From positions 1 to 51,728 of the forward strand of contig JAQBFV010000002.1 of the NCBI GenBank assembly GCA_032123035.1: 51,728 bases of DNA. Reading direction: 5' to 3'. This stretch comes from Betaproteobacteria bacterium (GTDB lineage Bacteria > Pseudomonadota > Gammaproteobacteria > Burkholderiales > SG8-41). Below, piece by piece: positions 1 through 51,728 of the stretch. The notes beneath the pieces were generated by a model, which made no database searches, had not been told where the DNA came from, and saw nothing but the letters and a program-made list of their open reading frames with translations. Position numbers and translations under genes: made by a program. Positions within the stretch are counted from its first letter, which is position 1, and every line of letters starts with the position of its first letter.

Positions 1-84
1 AGCATCAGCAGCCCAAGCAAGGCTTGCCCACGCTGCCTCGACCGGGGCTCCCGACGAGAGCGGCACGCGACGGTCATGTCAGCC

Positions 85-690
85 TCAACGGGAGCCAGCA
101 GTCGCGGCGCGGGCTCCCTGCGGGGCGGCGCGCTCGCGTACCTCGGAGCGCGGCCGGTCGCCGTCGCCGCGCGGCGTTGCCTTCTCCGTTTTGCTTTTCG
201 CCGTGCCGTTGTCCTTCGGTTCGTCGTTCGTCGGCTGGTTCCCACTGGCCGCTGGCCGCTGGCGGTAGCCTTCCCCGACCGAACCCGACAGGACTTCCAC
301 GCTCTGCCCGACTTTCAGATCGATGCGACGGCTCGACTGCGGCACTTCGACGGTGACGGCTCCGTCAGGCCGCACTCGATGGACGATCGCAGACCCGCCC
401 GCCGGCTGTCGGTCCTGGATCGCGCGGTCGTTGATCCAGACCGTTGTCCGCCCGTCGCTGCGTCGGACCATGCCACCATACGTGATGGTTTGTGGGACCG
501 GCTCGGCGACCTCTACGGTTGCTTCAGTCGCTTCGGTCGCGACTGTGCCCCTTGTGCGCTGGCTGCGGGCGACGTCGAGCGAAGCGCGCTGGGAAGGCGT
601 AAAGAAGAGGCGCCCCAGCGAAGAGTCCGCTGCCGCCGCTGGCGTGGCAAGGGCGACGACAATGCAGGCGAACGCAAAACGCATCATCAT
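85..690 (-). CDS. secreted accessory protein of the pilus/secretion cluster (PilP/MshK-position gene, function unassigned)
   Basis: Lies inside ORF 85..741. ATG triplets at 690/687/684 are preceded by GGAGGGAG and overlap the upstream stop (ATGA). The N-terminus MMMRFAFACIVVALATPAAAA looks like a Sec signal peptide. Co-directional with the cluster. Confidence 0.5.
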   Translation of the reverse strand: MMMRFAFACIVVALATPAAAADSSLGRLFFTPSQRASLDVARSQRTRGTVATEATEATVEVAEPVPQTITYGGMVRRSDGRTTVWINDRAIQDRQPAGGSAIVHRVRPDGAVTVEVPQSSRRIDLKVGQSVEVLSGSVGEGYRQRPAASGNQPTNDEPKDNGTAKSKTEKATPRGDGDRPRSEVRERAAPQGARAATAGSR

Positions 691-1295
691 TTTCTCCCTC
701 CGGAAGCCTTCACCTTCGCGGTTATCCATGAGACCTCGCAATCGGCCGTCACGTTCGGCTGATAGCGGATGATGCCGCCCGTGTAGATGCGGCTCATGTC
801 ACACTGGTCGAGGTTAAAGATCCCGACGTTCTGGCGCGCCAGCAGGTCGAAGAAACGGTTGATGTCCTCCTCATGCAGCAAGCGGAAACGCAGGCGCATC
901 ACTGACTCGAGCAGCTCGATCTCGCCGGGGTTAAGAGCAGCGGCATACCGATATTTCTTCCGCGCGCTGATCTGGTAGTCGACGCCAAACAGGTCTGCCT
1001 GCTGGTTGGTGAGGCGCAGCCCGTCGAGCCAGTTGATGCGCTTCTCCTCCCCGACGAATCCGACACGCTGCAGAGACCGGAAGGCATCACGGTAACGCAC
1101 GATGATGTCCTTCTCGTCGCCCGACTTCTGCAACCGTGTGCGGGCCTCAATGAGCCGTGCCTGCTGTTGCGCGAGCTGCCGTTGTGACGAAGCCTTGAGC
1201 TGCTCTGTCGAATAGACTGCCGCTGCCGCCACGAGCAATACGGCGAACAGCACGAGCAGCGGATTCTTGAGCGCCTGAAGGTCAGCCTGGTTCAT
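687..1295 (-). CDS. single-pass membrane / coiled-coil pilus assembly protein (PilO/MshJ-position gene)
   Basis: Internal ATG of ORF 687..1919 gives MNQADLQALKNPLLVLFAVLLVAAAAVYS (one TM segment), then a Gln/Arg-rich coiled-coil-like stretch. The ATGA overlaps the stop of the upstream 529-aa gene. Confidence 0.5.
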   Translation of the reverse strand: MNQADLQALKNPLLVLFAVLLVAAAAVYSTEQLKASSQRQLAQQQARLIEARTRLQKSGDEKDIIVRYRDAFRSLQRVGFVGEEKRINWLDGLRLTNQQADLFGVDYQISARKKYRYAAALNPGEIELLESVMRLRFRLLHEEDINRFFDLLARQNVGIFNLDQCDMSRIYTGGIIRYQPNVTADCEVSWITAKVKASGGRK

Positions 1296-2881
1296 ACGTT
1301 GGGCCTGAATACGACCAGCAGCTTGAATTCGGCCGTGCCAGTCTGCTCGCGGTTGTCGAGCGTGTTGCCGGAGAGCTGCAGTGTCGGGTTCACGTCGAGC
1401 GGAAGCTTGACGACCCGAACCTCGGCGACGGACGGGTCTTTCTCGATACGTTCCGCGAAACCGTTGATGATGTCGATTGCCGCGCGGTAATCGCCGCGGA
1501 ACGGGCGGAGCTCGCCCTGGATGAGACCGCTTTGCTTGCGTACGAGCGCGGACGTTGCCGGCGCCAGGGGGTTGAAGACCGGCACTGCAGGTGCCGCAGC
1601 TTCCGCAGTGCGCGTGCCCTGGTTTCCCGCCTCGATCGCGGTGGTGCCGTACTTCCACCCAAACTCCCTGATGACAATAGTCCGGCTCGGCTCGAGCGCT
1701 CGGCTCACGACCGCCATCATCGCGAGCGGGGTGCGCGTGCCCTCGCGCAGCTTTCGGGCAATTTCGACCGTCCGCTTCAGGTTCTCCGCCGACGCCGGTG
1801 CCGCGGGAAACTGGCGGGTAATCTCCAAGTATTGCGCAGAAAGCTGCGCGGTCTCGCGTGCTGCCAATTGTTCCTCGCCGCTCTGCTCCAGCGTCTTCAG
1901 CAGGTCTGCGCCGGTCCAAACGACGGCGGTGAGCGCGATCGCTGCGCTTGCCGCGTAAATTCCCCGCCGCGCCTGATAGCGCTTGTGGCCGAGCGTGACG
2001 TTGACGGGCGCCAGGTTGCTCTGCGGCGTCTTGGAACCCAGGAGCTGAAGATAGATGACGTAGGGCGACACATCGAGCAGGGATTCGGCCAGTCCCAGCC
2101 GCGTCGCCAGCTCGTGGCGGCCGAGCCGCACGCAGTCGAGGCTCGGGTTGTCGCGCGCGACTGCGGCCGTGACCTCAACGAGATCATCGCGCTGGTCGAG
2201 CAGCAGTACCGTAAGCTGCTCATCGAGCGTCATCGTGCGCAACGCGTGCAGGTAGAGCCGCGTGTTCGAGACTTCCTCGCCGACGTAGCGGGCCCGGTCG
2301 CTGCTCTTGCCGCCGTCGCTGCGCGTAAGGCGGCTCAACCGGAACTGCCGGTCGCGGAAAAACGTGAGCCGCAGCCCGCCGGTGTGCTGTCCCACGACCA
2401 GGAGATTGCTGGCCTTGAGGTCCAGCTTCTGCGGAAGCGCGGCGCTGACCATGGGCAGAAGATAGACGCCAGCGACCGGAAGGCCGCGCGCCACCAAGGC
2501 CTTCAGCCACTCATCGATGAGTTCGGGATTGGTGAGCGCCGAAAAAAGATAACGATCATCGCGGCGCTTGCTGGTGTCGCGGCCCAGCAGCCACGACGTC
2601 AGGTACGGGGTATTGCGGTAATGCTGCCGCAGCTTGCGGTTCACCATCTGGGTGCGATCGGACCCGAATGCGTGAGGCAACGTCTCGAAACGGTAGTCCT
2701 CTTCGACGGCGTCCACCATCACGGTGGCGGGCATGTAGTCGCACGACGCCAGGTATTCGCGGAAAGCGGCGAGTCCGCCCGCATCGTTGTCGAACACCTC
2801 GCATTCGCGAATAAGGTTGCCGCGCCAGCGCGCGACCGTCGCCCCTTGGGCCGAGATGCCGATCAGAAGTTTGTCAGCCAT
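1292..2881 (-). CDS. PilM/PilN-like fused pilus biogenesis protein (MshI-like), 529 aa
   Basis: ORF 1292..2881. Cytoplasmic N-terminal half, one central TM (GIYAASAAIALTAVVWTG), then a periplasmic coiled-coil part. It sits directly downstream of the platform protein gene. The assignment rests on architecture and context, not on motifs. Confidence 0.45.
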   Translation of the reverse strand: MADKLLIGISAQGATVARWRGNLIRECEVFDNDAGGLAAFREYLASCDYMPATVMVDAVEEDYRFETLPHAFGSDRTQMVNRKLRQHYRNTPYLTSWLLGRDTSKRRDDRYLFSALTNPELIDEWLKALVARGLPVAGVYLLPMVSAALPQKLDLKASNLLVVGQHTGGLRLTFFRDRQFRLSRLTRSDGGKSSDRARYVGEEVSNTRLYLHALRTMTLDEQLTVLLLDQRDDLVEVTAAVARDNPSLDCVRLGRHELATRLGLAESLLDVSPYVIYLQLLGSKTPQSNLAPVNVTLGHKRYQARRGIYAASAAIALTAVVWTGADLLKTLEQSGEEQLAARETAQLSAQYLEITRQFPAAPASAENLKRTVEIARKLREGTRTPLAMMAVVSRALEPSRTIVIREFGWKYGTTAIEAGNQGTRTAEAAAPAVPVFNPLAPATSALVRKQSGLIQGELRPFRGDYRAAIDIINGFAERIEKDPSVAEVRVVKLPLDVNPTLQLSGNTLDNREQTGTAEFKLLVVFRPNV

Positions 2882-2976
2882 TCAACTTCCGTGACGGGTG
2901 AATAAGAAACGGGAAAACCCAAAGGATGCTCCGAAAAGCCATGGGGAACCATTGCTTATTTCTCGTTTTCCGGCCA

Positions 2977-4182
2977 TTAAAACTTCATTTTGCCCAAAAT
3001 ATCATACACCGGCGAGATCGTGGACCACATGATGAGAGCAAGAAGCACGCCCAGGCCCAGGGTGAGGCTGGGCTCAAGGAGTTTGAGCCCGTTGTCCACT
3101 GCCTCGCGGACATCCCGCGTGTAGAAGTAGTTCACGTTCTTTAGCGAGACGTCGATTGCCCCGGTTGCCTCGCCGACCCTTAGCATTCGAATCACGAGCG
3201 GCGGAAAGATCCCGAGGTTCTGGAACGTCTCGGTCAGCGTCTCCCCGGCGTTGATCTGCTGGCCGGCACGCATCAGCGCATCGGCGATGACCCTGTTGCC
3301 CACGATGTCCTCGCTGGTCTTTAAGGCGTCGAGCACGGTAATTCCCGACTGGTACATCAATGCAAAGAAATTGGAGAAACGCGCAAGAATAATCTTCAGC
3401 AGGATAGGCCCGAGGACGGGCAGGCGAAGCTTCGCGTGGTCCCACAGATAAGCGATTTTCGGGTTGCTCCTGATGAGCAGCACGAGGGCGGCGGCCACAG
3501 CCACCGGCACGCCGAACAGAAACGGCCAATAGTCAATGACGGCATTGGAGGCGAATATCAGCACCCGGGTCTGAATGGGCAGTTCCATTCCCATGGTTTT
3601 GAGGAGCGAGGTGATCTGCGGAACGAGATAGATCAGGAGGAAAACCACCACCGCGAGCACGACGACCAGCACCATCGCCGGATAGATCAGCAGGCGCTTG
3701 GTCTGGGAAGCGAGCTCATCCTGCCACCTCAGCGACGCAGCCAGGTTCTCGAATACCTCGGCGAGTCGCCCGCTCTGCTCGCCGGCGCGCAGCAGGCTCG
3801 TGAACACGTTGTCGAAGACGCTCGGGTGCGCGGCGGTGCACTGGGACAGCACCCGGCCGCCTTCCATGTCCTCGGTCATGGAGGTCAGGACCTCGCGGAA
3901 CCGCGCGTTGTCGCTCGAGTCGCGCAGATCGCGCAACCCGTCCAGGAGCGGGATGCCGGAGCGGTACATCTGCTCCATGTCGAAGCAGAAGTTGATCAGA
4001 TCCTGGCGCGTGATCTTGCCGCGCCCGAAGCCGGCTGTTTCCCGCTCGACCTGCTTGTAGGTGATGAGGTCGAGTCCCATGCGCCGCAGGCGCAGTTCGA
4101 GATCGACGTCGTTGACGGCCTCAAGGCCGCCCCGGGCGGGGCGCCCGCCCCGGTCTATCGCCTTGTACTCGTAGGTAGGCAC
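2977..4182 (-). CDS. GspF/PilC-family inner-membrane platform protein (MshG-like)
   Basis: 401-aa ORF with a GTG start. Two-fold T2SSF-like organisation with three TM blocks, and the typical N-terminus MPTYEYKAIDRGGRPARGGLEAVN. Adjacent to the GspE-type ATPase gene. Confidence 0.85.
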   Translation of the reverse strand: MPTYEYKAIDRGGRPARGGLEAVNDVDLELRLRRMGLDLITYKQVERETAGFGRGKITRQDLINFCFDMEQMYRSGIPLLDGLRDLRDSSDNARFREVLTSMTEDMEGGRVLSQCTAAHPSVFDNVFTSLLRAGEQSGRLAEVFENLAASLRWQDELASQTKRLLIYPAMVLVVVLAVVVFLLIYLVPQITSLLKTMGMELPIQTRVLIFASNAVIDYWPFLFGVPVAVAAALVLLIRSNPKIAYLWDHAKLRLPVLGPILLKIILARFSNFFALMYQSGITVLDALKTSEDIVGNRVIADALMRAGQQINAGETLTETFQNLGIFPPLVIRMLRVGEATGAIDVSLKNVNYFYTRDVREAVDNGLKLLEPSLTLGLGVLLALIMWSTISPVYDILGKMKF

Positions 4183-4190
4183 CGCTTTGC

Positions 4191-4269
4191 GTGTTCAACG
4201 TTCAAGGTTCAATGTTCAATGTTCTACGCCAATACTGCAACTTTGAACCTTGAACGTTGAACCCGGAAC
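4191..4269. repeat. heptad-repeat hairpin element (GTTCAAN)n / (NTTGAAC)n
   Basis: 4193-4212 gttcaacgttcaaggttcaa is the exact reverse complement of 4243-4262. The arms have a 7-bp period. It fills the 92-bp gap between the ATPase and platform genes of the pilus operon. Confidence 0.85.
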
Positions 4270-4274
4270 GGGCA

Positions 4275-5981
4275 CTAGTCGAACCGCCCGGTAAGATCCA
4301 CGGTGCGGCGCACCTCGGCGAGGCTGGTGCTGCCGTCGATGACGCGCTGCAGCCCCTCCTCGGCAAGCGACCGGAATCCCTTGGCGAGCGCCGCGGTGCG
4401 GAGTTCCTTGGCGGTTCCCCGGCGCGCGACGAGCTCGTCCAGATCTCCGTCCATCACCAGCAGCTCCATTATGGCCATGCGGCCTTTGTAGCCCTTGTTT
4501 TCACAGTTCTTGCAGCCGACCGGGCGGTAGACGTAGGAAACTTTCTGTCCCAGCGAGCCGAAGAGCTGCCGCTCCTCCTTAGGCGGGGCATAGGCTTCTT
4601 TGCAGTGCGTGCAGAGCACGCGAACCAGCCGTTGTGCGATCACTCCAATGATGTTGCCAGCCATGATTTCCGGCGTTATGCCGATATCGAGCAGCCGGGG
4701 AAAGGTGCCCAGCGCAGAGTTCGTATGCAGCGTCGTGAACACCTGGTGGCCGGTCATCGCCGCGCGGAACGCCATCTCGGCTGTTTCCTTGTCGCGCACT
4801 TCGCCCACCAGGATGATGTCGGGATCCTGCCGCATGATCGAGCGAATCCCATCCGCGAACTCCATGCGCGCCACCTCGTTCACCGAGGTCTGTCGCATCA
4901 GTGTGAGCGGGTACTCAACCGGATCCTCCAGGGTCATAATGTTGACGGTCTCGTCGTTCACCTGTGCCAGAAGCGAGTAGAGTGTCGTCGTTTTTCCGCT
5001 GCCCGTGGGGCCGGTGACCACCAGTATGCCCTCGGGCCGCGCCAGCATCACGTCGAGCTTGGCTACGGTCTCCTTCGACAGATTCATGCGGTCCAGGCTG
5101 ATGATCGATTTTTCGCGGTCGAGCACGCGCAGCACGATGTTCTCGCCATAAATGGTGGGCTGTGCGGAGACCCGGAAATCGATCGGGCGGCCATTGAGCG
5201 TCAGCGACAACCGGCCGTCCTGGGGCGAGCGCGTCTCGGCGATGTTCATGCCGCTGACAACCTTGATGCGCACCGTGATGCCGGGCAGGTAAGTCTTGTG
5301 CAGGCTGCGCACGGTCTCGAGCACGCCGTCGATGCGGTAGCGAATGCGTAAGAAAGCATACTCCGGCTCGAAATGGATGTCCGAGGCGCTGCGTTTCACC
5401 GCGTCCACCAGCAGCGCGTTAACCAGCCGGACCATGGGCTGGGTGTACTCGTCACCACCGGCTACCTGAAGGCTCTCGTAATCGATCTCGCCGGTCTCGA
5501 TCTCCTTGAGGATGCCGTCGACCGAGAGCTCGTAGCCATAGAACTGGTCGATGTATTCACCGAGTTGGGCTTCGCTCGCGAGCTGGGTCTTGATCTCGAT
5601 TTGAGCCCCCAGCATGGCGCGCAACTGGTCCATCGCGACCACGTTGAAAATCTCGGTGGTGGCGATGGTGAGAATCTGGTCAGCAGGATCGAACGCAATC
5701 GGCAAGATCCGGTTGCGGCGCGCAAATTCCTGGGCCACCATCCTCAGCGCCTCGGGATCGGCAACCACGTGCCCGAGGTCGATCGCCTCCTGCCCAATGG
5801 TGCGCGCCATGATGTCGCGGATGGCGCTCTCGGTGACGAAACCGAGGCGCACCAGCAGGCGGCCGATGGGGATGTTGTTGTGGCGCTGCTCGGCCAGTGC
5901 GATCGAGAGCTGATCGGTGGTGATCAGCCCCTGCTGGACCAAAAGTTCGCCGAGACGGAGTTTCTTGCGCTGTTCAGCCAT
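4275..5981 (-). CDS. GspE/PulE/PilB-family secretion ATPase with N-terminal MshEN-type domain (MshE-like)
   Basis: 568 aa. Walker A is VVTGPTGSGKTTTLYS. Tetracysteine cluster CTHCKEAY...CKNCENKGYKGR. The N-terminus RLGELLVQQGLITTDQLSIALAEQ matches the MshEN c-di-GMP motif. Confidence 0.9.
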   Translation of the reverse strand: MAEQRKKLRLGELLVQQGLITTDQLSIALAEQRHNNIPIGRLLVRLGFVTESAIRDIMARTIGQEAIDLGHVVADPEALRMVAQEFARRNRILPIAFDPADQILTIATTEIFNVVAMDQLRAMLGAQIEIKTQLASEAQLGEYIDQFYGYELSVDGILKEIETGEIDYESLQVAGGDEYTQPMVRLVNALLVDAVKRSASDIHFEPEYAFLRIRYRIDGVLETVRSLHKTYLPGITVRIKVVSGMNIAETRSPQDGRLSLTLNGRPIDFRVSAQPTIYGENIVLRVLDREKSIISLDRMNLSKETVAKLDVMLARPEGILVVTGPTGSGKTTTLYSLLAQVNDETVNIMTLEDPVEYPLTLMRQTSVNEVARMEFADGIRSIMRQDPDIILVGEVRDKETAEMAFRAAMTGHQVFTTLHTNSALGTFPRLLDIGITPEIMAGNIIGVIAQRLVRVLCTHCKEAYAPPKEERQLFGSLGQKVSYVYRPVGCKNCENKGYKGRMAIMELLVMDGDLDELVARRGTAKELRTAALAKGFRSLAEEGLQRVIDGSTSLAEVRRTVDLTGRFD

Positions 5982-6009
5982 GGTGCGTGAAGCGGATGTC
6001 CACGGCTGC

Positions 6010-7227
6010 TTATTCTACCTGCGAGGCGAGTTTGCCAATGCGCTCTTGTGCCTGTGCGAGGTTGAAGTGGGTGTGCCCCTTGGCTGCAGCGAGCTCCGCC
6101 GCCTGCCGGTAGAAGCGGAGCGCAACCTTGGGCTGGCCGACGTGCTCGAGGCTGACCGCGAGGTTGTAGGCGTAATCCGGGTTCGTTGGCTCGAGATGAT
6201 GGGCCTGGAAGTAGGCGTGCTGCGCTGACGGCCACAGGGACTGGTCGGCATAAAGGTTGCCGAGCGTGAAGTAAAGGTACGGGGACGGCTCGCGCGCGAT
6301 CAGGCTTTTCAGGCGGGATTCCGCGGCGATGGGATCGGCACGGCCGAGCAGGCCGATCAGCCCGCTTTGCGCGAGCGCGTGCCGGGGATCGAGTTCCAGT
6401 ATGCGCATATAGCGCTTGGTGGCTTCCTCGCTGTCACCCTCTAGCGTTGCGATCGCGGCCAGGCCAAGCAGCGCGTCGCTGTTCCTCGGCTCGGCGCGCA
6501 GCAGCTGGTTGTAAAGGTTCTTGGCCTCGTCGAGTCGGTTTGCCTGAAGCGCAGCGTAGGCCCGAGGCAACAAGGGATTCATGGCGGGTTCGGGACTGCC
6601 GCGGCTGACCACGATCGTGTTGCGCTCCGGCGCGGTTGGCTCGGGCGCGGCTGCGCGCGGCGCCGGCCGCGGGGTTGGACGCGGAGTCGGCTGGACGACC
6701 GGCGTGGGCGCGCTCGTCGCGGTGCCGGCAACGCTGGGCGGAAGCACTGAGGCCGCAGGCAACGGAGCTGGAACGGGCGCGGCGGTTGGCGGCTGTGGTA
6801 GCTGCGTCAATGGGGGCAGCGGCCCCCTGGGCGCTACCGGTGCCTGGCGGATCAGCATGCTCGGCTGGAAAATCTGCAGCGCGACATAAACAGCGAATCC
6901 GATGGCGATCAGCACGGCAATGATGCCGAGCACGACAATCGGGTAATTGCGGAGATTGGCCCCTGCGCCAGACGACTGCGGCCGGGCTCCAGCCTGGAGC
7001 ACTGTCGCGGCCTGAGCCTGCTCCCGCGCCGCGCCAGGCGCCGGAGCCGGCTGCGCGGCCGCTGCGGGCTGGGGCGAGGCTAATGCCTCCCCAACTAGCG
7101 GCTCGAGCGACAACTCCGCATGAGCGGAAGCAGTGCTCGCATTCGCAGCTGCCGTGGCGGGCGCTTCCTGCCGCGCATCGCCACGGTCCTTGGCGGCCTT
7201 TTCCAAGGCCTTCATCAACAGGCTCAT
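6010..7227 (-). CDS. TPR-repeat protein with Pro/Ala-rich linker (MshN-position gene)
   Basis: 405 aa. N-terminal MSLLMKALEKAAKDRG, one TM (VVLGIIAVLIAIGFAVYVAL), a Pro/Ala-rich spacer and C-terminal TPR-like repeats (NLYNQLLRAEPRNSDALLGLAAI...). ATGA overlap with the secretin stop. Confidence 0.7.
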   Translation of the reverse strand: MSLLMKALEKAAKDRGDARQEAPATAAANASTASAHAELSLEPLVGEALASPQPAAAAQPAPAPGAAREQAQAATVLQAGARPQSSGAGANLRNYPIVVLGIIAVLIAIGFAVYVALQIFQPSMLIRQAPVAPRGPLPPLTQLPQPPTAAPVPAPLPAASVLPPSVAGTATSAPTPVVQPTPRPTPRPAPRAAAPEPTAPERNTIVVSRGSPEPAMNPLLPRAYAALQANRLDEAKNLYNQLLRAEPRNSDALLGLAAIATLEGDSEEATKRYMRILELDPRHALAQSGLIGLLGRADPIAAESRLKSLIAREPSPYLYFTLGNLYADQSLWPSAQHAYFQAHHLEPTNPDYAYNLAVSLEHVGQPKVALRFYRQAAELAAAKGHTHFNLAQAQERIGKLASQVE

Positions 7228-9164
7228 TGAGCCGCGCCCGCCGGTTCCGTCGATTCCTGGATTCGCTGGTTTGGCGGCCGCAGATCTTTCGGCACTTTGC
7301 TCAGATCGGGTTTGGGCTCCGGTTGCGGCAGGAAACGCTGGAAGAACTTGAGCTCGTCACTCTCGAGCGTCGGATTGGTGACGATGGTCGTCCGCAAGAA
7401 GATGATGAGCTCGGTCTTGGTGGACTCCTCCTTTTTCAGGGCGAAGGCTTCCCCGAGGTCGGGAACGTTGCCGACAAAAGGCACCTGGTCGCGGTTACTT
7501 TTCACGTCATCCTGCATCAGACCGCCAAGAACGACGGTCTGGCCATTGGCGATCTGCAGCACGGATTCCATCTCGCGGATCTGCACCTGGGGCACCGGGT
7601 TGGTGACGCCGGCTGCGGCCAGGCTCGGGTTGGGATCGTTGACAAACTTGATGACGCGCGAAATCGTGGGGCGAATCGTGAGCGAAACCCGCCCATCGTC
7701 GTTGATTTGCGGCGTCACCCCCATCACCACCCCAACGGCCACTGTCTTCGCAGTCGTGGTGAAGTTTACAAGCGAACTCGTTTGATTCTGGGTGGTGTCA
7801 GACTTAACCTCGAAGTAGACGACATTGTCCACGACCTTGAGCAGCGCGGTCTGGTTGTTGAGCGCCATCAACTTCGGGCTCGACAGGACCTTGGTGTTAC
7901 CGAACTCCTCGAGCAGCTTCACCGTGAGCTGGACTTGCCCTACGCGCACGTTGGCCTCGTTGTAGGAAAGCGCGAAGATGTTCGCAAGCTGAAGGCCACC
8001 CAGAGTAGTACCAAAGCCCGCGAGCTGGCCCAGCGTTGAGAAGGCGATGCCACCGCTTTCCGAGACGCGTGACCAGTCGACTCCCGCCTGGTAGTTACGC
8101 GAAAGCTGCACTTCGACGATGGTTGCCTCGATCAGCACCTGGCGCTGCATCGAGGTGACGATGCTGTCGATGTGCGCTTGGACCAGTTGATGCTGCTTTT
8201 CCGTGGCGTTAACCGTCACCGTTCCCGACATGGAATTCACGATAATGTCGTCCGGCAACAGCGAGGTGCGCTGCGCTCCCCCGGTTGCTGTGATGACCGA
8301 CGAGGCCAGCGTCGGCGCCCCCTGGCCGGCGCGACTGGCGGCTTCTATCTGCTTCGTGCGCAACTCCTGTTCCTGCTTGACCAGCGCGAGGCGCTCGGCC
8401 CGGGCCTGGGCATCGAGGCTCTGCAGGCGGGTCGAGTTCAGGATGGCGCGGATGTTTTCGCGCAGTTCCCCCCAGAAATCGTTGCGTGAGGTCATGGTCA
8501 CGGTCGTGCTCGACCCCCCGGCCCCACCCGGCGCGGCTGTGGCGCCAGTTCCGCCACTCGCGGCACCAATCTCACCGGAAACGCCAATCGTCGAATTGGT
8601 ATTGCGGACCATGTTCACGTAGCCGACGCGGTACGTCTTGACGTAAGACACATCGGGCGAAACGATGATCGTGTTGCCCTCCACGCGGTAACGCATGCTC
8701 ACCTGCATGGTGACACGTTCCAGTATCGCCGGCAGCGTTTCATTGACCGCATTCAAGCTCACCAGGCCGGTGATCCCGGGGTGGATATCGATGTTCTGCT
8801 TGGTGTCGCGCGCCAGGGCGAGGAGCAGATCCTTGACCTGCACTTCGTTCACCACCACGGTGTAGGTCTGCGGCTTGACCGTCGGCTTCGGCGGGGGCAC
8901 GAATGTGCTGACGCGCGCCGGGGGCGGAATGGCCCGGTCCGCCTCGGGCTTTGGTCTGGGCTTTTCGAGCCCGATGTGGCCTTTAGAAGTCGGGATATAC
9001 GGCTTGTAGGCCGAGCAGCCCGCGACCATCACGCTGACAATGAGCGGGACTATCCACCCGCGTACCGAGAATACCGGGAACAGACCCAATTTCAGCAGCG
9101 CGGTGTCACTCAGGCGTGACTTCGCAGAGCCGTGACTGCCTTCTGATTCCGCTACAGATCGCAT
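7224..9164 (-). CDS. secretin (GspD/PilQ/MshL family), probable lipoprotein
   Basis: 646 aa. Lipobox-like LIVSVMVAGCSAY. The C-terminal secretin signature is VVLGGLMQD...VPFVGNVPDLGEAFALKK. Confidence 0.85.
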   Translation of the reverse strand: MRSVAESEGSHGSAKSRLSDTALLKLGLFPVFSVRGWIVPLIVSVMVAGCSAYKPYIPTSKGHIGLEKPRPKPEADRAIPPPARVSTFVPPPKPTVKPQTYTVVVNEVQVKDLLLALARDTKQNIDIHPGITGLVSLNAVNETLPAILERVTMQVSMRYRVEGNTIIVSPDVSYVKTYRVGYVNMVRNTNSTIGVSGEIGAASGGTGATAAPGGAGGSSTTVTMTSRNDFWGELRENIRAILNSTRLQSLDAQARAERLALVKQEQELRTKQIEAASRAGQGAPTLASSVITATGGAQRTSLLPDDIIVNSMSGTVTVNATEKQHQLVQAHIDSIVTSMQRQVLIEATIVEVQLSRNYQAGVDWSRVSESGGIAFSTLGQLAGFGTTLGGLQLANIFALSYNEANVRVGQVQLTVKLLEEFGNTKVLSSPKLMALNNQTALLKVVDNVVYFEVKSDTTQNQTSSLVNFTTTAKTVAVGVVMGVTPQINDDGRVSLTIRPTISRVIKFVNDPNPSLAAAGVTNPVPQVQIREMESVLQIANGQTVVLGGLMQDDVKSNRDQVPFVGNVPDLGEAFALKKEESTKTELIIFLRTTIVTNPTLESDELKFFQRFLPQPEPKPDLSKVPKDLRPPNQRIQESTEPAGAAQ

Positions 9165-9227
9165 CGCGTTGTTTGTCCCCTGATCGAGCCATCCCTTGCT
9201 GTAAGGGGGGTCTTTGCCCGGGCGGGG

Positions 9228-10967
9228 TCACGAAGCTCCGTGCCGATCGATCTCCTCCCGTACCCCCGACACCGTGCGCAAAAACGGGCGATTCCCTTTA
9301 AGGGATTCTGGCAGTTTATCAAGAGCTTCCTGAGCCGCACGATAACTATTGAAGCTCCCGTAAAGAACGGTTAACCACGGTTTTCGCTTTGCTTGGGTAC
9401 GATACACAAAAACTTTATTTATTTCAACAACCTTTGCAAGATCGTTGAGATGGGACCTTAGAAATTCAGGGGCGTTGGTTCCTAGCAACTGGATGCTGAA
9501 CGTCTTGGGCGCCTCGGTTGCAAGCCATTCCTCGGTCGCGGCGACCCGAACCTCAAGGAGATCTTTAGAATCAACGGGTTTAGCTCGCACTGGCTGGGTT
9601 GCCGGCGTGACTTTGGCTTTGGGTGGGGCAGATGTGGCGGGGCTGACCGCCTGGGGCGGGGAGACCGTCGCGGCCTTGGGGGCTGGCGCCCGGGTCGTGG
9701 GCTCAGCCGCCGCAGTGGTCGCGGGTTTTTCTGGAACGGAGACCGCCGAAGGTTGCGGAGCGGGCTTCTCCTCAGGGCGTGCGCTGGCCGCTGGTTCCGG
9801 CGCCGCACGGGACGCGGATCCCTTCGCGACGGAAATGGACGGAGGCTCGGGAGCAGCTTCTTTCTCCTTGGCCGCGGGTGCCGCCATGGCCTGGTCAGCA
9901 GCTGAAACCGCGGCCGGGGTCGGACTGGCCGGGGCGCTCTTGCGGGCGGGCGCGGCGGCTACCACGCGCGGTTCCCCCTTCTTCTCGACAGGGGCGACAC
10001 GGTTTCGCGCTTCCACTGGCGACGGCGTGCCGATCAACGCCTCCTGAAACCATGCCGTCTCCTGGAACCCTGCATAGAATCCGACACCCACAGCAACGCC
10101 TATCACCAGCAGAGCAACCCCCCAAAACGGGCGCATCCCGGCTCCAGCGCTCGGCGCCGCGCTGAACTCACTGTCAGCCACCGCTGCGTCGACGTGCTTG
10201 CGCCGGATCGTGTGCGTGTTCTCAGAAAAGGCCGCAAGCAGCGTCTTGTCGGCGATCAGATTGACGCGCCGCGAGAGTCCCTGCGCGGCCCGAGCAACGG
10301 CTTTCACCACCGGCTCGGAGAACAGTCCGGGACCGCGGTAACCCGCCGCGCGCATGCGGAACATCAGGTACTCGCGGGTCTCATCTACTGAGAGTGGCTC
10401 GAGCCGGAAGCTGTGAGTGATGCGTTCGCGCAACTGGCGAATGTTGTTCTGGCGCAGATTCTGATCGAGCTCGGGTTGCCCGAAGAGAACGATCTGCAGC
10501 AGTTTGTCATTTTTCGTCTCGAGATTGGAGAGCAGGCGGATCTCCTCCAGGCTCGGCAACGGCATGCTCTGGGACTCTTCCACGAACACCACCACCCGCT
10601 TGCCCTCGGCGTGGCGCCCGAGCAGGTATTCGTGCAACGCCTGCATCACTTCCAGCCGCGACGCATCGCGCGCGACCCCGAGCTGCAGCTCGAACGCGAT
10701 CGCATGCAGGATCTCTTCGGGGGAGACGCTGGGATTCGCGATATAGACGGTCTCGACGTGGGCGGGAAGCCGCGTCTGAAGCATGTGGCACAGCATGGTT
10801 TTCCCGCTGCCCACCTCCCCGGTTACCTTGACAATGCCCTCGCCCTGCGAGATCGCATAGATGAGCGCCTCCAGCACCGGGCCGCGATTGCCGCCGCTGA
10901 AGAAAAACTCGGTGTTGGGGGTGATCTTGAACGGGGGCTGGTTCAGTCCGAAATGGCTGTAGTACAT
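9228..10967 (-). CDS. ExeA/MshM-family AAA ATPase fused to TM, Pro/Ala-rich linker and C-terminal SPOR-like domain
   Basis: 579 aa. Walker A is GEVGSGKTML. TM segment FWGVALLVIGVAVGVGFYAGF. The C-terminus FSIQLLGTN...VFVYRTQAKRKPWLTVLYGSFNSYRAAQEALDKLP resembles DamX-type SPOR domains. Confidence 0.8.
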   Translation of the reverse strand: MYYSHFGLNQPPFKITPNTEFFFSGGNRGPVLEALIYAISQGEGIVKVTGEVGSGKTMLCHMLQTRLPAHVETVYIANPSVSPEEILHAIAFELQLGVARDASRLEVMQALHEYLLGRHAEGKRVVVFVEESQSMPLPSLEEIRLLSNLETKNDKLLQIVLFGQPELDQNLRQNNIRQLRERITHSFRLEPLSVDETREYLMFRMRAAGYRGPGLFSEPVVKAVARAAQGLSRRVNLIADKTLLAAFSENTHTIRRKHVDAAVADSEFSAAPSAGAGMRPFWGVALLVIGVAVGVGFYAGFQETAWFQEALIGTPSPVEARNRVAPVEKKGEPRVVAAAPARKSAPASPTPAAVSAADQAMAAPAAKEKEAAPEPPSISVAKGSASRAAPEPAASARPEEKPAPQPSAVSVPEKPATTAAAEPTTRAPAPKAATVSPPQAVSPATSAPPKAKVTPATQPVRAKPVDSKDLLEVRVAATEEWLATEAPKTFSIQLLGTNAPEFLRSHLNDLAKVVEINKVFVYRTQAKRKPWLTVLYGSFNSYRAAQEALDKLPESLKGNRPFLRTVSGVREEIDRHGAS

Positions 10968-11006
10968 CGCCAGTTCTCCGGCCGTTATGCGTCAGGCGTC
11001 CGAGGC

Positions 11007-12470
11007 TTACTTGGAAGCAGGCTGCGCTGCCTTCGCCGTCTCGCCACCGCTGTCCGCGTAATTTTGCATTCTGCTGTAGAGCGTGGTGCGGTGAATTCCG
11101 AGCAGCTTGGCGGCCTGCGTGAGATTGCCCTGCGTAATCATCAGGGCAGCCTCGATGTAGCCGCGTTCCCACTGGCCAATCGTGTGGTCGAGATTGAAGT
11201 TCTTCTGCAGCTGCAGGTGGCGCTTCGCCGCCTCCAGCACCGATTTGAAGTCCTGACCCACCGCCAGCCCTGGCAGCTCGATGTCGAGGCTTTCCATGTC
11301 GAGCTCTGCCTGCAGCCGTTCCCCATTGATCTTTTGGCCACCGTACTTGGTGGTGAGGCGGATCGCGATGTTCCGGAGCTCGCGGACGTTTCCCGGGAAG
11401 CTGTAGTCAAGCCACAGCTCCAGCGCGTTTGCATCGAGCTCGACCGGGTCGACGCGCGCCTGGCGCGCATAGAAGTCCCGGAAATGATCGAGCAGGGCGC
11501 GCTTGTCCTCGCCCAGATCTCGCAGGGGCGGCACGCTGATGGTGAAGACAGACAGGCGGTGGTAGAGATCGGCGCGGAAGCGACCGCCACGGATTTCCTG
11601 GCGCATGTCGCGGTTGGTCGCTGCCACCACGCGGGCGTTGGATACCCGGCTCTGGGTTTCACCCACGCGCTGGTACTCGCCATTTTCCAGCACCCGCAGC
11701 AGTTTCGCTTGCAGCTCGAGCGGGAGCTCGCCGATCTCGTCGAGGAACAACGTGGAGTCCTTCGCATCCTCGAAATACCCGGAGCGTGAGGTGGTTGCCC
11801 CGGTAAAGGCGCCCTTGACGTAGCCGAACAGCGTCGGTTCCACCAGCGTGGGGGAAATGGCTGCGCAGTTCAGCGCGAGAAACGGGCGCGCCCCCCGCTG
11901 GCTCATGCGATGCAGCGAACCGGCCACGAGCTCCTTGCCGCTGCCGGATTCGCCCTCGATCAGGACCGGGAACGGCGCATTGGCGAACTGCGCAATCTGT
12001 TGCCGCAGCTTGTCCATGAGCAAGCTCTTGCCCAGCAGACCGCTATCGGCAGCGGCCCCAAGTTCCGCGTCGCTGATTTCGAGCGCGCGAAGAAGCAGGC
12101 CCTTGAGCGCCTCCGGCTCGCACGGCTTGGCGACGAACTCGATCGCGCCAAGCGTGCGCGCGTGCCGCGCATTGGTTTCGTCGCTCTGCCCCGAGAGCAC
12201 CACGATCTTGATTCCGGGCGAATGGGCAATGAGCTCGCTGATCAGCCGAAATCCCTCGTCGGGACGATGCGGTGTTGGCGGCAGGCCGAGGTCGATCAGC
12301 GCGAGTTGCGGCGCCCGATCGAGCTGGCGCAGCATGCTCTTGACGCCCGCGCGGGAGTCGGCGACGTAGACATTGAAGTCTCGCCCCAGCACGAAATTGA
12401 GCGTGTCGGTGATCAGCGGATCGTCGTCAACGATCAGCAGATCGGGCTTATTGGACTCAGCTTCCTTCAC
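11007..12470 (-). CDS. sigma-54-dependent response regulator (receiver + AAA+ + Fis-type HTH)
   Basis: 487 aa with a GTG start. Receiver domain contains LALIDLGLPP. AAA+ domain has GESGSGKE and the GAFTGA motif (VKGAFTGATT). C-terminal HTH is LTQAAKLLGIHRTTLYSRMQ. Confidence 0.9.
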   Translation of the reverse strand: MKEAESNKPDLLIVDDDPLITDTLNFVLGRDFNVYVADSRAGVKSMLRQLDRAPQLALIDLGLPPTPHRPDEGFRLISELIAHSPGIKIVVLSGQSDETNARHARTLGAIEFVAKPCEPEALKGLLLRALEISDAELGAAADSGLLGKSLLMDKLRQQIAQFANAPFPVLIEGESGSGKELVAGSLHRMSQRGARPFLALNCAAISPTLVEPTLFGYVKGAFTGATTSRSGYFEDAKDSTLFLDEIGELPLELQAKLLRVLENGEYQRVGETQSRVSNARVVAATNRDMRQEIRGGRFRADLYHRLSVFTISVPPLRDLGEDKRALLDHFRDFYARQARVDPVELDANALELWLDYSFPGNVRELRNIAIRLTTKYGGQKINGERLQAELDMESLDIELPGLAVGQDFKSVLEAAKRHLQLQKNFNLDHTIGQWERGYIEAALMITQGNLTQAAKLLGIHRTTLYSRMQNYADSGGETAKAAQPASK

Positions 12471-12503
12471 GGCTTGCCCTCGGTAACCTAACGTTATTGT
12501 ATC

Positions 12504-12518
12504 GCAAAGGCTTTTCCA
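12504..12518 (-). promoter_or_regulatory. candidate sigma-54 (-24/-12) promoter upstream of the response regulator gene
   Basis: The minus strand reads cTGGaaaagcctTTGCg, i.e. TGG-N8-TTGC spacing as in TGGCAC-N5-TTGC. The GC element lies about 34 nt upstream of the GTG start at 12470. Confidence 0.35.
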
Positions 12519-12536
12519 GGGCCGGTGCGGCGCGCG

Positions 12537-13256
12537 TCAGGATGCGATGCAGGCCAGGAACGCCTGCTCCAGGCTGCCGGCACCAAAGCGCTGCGCGAGC
12601 TCCTCCGGACTGCCCGCGAAGCGCAGCTTGCCCCCGTGCAGTACGGCCATCCGGTCGCACATTTCGGCAATATCCGCGAGCGCGTGGGAGGTGAAGAACA
12701 CCGTCCGCTTGGCCTGCCTCAGCTCGCGCAATGTTCGCTTGAACAGGGCCCTCGCCTTCGGGTCCAGCCCACCAGTGGGCTCGTCGAGGACATAGAGATC
12801 CTTGCCGGAGAGCAGGCACGCCGCGAGCCCCAGTTTCTGGGTCATCCCTTTGGAATAGGTGCGTGCTGCCTTTCCGAGCGCCGCCGGATCGAGGTCGAGC
12901 CCTGCGAAGACCTGCGCGATCTGACGATCCTCGTAGGGTTGCCCGTACAGCTTGAGCATGTACTGGAGGAAATCGCGACCCGTCAGAAAATGCGGTGGAT
13001 TGAAGCGCTCGGGCAGGAAGGCGAGCCGGCTGCGTGCGGCAGTAAGGCGGTGTCTCACCCCGAAGATCTCGATTCTGCCACTGTCGGCATCGCAGAAATC
13101 GAGCAGGCACTTGATCAACGTCGTCTTGCCTGCTCCGTTCACCCCGACCAGCCCGAAAAACTCGCCCCGCCCCACCTCGAGCGTGAAATCGGTCAATGCC
13201 GCGACCTCGCCGAAGCGCTTGCTGACCTGTTCGAAGTGCAACGCGGCGTCGCTCAT
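12537..13256 (-). CDS. ABC transporter ATP-binding protein (no cognate permease adjacent)
   Basis: Internal ATG of ORF 12537..13319 gives MSDAALHFEQVSKRFG. Walker A GVNGAGKTT, signature YSKGMTQKLG, Walker B LYVLDEPTGGLD. Confidence 0.85.
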   Translation of the reverse strand: MSDAALHFEQVSKRFGEVAALTDFTLEVGRGEFFGLVGVNGAGKTTLIKCLLDFCDADSGRIEIFGVRHRLTAARSRLAFLPERFNPPHFLTGRDFLQYMLKLYGQPYEDRQIAQVFAGLDLDPAALGKAARTYSKGMTQKLGLAACLLSGKDLYVLDEPTGGLDPKARALFKRTLRELRQAKRTVFFTSHALADIAEMCDRMAVLHGGKLRFAGSPEELAQRFGAGSLEQAFLACIAS

Positions 13257-13341
13257 GCAGTATTGCAGTATCCGCGGATTGGAGTCCGCGTTACGGTATC
13301 CCAAAGCTCGGCCTATCACAACGTGGCGCGCGCGACCCGCT

Positions 13342-14229
13342 TTACATTTGTCTCAACACGTCGGCAGCGCTGCGACTGCTGCGCCACCCGAGTTCGTGAG
13401 CGGCCCGTCGGCAATTGATGAGCAGCGTTCGCGTCAAGCCATCGACCCACGCCGGCTCCCCGCCCCAGCCGAAAAAACGCCAAGCGAGGCGTGCTCCCCT
13501 CTCCGCCACGAACAGGGGCAGCGGCAACGCGAGCCGGTGACGTCGCCGTATGGCATCGCGGAAGCTGAAGCCGTCCTCGGCGGCGAGATTGAAGGGACCC
13601 CGAACCTCGCGCTCGAGCGCGAGACACACGGCTCGCGCCACGTCGTCCTCGTGCACGCACTGCAGAAGGGGGTGCGGCTCAGGGAGGCGCACGTAGCACG
13701 GCTGGTTGAGAAGCTGCCGCAGCAGGGGCTGGGCGTTCGGCCCGAGGATGACGTGGGACCGCAACCGCACGCATTCCGGAAACTCGAGCTCCAACAGCCG
13801 CTCAAGGCGCGCCTTGTGGTGCGCGTACAGAAATCCCGGCAGGGGCTGGAGCGGCGCGTCCTCGCGCACGTGCACGCCGCTGCCATACACGGCGGCGCTG
13901 GAAAGGTGGACCAGCCGCAGTGCGCCCGCTTTGCGCGCGGCATGGAATGCCTTGAGGCTGCCCGTCACATTGATGTCAAACATGTCCCGCTCGGACATTT
14001 TGCCGCGCAGTACTACGAAGGCGAGGTGCACGAACCCGGTGTGCCCTTCCACCATCCGTTCGAGCTCCGGGCTGCGCAAATCCATTTGCGCCGCCTGAAA
14101 CTTTGGATGGTGATAGCGGGGCGGCGCGATGTCGATTCCGGTGACCTGCTCGATCCCGGGCTGCGCGCACAACCGGGGCAGCAACGCCGCTGCCAAGTGG
14201 GAGCTAGAACCGGTAACGAAAACCTTCAT
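13342..14229 (-). CDS. NAD-dependent epimerase/dehydratase family protein
   Basis: The start is chosen at MKVFVTGSSSHLAAALLPRL (Rossmann N-terminus). The ORF-track extension to 14328 only translates the upstream heptamer repeat. Confidence 0.8.
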   Translation of the reverse strand: MKVFVTGSSSHLAAALLPRLCAQPGIEQVTGIDIAPPRYHHPKFQAAQMDLRSPELERMVEGHTGFVHLAFVVLRGKMSERDMFDINVTGSLKAFHAARKAGALRLVHLSSAAVYGSGVHVREDAPLQPLPGFLYAHHKARLERLLELEFPECVRLRSHVILGPNAQPLLRQLLNQPCYVRLPEPHPLLQCVHEDDVARAVCLALEREVRGPFNLAAEDGFSFRDAIRRRHRLALPLPLFVAERGARLAWRFFGWGGEPAWVDGLTRTLLINCRRAAHELGWRSSRSAADVLRQM

Positions 14230-14238
14230 CGGCTTTAA

Positions 14239-14308
14239 GGATTCGGGATTCGGGATTCGGGATTCGGGATTCGGGATTCGGGATTCGGGATTCGGGATTC
14301 GGGATTCG
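14239..14308. repeat. perfect microsatellite (GGATTCG)x10
   Basis: Ten uninterrupted 7-bp units, counted from the sequence, lie 10 nt upstream of the epimerase ATG. A degenerate inverted partner (ctgaatccggggtcttggatcctgagtcc) lies at about 14355-14388. Confidence 0.95.
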
Positions 14309-14409
14309 GGAGACGGCGTCCCGATCACGGCCCGGCGAAGTCCATGAGCGGTTCTGCTGAATCCGGGGTCTTGGATCCTGAGTCCTGCCGCAAAGCGGGT
14401 ATCACTCCG

Positions 14410-14528
14410 CGTGCGAAGCCCGGCCGGTCAGCGAGCTCGAGCTGCGCGTGCGTCTCGGCGTAGGCCCGCGCCTCGCTCCGGCCCAACTGAGGCGAAACGG
14501 CGAGCTCGTAGAACAGGTCGAAGCGCAT
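14410..14528 (-). pseudogene. 5' remnant of a luciferase-like (LLM-class) flavin monooxygenase gene
   Basis: ORF 14325..14528 begins MRFDLFYELAVSPQLGRSEARAYAETHAQLELADRPGF, the typical LLM N-terminus. It loses similarity after about 38 residues and stops at 67 aa. The rest of the gene is absent. Confidence 0.4.
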
Positions 14529-14655
14529 GCGAGCGATGGGCCGCGGGAGGGATTATGATCCCAGCCGGTCACGCAAACTCCAACCGTCGCGCGCCGCGTT
14601 GTTGGAGCGCGACGATGTGGTTTAGAATTGAGCCCTTTTAGCCCCTCCTTCAGCG

Positions 14656-15462
14656 ATGGAAAACTTGGTTGAAATCAAGGACGTCAACTTTTCGTACGAT
14701 GTCCGTCCAGTGCTCAAGGGCATCAACATGACCGTGCCCCGCGGCAAGGTCGTGAGCATCATGGGACTGAGCGGCTGCGGCAAGACCACCCTGCTGCGGC
14801 TCATCGGTGGCGCGCTGCGGCCGACGACAGGGGAAGTGCGGGTCGCCGGGCGCCTGATGAGCGAGCTCGACCAGGACGGGCTCTACGAGATTCGCCGCAA
14901 GATGGGTATGCTGTTCCAGTTCGGCGCGCTGTTCACGGATCTGTCGGCCTACGATAACGTTGCTTTCCAGATTCGAGAGCACACCCATCTCCCTGAGAGC
15001 ATGATCCACGATCTGGTGATGATGAAGCTCAACGCGGTAGGTCTGCGTGGCGCCCAGCACATGATGCCCGCGGAGCTCTCCGGTGGGATGGCGCGCCGTG
15101 TTGCGTTGGCGCGTGCTGTGGCACTCGACCCCATGCTCATCCTGTACGACGAGCCGTTCACCGGGCTCGACCCGATTTCGATGGGCGTGATCAGCGAGCT
15201 CATCCGCCACCTCAATGACGCATTGGGCGCGACCTCCATCGTGGTCACACACGACGTCCAGGAAACGCTCAAAATCGTCGACTACGTCTATTTCATGTCC
15301 GATGGCGCGGTCGTTACTGCGGGAAAACCGGATGATATCCGCGGCTCCGGCGCGCCGTTCGTCCATCAGTTTGTCTGGGGCGAGATGGATGGCCCGCTAC
15401 CGTTCCATTATCCCGGATCCGAGTACGCAGCAGACCTCGAACTGGGGAGCGCGCGTGCCTGA
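14656..15462 (+). CDS. mlaF: phospholipid ABC transporter ATP-binding protein MlaF
   Basis: 268 aa. Walker [10 protein letters not shown] and signature [14 protein letters not shown]. First gene of an mlaFEDCB-ordered operon. Confidence 0.9.
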
Positions 15463-16249
15463 GCGGTTCGTCGGCAGCCTGCGCGGCATCGGCCACCACG
15501 TCGTCAACGGGGTCTGGCGCCTGGGCTACGCGAGCCGTTTCTTCCTGCTGACGCTGCTGCGCTCGCCGACAAGCTTCCGCCGCTTTCACCTGACGGTGCG
15601 GGAGATCTACTTCACAGGCGTGCTCTCGCTCATCATCATCATCGTGTCCGGCCTGTTCGTCGGCATGGTTCTCGGCCTGCAGGGCTACGAGACACTGCAA
15701 AAGTACGGCTCATCAGAGGCCGTCGGCACGCTCGTTGCGCTGTCCCTCACTCGCGAGCTCGGCCCGGTGGTCGCCGCGCTGCTGTTCGCGAGCCGCGCCG
15801 GATCGGCGATGACGGCGGAAATTGGCCTCATGAAAGCGACCGAGCAGATCTCCGCCATGGAGATGATGGCCGTTGACCCCATCGCGCGCGTCATCGGGCC
15901 GCGCTTCTGGGCCGGCGTGATCTCGATGCCGCTGCTGGCCGCGATGTTCAGCGCGGTGGGCGTGTTCGGTGGTTACCTCATCACGGTGGTTGTCATCGGC
16001 GTCGATGCGGGCGCGTTCTGGTCGCAGATGCAAAGCGCAGTGGATGTCAGGCACGACATCGTGAATGGCGTGATCAAGAGCGTAGTTTTTGGTGTGGCGG
16101 TTACCGCGATCGCACTGTTCGAAGGCTACGACGCGCCGCCGACGGCGGAAGGCGTATCGGGGGCGACCACGCGCACTGTCGTTACGTCCTCCCTTGCAAT
16201 CCTGGGGCTGGATTTTGTGCTCACCGCGTTCATGTTTACAGGGATTTGA
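15455..16249 (+). CDS. mlaE: phospholipid ABC transporter permease MlaE
   Basis: GTG start overlapping the mlaF stop (GTGCCTGA). Polytopic protein with the conserved block [45 protein letters not shown]. Confidence 0.9.
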
Positions 16250-16253
16250 GGCT

Positions 16254-16724
16254 ATGCAAAGAACCGTTCTTGATTTGTGGGTCGGCGTTTTCGTGGTCGC
16301 GGGCATGATTGCGCTGCTGGTGCTCGCGCTGAAAGTGGGAAACGCCAGCACGACGTTCAATGTCGGAGAGACTTATCGCGTGTACGCCGAGTTCGACAAC
16401 ATTGGCGGCCTGAAGGTGCGGGCGCCGGTCAAGAGCGCCGGTGTGGTCGTGGGAAGAGTCGACGACGTCCAGTTCGAGACCGAGCGCTACGTGGCCCGCG
16501 TCGCGATGAAGCTCGACAAGCGCTACAAGTTTCCGAAGGATACTTCGGTGTCGATCCTCACCTCTGGCCTCCTGGGCGAGCAATACATCGGCCTGGAGGC
16601 GGGCGGCGACAGCGCCGTGCTCAAGGACGGCGACGTGGCCAGGATCACCCAGTCCGCGCTGGTGCTCGAGAAGCTGATCGGCCAGTTCCTGTACAACAAG
16701 GCGGCCGAAGGCGGGACGAAATAG
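16254..16724 (+). CDS. mlaD: MCE-domain periplasmic component MlaD
   Basis: MQRTVLDLWVGVFVVAGMIALLVLAL (TM anchor), then MCE-like YRVYAEFDNIGGLKVRAPVKSAGVVVGRV. Confidence 0.9.
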   Translation: MQRTVLDLWVGVFVVAGMIALLVLALKVGNASTTFNVGETYRVYAEFDNIGGLKVRAPVKSAGVVVGRVDDVQFETERYVARVAMKLDKRYKFPKDTSVSILTSGLLGEQYIGLEAGGDSAVLKDGDVARITQSALVLEKLIGQFLYNKAAEGGTK

Positions 16725-16779
16725 GGCCCGGTCGCGAGCGAGCGTCCGAGCAGGTATCCATAAACTAGTCGCGAGTGAA

Positions 16780-17418
16780 ATGATGATCAGGAGCTTGTTG
16801 TTTGCGGTGCTGGCAACTGTGGGTTCATCCGGCCTGCCGCTATACGCGCAGGGCATGGTGGCGCCGGACGTGCTAGCCAAGAGCGTGACCGACGAGGTAA
16901 TCACGATCCTGCGTTCGGATAAGGACATCAACGCCGGCAATCCGGGCAAGTTGATGAGCTTGATCGAGACGAAGGTGCTGCCGCATTTCAATTTCACGCG
17001 GATGACGCGGCTGGCGGTGGGCAAGAACTGGCGGAAGGCAGACCCGCAGCAGCGGGGGGGGCTGGTCGAGCAGTTCCGCATGCTGCTGGTGCGCACCTAC
17101 GCTACCGCCTTCACGTCGTATCGCGACCAGACGATTACCTACCGGCCATTGCGCATGCGACCGGAAGACGACGATGTGGTGGTCAAATCGCAGGTTGTTC
17201 AGCCGGGCCGCCCGCCCGTGGCAGTCGACTACAACATGGAAAAAACCAGCAATGGCTGGAAAGTCTACGATGTCGCGATCGAGGGCGTGAGCCTGGTGCA
17301 GAACTACCGCAGCACCTTCAACGGAGAGGTCCAGCGCGCCGGAATCGATGGGCTGATCAAGGCGCTCGACAGCAAGAACCGGCAGCTTGCGCAAAGGACC
17401 CAGGGCGCCAATCAATGA
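16780..17418 (+). CDS. mlaC: periplasmic phospholipid-binding protein MlaC (Ttg2D family)
   Basis: 212 aa with a signal peptide. Block HFNFTRMTRLAVGKNWRKADPQQR...WKVYDVAIEGVSLVQNYRSTF is typical of MlaC. Confidence 0.85.
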   Translation: MMIRSLLFAVLATVGSSGLPLYAQGMVAPDVLAKSVTDEVITILRSDKDINAGNPGKLMSLIETKVLPHFNFTRMTRLAVGKNWRKADPQQRGGLVEQFRMLLVRTYATAFTSYRDQTITYRPLRMRPEDDDVVVKSQVVQPGRPPVAVDYNMEKTSNGWKVYDVAIEGVSLVQNYRSTFNGEVQRAGIDGLIKALDSKNRQLAQRTQGANQ

Positions 17419-17696
17419 TCGAATGTCGCGAAGGCCGTTGCACCCTGCGGGGGCCAGTCACCATCAATAACGTCGTCGCACTTCTCGGCCAGGGCACCGG
17501 GCTGTTCACGGCACCGGAGGTCACGGTCGACCTGGAGGGCGTCACGGAGGTGGATTCCACAGCGGTGAGCCTGTTGCTCGAGTGGCGGCGGGAGGCCGGG
17601 CGCCAGGGGCGCCGCATCCATTTCGCCAACCTTCCCGGTAATTTGATGAGCCTCGCCAAGCTCTACGGCGTCACCGAATTGCTGAGCGAGGGCTGA
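17415..17696 (+). CDS. mlaB: STAS-domain protein MlaB
   Basis: 93 aa. ATGA overlap with mlaC. STAS-like VDLEGVTEVDSTAVSLLLEWRREA. Confidence 0.8.
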   Translation: MIECREGRCTLRGPVTINNVVALLGQGTGLFTAPEVTVDLEGVTEVDSTAVSLLLEWRREAGRQGRRIHFANLPGNLMSLAKLYGVTELLSEG

Positions 17697-17708
17697 GCCC
17701 CGCCCAGC

Positions 17709-17765
17709 AATGAGTAATGGGTCTTAGGTGGTTTTACCCATCACTCATCACCCATTAGTCATCAC
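17709..17765. repeat. short hairpin element of the GTAATGR / YCATTAC heptad type
   Basis: 17711-17722 tgagtaatgggt pairs with 17750-17761 acccattagtca (12 bp, 1 mismatch). It lies between mlaB and the next ABC gene. Confidence 0.6.
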
Positions 17766-17772
17766 GCGCTAA

Positions 17773-18672
17773 ATGGTCCCCGCGATTGAGTTCGAGCGTG
17801 TCTCGAAGCGCTATGACACCCTGAGGGCGCTGACGGATGTCACGTTCCAGATCGCGCCGGGCGAGTTCTTCGGTCTGCTCGGTCCCAACGGTGCCGGCAA
17901 GACCACGCTGATCAACATCCTTGCGGGCCTTGCGCGCGTTTCGGCGGGCAGCGCGCGCGTCATGGGTTTTGACGTTCTGACCGATTACCGCGAGGCGCGG
18001 CGCTCGCTCGGGGTCGTACCGCAGGAGCTCGTGTTCGATCCTTTCTTTACGGTGCGCGAGGCACTCAGCTTCCAGTCCGGCTACTTCGGCATTCGCGACA
18101 ACCGCGACTGGATCGAGGAGGTGATGTATCACCTCGATCTCGCCGGCAAAGCGGAGACCAACATGCGCGTGCTCTCCGGCGGCATGAAGCGGCGCGTGCT
18201 GGTGGCGCAGGCGCTCGTGCACAAGCCGCCGGTCATCGTGCTCGACGAGCCGACCGCCGGCGTGGACGTGGAACTGCGCCAGGCGCTGTGGCGGTTCGTC
18301 AAGCGCCTCAATCGCGATGGCCATACCATTGTCCTGACGACGCATTACCTCGAGGAGGCCGAGGCGTTGTGCGAACGCATTGCGATGCTCAAGCAGGGAC
18401 GCGTGGTTGCGCTCGATACCACGCAGAATCTTCTGCGGATGCACTCTGGGTGTTATGTTGCCTTGCGACTGCTCCCCGATCAGCTGCCTACGGCGTTGGA
18501 GCCGTTCGTCATGGAGCGTAACGAGCGCGGCTATCGGCTGGCGCTCCCGGCTTACACGGACGTCGAACGCGTCATGGCCGAGCTGCGCAACGCGCGCGTC
18601 GAGATCCAGGAAATGGAAGTGATGCAACCGGATCTCGAGGAAATCTTCGTGCAGATCATGAGCCGCCACTAA
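17773..18672 (+). CDS. ABC-2-type transporter ATP-binding protein (YadG-like)
   Basis: 299 aa. Walker A GPNGAGKTT, signature LSGGMKRRVLVAQA, Walker B VIVLDEPTAGVD. Confidence 0.85.
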   Translation: MVPAIEFERVSKRYDTLRALTDVTFQIAPGEFFGLLGPNGAGKTTLINILAGLARVSAGSARVMGFDVLTDYREARRSLGVVPQELVFDPFFTVREALSFQSGYFGIRDNRDWIEEVMYHLDLAGKAETNMRVLSGGMKRRVLVAQALVHKPPVIVLDEPTAGVDVELRQALWRFVKRLNRDGHTIVLTTHYLEEAEALCERIAMLKQGRVVALDTTQNLLRMHSGCYVALRLLPDQLPTALEPFVMERNERGYRLALPAYTDVERVMAELRNARVEIQEMEVMQPDLEEIFVQIMSRH

Positions 18673-18683
18673 AGGTCCTGCGG

Positions 18684-19466
18684 ATGAGTGCGCCGATCGA
18701 ATACCGCTCTTTCCATGGGTTCTACACGCTCTTTCGCAAGGAGTGGCTGCGGTTCTGGAAAGTGAGCATCCAGACCGTGCTCGCCCCCGTGCTCACGGTG
18801 CTGCTGTTTCTGGTCGTTTTTGCCTATTCGTTGCGGGGGCGCGTCGAGATCTTTCCCGGGCTGGGGTACAGCACTTTTCTCGTGCCGGGACTGACGATGA
18901 TGGCGGTGCTACAGAACGCTTTTGCCAACAGCTCGTCGAGCCTGATGCAATCGAAGATGACCGGTAACATTATTTTCGTGCTGCTGCCGCCGTTCTCGTA
19001 CAGTGAGTTCTTTTTTGCTTACCTTCTGGCGGCAATGGCGCGGGGCCTGGTGGTGGGCCTAGGCGTGCTGCTGGCGACGGTGTGGTTCGTCGACATCAGG
19101 CTCGAGTACCCGGTCTGGACGATCGCATTTGCGCTTGCCGGCAGCGGCGTCATGGGCGCGCTCGGCATCATCGCGGGGCTGTATTCGGACAAGGTGGATG
19201 AGCTCGCATTGTTCAGCAACTTCATCATCCTGCCGCTAACGTTTCTCTCGGGCGTGTTCTACTCGATCCGTTCGCTGCCCGCGTTCTGGCAAAAGCTCTC
19301 GTTCTTCAATCCGATTCTGTACATGGTGGACGGTTTTCGCTACGGCTTCTTCGGCCGCAGCGATGTCTCGCCCTGGTTGAGCCTCGCGATTGTCGTTGCC
19401 AGTTTTTTCGCCTTATCATTCCTCACACTATGGCTCCTCAGAACCGGATACAAGCTCAGGCATTGA
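18684..19466 (+). CDS. ABC-2-type transporter permease (YadH-like)
   Basis: 260 aa with six predicted hydrophobic segments. It immediately follows the ATPase gene. Confidence 0.85.
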   Translation: MSAPIEYRSFHGFYTLFRKEWLRFWKVSIQTVLAPVLTVLLFLVVFAYSLRGRVEIFPGLGYSTFLVPGLTMMAVLQNAFANSSSSLMQSKMTGNIIFVLLPPFSYSEFFFAYLLAAMARGLVVGLGVLLATVWFVDIRLEYPVWTIAFALAGSGVMGALGIIAGLYSDKVDELALFSNFIILPLTFLSGVFYSIRSLPAFWQKLSFFNPILYMVDGFRYGFFGRSDVSPWLSLAIVVASFFALSFLTLWLLRTGYKLRH

Positions 19467-19550
19467 CCCGACGCCGGAACGATTGACTGGTGGCTCGCAC
19501 AATCCCCATACGCTCTTGCGCCCCGGCGCATAATTTCACAGGATGAAACC

Positions 19551-21042
<1,492 letters not shown>

Positions 21043-21046
21043 CAAT

Positions 21047-21136
21047 TGAACCTCTCGGCGCCAAGACGCCAAGAAGAGGAGCAATCGAAAGCAGCGGGCA
21101 CTCACAGTCCCTTGGCGCTCCGGGCAGCCTTGGCGG
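21047..21136. repeat. hairpin element of the CGCCAAGA (8-bp period) type
   Basis: Left arm ggcgccaagacgccaagaag, right arm cccttggcgctccgggcagccttggcgg. 21058-21065 gcgccaag pairs perfectly with 21111-21118 cttggcgc. Related to the element at 44363-44620. Confidence 0.7.
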
Positions 21137-21164
21137 TAAAATGCTGTTTTTTCGAGGTTTGCCG

Positions 21165-21389
21165 GTGATCACCCTCGCCCTGTCCAAGGGCCGCATTTAC
21201 GACCAGACGGTGCCGCTGCTCAAGGCGGCGGGCGTCATGGCGCGCGGCGACCCGGAGACCTCCCGTAAATTAATTCTGGCGACGGCGCGACCCGATGTGC
21301 GGCTCATCATCGTCAACCAGGCGGCGCTGAAGGTAAAACGCGCCGCGATCCAGCCCCTGCTCGACGCCTTTGCGCGTGCCGTCTCATGA
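21165..21389 (+). pseudogene. hisG: ATP phosphoribosyltransferase hisG with large in-frame internal deletion (74 codons left)
   Basis: [24 protein letters not shown]...[18 protein letters not shown] joins directly to [24 protein letters not shown]. These are the N-terminal third and the extreme C-terminus of short-form HisG (normally more than 200 aa). Confidence 0.6.
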
Positions 21390-22696
21390 CCACGATCCGA
21401 CGCCTGGCGAGCGACCAGCCCGATTTCGATGCCCGGTTACAGGAGCTGCTTGCGTTCGAGTCGACGCAGGATGCGGCCGTCGAGAGCGCAGTGGCGGGAA
21501 TTCTTGCCGATGTTAAAACGCGGGGTGATGCGGCGCTTCTCGATTACACGCGGCGCTTCGACCGAGTCGAGGCGGCATCAGTGGCCGCGCTGGAAGTTCC
21601 GGCCGCGGAGGCGCGCGCGGCGCTCGGTCGAATTCCCGCGAAAACGCGCAAGGCCCTCGAAGCGGCCGCGGCGCGGGTGCGCACCTTTCACGAAAAGCAG
21701 CTCACCCACTCGTGGAGCTACCGGGAAGCGAACGGTACGGAGCTTGGCCAGCGCGTCACGGCGCTCGATCTCGTTGGCATCTACGTGCCCGGCGGCAAGG
21801 CGGCCTACCCCTCGTCCGTGATCATGAACGCGTTGCCGGCCAGGGTGGCGGGCGTGCGCGAAATCATCATGGTGGTGCCGACGCCTGGCGGCGAACGAAA
21901 CGACCTCGTGCTCGCCGCCGCGTCCATCTGCGGGGTCGAGCGGGTGTTCACCATCGGCGGCGCGCAGGCGGTGGCTGCGCTTGCGTACGGCACCGCAACG
22001 GTGCCCGCCGTGGACAAGATCGTTGGGCCGGGCAACGCTTACGTCGCCGCCGCGAAGCGGCGCGTTTTCGGGGTCGTCGGCATCGACATGATCGCCGGCC
22101 CCTCGGAAGTTGTGGTGGTGTGTGACGGAAGCGTTGCGCCCGACTGGGTTGCGATGGACCTCTTCGCCCAGGCGGAGCACGACGAGTTGGCGCAGGCGAT
22201 CCTCATCACGCCCGATTTGCGCTTCCTTGAGGCGGTGGCTGCCAGCATCGAGCGGCAGCTCGCAGACATGCCGCGGCGCGACGTGATCGCTGCGGCCCTG
22301 CACAAGCGCGGCGCGCTGATCGGGGTGCGTGACCTCGATGAGGCCTGCGAAGTGGTCAACCGGATTGCGCCGGAGCACCTCGAGCTGGCGGTCAAAGATC
22401 CGGATGCCTTGCTGCCGGCGATCCGGCATGCGGGCGCGATTTTCCTCGGACCCTACAGTTCCGAGGCGCTCGGGGATTACTGCGCGGGGCCGAACCATGT
22501 TCTGCCCACGTCACGTACCGCGCGTTTTTCCTCGCCGCTCGGGGTCTACGACTTCCAGAAGCGGTCGAGCGTCATTCGCATATCGAAGGAGGCCGCGCGC
22601 GAGCTCGGCGCCATTGCCGCGGAGCTTGCCCGTGGCGAAGGCCTGACCGCGCACGCCCGGTCGGCCGAATACCGCATGAAGATCGAAAAAGCATAG
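21386..22696 (+). CDS. hisD: histidinol dehydrogenase
   Basis: 436 aa. ATGA overlap with the hisG remnant. Typical HisD blocks [17 protein letters not shown] and [10 protein letters not shown]. Confidence 0.95.
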
Positions 22697-22789
22697 ACAC
22701 GAAGGACGCGAAGGACACAAGGGACAGCCGGACCGAATCGCTTTCTGTTCGGGTACGCCTTCGTGTCCTTGGTGTCCTTTGTGTCTTCG
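22696..22789. repeat. hairpin element with 9-bp period (GACNCGAAG)n / (GTCCTTNGT)n
   Basis: GAC recurs at 22696, 22705, 22714 and 22723. 22696-22705 gacacgaagg is the reverse complement of 22758-22767 ccttcgtgtc. It fills the hisD-hisC gap. Confidence 0.8.
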
Positions 22790-22798
22790 CTCTGACTT

Positions 22799-23872
22799 AT
22801 GGCGAAAACACCCGAAGAGATTATTCGAGACGATATCCGCGCGTTGACCGCTTACCACGTTCCCGACAGTTCGGGCATGGTCAAGCTCGATGCGATGGAG
22901 AATCCGTACGGGCTGCCACCGGCGCTGCGCGCCCGGATTGCGCGGTTGGTCGAGGACGCTTCGCTCAACCGCTATCCTGACCCCGGCGCGGGCCGGCTCA
23001 AGGCCCAGCTGCGCGAGTCTTTTGCGGCGCCGGAGGCGGCCGAGTTACTGCTGGGAAACGGCTCGGATGAAATCCTCCAGATGCTCGTGCTGGCGGCAGC
23101 GCGCCCCGGAGCCGTGGTGCTCGGCGTTGAGCCCTCGTTCACGATGTTTCGCATGATTGCGGCGTTTGCGGGCGTGCGCTACGTCGGCGTGGAGCTGCGT
23201 GACGACTTCGCGCTCGATGTCGGGCGCATACTGGCGGGTATCGAGCAGCACAGGCCGGGGCTGATCTTCCTCGCCTACCCCAATAATCCCACGGGCAACC
23301 TTTTCGATGCGGCGGGGATCGAGCGCATCATCGCGGCAGCGCCGGGCATGGTGTTGATCGACGAAGCGTACCATGCGTTCGCCGGCCGCAGCTTCATGGC
23401 ACGCGTTCCGCAGCAGGCCAACTTGTTGGTCATGCGCACGCTCTCGAAACTGGGGCTGGCCGGGATCCGGCTCGGCGTTCTGGCCGGCCGCGGCGAGTGG
23501 ATTGCGCAGCTCGACAAGTTGCGCTTGCCGTATAATGTCAACACGCTTACGCAATTGGTTGCGTGCGAAGTACTGCAGCACGAGGCGGTGTTGACAGAAC
23601 AGGCTGCTGCCATCAAGCTTGAACGAGGGCGCCTGTTGCGCGGGTTGCAGGAGGTTCCGGGGTTGGCGGCCTATCCGAGCGACGCCAACTTCCTACTGTT
23701 CAGAATCAGCAACGCGGAGCGTGTTTTCGACGGATTGAAACAACGCGGAGTACTGATCAAGAGTCTCCACGGCTCTCACCGCCTGCTGGCGAATTGCCTG
23801 CGGGTGACGGTCGGTACCCCCCAAGAGAACGACGCTTTTCTCGCCGCATTGACCCGAACCCTCAACGCTTGA
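22799..23872 (+). CDS. hisC: histidinol-phosphate aminotransferase
   Basis: 357 aa. NENPYG-like MENPYGLPP, PNNPTGN, and the PLP-lysine context RTLSKLGLAGIRLG. Confidence 0.9.
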   Translation: MAKTPEEIIRDDIRALTAYHVPDSSGMVKLDAMENPYGLPPALRARIARLVEDASLNRYPDPGAGRLKAQLRESFAAPEAAELLLGNGSDEILQMLVLAAARPGAVVLGVEPSFTMFRMIAAFAGVRYVGVELRDDFALDVGRILAGIEQHRPGLIFLAYPNNPTGNLFDAAGIERIIAAAPGMVLIDEAYHAFAGRSFMARVPQQANLLVMRTLSKLGLAGIRLGVLAGRGEWIAQLDKLRLPYNVNTLTQLVACEVLQHEAVLTEQAAAIKLERGRLLRGLQEVPGLAAYPSDANFLLFRISNAERVFDGLKQRGVLIKSLHGSHRLLANCLRVTVGTPQENDAFLAALTRTLNA

Positions 23873-23923
23873 TCTCCAAGGCTCAATTTGCGCGCGTCGC
23901 GCCTCACCGCCGTGAGTTCCACC

Positions 23924-24508
23924 ATGCGTAAAGCCGAAGTCAGCCGCAACACTAAGGAAACCCGGATCACGGTGAAGCTCGACCTCGACGGGGCGGGAAA
24001 GGCAACGATCAGCACGGGCGTCCCTTTCCTCGATCACATGCTCGAGCAGGTAGCGCGCCACGGCGTGTTCGATCTGGAGGTGTCGGCCAAGGGCGACCTT
24101 CATATCGATGCCCACCACACGGTAGAGGACATTGGCATCACGATGGGCCAGGCCTTCGCCAAGGCCGTCGGCGACAAATCGGGCGTGCGCCGTTACGGCC
24201 ACGCGTACGTTCCACTCGACGAGGCGCTGTCGCGCGCGGTAGTGGATGTTTCCGGGCGGCCGGGGCTTGAATACCGCATCGGATTTACGCGCGCGCGCAT
24301 CGGCGAATTCGACGTCGACCTCATCCATGAGTTTTTTCAGGGCTTCGTCAATCACGCCCTGGTCACGCTTCACCTTGAAAATCTCAGTGGCGCCAACGCA
24401 CATCACCAGGCGGAGACCGCGTTCAAGGCATTTGCGCGCGCGCTGCGCACGGCGGTCGAGCCCGACCCGCGCGTTAAGGGCGTGCCGTCCACCAAGGGCT
24501 CCCTATAG
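23924..24508 (+). CDS. hisB: imidazoleglycerol-phosphate dehydratase
   Basis: Internal ATG gives [23 protein letters not shown], plus [11 protein letters not shown] and [15 protein letters not shown]. Confidence 0.95.
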
Positions 24509-24519
24509 GGCGGTCGCCC

Positions 24520-24624
24520 GTTCCGAGTTCAAGGTTCAAGGTTCAAAGTTCAAAGTTCAAGGGTCAAATCCGAGGCTTTAGCGCAAGACATGAAACCTTG
24601 AACGTGGAACTTTGAACTTGGAAC
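24520..24624. repeat. heptad-repeat hairpin element (GTTCAAR)n / (YTTGAAC)n
   Basis: The outer 18 positions (24520-24537 with 24607-24624) pair as 16 Watson-Crick plus 2 G:T pairs. The first 20 nt, gttccgagttcaaggttcaa, are identical to 40966-40985. Confidence 0.85.
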
Positions 24625-24634
24625 TGACGAAGTC

Positions 24635-25319
24635 ATGACCGACGTCGCAGTGGTTGATTACGGAATGGGGAATCTCCGCTCCGTGGCAAAGGCCGTGGAG
24701 CGCGTCGCCCCTCGGCTGACGGTCGCCGTCACCAACGATCCGGAAACGGTTAGGCGCGCCGCGCGGGTGGTCTTTCCGGGACAGGGGCGCGATGCCCGAC
24801 TGCATGCGCGAGCTCGAGGCGCGCGGGCTCCGTGAGGCCGTCGTCGAGGCCGCGCACGCCAAGCCGTTTCTCGGAATCTGCATCGGGCTGCAGATGCTGT
24901 TCGAGCACAGCGATGAGGGCGATGTCGCCGGCCTTGGCCTGCTGCCGGGGAAAGTGCGGCGCTTTTCCGCCGAGAAAGTGACCGATGCCGAGGGCGTACG
25001 GCTGAAGGTGCCGCACATGGGCTGGAACCAGGTGAGCCAGACGCTGCCTCATGCGCTGTGGAAGGGCATTCCGCAAAACGCCCGTTTCTACTTCGTGCAC
25101 AGCTATTTCCCGGAGCCCGCGAATCGCGGCATTGTCGCCGCGGAGGCGGCCTACGGCGTGTCGTTCGCTTGCGCGTGCGCTCGAGACAATGTCTTTGCCG
25201 TGCAGTTTCATCCAGAGAAGAGCCAGGCCGCCGGTTTGCAGCTGCTGGCCAATTTCGTGGGTTGGCAGCCCAGTTTACGCCGCGCGGCGCAACCGGGTTC
25301 CGCTTCACCTGCAACTTAA
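24635..25319 (+). pseudogene. hisH: imidazole glycerol phosphate synthase glutaminase subunit hisH, interrupted by a 1-nt frameshift
   Basis: ORF 24635..24835 ([17 protein letters not shown]...VVFPGQG) and ORF 24792..25319 (MPDCMREL...GICIGLQ...HSY...FHPEKS) together make one HisH. The frames switch in the GGGG run at 24784-24787. Confidence 0.8.
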
Positions 25320-25329
25320 CTGTGCAACC

Positions 25330-26145
25330 ATGCTGATCATTCCCGCAATCGACCTCAAAGACGGAAAGTGCGTGCGCCTCAAGCAGGGCGTGATGTCCAC
25401 CGCTACAGTGTTCTCGGATGACCCGGGGGCCATGGCCAAGCAATGGCTGGCGCAGGGGGCGCGGCGACTGCACGTCGTCGATCTCAACGGCGCGGCGGCG
25501 GGCCGGCCCAAGAACGAGAACGCGATCAAGGCCATCGTAGCGGCGGTGGGCGACCAGCTCCCAGTGCAGCTCGGCGGCGGGGTTCGCGATCTCGACACCA
25601 TCGAGAAGCTCCTCGACTCGGGCATAAGCTACGTCATTGTTGGCACCGCGGCGGTAAAAACGCCCGGCTTCCTGCACGATGCCTGCACGGCGTTTTCCGG
25701 GCACGTGATGGTGGCGCTTGATGCGAAGGACGGCAAGGTCGCGGTCGACGGCTGGTCGAAGATGACGGGCCACGAGGTAGCGGACCTTGCGAAAAAATTC
25801 CAGGACTACGGCGTCGAGGCAATTATCTACACCGACATCGGGCGCGACGGCATGATGAAGGGCGTGAATGTCGAGGCGACCGTCGCGCTTGCGCGCCAGC
25901 TGACAGTTCCCGTTATCGCAAGCGGAGGCATTACCGGCCTGGACGACATCAAGGCGCTGTGCGCGGTCGAGCGCGAGGGCATTACCGGCGCAATAACCGG
26001 GCGCGCGGTGTACGAGGGAAAGCTCAACTACGCGGAAGCCCAGAAGCTCGCCGACCAACTCAGCGCCAATGGCGCCGAAGACGGAAAGCAGAAGGCGGAA
26101 GGCAAAAAACGAAAGGGTGAAGGAAAACGAAAGGATGAGGGATAG
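25330..26145 (+). CDS. hisA: ProFAR isomerase HisA, with Lys/Glu/Gly-rich C-terminal tail encoded by a repeat element
   Basis: [20 protein letters not shown] is the canonical start. After ...[17 protein letters not shown] the ORF runs about 25 codons further ([24 protein letters not shown]) into the purine-rich repeat arm. Confidence 0.9.
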
Positions 26146-26196
26146 GGCGCAGCGAGGGCTGTTACTTCTGCCTTCTTTCTTCTGCCTTCTTCCTTA
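26077..26196. repeat. purine-rich / pyrimidine-rich hairpin element (GAAGGNN)n vs (CCTTCTN)n
   Basis: 26090-26100 agaaggcggaa pairs with 26166-26176 ttctgccttct (10 Watson-Crick pairs plus 1 G:T). ttctgccttct recurs at 26180-26190. The element spans the hisA 3' end to 5 nt before the hisF ATG. Confidence 0.7.
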
Positions 26197-26200
26197 GGTC

Positions 26201-26971
26201 ATGGGCTTGGCGAAGCGCATCATTCCGTGCCTCGACGTCACGGCCGGACGAGTGGTGAAGGGCGTCAACTTCGTCGGGCTGCGCGACGCCGGCGACCCCG
26301 TGGAGATCGCGCGCCGCTACGACGAGCAGGGCGCGGATGAGCTGACCTTTCTGGACATCACTGCTTCGAGCGACGGCCGGGACGTCATCGTTGGCGTGGT
26401 GGAGGCAGTCGCTGCGCAAGTGTTCATTCCAATGACAGTGGGCGGCGGCGTTCGTGCCGTGCACGACGTGCGCCGCCTGCTCAATGCCGGTGCCGACAAG
26501 GTCAGCATCAACACGGCTGCGGTGGAGAATCCGAAACTGGTCGCTGAGGCAACCGGCCGCTACGGGGCCCAATGCATCGTCGTGGCGATCGACGCGAAAC
26601 GGGTGCCGGGTGCGGGCGCGCCGCGTTGGGAGGTCTACACCCACGGCGGGCGCAAGCCGACTGGACTGGATGCGCTCGACTGGGGCCGGAGAATGGAGCA
26701 GGCTGGCGCCGGTGAAATTCTACTGACCAGCATGGACCGCGATGGAACCCGCAGCGGCTTCGACCTCGAGCTGACTCGCGCGTTCTCCGAGGCGCTATCC
26801 ATTCCCATCATCGCGAGCGGCGGCGTAGGCAATCTCGATCATCTGGTCGACGGGGTGCTCAAAGGTCGTGCTGACGCAGTGCTGGCCGCGAGCATTTTTC
26901 ACTACGGCGAGTACACGGTGCGCGAGGCGAAGGAGCACATGGCGCGCCATGGCATCGAGGTGCGCCTATAG
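26201..26971 (+). CDS. hisF: imidazole glycerol phosphate synthase cyclase subunit
   Basis: 256 aa. [24 protein letters not shown] and [12 protein letters not shown] are typical HisF blocks. Confidence 0.95.
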
Positions 26972-26975
26972 CCGC

Positions 26976-27090
26976 AACTCTGTGTTCCGTGTTCCGGGTT
27001 CAATGTTCCAGGTTCAAAGTTCTGCGTAATGCGACTAAACTCTGAACTCTGAACTCAGAACTCAGAACTCTGAACGCTGAACTTGGAAAC
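26976..27090. repeat. heptad-repeat hairpin element (GTGTTCC/GGTTCAA)n vs (CTGAACT/CAGAACT)n
   Basis: The left arm (26981-27022) and right arm (27038-27090) both have a 7-bp period, and the arms are imperfectly complementary. The right arm overlaps the possible hisI start codons. Confidence 0.75.
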
Positions 27091-27481
27091 CGTGAAAAAC
27101 GCGTGGCTCGAAAAGATCAAGTGGTCGCCTGAAGGACTGGTGCCGGCAGTGGCCCAGGACGCGGGCAGCGGCAGAGTGCTCATGGTGGCCTGGATGAACC
27201 GCGAAGCGTTGCAGGAAACGGCGCGAACCGGAGAGGTGCACTACTGGTCGCGCTCGCGCGCGAAACTGTGGCACAAAGGGGAGGAATCGGGTCACGTTCA
27301 GCAGGTCCGGGAGATCAGGCTCGATTGCGACGCGGACGTGATTGTGCTGGCGGTAGAGCAGGCGGGTGGCATCGCCTGTCATACTGGAAGGCAAAGCTGC
27401 TTCTACCAGAAGCTCGAGGACGGCGAATGGGTGGTGGTCGATCCGGTCCTGAGGGACCCGAAGGATATCTACCGGCGATGA
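27083..27481 (+). CDS. hisI: phosphoribosyl-AMP cyclohydrolase
   Basis: [30 protein letters not shown]...CHTGRQSCF. The start is uncertain: the ORF track uses TTG at 27083, and GTG at 27092 ([11 protein letters not shown]) is equally plausible. Confidence 0.85.
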
Positions 27482-27798
27482 TCAGGGACGATGTGCTGAT
27501 CCGTCTGGGCGAGGTGATCGCGGCGCGCCGCGAGGGCGAGCCTGCGGCCTCATACGTGGCAAGTCTGTTTGCCAAGGGCGAGGACGCGATGCTCAAGAAG
27601 CTGGCCGAGGAGGCCGCCGAAACGGTGCTGGCCGCCAAGGGCGGTGATAAACTGAAACTCGTGCGCGAAACTGCGGATCTATGGTTTCATAGCCTGGTCG
27701 TGCTGGCGTGGCACGGCCTCAAACCCGAGGACGTGCTCGCCGAGCTGCGGCGCCGGGAGGGGATCTCGGGCGTTGATGAAAAGGCCTCGCGCAAATGA
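27478..27798 (+). CDS. hisE: phosphoribosyl-ATP pyrophosphatase
   Basis: ATGA overlap with his[49 protein letters not shown] is the HisE pattern. Confidence 0.9.
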
Positions 27799-27860
27799 GC
27801 GGAGCGCGCGTCCGCGGCGATTAAATGCTGCCCGCGATGAAGGGCGGCGAGGAGTGATAC

Positions 27861-28091
27861 ATGGGCTCGCTTAGCATCTGGCACTGGCTGATTGTACTGC
27901 TGGTGGTCGTACTGGTCTTTGGCACCAAGAAGCTGCGCAATCTCGGGACCGATATGGGCAGCGCAGTGAAGGGTTTCAAGGACGGCATGAAGTCCGAGGA
28001 GGAAAAATCCGCGCAGGCGAAGCCGGAAATTCCGCCCAGCACCGGACAGACCATCGAGGGCGAGGCCAAGAAGGAGACGCCGAAGGCGTGA
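27861..28091 (+). CDS. tatA: twin-arginine translocase subunit TatA
   Basis: 76 aa. [40 protein letters not shown]. Confidence 0.9.
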
Positions 28092-28096
28092 GCAGC

Positions 28097-28167
28097 GAAC
28101 GGTAAGTGGTGAGCGGTAAACGGCCGCCGCCCCCGCGGACTTACTGGTCACGGTTCACCGATCACGG
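28097..28167. repeat. heptad-repeat hairpin element (ACGGTAA/GTGGTGA)n vs (TCACGGT/TCACCGA)n
   Basis: Left arm gaacggtaagtggtgagcggtaaacgg and right arm ttactggtcacggttcaccgatcacgg flank a GC-rich centre. It lies between tatA and tatB. Confidence 0.7.
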
Positions 28168-28174
28168 CTTCTCC

Positions 28175-28600
28175 ATGTTCGACATTGGGTTCACCGAATT
28201 ACTCCTCATTGCGGTCGTCGCCCTGATCGTGATTGGACCGGAGCGGCTGCCCAAGGTCGCGCGCACCGCCGGTCACCTCTTTGGACGGATGCAGCGCTAC
28301 GTCAACGACGTCAAGGCCGACATCTCGCGGGAGATGAACCTCGACGAGTTGAAGAAGCTTCGCGCCGGCGTGGAGGACACGGCGCGCTCGTTCGAACAGT
28401 CCGTGCAACAAGGGCTGAGCGAGACGGAAACTGAGCTGAATCAGGTCGCCCAATCCACGCAGTCCGAGGCCGACCCGGAAACGGCGCCCGCTCCCGAGTC
28501 GGATCCCGCCGAGCGCGAGCCATCCTCGGTTCCCGCTTCCCCGCAACTCGACCTTGCGCTCGACCCTTCTGCTGAGGCGTCGACGCGCAAGCCAGCGTGA
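28175..28600 (+). CDS. tatB: twin-arginine translocase subunit TatB
   Basis: Internal ATG gives MFDIGFTELLLIAVVALIVIGPERLPKVARTAGHLFGRMQRYV. The upstream part of ORF 28106.. translates the repeat element. Confidence 0.85.
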   Translation: MFDIGFTELLLIAVVALIVIGPERLPKVARTAGHLFGRMQRYVNDVKADISREMNLDELKKLRAGVEDTARSFEQSVQQGLSETETELNQVAQSTQSEADPETAPAPESDPAEREPSSVPASPQLDLALDPSAEASTRKPA

Positions 28601-28621
28601 TTCGATTCACGGACGAGGAAA

Positions 28622-29428
28622 ATGAGCGAAGACACTTTCATTTCTCACCTGATGGAGCTGCGCGATCGCCTGTTGCGCACCCTGATCTCGGTGGGAATCG
28701 TCTTCGTATGCCTGTTTCCGTTTGCCTCGGAACTCTACGACGTCCTTGCGCAGCCCCTACTCAGCACGCTGCCGAACGGCGCCAAGATGATCGCGACCGG
28801 CGTCGTGACGCCGTTCCTGATCCCGGTCAAGGTGGCTGCCATGGTCGCCTTCTCGGTGGCGCTGCCGTACGTCCTGTATCAGGCCTGGGCATTTGTCGCG
28901 CCCGGCCTCTACGCCCACGAAAAGCGGCTCGTGCTTCCGCTCGTTGCGGCGAGCACGGTACTCTTCCTCGTCGGCGTCGCGTTCTGCTACTTCTTCGTGT
29001 TCCGGCTCGTCTTCGACTTCGTCTTCAACATCGCGCCGAAGAGCATCACCGTTGCGCCGGACATCGAGAACTATCTCAATTTCGTGCTCACCATGTTTCT
29101 CGCTTTCGGCGTGAGCTTTGAGGTGCCGATCGTCGTGCTGGTGCTCACGCGGATGGGCGTCGTGACGGTCGAGCAGCTCGTCAGCATCCGGCCTTATTTT
29201 GTCGTGGGTGCGTTCGTCGTGGCCGCGATCGTCACGCCGCCGGACGTGATCTCGCAGCTGCTGCTCGCGTTTCCGATGTGGTTGCTGTTCGAGGTCGGGC
29301 TGCTCGCGGCGCGGGCGTTTGGGCGTCGCCCGGCGCAAGACAAGGGGGATTACCGTCCGCCCGGGGAAGAAGAAATGGATCGGGAGCTCGACGAGAGCGA
29401 GGCCCAGGACAAAGACCGCAGCCAATAG
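28622..29428 (+). CDS. tatC: twin-arginine translocase subunit TatC
   Basis: 268 aa. SHLMELRDRLLRTLISV..., six TM segments, typical TatC. Confidence 0.95.
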   Translation: MSEDTFISHLMELRDRLLRTLISVGIVFVCLFPFASELYDVLAQPLLSTLPNGAKMIATGVVTPFLIPVKVAAMVAFSVALPYVLYQAWAFVAPGLYAHEKRLVLPLVAASTVLFLVGVAFCYFFVFRLVFDFVFNIAPKSITVAPDIENYLNFVLTMFLAFGVSFEVPIVVLVLTRMGVVTVEQLVSIRPYFVVGAFVVAAIVTPPDVISQLLLAFPMWLLFEVGLLAARAFGRRPAQDKGDYRPPGEEEMDRELDESEAQDKDRSQ

Positions 29429-29452
29429 CTCCCGGCGCCGTAGAGGTTCAAA

Positions 29453-30604
29453 TCAGGGTTTCTGCGGCGGCGGCTTCGGGCGTTGCCCCACCGTGACGGT
29501 GACCTCGGATGCGTTTTGCTCACGCAGGAGCTTCAACCGCGCGCGGGCGCCCGGCGCGAGCGCGGCAATCAAATTCAGCATGCCGATCGAATCGGCGACC
29601 GGGGTGTCGTTCACTGCGACCAGGATGTCGCCCAGCTTCACGCCCGCCTGGTCCGCGGGTCCGTCGCGCTCCACCTGTGAGATCAGCACGCCACTCGCAC
29701 TGGGCAACTTGAACGATTCGGCGAGCTCTTTCGTGACGTCCTGTACCCCCACGCCAACCCATCCCCGCGTGACGGATCCCTTCTGGATGATCTGCTCCAT
29801 GACCTGGCGGGCAATGCTCACGGGAATCGCATAGCTGATACCGGCAGCGGCCCCGGTCTGCGAGAGGATCGCGGTGTTGATTCCCACGAGGTTGCCTTGC
29901 GCATCGACGAGCGCCCCGCCGGAATTTCCCGGGTTGATCGCCGCATCGGTCTGGATGAAGTTCTCAAAGGTCGTGATGCCGAGATGGCTGCGACCGAGTC
30001 CGCTCACGATGCCGAGCGTGACGGTCTGGCCGACGCCGAACGGATTGCCAATCGCGAGCACGACATCGCCCACCTTCAGACGATCCGAACGCGCGAACGT
30101 GATGGAGGGCGCGTCCCGCACTTCGATCTTGAGCACGGCGAGGTCGGTCTCCGGGTCCGTACCGACCACCTGCGCGGACACCTTGCGCGAATCGGCTAGC
30201 GCTACTTCGATCTGGTCCACGGCCTCGATCACATGGTGATTGGTGAGGACGTAGCCCGTCTCGCTGACGATCACCCCGGAGCCCAGTCCTTCGCGCCGCT
30301 GCACGTCCGGGTCCGAAGAATTACCGAAGAAGTAACGGAACACCGGATCATCCTGCAGCGGGTGCCGCGGCCGCTTGACATCCTGGCTCGTAAAGATGTT
30401 GACCACTGCCGGCATCGCCTTACGCGCAGCCTCGCTGAACGAGGTCGTCTCCCGGACGGGCACGCCGACAGACCGCTCCTTGATGGCAACAACGTTACTG
30501 CGCGCGCGCCACGAAAGGAGGTCCGGCCGTAGCGTGGAGACCACGAACAGCACTGCAAGACAAACGGTCGCGGTCTGGGCAAATACCAGCCAAAGTTTGC
30601 GCAT
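29453..30604 (-). CDS. DegS/AlgW-like trypsin-fold serine endoprotease with one PDZ domain
   Basis: 383 aa with an N-terminal TM segment. Triad context VLTNHHV, D, and NPGNSGGALVD. One C-terminal PDZ-like region. Confidence 0.85.
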   Translation of the reverse strand: MRKLWLVFAQTATVCLAVLFVVSTLRPDLLSWRARSNVVAIKERSVGVPVRETTSFSEAARKAMPAVVNIFTSQDVKRPRHPLQDDPVFRYFFGNSSDPDVQRREGLGSGVIVSETGYVLTNHHVIEAVDQIEVALADSRKVSAQVVGTDPETDLAVLKIEVRDAPSITFARSDRLKVGDVVLAIGNPFGVGQTVTLGIVSGLGRSHLGITTFENFIQTDAAINPGNSGGALVDAQGNLVGINTAILSQTGAAAGISYAIPVSIARQVMEQIIQKGSVTRGWVGVGVQDVTKELAESFKLPSASGVLISQVERDGPADQAGVKLGDILVAVNDTPVADSIGMLNLIAALAPGARARLKLLREQNASEVTVTVGQRPKPPPQKP

Positions 30605-30976
30605 GGGTCGGGAATGCTTTGTGTCTACTGGAACTGGTTCGGTTCGAATCGATCTTTTAGCAACAAGGCCAGCCGCTAATTCAGCGCAACGCGCTGGACG
30701 CCTGCCTGAACCAGTATCGGAGTGTCCCTGATGACCGCGATTATTGCCTGAAACGGATTGATCCCGAAAGCTCGGCGCCGATCGAGTCGAATGCGTCGAA
30801 GCGCGGGCGTTAAAGCTGGGAGCCCGCGGCCGGGACCGCTGATGCTGGCCCGAGCAGGCGCCTGCCGGGGGTGTGTTGCAACTGATTGACTGGAAGCATT
30901 TTTTTCAAGTTTTGCTTAAGTTTCGCGTCGCGTTTGTGTACAATGTGGCCCTTTGCCCACAGCAGGGAATATTCGT

Positions 30977-31576
30977 ATGGCAGACAAAGAGTTGGACACG
31001 GGCAAACGGCGCTTTCTGATTGCCGCCACCAGTGTCGCAGGGGGGGTCGCCGCCGGCGCCACAGCGGTGCCATTTGTCGCGAGCATGTTGCCCTCGGAGC
31101 GGGCGAAGGCCGCTGGCGCGCCGGTCGAGGCCGATATCACCAACCTCGCGCCCGGCGAGCTGATGCGCGTGGAATGGCGCGGCAAACCGGTCTGGATCGT
31201 GCGGCGGACCAAAAAAATGCTCGAGTCCGTGAAGGAGAACGACACCAACGTGGCCGATCCTGAGAGCCAGCGCAACCCGGATTACACGCCGCCGTACGCG
31301 CGCAACGAGTACCGCTCGATCAAGCCCGAATATCTGGTCGTCGTTGGCATCTGCACGCACCTCGGCTGCTCTCCGGTCGACAAGTTCAAAGCCGAGGCGG
31401 AGCCATTCGACTCCGACTGGAAGGGCGGCTTCTATTGCCCATGCCATGGCTCGCTTTTTGACCTGGCCGGCCGCGTCTACAAGAACGTGCCCGCTCCCGA
31501 CAATCTCCCGGTGCCGCCGCATACCTATCTGTCGGACAGCACGATCCGCATCGGCGAAGACCAGAAGGGGGCGTAG
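30977..31576 (+). CDS. petA: ubiquinol-cytochrome c reductase Rieske iron-sulfur subunit
   Basis: MADKELDTGKRRFLIAATSVAGG is a Tat-type leader. The Rieske boxes are CTHLGC and CPCHGS. Confidence 0.9.
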   Translation: MADKELDTGKRRFLIAATSVAGGVAAGATAVPFVASMLPSERAKAAGAPVEADITNLAPGELMRVEWRGKPVWIVRRTKKMLESVKENDTNVADPESQRNPDYTPPYARNEYRSIKPEYLVVVGICTHLGCSPVDKFKAEAEPFDSDWKGGFYCPCHGSLFDLAGRVYKNVPAPDNLPVPPHTYLSDSTIRIGEDQKGA

Positions 31577-31579
31577 GCG

Positions 31580-32986
31580 ATGGCAGCGACCGAAAAGCCG
31601 CCGGTCACCGGGGCAGGGCCGTTCAACGGCCTGCTGACGTGGGTCGACCAGCGCTTTCCCCTGATCCAGCTTTGGCGCGAGCATCTCGCGGAGTACTACG
31701 CGCCGAAGAACTTCAACTTTTGGTATTACTTCGGTTCATTGGCGATTCTGGCGCTCGTGATCCAGATCGTCACCGGCATCTTCCTCACCATGCACTACAA
31801 GCCGGACGCCGCGCAGGCGTTTGCGTCGGTCGAATACATCATGCGCGAGGTGCCGGGCGGCTGGTTCATCCGTTACATGCATTCGACCGGCGGGTCGGCG
31901 TTCTTCTTCGTGGTCTACCTGCACATGTTTCGAGGCATGATGTACGGATCCTACCGGCAGCCGCGAGAGTTGATTTGGATCTTCGGCATGATGATCTACC
32001 TGTCCATGATGGCCGAGGCTTTCTTCGGCTACCTCCTGCCTTGGGGACAGATGTCGTACTGGGGCGCGCAGGTGATCGTGAACCTGTTCGACGCGATCCC
32101 GCTGATCGGGCCGGATCTGGCGTTGTGGATACGCGGCGACTATGTGGTCTCAGACGCGACGCTCAACCGTTTCTTCTCGTTCCACGTGATCGCGATTCCG
32201 CTCGTGCTCCTCGGGCTGGTGGCCGCGCACATCCTGGCGTTGCACGAGGTGGGCTCGAACAACCCCGACGGGATCGAGATTAAGAAGCTAAAGGACCCCA
32301 GGACCGGCCATCCCATGGACGGCATTCCGTTCCACCCCTACTACACGGTGAAGGACATCATGGGGGCGGTCTTCTTCCTGATCGTGTTCTGCGTGATCAT
32401 GTTCTTCATGCCGGAGTTCGGCGGCTATTTCCTGGAATACAACAACTTCATACCCGCCGATCCGCTGCAGACGCCGTCGCACATCGCGCCGCTGTGGTAT
32501 TTCACGCCGTATTACTCGATCCTGCGGGCGACGACCGAAACGTTCATGTGGGTGCTCGCCGCCGGCGTCATCGGTTATTCGGCGCTCATCATTCGGTCGG
32601 TCGAGGCGCGCGCGGTCAGGCTCATCGTCGCGGCAATCGCTGCCGTCCTGCTCGTGGGTTTTTTCACCCTCGAGCCCAAGGTCTGGGGCGTGGTCCTGAT
32701 GGGCGTTTCGGTGCTCGTCTTCGGGCTCCTGCCCTGGCTCGATCGCAGCCCCGTCAAGTCGATCCGCTACCGCGGGCCGCTCTTCAAGGGGGCGCTCGCG
32801 ATGTTCGTGTTGGTATTCATCGTGCTTGGGTATTTTGGTACCCAACCCGTCACGACGAAGAGCACCCTACTGTCGCAGATCTGCACGCTGATCTATTTCG
32901 CTTTCTTCCTTCTCATGCCGTGGTACACGAAAATGGACAAGACCAAGCCCGAGCCTTCGCGGGTGACCTGGGAAGGAGCGCACTGA
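31580..32986 (+). CDS. petB: cytochrome b of the bc1 complex
   Basis: 468 aa, polytopic. Blocks FGSLAILALVIQIVTGIFLTMHY, RYMHSTGGSAFF and WGAQVI. Confidence 0.95.
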   Translation: MAATEKPPVTGAGPFNGLLTWVDQRFPLIQLWREHLAEYYAPKNFNFWYYFGSLAILALVIQIVTGIFLTMHYKPDAAQAFASVEYIMREVPGGWFIRYMHSTGGSAFFFVVYLHMFRGMMYGSYRQPRELIWIFGMMIYLSMMAEAFFGYLLPWGQMSYWGAQVIVNLFDAIPLIGPDLALWIRGDYVVSDATLNRFFSFHVIAIPLVLLGLVAAHILALHEVGSNNPDGIEIKKLKDPRTGHPMDGIPFHPYYTVKDIMGAVFFLIVFCVIMFFMPEFGGYFLEYNNFIPADPLQTPSHIAPLWYFTPYYSILRATTETFMWVLAAGVIGYSALIIRSVEARAVRLIVAAIAAVLLVGFFTLEPKVWGVVLMGVSVLVFGLLPWLDRSPVKSIRYRGPLFKGALAMFVLVFIVLGYFGTQPVTTKSTLLSQICTLIYFAFFLLMPWYTKMDKTKPEPSRVTWEGAH

Positions 32987-32987
32987 C

Positions 32988-33761
32988 ATGAGCCGCGCCA
33001 GACAACTGCTTGTGGTGCTGCTCGCGGCGCCGGTGCTGGCCCTGGCGGCGGGCGACGAGGTGTCACTCGACCGTGCGCCGATCGATGAACAGGACCTGAG
33101 CTCGCTGCAGCGCGGCGCACAGGTCTACGTGAACTATTGCCTCGGCTGCCATAGCGCGAGCTACATGCGCTACAACCAGCTGCAGGGCCTGGGCCTCACT
33201 GCGCAGCAGATCCGCGACAACCTGATCCTCACGGGTGCGAAGGTTGGCGATCTCATGAAGAACAACATGGGGCCGAATGATGCGAAGGAGTGGTTCGGGG
33301 CGGTTCCGCCGGATCTCACCGTGATCGCGCGCGCGCGCGCTTCGCCCGCGGGCAGCGGCGCGGACTGGCTCTACACCTACCTGCGCAGTTTCTATCGCGA
33401 CCCAGCTCGACCGACAGGCTGGAACAACGTCGTCTATCGCGACGTCGGCATGCCGCACGTCCTGTGGCAGTTGCAGGGCGAGCAGGAACTGCGCACGGAA
33501 GTGACCATGATCCCCCGCAGTGACGAGCGGAAAGACGCGGGAAAGCGTGAGGTGCAGAAGCTGGTGCTCGCCCGGCCGGGGAGTCTGAGCCAGCTCGAGT
33601 ACGACCGTTTGGCAGCCGACCTCGTCAATTTTCTGGTCTACATGGCCGAGCCCGCGAAGCGCACCCGTATCGAGATGGGTATCTACGTCCTGCTTTTCCT
33701 GGGCGTGCTGTTCGTGCTCGCTTACGCCCTGAAGAAGGAGTACTGGAAGGACGTCCATTGA
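32988..33761 (+). CDS. petC: cytochrome c1
   Basis: 257 aa with a signal peptide, heme motif CLGCHS and a C-terminal TM anchor. Confidence 0.9.
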   Translation: MSRARQLLVVLLAAPVLALAAGDEVSLDRAPIDEQDLSSLQRGAQVYVNYCLGCHSASYMRYNQLQGLGLTAQQIRDNLILTGAKVGDLMKNNMGPNDAKEWFGAVPPDLTVIARARASPAGSGADWLYTYLRSFYRDPARPTGWNNVVYRDVGMPHVLWQLQGEQELRTEVTMIPRSDERKDAGKREVQKLVLARPGSLSQLEYDRLAADLVNFLVYMAEPAKRTRIEMGIYVLLFLGVLFVLAYALKKEYWKDVH

Positions 33762-33764
33762 TCC

Positions 33765-33892
33765 GTGCGAGCGGTAAACGGTAAACGGTAAACGGTGAGC
33801 GGTAGACGGCAAACCGCGAAGCCTGAATCCGATACTAGAGGTACCGAGCGAGCGATGTTCTTCCCTTCACTGTTCACCGTTCACCGTTCACG
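33765..33892. repeat. heptad-repeat hairpin element (CGGTAAA)n vs (CGTTCAC)n
   Basis: Left arm 33765-33816 contains ggtaaacggtaaacggtaaacggtgagcggtagacgg. Right arm 33863-33892 is cccttcactgttcaccgttcaccgttcacg. It lies in the petC-sspA gap. Confidence 0.8.
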
Positions 33893-33907
33893 AGGTTGCC
33901 CGCTCTT

Positions 33908-34507
33908 ATGATGACCTTATATTCAGGCACGACCTGCCCCTTCAGCCAGCGCTGCCGCATCGTGCTGTACGAGAAAGGGATGGATTTCCAGATCGTCGAC
34001 GTCGATCTGTTCAACAAGCCCGAGGACCTGGCGGTGATGAACCCCTACAACCAGGTCCCGGTACTGGTCGAGCGCGATCTGATTCTGTACGAGTCGAACA
34101 TCATCAACGAGTACATCGACGACCGTTTTCCGCACCCACAGCTCATGCCTGCCGATCCAGTGCTGCGCGCCCGCGCCCGCCTGTTCCTGTTCCGCTTCGA
34201 GCATGAGATGTTCAGCCACATCGAGTTGATCGAGAAGGGGACCCAGAAGCAGACCGAAAAGGGGCGTGCCGTTATCCGGGACAACCTCACGCAGATCGCG
34301 CCGGTGTTCACCAAGCAGAAGCACATGCTGGGCGAGGAATTCACGATGCTCGACGTCGCGATTGCGCCGCTGCTCTGGCGCCTCGACCACTATGGTATCC
34401 AGCTGCCCAAGACCTGCGCGCCGCTCATGAAGTACGCCGAGCGGTTGTTCAGCCGGCCCGCATTCATCGACGCGCTCACGGCGTCCGAGAAGGTCATGCG
34501 CCGCTAA
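33908..34507 (+). CDS. sspA: stringent starvation protein A (GST-like)
   Basis: MMTLYSGTTCPFSQRCRIVLYEKGMDFQIVDVD...YESNIINEYIDDRFPHPQLMP. ATG at 33908 is preferred over the TTG at 33896. Confidence 0.9.
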   Translation: MMTLYSGTTCPFSQRCRIVLYEKGMDFQIVDVDLFNKPEDLAVMNPYNQVPVLVERDLILYESNIINEYIDDRFPHPQLMPADPVLRARARLFLFRFEHEMFSHIELIEKGTQKQTEKGRAVIRDNLTQIAPVFTKQKHMLGEEFTMLDVAIAPLLWRLDHYGIQLPKTCAPLMKYAERLFSRPAFIDALTASEKVMRR

Positions 34508-34512
34508 CTTCC

Positions 34513-34622
34513 GTGAATCGTGAATCGTGAATCGTGAATAGTGAATGGTGAAAGGCGAATAACGCGGGTCTGGCATTCGGGGTTTCTCCGATTCCCCATT
34601 TCCTATTTCCCGTTTCCGCTTT
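34513..34622. repeat. heptad-repeat element (GTGAATN)x7 with a degenerate inverted arm (ATTTCCN)n
   Basis: 34513-34561 reads GTGAATC x3, GTGAATA, GTGAATG, GTGAAAG, GCGAATA. The opposite arm 34574-34622 also has a 7-bp period but is only partly complementary. It lies in the sspA-sspB gap. Confidence 0.8.
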
Positions 34623-34625
34623 GAT

Positions 34626-35036
34626 ATGGCAGAGCGCCCTACCAAGCCCTACCTCCTCCGCGCCATTCACGAATGGTGCTCGGACAGCAACCTGACGCCC
34701 TACGTCACCGTGCAGGTCGATGCCAATACGCGAGTGCCGCCGGCGCATGTGAAGAACGGGGAAATCCTGCTCAATGTGAGCTACGACGCCACCCACAAGC
34801 TGACGATCGGCAACGAGGGCATCCAGTTCTCGGCGCGGTTCGATGGAGTGTCGTTCGAGTGCTCGGTCCCCATTTCCGCGGTGGCCGGCATTTTCGCCAG
34901 GGAAAACGGGCAGGGCATGTTCTTTCCGCACGAGCCGGTTCAGGAGAATGGCAACGACGCGCCGCCCGAGCCCTCCTCTCCCAACGGCAACGGAAACGGC
35001 AACAGCGGGAAGCCAAAGCTCCAGATCATCAAGTAA
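34626..35036 (+). CDS. sspB: ClpXP adaptor SspB (stringent starvation protein B)
   Basis: 136 aa. KPYLLRAIHEWCSDSNLTPYVTVQVD is the SspB core. It has a flexible tail and ends in KLQIIK. Confidence 0.85.
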   Translation: MAERPTKPYLLRAIHEWCSDSNLTPYVTVQVDANTRVPPAHVKNGEILLNVSYDATHKLTIGNEGIQFSARFDGVSFECSVPISAVAGIFARENGQGMFFPHEPVQENGNDAPPEPSSPNGNGNGNSGKPKLQIIK

Positions 35037-35100
35037 CCCGCACTCGGCGTGCGGCCACCACCATCAGCGGACGCTGGCCACGACTCAAGCCTTATCGGTC

Positions 35101-35106
35101 TATAAT
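35101..35106 (+). promoter_or_regulatory. candidate -10 box (TATAAT) for the tRNA gene
   Basis: A perfect TATAAT lies 11 nt upstream of the tRNA 5' end. No convincing -35 hexamer was found. Confidence 0.3.
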
Positions 35107-35116
35107 GGCGGCCCAA

Positions 35117-35191
35117 GCCGGCATAGCTCAGTGGTAGAGCAACCGCCTTGTAAGCGGTAGGTCGTCTGTTCGAGTCAGACTGTCGGCACCA
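35117..35191 (+). tRNA. tRNA-Thr (anticodon UGU), CCA encoded
   Basis: Hand-folded cloverleaf. Acceptor GCCGGCA/TGTCGGC, D arm AGCTCAGTGGTAGAGC, anticodon stem ACCGC/GCGGT with loop CTTGTAA, T arm GTCTG-TTCGAGT-CAGAC, then ACCA. Confidence 0.85.
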
Positions 35192-35440
35192 CGGGCGATG
35201 CGCGGAAACACGGAGCCCGAGACGCTGGACGAGGTAGCCTGCGCTCAGTGCCGTAGCAAAAAAATCGCCCCGAAACAATCCCTTAGCTGGGCCAGGTGGC
35301 GGGAAGTTCCAGCCACGTCGCGCGGGATGCGTCGCCCTTTTGCGACGGTGCCGGGAGTTGAAGGCGTGGTTTTAAGACCTATTTAAGTGAGGCATGAAGA
35401 CAATGCGAGGCTGTAAACGCGCTGTGCTGAGGATACGCCA

Positions 35441-36415
35441 ATGATCCAGGTCGAAAACCTCGTCAAGGCATTCGGGACGAAGCTGGCGGTGAATGACGTT
35501 TCGTTTACCGTCGAGCGCGGGGAAGTGCTCGGCTTTCTCGGACCGAACGGCGCGGGCAAGTCCACCACCATGCGCATGGTGACGGGTTTCATCCCTCCGA
35601 CCTCGGGCGCGGTCAGGGTGGGCGGCTACGACGTCCTTGAGAACCCGCTGCCGGCGAAGCGGCTCATCGGCTATCTGCCCGAGAACGCGCCGGCCTACGC
35701 CGACATGACCGTGCAGGGCTTTCTCTCGTTCGCTGCCGAGTTGCGCGGGCTGCGCGGCGCGGCGCGCCGGAGCGCCGTCGATCGCGCGGTCGAGCTGTGC
35801 TTTCTCGAGAACGTGCGCTACCAGGTGATCGACACGCTCTCCAAAGGCTACAAGCACCGCACCTGCCTCGCGCAGGCGCTTATCCACGACCCGGATGTTT
35901 TGATCATGGACGAGCCTACCGATGGGCTCGATCCGAATCAGAAGCATGAGGTGCGCAACCTCATCAAGCGCATGGGGGCGAACAAGGCGATCGTGTTTTC
36001 GACTCACATCCTGGAAGAAGTCGAGGCAGCGTGCTCGCGCGTGATCATCATCGACCGCGGCCGGATTGTCGCGAGCGGCACGCCAGACGAGCTCAAGGGA
36101 CGCGCGCCGAATGCGGGCGCCGCGTGGCTGCGCGTGAAGGGCGTCCCTGCCGCGGCGCTTGCCAGCGGACTGTCCGGAATCGCGAACGCGGTGAATGCCG
36201 AAATCCTGAAAGATGAGGGCGGCATCGTGGAAATTCGGGTTTATCCCGACAAGACGAGGCCGGGCGGCAGCCTCACCGGCGAGGTGGCGGAACTCGCCGC
36301 GCAGCAGAAATGGCAGCTCGAAGAGCTGCACACCGAGGAAGGCCGGCTCGACGAGGTCTTCCGGGCCATTACGCTGCCCGACACCGTTAAAGAAGCGGCA
36401 GCGCAAACCAACTAA
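35441..36415 (+). CDS. ABC transporter ATP-binding protein (GldA-like, ABC-2 type)
   Basis: 324 aa. Walker A GPNGAGKST, signature LSKGYKHRTCLAQA, Walker B VLIMDEPTDGLD. GAGGA SD upstream. Confidence 0.85.
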   Translation: MIQVENLVKAFGTKLAVNDVSFTVERGEVLGFLGPNGAGKSTTMRMVTGFIPPTSGAVRVGGYDVLENPLPAKRLIGYLPENAPAYADMTVQGFLSFAAELRGLRGAARRSAVDRAVELCFLENVRYQVIDTLSKGYKHRTCLAQALIHDPDVLIMDEPTDGLDPNQKHEVRNLIKRMGANKAIVFSTHILEEVEAACSRVIIIDRGRIVASGTPDELKGRAPNAGAAWLRVKGVPAAALASGLSGIANAVNAEILKDEGGIVEIRVYPDKTRPGGSLTGEVAELAAQQKWQLEELHTEEGRLDEVFRAITLPDTVKEAAAQTN

Positions 36416-36435
36416 AACTGCAGGCACACGCAGAT

Positions 36436-37179
36436 ATGAATGCATGGTCCAACATCAAGGCGATCGTCAAGCGCGAGCTGGGCGGCTACTTCACCTCGCC
36501 GATTGCCTACGTCTTCCTGATCATCTTCCTCCTGCTCACCGGTTTTTTCACGTTCACGGTCGGCAACTTCTTCGCGCGTGGCGAGGCCTCTCTAGTCTCG
36601 TTCTTCACCTGGCACCCGTGGCTCTACCTCTTCCTCGTACCGGCCGTGGGCATGCGGCTGTGGTCGGAAGAGCGCCGGCTGGGCACGATCGAGCTTCTGC
36701 TCACGATGCCGGTGACAACGGGGGAAGCGCTGATTGGCAAGTTTCTCGCCTCGTGGTTGTTCCTCGGGCTGGCGCTCGCGCTGACGTTTCCCGTGATCAT
36801 CACGGTGAACTATCTAGGCGATCCCGACAACGGCGTAATCTTCGCCGGCTACGTGGGCAGCCTGCTCCTCGCTGGCGCCTATCTTGCCGTAGCCTGCATG
36901 ACCTCGGCGATGACGCGAAACCAGGTGATCAGCTTCATTGTGGCGGTGTTGATCTGCCTCTTTCTGATCCTCGCCGGCTACGAGCCGGTGACCGGGCTCC
37001 TGTCACGGTTCGCGAGCTCGCGCGTGGTCGAGTTCGTCGCCGCTTTCTCGGTGATGACGCATTTCGAGGGATTCCAGCGCGGCGTGGTCGATCTGCGCGA
37101 TATTCTTTTCTTCGCGTCAGTGATCGGTTTCGCGCTGTTTACCACCGGCATCATCATCCGTAGCCACCGGGCAGGCTAA
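36436..37179 (+). CDS. ABC-2 family permease (GldF-like)
   Basis: 247 aa with six hydrophobic segments. N-terminus NIKAIVKRELGGYFTSPIAYVF is typical of GldF-type permeases. Confidence 0.8.
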   Translation: MNAWSNIKAIVKRELGGYFTSPIAYVFLIIFLLLTGFFTFTVGNFFARGEASLVSFFTWHPWLYLFLVPAVGMRLWSEERRLGTIELLLTMPVTTGEALIGKFLASWLFLGLALALTFPVIITVNYLGDPDNGVIFAGYVGSLLLAGAYLAVACMTSAMTRNQVISFIVAVLICLFLILAGYEPVTGLLSRFASSRVVEFVAAFSVMTHFEGFQRGVVDLRDILFFASVIGFALFTTGIIIRSHRAG

Positions 37180-37201
37180 GGAACCTAGAGATAGATTCCC
37201 T

Positions 37202-39094
37202 ATGAAAAGCAAACCATTCGAAACGATGCTTTACTCGACCGGCGGCGTGGTGGTGCTGCTCGCCATTCTGGTCGCGGTGAATTTCATCGTTGGGGCCTTC
37301 AGCCTCCGGGCGGATCTGACCGAGGGCCATGTCTACACGCTGTCGCCCGGCACGCGCGCCGTTCTCGGCAAGCTCGAGGCCCCGGTGAAGGTGCGCTTCT
37401 ACTACACGCAGGGCGCAGCAGTGCCCGTGGGCTTGAAAACGTTCGCCAAGCGTGTTGAAGATTTGTTGAATGAATACCGCGCGGCCTCGGGCGGGCGCGT
37501 GATCGTCGAGAAGTTCAATCCCGAGCCGGACTCGGATGCCGAAGACTCGGCCGAGCTCGACGGGGTCGAGGGCCAGCTCACCAACACCGGCGAAAAGTTC
37601 TATCTCGGGCTCGCGATCGCTTTCCTCGACCAGAGGGTAGCGCTGCCGGTGCTCACGCCTGACCGCGAGCGGCTGATGGAATACGACATTACGCGTGCCA
37701 TCGCACAGGTCGCCGCCGCCAAGAAGCCGGTGGTGGGTGTAATGAGCGCGCTGCCGGTTTTCGGGCGCTCGCTCAACCCGCTCACCAAGCAGCGGCCGAG
37801 CGATCCCTGGGTGCTCATTTCCGAGCTCAAGCGCGGATTCGAGTTGCGCGAAATAAAGATCGATGCGAAAAAGATCCCCGATGACATCAAGGTGCTGCTC
37901 GTCATCCATCCGCGTGACATGCTGGAGGACACCGAGTACGCAATCGATCAGTTCGTCCTGCGCGGCGGCAAGCTCATCGCCTTCGTCGATCCGTACGCCT
38001 ACTTCGACCAGCAGCCCGACATGCAAAACCCGTTCGGTGGCTCGCGCGCCGGGCAGTCGACGTTCTACCGGCTGTTCAAGGCCTGGGGCGTGGACGTGGA
38101 TATGGGCAAGGTGATCGCAGATATGACGTTCGCGAGCGGGGCCGGTCCCCGGCTGCTGCCCACGCTGCTCTCGCTCAACACGCAGGCACTGAATAGGGAC
38201 GACGTGGTGACGAGCCAGGTCGGCACGCTGCTCATTCCCTTCGGCGGCGCGTTCAAGGGCAAGCCCGCGGAGGGGCTGACGCAGACCGTGCTTGCCCACA
38301 CTTCCAAGAACGCGACGCCCGTGGACCTGATCATCGCCACGCTTTCCGGCGAGCCATCTACGCGCGGCTTCGAGCCCTCGGGCGAGGAGATGCCGCTCGC
38401 GATCCGGCTCACTGGCACTTTCCATACGGCCTTCCCAGAGGGTAAGCCCAAACCGTACGGCGCTCCGCGTGACCAGCAGAAAAAGGCGGACGATGCCAAG
38501 GAAAAAGCGGCGACGGAGCTCCAGATCAAGCGATCGGCGGAGGAGAATTTCGTGGTTCTGGTCGCGGACGTCGATATGCTCACCGACAACGCCGCAGTCG
38601 ACGTGCAGGAAATATTTGGTCAGCGCGTCGTCATTCCACGTAACGGCAACCTCGCGCTGGCGCAGGGCCTGGTCGAGCAGCTCGGGGGCGACGACGCGCT
38701 CATCAGCCTGAGAAGCCGCGCCGCCTTCAGCCGGCCGTTGACCGTGGTCCGGGAGATGGAGGCGCAGGCGCAGCAGCAGTACCTCGGCAAGATCAAGGAG
38801 CTGGAGGACGGCCTCAACCAGACCCAGGAGAAGCTGCAGTCCTTGCAGAAGGCGGGCGCGGGCAAATCGGCCGCGATACTCACGGCCGAACAGCAGGCTG
38901 AGCTCGAGAGCTTCCGCAAGAAGGCGGTGGAAACGCGGCTGGAGCTGAAGGCGCTCAGGAAAAACTTGCGCGTAGAGAGCGACCGGCTCGAGTTGTGGAC
39001 CAAGGTAATCAATATCGCGCTCATCCCGCTGCTCGTCGGGCTGATCGGGCTCCTGCTGGCTCTGGCAAGGCGAGGGAGGGAACGAGCAGCATGA
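37202..39094 (+). CDS. GldG-like ABC-system auxiliary protein
   Basis: 630 aa with N- and C-terminal TM anchors around a large periplasmic part. It occupies the third position after the GldA/GldF-like genes. Confidence 0.7.
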   Translation: MKSKPFETMLYSTGGVVVLLAILVAVNFIVGAFSLRADLTEGHVYTLSPGTRAVLGKLEAPVKVRFYYTQGAAVPVGLKTFAKRVEDLLNEYRAASGGRVIVEKFNPEPDSDAEDSAELDGVEGQLTNTGEKFYLGLAIAFLDQRVALPVLTPDRERLMEYDITRAIAQVAAAKKPVVGVMSALPVFGRSLNPLTKQRPSDPWVLISELKRGFELREIKIDAKKIPDDIKVLLVIHPRDMLEDTEYAIDQFVLRGGKLIAFVDPYAYFDQQPDMQNPFGGSRAGQSTFYRLFKAWGVDVDMGKVIADMTFASGAGPRLLPTLLSLNTQALNRDDVVTSQVGTLLIPFGGAFKGKPAEGLTQTVLAHTSKNATPVDLIIATLSGEPSTRGFEPSGEEMPLAIRLTGTFHTAFPEGKPKPYGAPRDQQKKADDAKEKAATELQIKRSAEENFVVLVADVDMLTDNAAVDVQEIFGQRVVIPRNGNLALAQGLVEQLGGDDALISLRSRAAFSRPLTVVREMEAQAQQQYLGKIKELEDGLNQTQEKLQSLQKAGAGKSAAILTAEQQAELESFRKKAVETRLELKALRKNLRVESDRLELWTKVINIALIPLLVGLIGLLLALARRGRERAA

Positions 39095-40221
39095 ACCGCA
39101 AGCAATTTTTGACCCTGATCATTGCGCTGGTGGTGTTTGGCGGCGCCGGGCTCGCTCTCTTCTGGCAGGACATCACCGCGTATCGCGAAAGCGGCGCCAA
39201 GATCGGCGCCAAGCTGCTGCCGGATCTCAAGATCGCCGATGTTGCCGAGATCCGGCTGCGGGACGCGAAGCACGAGGTTACGCTCGTGCGCAAAGAGAAT
39301 GGGTGGGTGGTGCAGGAGCGAGCTGGTTATTCCGCCAACTTCAACGCTATCAGCGACCTCATGGTGAAGCTGATCGGACTCAAGATCACACAAACCGAGC
39401 AGGTCGCGGCCAAGCTCTACCCGCGGCTCGACCTGGGCGAGCCGGGCAAGGGAGAAGGCGCGGGGATCGTGATGGAATTCAAGGACGCGGCGGGCACGTC
39501 CCTGGCGCGCATCATCCTGGGCAAGAAGGTTCTGAAGGAGGACCGTATGAATCCTCTGCCGGGTGCGAGAGAAGGCGTGCCGGCGGGGCGCTACGTGCTG
39601 CCCCCCGGCGCGAAGGATCGGGTGGTCGCGGTCTCTGATCCGCTCGACGCTGCGGAGGCTGCCCCTTCAAAGTGGCTGAAGAAGGACTTCTTCAAGGCAG
39701 AGCGCATTAAGACGCTCGCGGTCGGACCCGAAGGCGGTGCGCCGGAGTGGAAGGTCACCCGCAAGGAGGAGTGGGGCGACTGGCGTTTTACGAACGGCGC
39801 CGCGCTCGACGCGAGCGCGGCGGTGACAGCCGGCAACAAGCTGGGTTCGATGAATTTTGTCGATATCGTGCCCGATGCTGATCGCGACCCCGTGCACAAG
39901 GCGACCGTGGCCGTAGCCGAGACGTTCGATAACCTCACGTATCACTTCAGGATCGCCAAGCGCAAAGTTGGCGATGACTATCAGGTGAGCGTCACGGTGT
40001 CGGGTACTCCGCCACGCAAGCGTGTGCCGGAGAAGGGCGAGAAGCCGGAGGACAAGGAGGGCCGCGACAAGAATTTTGCCGAGACGCTCAAGGCGCTCGA
40101 AGAGCGCATTGCCGCGGAAACGGCCCTCGCCAAGTGGGCGTATATCGTTGCCGGCAGCGAGGTCGAGCCCTTGCTGAAGACCCGCAGCGAAATGACAGCA
40201 GCCAAGCCCTCGAAGAAATGA
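39091..40221 (+). CDS. DUF4340-like membrane-anchored protein
   Basis: ATGA overlap with the preceding gene. MNRKQFLTLIIALVVFGGAGLALFW is a TM anchor. The fourth-gene position is commonly taken by DUF4340 proteins (family assignment from memory). Confidence 0.55.
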   Translation: MNRKQFLTLIIALVVFGGAGLALFWQDITAYRESGAKIGAKLLPDLKIADVAEIRLRDAKHEVTLVRKENGWVVQERAGYSANFNAISDLMVKLIGLKITQTEQVAAKLYPRLDLGEPGKGEGAGIVMEFKDAAGTSLARIILGKKVLKEDRMNPLPGAREGVPAGRYVLPPGAKDRVVAVSDPLDAAEAAPSKWLKKDFFKAERIKTLAVGPEGGAPEWKVTRKEEWGDWRFTNGAALDASAAVTAGNKLGSMNFVDIVPDADRDPVHKATVAVAETFDNLTYHFRIAKRKVGDDYQVSVTVSGTPPRKRVPEKGEKPEDKEGRDKNFAETLKALEERIAAETALAKWAYIVAGSEVEPLLKTRSEMTAAKPSKK

Positions 40222-40301
40222 TTTAAAGAAACGGGGCCCGGCACCGCGCTATAATTAACGGTGCCGCTTGCGCGCATTTTCGCGGAGCCGCAATTGCCCT
40301 C

Positions 40302-40697
40302 ATGCGCAGCAGTTTCCGCATCCTGGCCGCCTTTCTGCCGTGCGTGGCGCTGTCCGCCTGCACGACGGCGCTCCATGGCTACCAATCCTCGGGCGGCGGC
40401 TCGACGACGACGGTGACGTCCGCGAGCGTGGCTGCATTTGCGTCGAGCTCAAACGCGAGCGTGTCGTTCGTCTCCGGGCCGAGAGTCCCCGCGAATGCCC
40501 CGGGCGGTCAGCTCACGCTGAGCAGCAGCTCCGCCGGGGCGTTAGGGGTCGCCGTTATCATCGGCGTCCTCGCGAGCTATATCGTGGAAGAGGAGGGGCC
40601 GACACCGCTGCCCGCGGGTACCAGGATCTTGCACACCTGCTCCTGCTACGGCTACCAACCACCGGCAACGAATGAACCGGTAATGAGTAATGAGTGA
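40302..40697 (+). CDS. small lipoprotein, Ser/Thr/Gly-rich, function unknown
   Basis: MRSSFRILAAFLPCVALSACTT contains the lipobox LSAC. The last six codons (PVMSNE) are supplied by the following repeat element. Confidence 0.5.
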   Translation: MRSSFRILAAFLPCVALSACTTALHGYQSSGGGSTTTVTSASVAAFASSSNASVSFVSGPRVPANAPGGQLTLSSSSAGALGVAVIIGVLASYIVEEEGPTPLPAGTRILHTCSCYGYQPPATNEPVMSNE

Positions 40698-40769
40698 TGA
40701 GTAATGCGCGGGAAAAACCGCTACTCGCGCCCGTTCACCCATTACCCATTACCCATTACCCATTACCCG
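40679..40769. repeat. heptad-repeat hairpin element (GTAATGA)n vs (ACCCATT)x4
   Basis: The left arm is ggtaatgagtaatgagtgatgagtaatg. The right arm holds four perfect ACCCATT units (40737-40764). The arms are complementary except for one A/C position per heptad. Confidence 0.85.
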
Positions 40770-40770
40770 A

Positions 40771-40965
40771 ATGAAGCTGAGAGAAATTCTGAAATCGCCG
40801 GTGTTCGCACTTGGCCACAAGTGGGACTTCAAGAAACGCACCGACGCCTATGAGTCGGATACGACCGCGCTCATCCGGCGCATGCTGGACGAGGCCGCGA
40901 TACGCGACGACCAGGACTGGGCGTGGGAGCGCTGGCGCAACGACGCGAGCGCCCTTAAGAAGTGA
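40771..40965 (+). CDS. small hypothetical protein (64 aa), possibly DUF3460-like
   Basis: ORF MKLREILKSPVFALGHKWDFKKRTDAYESDTTALIRRMLDEAAIRDDQDWAWERWRND. It is bracketed by two hairpin elements. The family guess is from memory only. Confidence 0.4.
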   Translation: MKLREILKSPVFALGHKWDFKKRTDAYESDTTALIRRMLDEAAIRDDQDWAWERWRNDASALKK

Positions 40966-41050
40966 GTTCCGAGTTCAAGGTTCAAAGTTCAAGGTCGAAG
41001 ACGTAGGTCGTGTCCTTTGAACGTTGAACCTGGAACATTGAACCTTGAAC
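40966..41050. repeat. heptad-repeat hairpin element (GTTCAAR)n / (YTTGAAC)n
   Basis: 40973-40985 gttcaaggttcaa is the exact reverse complement of 41038-41050 ttgaaccttgaac. It lies between convergent genes and is followed by the GC hairpin 41051-41066. Confidence 0.85.
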
Positions 41051-41057
41051 GCCGCCG

Positions 41058-41999
41058 TCAGGCGGCGTGATGGCTGACTACCTCCAGCACACGCGTCCCG
41101 TCCGCGTTCCTGACCTCGGTGTGTATCCCCGCGAAGCTGCGCCCCTCGTGAAAACGTTGCGAGCGGATCTTTAGCGAGCGGCCCTGCCCGGGGCTGATGA
41201 ACCAGGCCGAAATGGCGGAGAGCCGGGGATGCCGCGGCGCCGCGGCCTGCGCGGTCACGGCCGCCAGTCCCAGCAGCAGGCCGCCCTGCACATGCCCGAC
41301 GCGGTTGCCGTGCTGGGGGCCGATTTTCACGTGACAACGCGCGCCATCGGCGGATGCCTGCGGCAGCGCGCTCCAGAAATGCTCAATGAAAGCGTGGCGC
41401 CGATCGGCGCGTCGGAGCGCCGAGTCGCACGCTTTCATTATGGCGCGTTCGCCTGATTCGAGCCCCTCCTCGTCAAAGGCCACGACCCGGCCGCGGCCTT
41501 TGCGCTGCCACGGGAGCGGCGCAAGCTTCACGCCCGCCGGCGCGGGCAACACCACGAAGCTACCCATGGCATGGCACACCGGCTTGCCGCCGGCATGAAT
41601 CGTCACGCTGGAGAGGGCCTCGCGCACCGCGCCGCCCGTGGTGAAGCTCTCAAGACGCGACTTGGCGCTCAGCTTGCCCTGCAATGGCTGGCCAGTGAAC
41701 TGCGCATGCAGGTGCACCGTGGCCTGGCGCACGCCGCGCTTGATTTTAAGGCGTGGTGCCGTCGCGAGCGCAGTGTCGAGCAGCACGCTAAAGGCGGTAA
41801 GCGCGATGGAGCCGTCGGTGGCGCGGCAATGTGGGCCATCGGGCATCGTTTCCTCGAGACGGTCGGTGCCGATCCGTGGCCACTCGAGACCGAGAAAGTA
41901 GCCGGGGAAGTGAAAGCCGGGGAGACGGTTCGCCGTCAGCGCTGAGATGACACGGCGGCGAATGCTGGCTGCGGCGGGAGCGTTGGGGGTCTTGCGCAC
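41058..41999 (-). CDS. PaaI/hotdog-fold thioesterase family protein (apparently double hotdog)
   Basis: 313 aa with a GTG start whose position is uncertain. The C-terminal half has GNRVGHVQGGLLLGLAAVTAQAA, typical of PaaI-type thioesterases. The N-terminal half has a similar length and pattern. Confidence 0.55.
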   Translation of the reverse strand: MRKTPNAPAAASIRRRVISALTANRLPGFHFPGYFLGLEWPRIGTDRLEETMPDGPHCRATDGSIALTAFSVLLDTALATAPRLKIKRGVRQATVHLHAQFTGQPLQGKLSAKSRLESFTTGGAVREALSSVTIHAGGKPVCHAMGSFVVLPAPAGVKLAPLPWQRKGRGRVVAFDEEGLESGERAIMKACDSALRRADRRHAFIEHFWSALPQASADGARCHVKIGPQHGNRVGHVQGGLLLGLAAVTAQAAAPRHPRLSAISAWFISPGQGRSLKIRSQRFHEGRSFAGIHTEVRNADGTRVLEVVSHHAA

Positions 42000-42071
42000 C
42001 CGCGGATTCTACGTGATCGATCGGCGCCGGGGCGCGCTCGTCACGCGCGTAGGTTAAAATCACACGCGAAA

Positions 42072-43256
42072 ATGGGACACGATCCCGAACTGAATGCTCC
42101 GGGCGCGTCCCTGGCGCCTCGCGTCGTCAGGCTCTACGAGCTCCTTGTTCTCGTGCTCTTGTGGAACGGGGCCTACAAGGGCGCTCGCATCGTCAATACC
42201 CTCTACGCGCTGGATCTTGGGGCCGAGCCTTTCGATACCGGCCTGTTGCTGGCCACCTACGGCGTCGTACCGCTACTGCTGGCAGTGTTTACCGGCCGCC
42301 TCGGGGACCGTTATGGCGTGCGCCTGCCGATTGCGGTCGGTCTGGTCGTTACGGCGACGGGCATTGTGCTGCCGTTCTTTTGGCCTGCCTTCGGCATGTT
42401 GTTCGTAGCCGCCGCCGTTACCGGCGCGGGGTTCATCCTGGTCCAAGTGTCGATGCAGGCGCTGTTCGGCGCGCTGGGCAGCGGCGCGACGCGCACGCGC
42501 AACATCAATCTCTATGCGCTCGTCGTATCGAGCGCCGACTTCGCTGGCGCCATCCTCGCCGGATTCGCCATCGATCATCTGGGCCACGCCCGCAGCTATC
42601 TGGCCCTGGGCGCGATGTGCCTTGCGGCGGTGCTGGGCATGGCGTATCTCTACCGCCGCGTTCCCAGTGCAACGCCCGCGCCGGTCGCCCGCGGCCCGCG
42701 GCGCATGACCGATCTTTTGCGCAACAAGGCCCTGCGGCGCATGCTGCTTGCAGGCGCCACGGTCGTGGCCGGCGTCGATCTTTTCCAGCTCTTCATGCCG
42801 ATCTACGGGTACTCGATCGGCTTATCCGCGTCGGCGATCGGGATCACAATGGGTTGCTTTGCCGCCGCCGGGTTCGTGACCCGGGCGATGCTGCCCGCCC
42901 TGGTGCGCCGCTTCGGGGAGGAGCGCACGCTCCTCTATTCGATGACGCTCGGAGCCGCAACGTTCTTACTGATCCCGCTGTTTGAAACTCCGATCACCCT
43001 CGGTATCGTCTGTTTCCTCCTCGGCCTGGGATTGGGGCTTGGGCAGCCTCTGACCGTGATACTCACGTACAACCACGCGCCGCCAGGGCGGGCCGGTGAA
43101 GGGCTCGGATTGAGAATCGCGATCATCAATACGTCTCATGTCGGCGTGCCGGCGCTGTTTGGCGCCGTCGGCTCGCTCATGGGGACCTTGCCGGTATTCT
43201 GGGTGATCGCGGGTGTCATCGCGCTCGGAGGTGTCACAATCCGCAAGCACGTCTGA
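42072..43256 (+). CDS. MFS transporter
   Basis: 394 aa with about 12 hydrophobic segments. Loop motif GRLGDRYGVR between TM2 and TM3. Confidence 0.85.
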   Translation: MGHDPELNAPGASLAPRVVRLYELLVLVLLWNGAYKGARIVNTLYALDLGAEPFDTGLLLATYGVVPLLLAVFTGRLGDRYGVRLPIAVGLVVTATGIVLPFFWPAFGMLFVAAAVTGAGFILVQVSMQALFGALGSGATRTRNINLYALVVSSADFAGAILAGFAIDHLGHARSYLALGAMCLAAVLGMAYLYRRVPSATPAPVARGPRRMTDLLRNKALRRMLLAGATVVAGVDLFQLFMPIYGYSIGLSASAIGITMGCFAAAGFVTRAMLPALVRRFGEERTLLYSMTLGAATFLLIPLFETPITLGIVCFLLGLGLGLGQPLTVILTYNHAPPGRAGEGLGLRIAIINTSHVGVPALFGAVGSLMGTLPVFWVIAGVIALGGVTIRKHV

Positions 43257-43389
43257 GCCGGGCTGTACCGAGAAGCGCCGACCCTGAACTGCGTTAAACT
43301 TAAAGCTTCGCGCCGGCTTGGCCTTGCGGCGTAGAGCCGGCGACACGGCGGCAACCCGACGAGCACTTCATCCTCTCAGGAGCACGAAT

Positions 43390-44364
43390 ATGAAGATCGC
43401 GGTCATTGATGACTATCAGGACGCTTTCCGCAGTCTCGAGTGTTACGCCAGCCTCGAGGGGCACGAGGTCGTCGTCTTCAACGATACGGAAAAGGATCCG
43501 GCGAAGCTTGCCGAGCGATTGAAGGACGCCGACATCGTGCTGCTCACCCAGCAGCGCTCGCGTTTTCCGCGCGCGGTCATCGAGCGCCTGCCGAAGCTCA
43601 AGCTGATCAGCCAGACCGGAGGAAACGTCGCCCATATTGACAAGGCAACGTGCACCGAGCGCGGCGTTGTGATCTCGGGCGCGGGTAGAGGCAATCCCAG
43701 CCCGACTGCGGAGCTAACGTGGAGCCTGATCCTCTCTGCGCTTCGTTCCATTCCGTACGAGGTTCAGCGGTTGAAGGAAGGCCATTGGCAATCCACGGTC
43801 GGGGACAGCGTAAAGGGCAAGATTCTCGGCGTCTACGCGTTCGGGAAGATCGGCAGCGTGGTTGCGAAAGTGGGCAAGGCGTTCGAGATGCGCGTCGTGT
43901 GCTTCGGCCGCGAGGCCTCGACCGCGCGCGCCTGTGAAGCGGGATTCGACGTCGCGGGCAGCCGCGATGAGTTTTTCTCGTCCGCCGATGTTCTGACGCT
44001 GCACCTGCCGCTGAACCCGGAGACGCGTGGCATCGTCAAGCGCGCGGACCTCGCGCGCATGAAGCCAGCTGCGCTTATCGTGAATACGAGCCGTGCTCCG
44101 TTGATCGAGGAGGGCGCGCTGGTGGAAGCGCTCAAGGAGGGAAGGCCGGGGCGCGCCGCGGTGGACGTGTACGAGGACGAGCCGGTTTTAGGCGCGAATC
44201 ACCCGCTTATCAAGATGCCCAACGTCGTGTGCACGCCGCACCTCGGCTACGTGGAAACGGGAAATTACAGCTCCATCTACGCTACGGCGGTCGAGAATAT
44301 CGTCGCCTTCATTTCGGGAAAGCCGATTAACGTGCTCAACCCCGAAGCGCTTAACAAGAACTGA
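43390..44364 (+). CDS. D-isomer-specific 2-hydroxyacid dehydrogenase family protein
   Basis: Internal ATG gives MKIAVIDDYQD. NAD fold GVYAFGKIGSVVA, and C-terminal VVCTPHLGY catalytic His context. Confidence 0.85.
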   Translation: MKIAVIDDYQDAFRSLECYASLEGHEVVVFNDTEKDPAKLAERLKDADIVLLTQQRSRFPRAVIERLPKLKLISQTGGNVAHIDKATCTERGVVISGAGRGNPSPTAELTWSLILSALRSIPYEVQRLKEGHWQSTVGDSVKGKILGVYAFGKIGSVVAKVGKAFEMRVVCFGREASTARACEAGFDVAGSRDEFFSSADVLTLHLPLNPETRGIVKRADLARMKPAALIVNTSRAPLIEEGALVEALKEGRPGRAAVDVYEDEPVLGANHPLIKMPNVVCTPHLGYVETGNYSSIYATAVENIVAFISGKPINVLNPEALNKN

Positions 44365-44620
44365 ACCGCCAAGACGCCGAGAGAAGCAAAAACAGTAATT
44401 GAACCGCGGAGGCGCGGAGAGAAGCAGAATCGGATCTGAACCGCCATGACGCCAAGGCCGCCAAGAAGAACAGATCTCAATACACGGCCCACCGTTTACC
44501 GTTCACGGAATTTGCAGAACCGCCAAGCAAAAGGAAAGGCTCAGACTCTTATGCTCTCTGTGTTCTCGGCGGCCTCGGCGGTTCGATAATGTTTTTGTAG
44601 GTTTCCCTTGGCGGTGAAGG
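44363..44620. repeat. composite repeat region of the GAACCGCCAAG type (four direct heads plus inverted copies)
   Basis: gaaccgcc(a/g)(a/t)g occurs at 44363, 44401 (gaaccgcggag), 44438 and 44517. The inverted copy ctcggcggttc is at 44574-44584, and cccttggcgg at 44606-44615. Related to 21047-21136. Confidence 0.75.
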
Positions 44621-44640
44621 TTTTCGTGTAAGGAGAAGTA

Positions 44641-46323
44641 ATGGCAAAGATGGGATGTGGTCGTGCCGCGGTTGAGGCATTGCGCTCTGCGGGCGTGACA
44701 AAGATATTCGGATTGATGGGCTCGAGCGTGCTCGAGATGTACGACGCGCTCTATGACATGAAAGACATGGCGTACATCGGCGTGCGGCACGAAAATTGCG
44801 GGGCCCATATGGCGGACGCCTACGGACGCATCACTCAGGCGCCCGGGCTATTTATTTGCGGGCAGGCAGGGCCCGGGTCGGCCAACATGCTGCTCGGGCT
44901 TGCAGCGGCAAAGTTGGCCTATTCACCGCTGGTGGTGATTACAGGCCTTCCCTCGACCGAGCACCTGGGCCGCGACTCATTCCAGGAGATCGACCAGCAG
45001 ACGCTGTTCCTCCCGGTGACCAAACGCGTGATGACGGTGCCGCGCGCGGACCGCATACCCGAGTTCATCATGGAGGCGTTCCGGATTGCTGACGCCGGGC
45101 GCCGCGGTCCGGTTGTGGTGCAGATACCGCGAGATCTCTTCAACCAAGACATAGATGTTGCCATCCCGCCGCCGGGTTCCAGCGCGAAAGTTACCGGTGG
45201 CGCGGTGGATCGCGCGACACTCGACAAGGTGAAGTCGATGCTCATGGCAGCGCGCGCCCCGATCATCCACGCGGGTGCCGGAATCAAGTGGAGCCGTGCG
45301 ACGGCGCCGCTCCTCGCGCTCGCGGAAAAGCTCCAGCTCCCGATCACCATGTCGGCCGCCCATGGCGACCTCGCGCCGATCGACCATCCGCTCTATGCCG
45401 GGACTGTCGGGGCGCGCGGGAACGCAGTCGCGAGCGGGCTCATGCGCGAGGCCGACGTCGTGCTCGCGCTCGGGACGCGCCTCGGGTTCAATACCACGCG
45501 CTACAACCACGACCACCTCTCGCCGTCGGCGAAGATCGTGCAGGTGGACATCGACCCGGTGGCGATTGGCCGTTATTTCCCGGTAGCGGTCGGGATCGCC
45601 GGTGACGCCGGCGTGGTGACGGCGGCCCTGGCGGGCGCGGTCGAGGCGATTCCGCCGGACCGGGTTCCGTGGAAGGCTCGCAATGAGAAGTTCGTGAAGG
45701 AACGTCAGCAGCTGTGGCAGACGCGGGCCGAGGCGGGCAGTCGAAACGGCAAACCGCTGCACCCGGACACGATCTTTGCCGAGCTGCGCAAGGTGGCCCC
45801 GCGGGATGCGCTGTTTACCATCGACGCCGGCACAACGTGCCTGCAGGCAACCGATCAGCTGCCGTATTACACGCCCCCGGCGCTGGTCGCGCCGCTTGAC
45901 TGCGGCAACATTGGTTTTTCGTACGCCGCAGGTCTCGGCGCGAAAACGGCCGCCCCGGAACGCACGGTCATCTCCCTCATGGGAGACGGCGGTTTCGGCA
46001 TGACAATGGGCGAAATGAACACTGCGGTCATGCACGACATTCCGACGATTGCACTCGTCATGGACAACGGGACGTGGGGCGCGGAGATCGCCTACCAGCG
46101 CGACTTCTACAACCGCCGCTACATCGGCGCGCACGTGCAATCGCCGCGCTTCGACGAGGTGATGAAGCTCTGCGGGGGCGTCGGCTATTTCGCGACCGAA
46201 CCGGGCGAGACGGGGGACGCCATCAACCAGGCCATGAAGGAGCGCAAGCCCGCGGTGATCCACGTCAAGGTCGACCCGGAAGCGGTGATCAGCTTCAGGA
46301 CCGATGCCCTCAAAAAACGGTGA
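44641..46323 (+). CDS. thiamine-pyrophosphate-dependent enzyme (acetolactate synthase-like family)
   Basis: 560 aa with an AAGGAG SD. TPP-binding motif GDGGFGMTMGEMNTAV...MDNGTWG. Confidence 0.85.
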   Translation: MAKMGCGRAAVEALRSAGVTKIFGLMGSSVLEMYDALYDMKDMAYIGVRHENCGAHMADAYGRITQAPGLFICGQAGPGSANMLLGLAAAKLAYSPLVVITGLPSTEHLGRDSFQEIDQQTLFLPVTKRVMTVPRADRIPEFIMEAFRIADAGRRGPVVVQIPRDLFNQDIDVAIPPPGSSAKVTGGAVDRATLDKVKSMLMAARAPIIHAGAGIKWSRATAPLLALAEKLQLPITMSAAHGDLAPIDHPLYAGTVGARGNAVASGLMREADVVLALGTRLGFNTTRYNHDHLSPSAKIVQVDIDPVAIGRYFPVAVGIAGDAGVVTAALAGAVEAIPPDRVPWKARNEKFVKERQQLWQTRAEAGSRNGKPLHPDTIFAELRKVAPRDALFTIDAGTTCLQATDQLPYYTPPALVAPLDCGNIGFSYAAGLGAKTAAPERTVISLMGDGGFGMTMGEMNTAVMHDIPTIALVMDNGTWGAEIAYQRDFYNRRYIGAHVQSPRFDEVMKLCGGVGYFATEPGETGDAINQAMKERKPAVIHVKVDPEAVISFRTDALKKR

Positions 46324-46334
46324 CCCACCACGAA

Positions 46335-46462
46335 AAATGGTGATGAATAATAGTGATGATTAATGGTGATGAGAAATGGTGATAGAAAGCCGAGTGTTTG
46401 GCTAGGGGGGTTGCCCATCACCAGTACCTCATCACCAGTATCTCATCACCAGTTCTCATCAC
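46335..46462. repeat. hairpin element with 13-14-bp period (..GTGATGA..)x4 vs (CATCACC..)x4
   Basis: GTGATGA-like cores at 46340, 46353, 46366 and 46379. CATCACC cores at 46416, 46430, 46444 and 46457. 46365-46373 ggtgatgag can pair with ctcatcacc at 46428-46436 or 46442-46450. It lies between convergent genes. Confidence 0.85.
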
Positions 46463-46854
46463 TTCTTTAGTTCCGAGAGGAGGCCCCGGTCTTTGAACAC
46501 CTCGACCGCGGCGCGCACGCTGTTGTTGGAAGCGGGGAAGCCGCAGTAGACGGCGGCCTGCAGGAACACCTCGTAGATCTCGTCCGGTGTCGCGCCGTTA
46601 TTGAGCGCGCCGTTGATGTGGCCCTTGAGCTCGTCGGGCCGGTCGAGCGCGGCGAGCATGCCGAGCGTGACCAGGCTACGCACCTTCAGCGGCAGCCCCG
46701 GCCGCGACCAGACCGATCCCCAGGCAACCTCGGTCACGATCTCGTAGTGCCGCCGTGTGAGTTCGTCGCCTCCTCCTGCACGCTTCTTGATGTGAGCCTC
46801 GCCCATGACTTTCCGGCGCGTGGCCATGCCCTTCTCGTACAGTTCCGATGCCAT
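46459..46854 (-). CDS. carboxymuconolactone decarboxylase (CMD/AhpD-like) family protein
   Basis: 131 aa with an AAGGAGAG SD. WSRPGLPLKVRSLVTLGMLAALDRPDELKGHINGALNNGATPDEIYEVFLQAAVYCGFPA. Confidence 0.85.
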   Translation of the reverse strand: MASELYEKGMATRRKVMGEAHIKKRAGGGDELTRRHYEIVTEVAWGSVWSRPGLPLKVRSLVTLGMLAALDRPDELKGHINGALNNGATPDEIYEVFLQAAVYCGFPASNNSVRAAVEVFKDRGLLSELKK

Positions 46855-46914
46855 CTGTCTCTCCTTGCCGGTGGTTGATTAACCGATAAAACGTTGCGTC
46901 TCCAATCGAATTAC

Positions 46915-46941
46915 GACAAAAGGGGCTGCCTGCGCAGCCCC
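46915..46941 (-). terminator. rho-independent terminator downstream of the 46982..47539 gene
   Basis: Stem GGGGCTGC (46922-46929) and GCAGCCCC (46934-46941) with a 4-nt loop. On the minus strand it is followed by TTTTGT. Confidence 0.55.
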
Positions 46942-46981
46942 ATTTCGCGTGATTACAACCTACCGGTCACCGGTCACGGGC

Positions 46982-47539
46982 TTAGTGAAGGTGCTTGCCG
47001 CGCGGATGCAGCGGTATGACGGTGGAGGATGACGCCGCCGTCTCGCCGGTGACCTTGCGGGCCGCCCAATCCTGGTCGAAGAGCTGGTTCGCCAGCACCT
47101 TCACCTGGTTGACGTCGGCCTGGCCCAGGTGTCGCGAGAGCAATGTCGTCACGTCCTCGACAACGCATTGTCGGCGGAACTCGTGGATCGACTCGGGGCT
47201 CGGCCCGACGAACATCTGGTAGAACTCATCGTCGCCGTTTTCGGGGTAGTAGGTAACCTCGATCTCGGACGAGTATTCCGTCAACGTCCCGACGTTCTGG
47301 AACGCCTCGCCGAGCCGGTTGTGAAAGCTGCGGCCCACGTCGCCAGTCCAGCAGATCGTCAGCGTGCGCTCGCGGGGATCGAACTGGATGCCCGGCTCCT
47401 CGCGCTCGAGGCTCACCGCTTCCGCGATCCTCTCGACGTCGAGGTACTCGAGCCACGGCCGCAATGCGTGCTCGAGTTGCGAGAGGCGCACGCCCCTGCC
47501 GAGAAAGACATTGCCGTGCACGTGGACTTCGATGCGCAT
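46982..47539 (-). CDS. hypothetical protein (185 aa), no recognisable motif
   Basis: Start chosen at MRIEVHVHGNVFLGRG inside ORF 46982..47587. Codon usage is high-GC and the gene is followed by a terminator. I recognise no family. Confidence 0.5.
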   Translation of the reverse strand: MRIEVHVHGNVFLGRGVRLSQLEHALRPWLEYLDVERIAEAVSLEREEPGIQFDPRERTLTICWTGDVGRSFHNRLGEAFQNVGTLTEYSSEIEVTYYPENGDDEFYQMFVGPSPESIHEFRRQCVVEDVTTLLSRHLGQADVNQVKVLANQLFDQDWAARKVTGETAASSSTVIPLHPRGKHLH

Positions 47540-47888
47540 CGTCTGCGGCGGACGGGCCTGCAATGAAAAGGGCAGACAGAATAGCATATTCAGAGCATGA
47601 GACGAAGGGGGGTAACCGAAGTCAAAAGTCAGAAGGCGATAACTCAGGTGATGGGTGACGGGGCGGCTTCGCCGGAAAGTGAAGGCGGCAGGAGGAACGA
47701 TAAATCCGTAATCATCCTCGCTTCAAGTCTTCCTCTTATTCCGTACGCATACGTCTTCTTTTCTTGAAATAGACGGTTTGGTCATACGCCGCGGCGGTCC
47801 TGTCCTGGGCATGGGCTGTTGGGTCGGCTGGGGCGCAGGAGGAAGTTGAAGGAAGGCGCTGCCGCTTAATCCGCTACAGCACTTACAC

Positions 47889-47916
47889 AGACCCCGCTTC
47901 GGCGGGGTTTTGTTTG
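47889..47916 (+). terminator. rho-independent terminator-like hairpin with no upstream ORF
   Basis: CCCCGC (47892-47897), loop TTCG, GCGGGG (47902-47907), followed by TTTTGTTTG. Homologous to the hairpins after both PilZ genes. Confidence 0.5.
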
Positions 47917-47972
47917 TGGTGCCATGGATTTTCTGCGCCACGTTTACGGATCGCATGGAGTTTTGTTTGCGT

Positions 47973-47988
47973 TGTGACAAAATTCACG
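47973..47988. promoter_or_regulatory. CRP/Clp-type palindrome TGTGA-N6-TCACG
   Basis: tTGTGAcaaaatTCACGa matches 9 of 10 positions of TGTGA-N6-TCACA. It lies 172-187 nt upstream of the 48160 ATG. Only the TGTGA half (48998-49002) is conserved before module 2. Confidence 0.35.
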
Positions 47989-48159
47989 AAAAAGGATGAT
48001 TGCCCTATCCCAAAGGGGACGCTTGTCCCGTGCGCAAAAATGAAGTTTTGATGGATAGTGATCCTAGTAAGTGTGTGGCGCTTCCGGCCTGTCTTTTTGG
48101 GCTGTTGGGGTTTTCCGAAAATAGCAGCATTGCGTCGATGCGCTCAAGGGGAGTTGATC

Positions 48160-48462
48160 ATGCGCTGTCTATTCACACATAAGTGGGTAACGGTATGGGA
48201 AGAGAGTTTTATCAGGTCTTATGTTCCTTGCAGGAGATGTAAACGGTGCGGAACGATGGAGCGCAGTATTTACGATGCTCTATCCCCAGACGTTGCATGG
48301 GAGACAATAAGGGAGCGCAGCTACGTTAAGGCGCAGCAAATCCGGATGTTTCGGCAACCCTCTTCCCGGCTCGACCAACTGGCTCATACATTAGGGCTGC
48401 GTCGAAGCAGGACGAGCGATCGGGCGAGATCAGCAAAACGCTCCGAGTTGATCCGAAGTTAA
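48160..48462 (+). CDS. small Cys/His zinc-ribbon-like protein with basic C-terminal tail (module 1)
   Basis: The ATG is preceded by AAGGGGAG. MRCLFTHKW...VPCRRCKRCGTMERSIYD...LAHTLGLRRSRTSDR. The paralog at 49130..49447 keeps the same Cys/His positions. Confidence 0.55.
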   Translation: MRCLFTHKWVTVWEESFIRSYVPCRRCKRCGTMERSIYDALSPDVAWETIRERSYVKAQQIRMFRQPSSRLDQLAHTLGLRRSRTSDRARSAKRSELIRS

Positions 48463-48547
48463 CGGGCGTAAACGGTACAGCGAACCACATTCCGCTCTGG
48501 CGGGCTTGGGCTGGGGCAGACTTAACACATCAGCTTGAAGGGTCAAA

Positions 48548-48886
48548 ATGACAGCGAAACTACCGGAATTGAGAAGAGATCAGCGGTACCATGCCGCGCT
48601 GCCGGTGTTCCTGGGGAACACCAAGGGTGCCACACGCGACATGAGCACCTCGGGCGTGTACTTCTGGAAGGACGGCATGTGCATGTGTGTGCCCGGGGAG
48701 TCAATCAGCTTTTCGATAGAACTCAAAACGGCCACGGGCAGGATGATGTGGAAATGCCAAGGAGCCGTCGTCCGCACCGAACCGCTCGGTGACATGGTCG
48801 GTGTGGCGGCGAGAATCACCGAATCGACGATGGAGCCTGCGTGGACGGATGTCGTACGCATAAGGGGTATAGGCGACTTGTCCTAG
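48548..48886 (+). CDS. stand-alone PilZ-domain protein (module 1)
   Basis: 112 aa with a GAAGGG SD. RRDQR (RxxxR) and DMSTSG ((D/N)xSxxG) lie 16 residues apart, as in c-di-GMP-binding PilZ domains. Confidence 0.7.
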   Translation: MTAKLPELRRDQRYHAALPVFLGNTKGATRDMSTSGVYFWKDGMCMCVPGESISFSIELKTATGRMMWKCQGAVVRTEPLGDMVGVAARITESTMEPAWTDVVRIRGIGDLS

Positions 48887-48913
48887 CGCTTTTGCGTAAT
48901 CCGTATCAGCACT

Positions 48914-48945
48914 CACACAGACCCCGCTCTGGCGGGGTCTGTGTG
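48914..48945 (+). terminator. 14-bp perfect hairpin after PilZ-1 (no U-tract)
   Basis: CACACAGACCCCGC, loop TCTG, GCGGGGTCTGTGTG. No T-run follows, so intrinsic termination is uncertain. Confidence 0.35.
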
Positions 48946-49129
48946 GGCTGCCTGCGTTAGCGGCTAGTCGCCCGCCACTCCCACGGCGGCACCGGGTTGT
49001 GATCGGGCTAATCATTCCGGATAGTGGTAAAAACACCAACGCGGACAGGCTTTCTGCATAACGGATCTTGTACAAAAGCAGCTCCCTTGATAGCGTTACG
49101 ACATTACGTCAATGCGCTCAAGAGAGTTA

Positions 49130-49447
49130 ATGATTCGTTGTCTATTCACCCATAAGTGGGTTATAGGAAAGGAATATAACTTTAGGTCTCGTGTTCCTGA
49201 CATTAGTTTTGTTATTCCTTACAGAACATGCGAACGGTGTGGAACGATGCAGCGCGGTATTTACGATACGTTTTGGAGAGACACGTCCTGGCAGACAATG
49301 AGAGAGCGTGACCACAATATATCGGAGCAAAGCCGGATTGTTCGGCAATCCTCTTCTTGGATCGACGAATTGGCTCATTCATTGGGACTGCGTCGAAGCA
49401 GGACGAGCGATAGAACGGGATCAGGAAACCGCTCTGCACAGACCTGA
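49130..49447 (+). CDS. small Cys/His zinc-ribbon-like protein with basic C-terminal tail (module 2)
   Basis: The ATG is preceded by AAGAGAG. MIRCLFTHKW...RTCERCGTMQRGIYD...LAHSLGLRRSRTSDR. Confidence 0.55.
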   Translation: MIRCLFTHKWVIGKEYNFRSRVPDISFVIPYRTCERCGTMQRGIYDTFWRDTSWQTMRERDHNISEQSRIVRQSSSWIDELAHSLGLRRSRTSDRTGSGNRSAQT

Positions 49448-49535
49448 AGTTATGGGCCTTAACGTTATTGCGAATTACACATTGCGCTGCGGCGGGCTTG
49501 GGCTGGCGCAACCGGATCAGCTTAACAGGCGGAAA

Positions 49536-49847
49536 ATGAGACTAGGACCACCAAACGAAAGAAGAGACCAGCGGATCGATGTCGCGCTGCCGGTGTTCCT
49601 AGAGGACGCTATCGGTGTCACGCGCGACGTGAGCGCATCGGGCGTGTTCTTCTGCATAAGCGGCACGTATGCATACGGGGAGTCCATCAGCTTTTCGATG
49701 GGACGAAAAACCGAATCCGGCAAGTTCATGCTGAAATGCCGCGGCGTCATCGTTCGCACCGAATGGGACGATAACACGGTCGGTTTGGCGGTGAGACTCA
49801 CAAAAAGCGGCGATGAACCCTATAAGGACGCGATCTCATACGCATAA
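49536..49847 (+). CDS. stand-alone PilZ-domain protein (module 2)
   Basis: Internal ATG of ORF 49308..49847 aligned to the module-1 start. RRDQR and DVSASG motifs are present. 103 aa. Confidence 0.7.
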   Translation: MRLGPPNERRDQRIDVALPVFLEDAIGVTRDVSASGVFFCISGTYAYGESISFSMGRKTESGKFMLKCRGVIVRTEWDDNTVGLAVRLTKSGDEPYKDAISYA

Positions 49848-49898
49848 GGAGGCGATTCTTCGTAGAGCTTCCGCGCAACAGGTCGCAGCACTTACCCA

Positions 49899-49926
49899 GG
49901 CCCCGCTTCAGCGGGGTTTTTGTTTG
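49899..49926 (+). terminator. rho-independent terminator after PilZ-2
   Basis: CCCCGC (49901-49906), loop TTCA, GCGGGG (49911-49916), followed by TTTTTGTTTG. Confidence 0.6.
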
Positions 49927-50037
49927 TATCTTGAACGTCTGTTATGGGTCGAAAGCGAATCCTACGCAGCGAGTGAGCAGACGCCGCCCAGCAGCGCAGG
50001 CAGGCGTCGACCAGGCGGCGTAGAAGCGCAGTAGCGG

Positions 50038-50731
50038 TTATTTGAGGTGCTTGGCGAGAAAATCCATCGTCCGGCGCCAAGCGAGCTCGGCCGCTGCGGG
50101 GTCGTACTTCAGGATCGGCAGGTTCTTCGAATCCGCCGTCTCGTTGGAAAAGGCGTGCTTCGCGTTGTAGCGGTGGAACTCAAAACTCACCTTGGCGCCG
50201 CGCAGCTTTTCTTCCAGCTCGTCGACCTTCGCGATCGGGAAGGGCACGTCCTCGGTGGCCCAGTGGCCCATCAGCGGCGCCTTGATCCTGGACGCATCGA
50301 CAAACTCGAGCGGCGGGTAGCCGTACCAGACGACAGCCGCGTCTGCCTCCGGAACGTTCACCGCCGAAAGAAGCGTGAGCGCTCCGCCCATGCAGAAGCC
50401 GGTCACTCCGACCTTGGTGCAGCCGGACGCCTTCAGATGCTGGACCGCGCCGCGCACGTCCTGGCCGGCGGCGTCGCCGAAGTTGAGGTTGGTCATCAGA
50501 TGCTCGGCTTCGTTGGCCGCGAGCGCGACCTTGCCGCGGTAGAGGTCCGGCACCAATGCCCGGTAGCCGGCCGCCGCCAGCTTGTCCGCGACGCCTTTGA
50601 TCTGATCGTTGAGACCCCCACCACTCCTGGATCACCACGATGCCCGGCGCGACCGCGCCCTGCGCAGGCTCGCCGAGATAGCCGGCCACGGCCTGGCCGT
50701 CCGGCCGCTTGTAGCTGATCATCTTGCCCAT
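50038..50731 (-). pseudogene. dienelactone hydrolase family protein interrupted by a 1-nt frameshift
   Basis: ORF 50180..50731 gives MGKMISYKRPDGQAVAGYLGEP...GIVVIQEWWG. ORF 50038..50556 continues ...VPDLYRGK...GVTGFCMGGAL...H. [28 protein letters not shown] is readable if one C of the C5 run 50615-50619 is removed. Confidence 0.75.
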
Positions 50732-50819
50732 GGCTTCCTCCTTCGATAGCTCGTTAATCTACACCCTGAGGGCGCGTTATGGGTCGTCATTGGATACTGC
50801 CTGTCAGATTGCAACGACC

Positions 50820-51728
50820 CTACCTGACATTTTCTTCAGCCTTCTGACTTCTGCCTTGATCCTTGAGGAGCCCCAGCTCGCCGAGCACCGCCTGCATCTC
50901 GGCACGCTCGCGCTCCAGGTGATCCCAGAGCGGTCCTCCAGCGAGCGGCATCGCGGTCCAGTAATGGCGCGCCAGCTCGGCTTTCCACTCGTCAGTGGCG
51001 GTCACTGTCTCAAGCAGTTTCTCCCAGAACCTGATCTGAGCGGCGGTAATCCCGCGAGCGCCCGTGACGCCGCGCCAGGAGCCGATGACGCAATCCACCG
51101 ATTGCTCTTGCCACGTCGGCGTATCGGTGTAGCGCCCGGCGAGCCGTTGCGGCGCCGACACGGCGAGCGCGCGCATCGTGCCCGCTTCAATTTCCTTCGC
51201 GACGCTCGCCGCAGTGACCGCGGCGACATCGGCATTGCTGGCCAGGGCGTCGGCGACAGCATCCAGCGCCGAATCGAACACCCGGATTTTCGGTGCCGTC
51301 ACGTCGCCGCCCGCATGCCGGATGACTTTCGCGAGCGCGATGTGGTTGGGATTGCCGAGCGAGGTCGAAAGCGCGACAGTCACGGAAGCGGTGCCGTTCG
51401 CAAAACGCGCGATCAGGTCGGCGCCGTTCTTCAAAACAGAGTCTGACCGGGCGACAAAGGCGATGTACTCGGTATAGAGGATCGCAAGCGGCGTGAAAGC
51501 GCGCTCGTGATGGAAGGGCGCTGCGCCCAGCAGGTGGTCCGTCGTGAGGTTCACCGAGCTGATTGACACGACGTGCGGATCACCCGCGCGCCCGTCCAGG
51601 TAACCCCAGCACTTCTTCGCTCCGTCGCCGGGCAGGTTGTTGACGCGCACCGGCACATCCAGCAGGCGATTCGACTCCATCACCGTGAGCAGTGCGCGCG
51701 CGGCGCGGTCGAGCCCACCGCCGGGGGG
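50820..51728 (-). CDS. Bug/TctC-family tripartite tricarboxylate transporter substrate-binding protein (5' end beyond window)
   Basis: The reading frame is open to the window edge (..PGGGLDRAARALLTVME..). The C-terminal part ...WRGVTGARGITAAQIRFWEKLL... is typical of Bug proteins. Confidence 0.8.
   Translation of the reverse strand, partial: PPGGGLDRAARALLTVMESNRLLDVPVRVNNLPGDGAKKCWGYLDGRAGDPHVVSISSVNLTTDHLLGAAPFHHERAFTPLAILYTEYIAFVARSDSVLKNGADLIARFANGTASVTVALSTSLGNPNHIALAKVIRHAGGDVTAPKIRVFDSALDAVADALASNADVAAVTAASVAKEIEAGTMRALAVSAPQRLAGRYTDTPTWQEQSVDCVIGSWRGVTGARGITAAQIRFWEKLLETVTATDEWKAELARHYWTAMPLAGGPLWDHLERERAEMQAVLGELGLLKDQGRSQKAEENVR

Follow-up and report, generated by a model that had tools for sequence, protein, structure and literature searches.

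Hairpins whose arms are short tandem arrays have already been described in cyanobacteria, Xanthomonas and Geobacter, and have been little studied. In cyanobacteria they are the short tandemly repeated repetitive (STRR) heptamers, e.g. the hupS-hupL hairpin of Nostoc/Anabaena, for which transcript stabilisation or translational coupling was proposed, the function being unproven (PMC2670836). Xanthomonas genomes hold 70-75 convergent pairs of GGGAATC arrays each, with one unit consensus per genome; these were studied as G-quadruplex motifs, vary in array length between species while preserving their type, and showed no association with mobile elements (Rehm et al. 2015, PMC4692102). The "global regulator binding sites" of Geobacter metallireducens, classes 1-4, are paired opposite-strand tandem sites built from an 8-mer (GTTGCTYN), an 8-9-mer (TCTCCGTS[Y]), a 7-mer (MTYCTGA) or a 5-mer (CCYTC), with variable pair spacing and fixed copy numbers of 3-5; some lie inside operons (proB-proA), and they were read as IHF/HU binding sites (Aklujkar et al. 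2009, PMC2700814). Finally, Beggiatoaceae carry a single heptamer, TAACTGA, whose repeats are direct (169 sets, versus one indirect set) (MacGregor 2015, PMC4679880).

The elements of the 51.7-kb stretch of DNA analyzed here (the window) belong to the STRR type of simple-sequence-repeat hairpins, i.e., opposite arrays around a unique loop. The original prediction could assign them to no described family, a view overturned by the architecture of the STRR, Xanthomonas and G. metallireducens elements. Like STRRs, they are hairpin-capable tandem 7-nt units in intergenic or intercistronic spacers; STRRs belong to another phylum and have CCCCAGT and other units, whereas the window has many families, and in the part of the STRR literature considered here a few unit types are described, instead of many families for one set of loci, and a polarity rule is not mentioned. 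The Xanthomonas arrays are likewise intergenic heptamers, mostly between co-directional genes, and their pairs, G-rich on the + strand and then G-rich on the - strand, have the same polarity as the window hairpins. The (GGGATTC)x10 array of the window differs from GGGAATC in base order alone, but the window has about seven unit families, mostly without G-tracts, versus one consensus in Xanthomonas. Geobacter also holds several classes of paired opposite-strand short tandem arrays in one genome, with copy numbers reported as fixed, unlike the slippage-variable arrays seen here. The Beggiatoaceae arrays resemble ours as heptamers a few nt upstream of start codons, in spacers without canonical ribosome-binding sites, but are direct repeats of a single unit rather than inverted arrays. 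New in the present case are the many unit families in one genome, the sharing of GTTCAAG hairpins with phage contigs, and a polarity rule.

REP/BIME elements of enterobacteria and pseudomonads are built on a conserved consensus of 20-40 nt, in most cases headed by GTAG or CGTC, and are linked to RAYT transposases. The window elements resemble them as extragenic palindromes among co-directional or convergent genes that likely form RNA stem-loops in operon transcripts, but REP arms are not tandem repeats. All-against-all alignment sorted the 15 elements into about seven sequence families with no consensus common to all, as had been proposed; the loops were unrelated among the loci of the window, reading of the element termini revealed no GTAG/CGTC head, and no RAYT link was found, there being no transposase gene in the window or in related 20-kb loci. 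Membership of REP/BIME, the type to which the original prediction likened the elements in function, was not supported on these grounds. MITEs (Correia/NEMIS, ERIC, RUP and others) share internal sequence among copies and have target-site duplications. Our elements are similarly small, non-coding spacer elements with inverted ends and presence/absence differences between relatives, but they share arm units only, and none of them matched Rfam.

TRF detected paired arrays, usually of period 7 and sometimes of 8, 9 or 13-14 nt, at the loci listed in Table 1; about 13 of the 15 had two tandem arrays in opposite orientation that filled the spacer from gene to gene. The predicted 20-bp perfect inverted repeat (4193-4212 / 4243-4262) was likewise found. 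Among 25 arrays of at least three copies in the window, 18 had period 7 and 14 had a reverse-complement partner, compared with means of 1.1, 0.17 and 0 in 30 dinucleotide shuffles of the window, an excess over shuffled sequence of ~20-100-fold. Furthermore, one detector applied to both sets found seven stringent hairpins in the 51.7-kb window and seven in 1.33 Mb from the his loci of 80 other proteobacteria, a density in the window ~25 times higher. A scan of the window revealed no elements beyond those listed, strong lag-7 periodicity being confined to the flagged spacers. The elements total ~1.7 kb, roughly 23% of the intergenic DNA of the window, and lie, as had been claimed, in spacers of co-directional or convergent genes, from the stop codon to the next start.

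Table 1. Repeat elements of the window: arm units (left / right), location and predicted RNA fold. The frame of the predicted 64-aa ORF was assigned by reading the sequence, with relatives as a guide.
Positions	Units and arms	Location	Fold z-score
4191..4269	GTTCAAS x5 / reverse-complement x3.6 hairpin (TRF); arms 30 nt, 90% complementary, 20 bp perfect; terminal GTTCCGGGTTCAA	fills 92-nt spacer of T2SSE (MshE-like) / T2SSF genes, both - strand	-7.2
14239..14388	perfect (GGATTCG)x10.4, also readable as (GGGATTC)n (TRF 100% matches, score 146) / degenerate partner at 14355-14388 (score only 14)	divergent spacer, epimerase gene / mlaF; ~16 nt upstream of epimerase start	-3.6
17709..17765	GTAATGR / CATCACY hairpin	mlaB (STAS) / ABC ATPase gene spacer	-4.1
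21047..21136	weak; CGCCAAGA x2 / CCTTGGCG x2 (TRF: only 2 copies per arm)	3' of murA	-0.4
22696..22789	9-nt unit hairpin, GACACGAAG x3.4 / CCTTCGTGT x3.7	hisD stop to 9 nt before hisC start	-8.4 (MFE -58.4 kcal/mol)
24520..24624	GTTCAAG x5.9 / GAACTTG x3.7 hairpin	hisB / hisH spacer	-4.0
26077..26196	purine-rich GAAGG-type array / CTTCT-type array	left arm within hisA 3' end; ends 4 nt before hisF	-1.5
26976..27090	GTTCCNG/GTTCAAN x6 / AACTCWG x6.6 hairpin	hisF / hisI spacer	-3.9
28097..28167	GGTAAGT/GGTGAGC/GGTAAAC / GGTCACG/GTTCACC arrays	tatA / tatB spacer	-0.2
33765..33892	CGGTAAA x6.1 / TTCACCG x3.7 (TRF), large loop	petC / sspA spacer	-1.5 (element alone); -2.7 (whole spacer)
34513..34622	GTGAATC x5.9 / ATTYCCC x4.4; arm complementarity lost	sspA / sspB spacer	+0.85
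40679..40769	GTAATGA x3.9 / ACCCATT x4.6 hairpin; one A-C mismatch per unit	overlaps last 18 nt of 131-aa lipoprotein gene; ends 1 nt before predicted 64-aa ORF	-6.7
40966..41050	GTTCAAG x3.3 / TTGAACC x4.9 hairpin; arms 23 nt, 91% complementary; terminal GTTCCGAGTTCAA	directly 3' of predicted 64-aa ORF stop; ORF convergent with thioesterase gene	-4.2
44363..44620	composite hairpin, ~250 nt; 2.6 copies of 38-nt unit with CGCCAAGA motifs (TRF period 38) / CTCGGCGG/CTTGGCGG motifs, inner CCGTTTACCGTTCACGG stretch	2-hydroxyacid dehydrogenase / TPP-enzyme gene spacer	-3.7 (MFE -98 kcal/mol)
46335..46462	13-14-nt unit (two heptamers) hairpin, GAAAAATGGTGAT x4.3 / CATCACCAGTATCT x3.4	convergent TPP-enzyme / CMD genes	-6.0

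An RNA fold z-score was determined for each element against 200 shuffles. Ten of the 15 elements folded far better than their shuffles (z = -3.6 to -8.4), while five (21047, 26077, 28097, 33765 and 34513) did not; the value for 14239 reflects mostly G-U self-pairing of its perfect array, the right partner being weak. These results confirmed a real family of hairpins with tandem-repeat arms, but the predicted count of at least 15 proved too generous, because only about ten are convincing; the others, paired or solitary arrays, have lost the complementarity of their arms. Sense and antisense RNAs gave equally stable folds and thus no G-U signature of a transcribed strand, and a U-tract was absent from most hairpins. 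Across the species compared, the sspA-sspB spacer was unstructured in all four that have arrays there, and the hisF-hisI spacer was significantly structured in 6/6 (z = -2.7 to -6.3). The five non-folding elements and the unstructured sspA-sspB spacers indicate that pairing is not maintained everywhere, which neutral decay fits equally well as function.

Comparison of the window with a 99.5%-identical contig (L001) showed that all multi-base indels fell inside elements and were multiples of 7 (+7, +21, +7 and -14). The L001 allele had one additional 7-nt unit at 17709 and three additional GTTCACC units at 28097, the latter with a predicted fold of -43.4 versus -29.5 kcal/mol in the window, and sspA-sspB (34513) differed by two whole-unit indels; across alleles, predicted stability shifted both ways. 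In a second strain pair (L086/L087), 11.2 kb contained just two differences, one substitution and one 7-nt unit, the latter an AACCTTG at hisF-hisI (the 26976 element). The local slippage envisaged earlier is thus seen directly, as gains and losses of whole units (7, 14 or 21 nt) between near-identical strains.

Over longer distances, hairpins were kept at the same spacers in six related species while their unit sequences changed, and spacers without elements were conserved. The hisB-hisH hairpin was orthologous in 6/6 species, which shared its loop but not its unit numbers, and unit numbers also differed at hisF-hisI, where the hairpin persisted in six species. Units differed between species at sspA-sspB and hisA-hisF, and hisA-hisF had a different hairpin in each relative, replaced by unrelated perfect ones. 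The sspA-sspB spacer measured only 4-17 nt, with no element, in three outgroups (L212, L213 and L214), as opposed to a gained element of 111-129 nt, and tatA-tatB ranged from just a short simple hairpin in the minimal 34-nt spacer of L212 to expanded arrays. These comparisons show that some sites have persisted across species and that others were gained or replaced. Within species, no co-evolution of the two arms was detected; at 40679, a perfect ACCCATT x4.6 array faces GTAATGA, which is arm-specific homogenisation. Each arm is homogenised separately; therefore units drift and arm complementarity decays.

Stretches shared between loci were present as claimed. The 13-mer GTTCCGNGTTCAA occurred once in each of four GTTCAAG-type elements (four matches versus 0.02 expected), and CGCCAAGACGCC..AGA..GCAA was common to 21047 and 44363. 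From the terminal 13-mer and the sequence families, copying between loci, as originally suggested, is plausible, as is common descent.

The G-rich arm was 5' in 134 of 154 skewed hairpins (20 reversed) and in 79 unit families versus 16, and GTTCAAG arrays had 59 partners 3' and none 5' only. No such bias was found in generic inverted repeats (90 vs 107). The polarity followed base composition across ~100 unrelated units rather than a single motif; GTTCA itself took the 5' side in one family but the 3' side in another. So consistent a placement of the G-rich arm points to a constraint acting on a nucleic acid made or exposed 5' to 3'. Our leading guess is that selection disfavours untranslated RNA in which a C-rich arm emerges unpaired, as Rho could load there. 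Solitary arrays, examined as a test of this idea, were few and split evenly by orientation (3 vs 3). GTTCAAG hairpins like those of the window also occurred in phage contigs, one of which (L341) had same-loop copies in every spacer.

The best explanation, to which we give about an even chance, is that these are slippage-driven stem-loops in operon mRNAs with a function for the cell. The elements would be born as near-perfect inverted arrays, perhaps by inverted duplication of an array or by insertion of a copy, and, transcribed inside operon mRNAs, would fold into long stem-loops acting as REP/BIME or cyanobacterial STRR hairpins do. Such stem-loops could act as barriers to 3' exonucleases or as attenuators of read-through, with an effect whose strength would vary with unit number, and folding would keep the stop codon of the upstream gene physically near the start codon of the next, so that a 100-nt insertion might be tolerated within an operon. 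It is possible, with a lower probability, that the arrays are instead a neutral or selfish by-product with no role in the cell, slippage of units of at least 5 nt escaping mismatch repair, only spacers tolerating arrays, and the hairpin being merely their birth form. The arms have lost complementarity at several loci, and at sspA-sspB folding never beats chance in four species; the arms vary independently, alleles shift stability either way, the folds lack strand asymmetry, ~70% of metagenomic GGTRAAC arrays are solitary, and Rehm et al. (PMC4692102) detected no regulatory role of the Xanthomonas arrays. Neutrality does not readily explain, however, why hisF-hisI stays significantly structured in 6/6 species despite unit turnover, or why the same hairpin type fills nearly all spacers of phage genomes, which are compact and for which junk is costly, and the strong polarity, absent from generic inverted repeats, requires a directional cause.

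That directionality might also arise if the arms were multi-site terminal inverted repeats, which require a fixed arm orientation, of non-autonomous MITE- or REP-like elements mobilised by a transposase encoded elsewhere, slippage being secondary. The paralogue families, the outer 13-mer of the GTTCAAG elements, the sspA-sspB gain, the hisA-hisF replacements and the L341 copies are in keeping with mobility, but we consider it unlikely, given the unrelated loops of the window loci, the lack of a transposase gene in the window and in related 20-kb loci, the many sites stably orthologous across six species, and a polarity that tracks base composition over ~100 unrelated units; nor was a target-site duplication seen on reading the flanks of the gained sspA-sspB element. 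More doubtful still are arrays that bind one protein monomer per unit, either IHF/HU-type "global regulators", as put forward for Geobacter, or S1, Csp or CsrA-type proteins, as put forward for the Beggiatoa heptamers. The inverted arrays and their regularly spaced units do resemble iterons, this is the published reading for Geobacter (PMC2700814) and Beggiatoaceae (PMC4679880), and the same few units (GTTCAAG, GGTGAAC, GTGAGC and GTGAAT) recur in unrelated contigs; however, ~7 unrelated units in the window and ~100 overall, units that change between species at one site, a 7-bp period by which neighbouring sites fall on different faces of B-DNA, and the lack of a candidate protein encoded nearby all argue against it. 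Least probable are non-B DNA structures (cruciforms, G-quadruplexes or H-DNA) with effects on supercoiling, replication or recombination: the hairpins are equally stable on both strands, the G3N4 pattern of (GGGATTC)x10 at 14239 resembles that of quadruplex-forming Xanthomonas GGGAATC (PMC4692102), and 26077 pairs a purine with a pyrimidine arm, but most units lack G-tracts, imperfect arms with 13-46 nt loops extrude poorly as cruciforms, and placement tracks gene boundaries rather than replication landmarks.

Finally, elements spill into coding ends, as had been noted for the hisA and lipoprotein (40302) tails. HisA is 271 aa long, versus 248-258 aa in relatives, with a tail encoded by the GAAGG arm of 26077, and the 40302 lipoprotein gene terminates within the first units of 40679.

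TRF located paired tandem arrays, most with a 7-nt period, at the loci of the 15 intergenic elements (each named by its start coordinate in the window), and a repeat search recovered their inverted arms, confirming the architecture described in the original prediction. The window held 25 arrays of at least three copies, of which 18 had a period of 7 and 14 had a reverse-complement partner, compared with means of 1.1, 0.17 and 0, respectively, in 30 dinucleotide shuffles of the window, a clear enrichment over shuffled sequence. All 18 of these period-7 arrays sat in spacers or at gene ends, and strong lag-7 periodicity was found in flagged spacers only. Hairpins were detected by reverse-complementing each TRF array and aligning it to its own 130-nt flanks; an earlier detector built on the repeat consensus missed real pairs and was dropped. 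Stringent hairpins numbered 7 in the 51.7-kb window versus 7 in 1.33 Mb from 80 other proteobacterial his loci. When RNA folding energies were compared with 200 shuffles per element, 10 of the 15 elements folded far better than shuffles (z from -3.6 to -8.4). The long stem-loops that had been considered possible are therefore predicted for these 10, but not for 21047, 26077, 28097, 33765 and 34513, the arms of which have diverged and which folded no better than shuffles. The difference between sense and antisense MFE scattered around zero, so this test of G-U strand asymmetry was uninformative on an RNA-level signal.

The window derives from an uncultured betaproteobacterium. Over positions 16207-36957, it is 99.5% identical to contig JAQBCG010000310.1 of MAG GCA_032125385.1 (L001), and HisF is only 81% identical to that of the nearest species representative found. 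Every multi-base indel between the window and L001 lay inside an element and was a multiple of 7. Strains L086 and L087, compared across 11.2 kb, differed in a single substitution and a single AACCTTG unit. The local slippage that had been proposed was thus seen directly, as whole-unit indels in both strain pairs. The alleles shifted predicted stability both ways, and within an element the changes in one arm were not matched in the other. The element family is real, strongly non-random and hypermutable.

Features of the window and indels relative to the near-identical contig L001
Feature	Position	Strand	Remark
GTTCAAG-type elements	4191, 24520, 26976, 40966		
GGTRAAC-type elements	28097, 33765, inner part of 44363		
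GTRATGA-type elements	17709, 40679, 46335		
CGCCAAGA-type elements	21047, 44363		
Remaining elements			singles
Array of element 14239	14239-14311		(GGATTCG)x10.4
Indel against L001	17738		+7
Indel against L001	28152		+21
Indel against L001	34533		+7
Indel against L001	34591		-14
Arm encoding HisA tail	26077-26145		purine-rich
3' arm to hisC start	22790-22798		
3' arm to tatB start	28168-28174		
3' arm to sspB start	34623-34625		
Small GC-rich hairpin after hisB stop	24509-24519		GGGCGGTCGCCC
Small GC-rich hairpin after element 40966	41051-41066		GCCGCCGTCAGGCGGC
64-aa ORF	40771-40965		ATG 40771, TGA 40963-40965
MSH/type-IV-pilus-like cluster		minus	
mlaFEDCB, ABC-2 transporter, bolA-murA, hisDCBHAFIE, tatABC, petABC, sspAB, tRNA-Thr		plus	
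Second ABC-2 system and assorted metabolic genes			
hisH	24635-25318		frameshift near 24784
tRNA-Thr (anticodon TGT)	35117-35191	plus	directly 3' of sspB; sole Rfam or ARAGORN match in the window
Low-GC region	47588-50037		43-57% GC versus ~63% elsewhere
Small cysteine-motif protein genes	48058-48462, 49112-49447		
PilZ-domain protein genes	48548-48886, 49308-49847		

Syntenic loci of six related species (L086, L088, L089, L212, L213 and L214) were obtained by a PetC search (74-86% PetC identity). Among these relatives, the element-free spacers hisC-hisB, hisE-tatA and tatB-tatC were conserved in length and sequence. GTTCAAG-type hairpins occupied hisB-hisH and hisF-hisI in all six species, with recognisably conserved loops and differing unit numbers, and hisA-hisF carried a different element in each species, some of them near-perfect (a 9-mer in L213, z = -8.4; L088, z = -5.3). 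At tatA-tatB, the L212 spacer was minimal and held just one short, simple hairpin (GTGAGGAGT..CTCCTCAC), whereas GTGAGGG units were expanded in L213 and units of the GGTRAAC type occurred in the window's clade. The petC-sspA spacer of L213 was zero. Presence/absence differences between related genomes, a check that had been suggested, were found at sspA-sspB, which was 4-17 nt long and element-free in the three outgroups L212, L213 and L214 and held arrays of 111-129 nt in four species, with differing units (GTGAATC, GTGCAGA/CATCACT and GGTGAGC/GGTCACG). Altogether, our results show the slippage dynamics and the positional history of the elements. An element would be born as a near-perfect inverted array, slippage and homogenisation would then proceed in each arm separately, and pairing would decay at some sites; the position would be long-lived, with elements occasionally gained or replaced. 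At long-lived loci, left arms resembled the right arm of the same element no more than they resembled right arms from other species, and this within-species test gave no support for arm-to-arm correction.

Elements began 0-12 nt past a stop codon, ended 1-20 nt before the next start and accounted for the extra length of the spacers that bear them. As predicted, these spacers lay between co-directional (11) or convergent (2) genes, with one divergent exception, and all elements other than 14239 followed stop codons of housekeeping operons. The expected spill into coding ends was seen at the HisA tail and the lipoprotein stop. HisA is 271 aa long in the window versus 248-258 aa in five relatives, and its extra tail of 23 lysine-, glycine- and glutamate-rich residues is translated from a repeat arm, so that slippage of the element alters the protein C-terminus. 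At tatB, sspB and hisC, the stretch that separates the start codon from the pyrimidine-rich 3' arm had no recognisable Shine-Dalgarno sequence, which hints at translational coupling or structure-dependent initiation downstream of elements. Clear GAGGAG/GAGGA motifs were observed in the element-free spacers hisE-tatA and tatB-tatC. Two small GC-rich hairpins, one after the hisB stop and one after element 40966, abut repeat hairpins and are kept in relatives. The 195-nt gap between two elements at 40771-40965 seemingly holds an unannotated 64-aa ORF, with the frame read from sequence; it had no Pfam match, and a gene of 64-67 aa is called at this position in L086, L088, L089, L213 and L214.

All-against-all alignment sorted the 15 elements into ~7 sequence families, with GTGAATC and GGATTCG among the other units present. 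The four GTTCAAG-type elements each carried the terminal 13-mer GTTCCGNGTTCAA, itself a repeat-unit variant, at their outer end (4 matches versus 0.02 expected), and alignment of these elements revealed shared arm units only, with no loop homology between loci in the window of the kind that marks MITEs. These results suggest common descent of the four sets of arms and do not demonstrate MITE-like copying; some copying between loci, as had been proposed, is plausible. The absence of a single consensus, as first reported, was upheld by the family count and by these unrelated loops.

The REP/BIME resemblance noted in the original prediction held for extragenic siting between co-directional or convergent genes, a feature of both. 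In place of a single imperfect-palindrome consensus of 20-40 nt there were the ~7 families. According to Di Nocera 2013 (PMC3733652), REP/BIME elements carry a GTAG or CGTC tetranucleotide at one end; by inspection, no element in the window had such a head, the termini being GTTCCG, GGTAA, GTGAAT, GACACG and similar. With both consensus and head lacking, assignment to REP/BIME was rejected. Assignment to MITEs, with which the window elements share presence/absence differences between relatives (sspA-sspB), was not supported, as neither a target-site duplication nor conservation of the interior was seen: at the one site inspected, the sspA-sspB element against the empty sites of L212, L213 and L214, no flanking direct repeat was found, and a conserved interior, absent among the window elements, was present in the five hairpins of the viral contig L341. 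No transposase-like domain was found in the window or in the related loci examined. An intrinsic-terminator reading was likewise rejected, since few hairpins had T-tails (15-20 of 85 in the phage set) and the stems of the window elements were AT-rich and measured 20-50 nt; a consensus scan of 38-48 kb, covering 4 of the 15 elements, called none of the four. Pairing of GGTGA-type units with the 16S rRNA 3' tail was discarded because GTTCAAG, GACACGAAG and CGCCAAGA do not fit. In Rfam 15, no element reached a gathering score, and only chance-level miRNA-precursor matches far below threshold were returned.

The short tandemly repeated repetitive (STRR) heptamer hairpins of cyanobacteria, like the window elements, have ~7-nt tandem units confined to intergenic DNA and inverted arrays able to form a hairpin, as did 10 of the 15 window elements (z of -3.6 or below). 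Their units are CCCCAGT, TTGGTCA and CAACAGT; these were not found in the window, where the units were GTTCAAG, GGTRAAC, GTRATGA, GTGAATC, GGATTCG and others. STRR hairpins lie in intercistronic spacers, and a role in stability or translational coupling has been proposed (PMC2670836). In Xanthomonas, GGGAATC pairs are described as convergent, the orientation seen here too, and no role was found (Rehm et al., PMC4692102), and in G. metallireducens four classes of paired tandem-repeat sites were read as IHF/HU sites (PMC2700814). The claim that no described family fits therefore does not stand, as the architecture has already been published in these three reports. Direct TAACTGA repeats adjoin start codons in Beggiatoaceae (PMC4679880). 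A literature search by unit sequence yielded nothing relevant. The elements are best placed with the STRR/heptamer-repeat hairpins, among which they stand as a new variant with multiple unit families, and not with REP/BIME. With phase-variation loci they share unit-number polymorphism between strains (7, 14 and 21 nt), but an array in a promoter or 5' coding region, as in such loci, occurred only at 14239. This array, the only perfectly homogeneous one, lies in a divergent promoter region ~16 nt upstream of an epimerase start, and phase variation at this site is a candidate role. In the register (GGGATTC)n, the array shows the G3N4 pattern of a potential G-quadruplex and closely resembles the Xanthomonas GGGAATC unit.

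A metagenome scan for GGTRAACGGTRAACGG returned at least 120 loci with a GC content of 43-69%. Among the matches listed, 254 of 342 arrays had period 7, whereas in the his background 6- and 9-mers were as numerous as 7-mers; ~70% of seed arrays were solitary, and many further unit types occurred in the same contigs. A scan of viral contigs for three GTTCAAG units gave 76 loci, some clearly phage, such as L347 (IMG/VR 3300018005_000271), which encodes tape-measure and minor tail proteins. In L341 (IMG/VR 3300009634_000151; 1-2792), which had no PHROG match, each of five successive spacers held a GTTCAAG hairpin with similar loops of the form GTTGAAACC..CTCTTTCCCAAC. In both viral contigs, almost all spacers separating small genes contained a hairpin of the GTTCAAG type, and no obvious Shine-Dalgarno sequence was seen in the inspected short stretches between hairpin and start codon. 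A viral scan for two GGGAATC units gave only 10 arrays of at least three units, none paired.

A hairpin is identical when read on either strand, and the side on which its G-rich arm lies is therefore intrinsic and strand-independent. Over all data, with the metagenome part limited to the matches listed, the G-rich arm was 5' in 134 hairpins versus 3' in 20, and 5' in 79 versus 16 when counted by unit family (p = 3.5e-11); on the same basis GC skew was the main polarity signal (134 versus 18), with A>T secondary. GGTRAAC arrays had their partner 3' in 35 cases and 5' in 5 among the metagenome matches listed, and GTTCAAG arrays had a 3' partner in 59 and a 5' partner only in none. No polarity bias was seen among generic inverted repeats (perfect, at least 10 bp) from the same background loci (90 versus 107). 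Reversed polarity, with the C-rich arm 5', was observed in a minority (L103, L132 and L146), and some lineages may break the rule; the reversed hairpins of L103 (Ga0184624_10003090; 4231-4265 and 4991-5025) have very short loops and come from one 5-kb soil contig. Loop length was rejected as a correlate of reversal (medians 30 versus 26.5 nt, no difference), as were stop-triplet-rich 5' arms as the cause of polarity (76 versus 59 hairpins, with the TGA of GTTCAAG in the 3' arm). Solitary GGTRAAC arrays, used as a low-powered test of the Rho-loading idea below, were split 3 versus 3 with respect to flanking gene orientation (six arrays, crude ORF calls).

Two candidate explanations of the polarity are origin by fold-back from G-rich 3' ends and avoidance, by selection, of Rho loading onto a C-rich arm left exposed in untranslated RNA. 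Tentatively, at a probability of roughly 0.3, the G-rich-5' arrangement and a period that is nearly always 7 nt, both spanning ~100 unrelated units from many bacteria and phages, would define a distinct, widespread class made or filtered by one directional process. Candidates for this process are synthesis from G-rich 3' ends (by fold-back or reiteration), a dedicated enzyme, and selection against RNA that exposes C-rich sites for Rho loading. If so, the hairpins would not be just an assortment of slipped repeats. The polarity rule is a concrete, falsifiable handle on mechanism and, with the dominance of the 7-nt period, the part most worth following up.

As to role, the most economical reading is that the elements would act as stem-loops in operon mRNA, with an entirely neutral origin as a strong competitor. 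The hisF-hisI spacer was significantly structured in all six species, and sspA-sspB in none. If the hairpins do act in operon mRNAs, unit number would be a fast, reversible expression dial for the his, tat, pet and ssp neighbours. Intergenic heptamer arrays, whose over-representation in bacteria was noted by 2007 at the latest according to Rehm 2015 (PMC4692102), have no agreed function or origin. This lineage, in which the elements make up ~1/4 of the window's intergenic DNA, offers an unusually dense natural experiment, with graded relatives displaying, at orthologous spacers, slippage by whole units, homogenisation within single arms, decay, replacement and what would be the birth of elements. 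The elements shift gene ends, as at the HisA tail and the lipoprotein stop, and they are likely a source of assembly and annotation errors in MAGs.

The hisH gene of the window carries a frameshift, its G-run being one residue longer than that of L001 (GGGG versus GGG), in which HisH is intact at 227 aa; either the homopolymer was misassembled or the gene has recently become a pseudogene. The low-GC region near the end of the window is without repeat hairpins and holds a two-gene module in tandem duplicate, a small cysteine-motif protein followed by a PilZ-domain protein.

Follow-up and report, generated by a model that had tools for sequence, protein, structure and literature searches.

Why does one AT-rich islet carry two copies of a gene for a small Cys/His protein, each followed by a gene for a stand-alone PilZ protein, and do the two products act together? 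The window, which is the whole 51.7-kb stretch of DNA that was analyzed, contains four intact ORFs in this islet, two encoding the small protein (here termed Z1 and Z2) and two encoding PilZ proteins (PilZ1 and PilZ2), all located where the original prediction had placed them (Table 1). The islet is composed of two head-to-tail units of ∼985 nt each, which share 73–75% nucleotide identity; each unit contains one Z gene and then one PilZ gene, and one terminator hairpin recurs three times at the unit boundaries. Repeat search gave unit-to-unit matches of 261, 139, 136 and 61 nt, with 73–75% identity and a spacing of 973–991 nt; it also recovered the leader (90% identical), the intergenic block (88%) and, three times, one 53-nt terminator module, confirming the conserved elements that had been claimed for the tandem duplication. 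As estimated earlier, about half of the residues are identical between the paralogs, 54% in Z and 49% in PilZ. The proposed old age of the duplication is supported by the tandem Z–PilZ arrangements that recur on other contigs (L018, L048 and L052). The further claim, that selection has maintained the copies, holds only weakly; between the window copies, omega reaches 0.52 in the Z genes and 0.80 in the PilZ genes.

Table 1. Coordinates of the islet and its features in the window
Feature	Position	Strand	Description
Islet	47678..49954	+	2.28 kb; absent from syntenic relative L061 (insertion or replacement)
Terminator T, copy 1	47856..47920	+	25-nt conserved flank, GC stem with TTCG loop, U-tract; repeat family D4; 53-nt module at 47856-47908; terminator scan 47889-47910
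Upstream (promoter-like) module P	47921..48125	+	CRP-type palindrome TGTGA-N6-TCACG at 47973-47988
Z leader of unit 1	48126..48159	+	Shine-Dalgarno sequence AAGGGGAG; repeat D8/D6
Z1	48160..48462	+	100 aa; small CHCC zinc-ribbon-like protein, conserved helical region, basic tail
Intergenic hairpin Z1/PilZ1	48486..48518	+	Disarmed terminator, no U-tract; repeat family D5
PilZ1	48548..48886	+	112-aa stand-alone PilZ; RRDQR, DMSTSG; orthologs 78-87% identical (subfamily profile)
Terminator T, copy 2	48886..48945	+	Perfect 14-bp inverted repeat 48914-48945; weak U-tract; D4 and I4; 53-nt module at 48886-48938
Unit-2 upstream region	49024..49129	+	Second type, then conserved Z leader
Z2	49130..49447	+	105-aa Z1 paralog, 54% identical
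Intergenic hairpin Z2/PilZ2	49478..49510	+	No U-tract; D5, 88% identical to 48486-48518
PilZ2	49536..49847	+	103-aa stand-alone PilZ; RRDQR, DVSASG
Terminator T, copy 3	49865..49927	+	D4; 53-nt module at 49865-49917; terminator scan 49898-49919

The islet is 54% G+C, compared to 63% in the rest of the window, and the earlier hand counts of local G+C (0.433, 0.383, 0.600 and 0.633) proved exact. The GC3 of the islet genes (0.46–0.73) is also lower than that of the neighbouring genes (0.78–0.86). In the blastn comparison with the syntenic locus L061 (88% and 84% nucleotide identity), the match stops at position 47677 and restarts at 49955; L061 has ∼700 unrelated nucleotides where the window carries the islet. 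Since L061 lacks this stretch, the islet is an insertion or replacement without a mobility gene; in both its presence/absence polymorphism and its atypical composition, it resembles a genomic island. Our best reading is one lineage-specific insertion that carries a mini-operon twice, as diverged tandem copies.

The presence/absence polymorphism of this syntenic site, the low G+C and the unusual GC3 would also suit the cargo of an unrecognised mobile or selfish element, either cassette-like with the hairpins as recombination sites or one addiction/defence pair, whose PilZ fold does not serve housekeeping c-di-GMP signalling. Every locus examined has a different genomic context, and one (L001) lies 6 kb from a PrimPol/DUF3987 primase; within the window, the hairpin motif is restricted to the islet. 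In addition, omega is high and the family has many paralogs. However, as originally predicted, no integrase or transposase, and also no relaxase, was found on either side of the islet in the window or among the genes called at the fetched loci, and the repeat search found no direct repeats at the islet junctions. The hairpins are ordinary terminators with GC stem, tetraloop and U-tract rather than attC-like sites, the PADLOC-DB v2 search with the four islet proteins and their DUF6806 neighbour returned nothing at E ≤ 0.1, and neither Z nor the PilZ subfamily has any copy among 2.9 million viral contigs. An integron cassette, transposon or prophage was rejected, as recombinase, attC-like features and viral copies are all missing; cargo of a mobile element in general is improbable in our judgement. 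The DUF6806 neighbour, which lies in the conserved flank and is absent from all other loci with Z or PilZ, was discarded as part of the system.

The window Z ORFs are not called by gene callers (no 100% match), though the window PilZ proteins are in the database (P0087 and P0093); one intact Z in L057 is also uncalled. In addition, the GC3 of Z (0.46–0.53, not host-like) equals its GC1 and GC2, and the nucleotide identity between the two copies (73%) is well above the amino acid identity (54%), with omega of ∼0.5. These observations may suggest that the small ORFs do not encode functional proteins and that what is conserved upstream of PilZ is one non-coding leader, an RNA element or DNA in decay. 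The family as a whole argues in the other direction. We collected 55 distinct Z copies, of which 48 are intact; among the 53 copies that do not run off a contig edge, the ∼100-codon frame is open in 48 and broken in 5. No stop interrupts this frame in any of the 48 intact copies, whereas the other frames contain 2.3–4.4 stops per copy. Differences by codon position (1606, 1273 and 2045) are in excess at the third position and fewest at the second, the median omega is 0.38, indels are multiples of three, and the Cys, His, Trp and Gly residues are invariant. Z is also fused in frame to PilZ in nature (see below). Rfam 15, including the c-di-GMP riboswitches, was searched with the whole window at gathering thresholds and with 47500–50100 by E-value, and no family matched; the only sub-threshold matches, RsmY (21 bits against one gathering score of 57) and istR, fell on the terminator hairpins. 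The non-protein reading is thus very improbable, and the coding status that was claimed for both types of genes holds. One candidate sRNA in the unique GGA-rich left part (47600–47925) was rejected, with its fold z-score of −0.64 and its conservation in no locus.

Z is a real protein, and its family has no name, Pfam model or structural neighbour; it is tiny, with only 49 clusters among 1.84 billion representative proteins, and its genes are frequently overlooked by gene callers. The motifs quoted earlier for the small proteins are family-wide: across 19 homologs, R2, C3, H7, W9, C30, G31, R35, W47, E52, R53, R65, A75, H76, G79, R81, R82, R84 and D87 are invariant, and C27 is kept in at least 90%. 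In the AF2 model of Z1 (pLDDT 67), there are four strands, two helices and one disordered tail (residues 84–100). The candidate ligands C3 and H7 open strand 1, and C27-x2-C30 sits in the turn that links strand 2 to strand 3; this C-x3-H...C-x2-C part may form one zinc-ribbon-like β-unit that could bind zinc. The β-unit is followed by the conserved two-helix region (W-E-T-M-R-E-R...L-D-Q-L-A-H-T-L-G-L-R-R-S-R-x-S-D).

The resemblance of Z to small prophage zinc-ribbon proteins, noted before, stays below the threshold of every model. Z shares N-terminal ∼35 residues (C-x3-H-x-W...C-x-R-C-G) with DUF1660 (PF07874), phrog_2670 and the NCBIfam PSPA7_2676 family (NF041603), and several members match these repeatedly, with best E-values of 0.029, 0.0026 and 0.038, respectively, all below threshold. 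DUF1660 reached 14.3 bits at best (gathering score 21.4), with E-values of 0.03–0.06 in 6 of the 19 members, and phrog_2670 matched 11 of them; no match was significant in any of the 19, and no viral-contig copy supports the link. The DUF1660 and phrog_2670 matches span only residues 3–36, and the conserved C-terminal two thirds of Z has no counterpart in any of the three families. Sequence search of the PDB gave no match for Z, and Foldseek against the PDB and BFVD gave no neighbour with E ≤ 0.001, a WRKY domain being proposed with a low probability of 0.33. Two other assignments were tried and set aside. For an Xre-type HTH in the LAHTLGLRRSR segment, hhalign of LAHTLG with LAxKxG, against hand-entered reference sequences, gave a probability of 0.09%, and the third helix was not modelled by AF2; for MshEN-like or I-site-like (RxxD) c-di-GMP motifs in the tail, too few positions agreed by eye.

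PilZ is the most widespread c-di-GMP receptor. Both RRDQR and D(M/V)S(T/A)SG, which had been reported for the two downstream proteins, are confirmed by their sequences. Against Pfam PF07238, whose gathering score is 22.5, PilZ2 passes with 28.6 bits; PilZ1 falls short with 18 bits and is assigned to the subfamily by 49–66% identity to members that carry PF07238. In the 10-sequence subfamily alignment, R13, S33, S35 and G36 do not vary, and at least 90% of the sequences keep R9 and D31. The RxxxR motif in the N-terminal arm and the [D/N]hSxxG motif are the c-di-GMP motifs of PilZ domains (10.1101/814665); both are present in PilZ1 and PilZ2. The structural evidence comes from one natural fusion, P0037, rather than from the window proteins themselves: in its AF2 model, the PilZ half (pLDDT ∼95+) adopts the six-stranded β-barrel fold, and the nearest PDB folds are the PilZ domains of MotI, BcsA, MrkH, VCA0042 and Alg44, which Foldseek matched with a probability of 1.0 at ∼3 Å over ∼80 residues. 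Judged from their motifs, PilZ1 and PilZ2 are minimal canonical PilZ proteins that would most likely bind c-di-GMP via the RxxxR arm and DxSxxG.

Besides the genes, the units contain recurrent non-coding modules. For the hairpin motif and the promoter-module motifs, shuffled sequences are expected to give 0 matches, which excludes chance. In L003, L008 and L057, the T module likewise lies 3′ of a PilZ or a cargo gene. Module P occurs once in the window; 21 distinct copies were aligned, and few columns are invariant, the GTGA....C.C half-sites among them. Taken alone, the CRP-type palindrome is found once in the window, where chance would give 0.92 matches, so that only its invariance across the 21 diverged copies is meaningful; module P may serve as promoter or operator. 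The Z leader of unit 1 is 90% identical to 49102–49122 and is found upstream of Z in other loci too. The unit-2 upstream region is 80% identical to the region 5′ of Z in L037 and unrelated to the module P of unit 1; the alignment rejects one internally deleted P module and points to a second upstream type in common with L037. Like Correia- and BIME-type repeats, which are interspersed intergenic mosaic elements with promoters or terminators, T and P are short non-coding modules that recur and mark recombination joints. Different from those repeats, they are found only beside two gene families, are absent elsewhere in the window and possess neither terminal inverted repeats nor target duplications.

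The hairpin between the two genes also bears on the coupling of Z and PilZ. In 10 Z–PilZ pairs other than those of the window, the intergenic hairpin is followed by CTTGGGC with no T run, whereas in solo Z copies it retains GGGGTTTTTGTTTGTGG and is one full terminator. We infer that Z and PilZ are co-transcribed in the pairs. Solo Z transcription units with the full terminator often face convergent housekeeping genes.

Is the adjacency itself meaningful? Among 53 assessable distinct Z copies, 13 have a PilZ gene of this subfamily within 260 nt downstream on the same strand; conversely, Z lies upstream of 13 of the 27 PilZ copies. At the loci fetched via PilZ only, an intact or remnant Z precedes 4 of 7 PilZ copies, including the uncalled one in L057. 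In addition, we identified two independent in-frame Z–PilZ fusions: in P0037/P0034, the Z tail runs directly into the EKRxDxR arm, and in P0039 the two parts are joined by one ∼45-aa linker. Thirteen adjacent pairs and two independent fusions indicate that the association is non-random, against the possibility that Z homologs never neighbour PilZ genes elsewhere, and they make the c-di-GMP output module guessed originally one reasonable reading. The module is, however, not obligate: ∼75% of Z copies lack PilZ and are solo with their own terminator, arranged in Z-only arrays (four genes in L023; also L035 and L041), or placed before other genes, such as those for a sensor-less HisKA/HATPase kinase, hemerythrin or PEP-CTERM protein. 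The T2SSE and MshEN ATPase that had been linked to this guess is encoded in the window (4275–5981, minus strand), 42 kb from the islet, but nothing ties the islet to MshE.

Such lability leaves room for Z as one autonomous small gene that encodes, for example, a nucleic-acid-binding protein or another small regulator. Its adjacency to PilZ would then be one by-product of common recombining P and T modules and of accumulation in the same variable intergenic hot spots, with neither physical nor signalling coupling between the products. Most Z copies are indeed solo units of the kind described above, often with a convergent housekeeping gene opposite, or members of Z-only arrays. PilZ stands directly behind module P without Z in L052, L054 and L008, and in L008, L015 and L016 module P would drive Z together with one gene for a 161-aa protein. 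The pairing is phylogenetically labile: on the Z tree, paired copies are interspersed among solo ones, which makes specific co-evolved partnerships unlikely. AF2 gave no confident Z–PilZ interface; in its model of the natural fusion (pTM 0.48, linker pLDDT <50), both domains fold with no confident interdomain packing, and the model was rejected as proxy for the complex. On the other side, the two fusions place both domains on one polypeptide, the U-tract of the intervening hairpin is consistently lost in the pairs, and no other gene follows Z nearly as often as PilZ, each other type being found in 1–3 loci; both families are also tiny in genomes of thousands of genes. Taken together, we regard full independence of Z and PilZ as rather unlikely, while giving it more weight than the other alternatives.

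We give an even chance to the reading that Z and PilZ form one split, two-part c-di-GMP receptor, in which Z is a new output domain and the logic is that of YcgR or MrkH. The upstream gene product Z would take the role of the N-terminal domain of YcgR/MotI/MrkH-type proteins; c-di-GMP-loaded PilZ would dock onto Z, with the RxxxR arm at the junction and the layout as in the natural fusions; and docking would switch the availability of the conserved helical or basic surface of Z to its target, possibly nucleic acid or one protein partner. One narrower and unlikely version holds that Z is a small zinc-ribbon/basic-tail protein that would bind DNA or RNA, gated by docking of its cognate minimal PilZ; about ten or more recombining, fast-diversifying paralogous mini-operons would exist, some rewired to the sensor-less histidine kinase, the hemerythrin or the unknown 161-aa protein, and the palindrome TGTGA-N6-TCAC of module P would be one possible target, implying autoregulation. 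On this version, c-di-GMP-gated Z would represent one modular plug-in family of second-messenger effectors unseen in model organisms.

The split-receptor reading can be compared with known systems. In YcgR, MotI (DgrA) and PlzD (PilZN + PilZ) and in MrkH (PilZN2 + PilZ), a canonical PilZ domain forms the C-terminal part, the linker between the two domains contains the RxxxR arm, and the output is provided by one accessory domain at the N terminus. The fusions P0037, P0034 and P0039 share this layout, and MotI, MrkH and VCA0042 are top structural neighbours of the PilZ half. Different from those proteins, the N-terminal part Z is one zinc-ribbon-like unit plus helices instead of a PilZ-like β-barrel, the parts in the window are separate genes, and flagellar or fimbrial genes are not nearby. 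One survey of PilZ domains has no mention of 'zinc' or 'ribbon' (10.1101/814665). Stand-alone adaptors, such as MapZ/PA4608, HapZ, CdbS and the Xanthomonas PilZ proteins, are ∼100-aa single-domain proteins that bind one separate partner protein. Like MapZ, the PilZ proteins here keep both c-di-GMP motifs; compared to the adaptors they are shorter (∼95 aa) and, as judged from the model of the fused homolog, end after the last barrel strand with no C-terminal helix. Known adaptors bind large enzymes or machines (CheR1, SagS, FimX/PilB) whose genes lie elsewhere or in functional operons, whereas the candidate partner Z is tiny, nameless, multicopy and encoded immediately upstream.

The Z and PilZ families occur in uncultured sediment Betaproteobacteria, with several copies per MAG (copies lie on three contigs in SG8_41 and two in SF_Bin19). 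They are observed as one multicopy, fast-shuffling paralog family built of the modules P, Z, PilZ and T, which, in our best reading, has grown by tandem duplication and been reshuffled by recombination within this betaproteobacterial lineage. The locus shows one signalling gene family spreading within a lineage without mobility genes, via common promoter and terminator modules. Since every member is from an uncultured betaproteobacterium of sediments, the finding has limited practical value. To our knowledge, the targets of single-domain PilZ proteins are known for only a handful of cases; Z is one candidate partner that is tied to PilZ genetically, by adjacency and two independent fusions. 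If the coupling is real, Z would add a new type of N-terminal domain to the PilZ repertoire and provide one exceptionally clear natural case of a receptor that is both split and fused.

The islet contains two tandem units, each consisting of an upstream region, a gene for the small Cys/His zinc-ribbon-like protein Z, a hairpin and a gene for a stand-alone PilZ protein. All four ORFs of the original prediction were found where it had placed them, and the tandem duplication that it proposed was recovered by a repeat finder as four collinear blocks of 61–261 nt, which share 73–75% identity at an offset of 973–991 nt. The same program identified one 21-nt leader repeated between the units (90% identity), one 33-nt block located between Z and PilZ in both units (48486–48518 and 49478–49510; 88% identity) and a 53-nt terminator module, T, present three times. 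The islet is therefore of the order T-[upstream-Z-hairpin-PilZ]-T-[upstream-Z-hairpin-PilZ]-T. The four earlier hand counts of G+C are exact and the lower G+C of the islet is real, 54% versus 63% elsewhere in the window. The MshE-type ATPase (T2SSE and MshEN) is also present.

Positions of the features in the window and on contigs from other genomes
Feature	Contig	Position	Strand
MshE-type ATPase	window	4275–5981	minus
tRNA gene	window	35117–35188	
DUF6806 gene	window	46982–47587	minus
Unique GGA-rich sequence	window	47620–47677	
Islet	window	47678–49954	
Terminator module, copy 1	window	start 47856	
Upstream module	window	47921–48125	
CRP-type palindrome	window	47973–47988	
Z1	window	48160–48462	plus
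PilZ1	window	48548–48886	plus
Terminator module, copy 2	window	start 48886	
Z2	window	49130–49447	plus
PilZ2	window	49536–49847	plus
Terminator module, copy 3	window	start 49865	
Dienelactone hydrolase (DLH) gene	window	50038–50731	minus
DLH N-terminal part, ORF	window	50180–50731	minus
DLH C-terminal part, ORF	window	50038–50556	minus
Hexamer microsatellite	L061	∼7840–7900	reverse complement
Uncalled intact Z	L057	9611–9907	
Upstream module with palindrome	L054	3904–4038	
Upstream module with palindrome	L008	1984–2118	
161–164-residue protein	L008	2229–2714	
161–164-residue protein	L015	3385–3879	
161–164-residue protein	L016	3384–3878	
PilZ with Z remnant, PilS-type kinase and response regulator	L059	7095–10291	
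Primase	L001	9413–11555	
∼434-residue ORF	L037	3268–4572	

The islet is flanked by ordinary metabolic and transport genes, and there is indeed no integrase or transposase among them. The sole match at the Rfam gathering level in the window is one tRNA gene (73 bits); ordinary genes fill the 12 kb that separate it from the islet, which is therefore no tRNA-associated island. The true start of the DUF6806 gene is probably the ATG at 47539, because 120 of 120 homologs among the matches listed are ∼185 residues in length and align from residue 17; the spacer to the islet edge would therefore be ∼140 nt. The DLH gene adjoining the islet is broken across two reading frames, with the C-terminal 172 residues covering positions 45–216 of the DLH profile. 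DLH is intact (230 residues) in the syntenic relative L061, and the split in the window stems from a sequencing error or else marks a frameshift pseudogene.

The window aligns collinearly, at 84–88% nucleotide identity, with L061, a contig from a closely related 'Betaproteobacteria bacterium' MAG, and both share the gene order TctC-DLH-[gap]-DUF6806-CMD-TPP enzyme-dehydrogenase-MFS. The homology ends at 47677 and restarts at 49955; in between, L061 has ∼700 unrelated nucleotides resembling a methyltransferase fragment, and in two other relatives a SnoaL gene lies beside DUF6806. Owing to the break of homology at both islet edges, the different DNA between them and the SnoaL gene in the other relatives, the islet is, by sequence comparison, a 2.28-kb insertion or replacement at a variable intergenic spot. 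The neighbourhoods of Z and PilZ loci on other contigs are unrelated, and one MAG may carry several loci (three contigs in SG8_41, two in SF_Bin19). At the left edge, L061 carries one GGCAGA/GGCAAA microsatellite of ∼10 repeats where the window has unique GGA-rich sequence; in this lineage, the DNA around the left junction is unstable. As claimed earlier, no direct repeats were seen at the junctions, and there are no mobility genes. Insertion polymorphism and atypical composition would both suit a mobile or selfish cassette, which is nevertheless quite improbable, given that no recombinase, defence or viral signal accompanies the islet.

Z has no significant match in Pfam, NCBIfam, PHROG or PADLOC. 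One word-indexed search of 5.8 billion proteins returned 17 homologs, all unnamed and metagenomic, and an exhaustive search with a profile returned 49 matches among 1.84 billion cluster representatives. Both Z ORFs of the window are missing from the protein database, which does contain its PilZ genes; likewise, contig L057 carries an intact Z that was not called as a gene, while the neighbouring PilZ is in the protein collection. Gene callers skip the family, probably owing to the missing host third-position G+C bias, and since Z ORFs go uncalled, protein-database counts understate the family several-fold. By searching the fetched contigs in translation, we obtained 55 distinct Z copies; 48 of them are intact, 5 are broken and 2 are truncated at a contig end.

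None of the 48 intact copies has a stop in the Z frame, compared to 2.3–4.4 stops per copy in the other five frames. The indels are in-frame, and C3, H7, W9, C30, G31 and the block L-A-H-x-L-G-x-R-R-x-R-x-x-D are invariant. Non-coding drift had been raised as an alternative at the outset; the substitution pattern is instead a coding one, with differences at codon positions in the order 3 > 1 > 2 (2045, 1606 and 1273) and a median omega of 0.38. Open frames, codon-position pattern, in-frame indels and invariant residues all indicate, at the sequence level, that Z is coding. That Z is non-coding is hardly credible, as both this ORF conservation and the fusions to PilZ described below contradict it. 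The third-position G+C of Z is 0.46–0.53, versus 0.78–0.86 in neighbouring genes, and a comparison of the two window copies gives an omega of 0.52 for Z and 0.80 for PilZ, so the paralogs evolve rapidly.

In its AF2 model (pLDDT 67), Z contains four strands, followed by two helices (residues 50–65 and 69–77) and one disordered basic tail; C3 and H7 open strand 1, and C27-x2-C30 is located in a hairpin turn. A CHCC zinc ribbon plus a helical module would agree with this model. Between the two Cys/His pairs, residues 10–25 form a variable loop. A PDB sequence search gave no match, and no significant structural neighbour was found. We also considered an HTH for the LAHTLG segment, which failed the profile test. 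The suspected likeness to prophage zinc ribbons is weakly backed: DUF1660 and phrog_2670 matched repeatedly, but always below threshold and over residues 3–36 only. No Z copy was found on a viral contig.

Against the Pfam PilZ threshold of 22.5 bits, PilZ2 scores above (28.6 bits) and PilZ1 below (18 bits); both are members of one tight subfamily of ∼95-residue proteins. A ten-member subfamily profile matched at least 295 database proteins, mostly 94–98 residues in length; those that are named are called 'PilZ domain-containing protein' and come from beta- or gammaproteobacterial MAGs. The c-di-GMP motifs recognized earlier, RRDQR in both proteins, DMSTSG in PilZ1 and DVSASG in PilZ2, are intact and conserved throughout the subfamily. 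The AF2 model of a homolog, not of the window proteins, is a PilZ barrel at pLDDT ∼95 or higher, and the closest solved structures to it are the PilZ domains of MotI, BcsA, MrkH, VCA0042 and Alg44. Because the motifs are intact and the modelled barrel has known PilZ neighbours, PilZ1 and PilZ2 likely bind c-di-GMP.

The anticipated adjacency of Z and PilZ recurs: in 13 of 53 assessable distinct Z copies, a PilZ of this subfamily is located ≤260 nt 3′ of Z on the same strand. However, three quarters of the Z copies have no PilZ. The fetched loci contain 27 copies of PilZ, 13 of them preceded by Z, and an intact Z or Z remnant lies upstream of four of the seven copies in loci retrieved via PilZ alone, which are unbiased with respect to Z. 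Window-like tandem arrangements occur elsewhere (Z-PilZ-Z in L018, PilZ-Z-PilZ in L048, and L052). In addition, three database proteins are in-frame Z-PilZ fusions; fusion junctions lie on contigs L055 and L056. In P0037 and P0034, the EKRxDxR arm joins the Z tail directly, whereas P0039 has a linker of ∼45 residues that resembles a read-through intergenic region; these different junctions indicate two independent fusion events. The AF2 model of a natural fusion showed no confident interdomain packing (pTM 0.48). The hairpin 3′ of solo Z is a full terminator (GGGGTTTTTGTTTGTGG); in Z-PilZ pairs CTTGGGC comes after the hairpin, a change that fits co-transcription of Z and PilZ.

The Z-PilZ pair is not obligate. 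There are Z-only arrays, including four Z in L023; Z also occurs upstream of a PEP-CTERM protein, besides kinase and hemerythrin genes; PilZ directly follows the upstream module, with no Z between, in L052, L054 and L008; and in a neighbour-joining tree the paired Z are scattered among solo Z. As the main alternative to a working pair, Z would be an autonomous small gene and merely share promoter/terminator modules and hot spots with PilZ. This reading would account for the large number of solo copies and the lability of pairing, but not for the in-frame fusions or the disarmed terminators in pairs; we regard it as unlikely, though to be taken seriously.

The ∼200-nt upstream module (P), located 3′ of the first terminator, is conserved in 21 distinct copies on other contigs; the copies precede Z, PilZ, the 161-residue protein gene or a small membrane ORF. 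The half-sites of its CRP-type palindrome, TGTGA-N6-TCACG, are among its few invariant columns: across the 21 copies it reads TGTGA-N6-TCAC(G/A), while the surrounding module has diverged. About one such site per window is expected by chance, so only the invariance across copies argues for a function of the palindrome. The upstream region of unit 2 differs from that of unit 1 and is common to L037. Outside the islet, neither the terminator motif nor the upstream module occurs in the 51.7-kb window. As the module map depicts, P, Z, PilZ and T are found in many permutations; the family is built from these four recombining modules.

In L030 and L034, one cytoplasmic HisKA and HATPase_c kinase lacking a recognisable sensor domain is encoded 48 nt 3′ of Z, and in L025 and L038 a hemerythrin-domain protein gene lies 34 nt 3′ of Z. 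Because these genes directly follow Z, they hint at coupling of Z to signalling proteins besides PilZ. The second recurrent neighbour of Z is a 161–164-residue protein encoded between P and Z, with 59–62% identity among three loci and no match in Pfam or NCBIfam. In L059, a subfamily PilZ with a decayed Z remnant and terminator upstream adjoins a divergent pair of PilS-type (6TM_PilS) kinase and sigma-54 response regulator. L001 encodes a PrimPol/PriCT_1/DUF3987 primase 6 kb from a solo Z; this type is typical of integrative elements and satellites, and none like it was seen near other Z/PilZ loci. The start of the ORF 3′ of Z in L037 resembles, by eye, a group II intron reverse transcriptase.

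The best-supported reading, to which we give an even chance, is that Z and PilZ form one split two-part c-di-GMP receptor, in which the minimal PilZ would sense c-di-GMP and Z would serve as the accessory or output part. The Z-PilZ fusions are laid out like YcgR/MotI/MrkH-type proteins, with the RxxxR arm where the two parts join. That Z may target a nucleic acid is suggested solely by its zinc-ribbon-like unit and its arginine-rich tail. PilZ itself is already well known, as is the principle of combining it with an accessory domain. Our literature search found no paper linking PilZ with a zinc ribbon, and the words 'zinc' and 'ribbon' are absent from the PilZ domain survey (10.1101/814665). 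The Z family has not been described, nor has a PilZ architecture that combines PilZ with Z, be it split or fused. All members come from uncultured organisms. With its function predicted, Z-PilZ offers c-di-GMP specialists a solid lead from comparative genomics.
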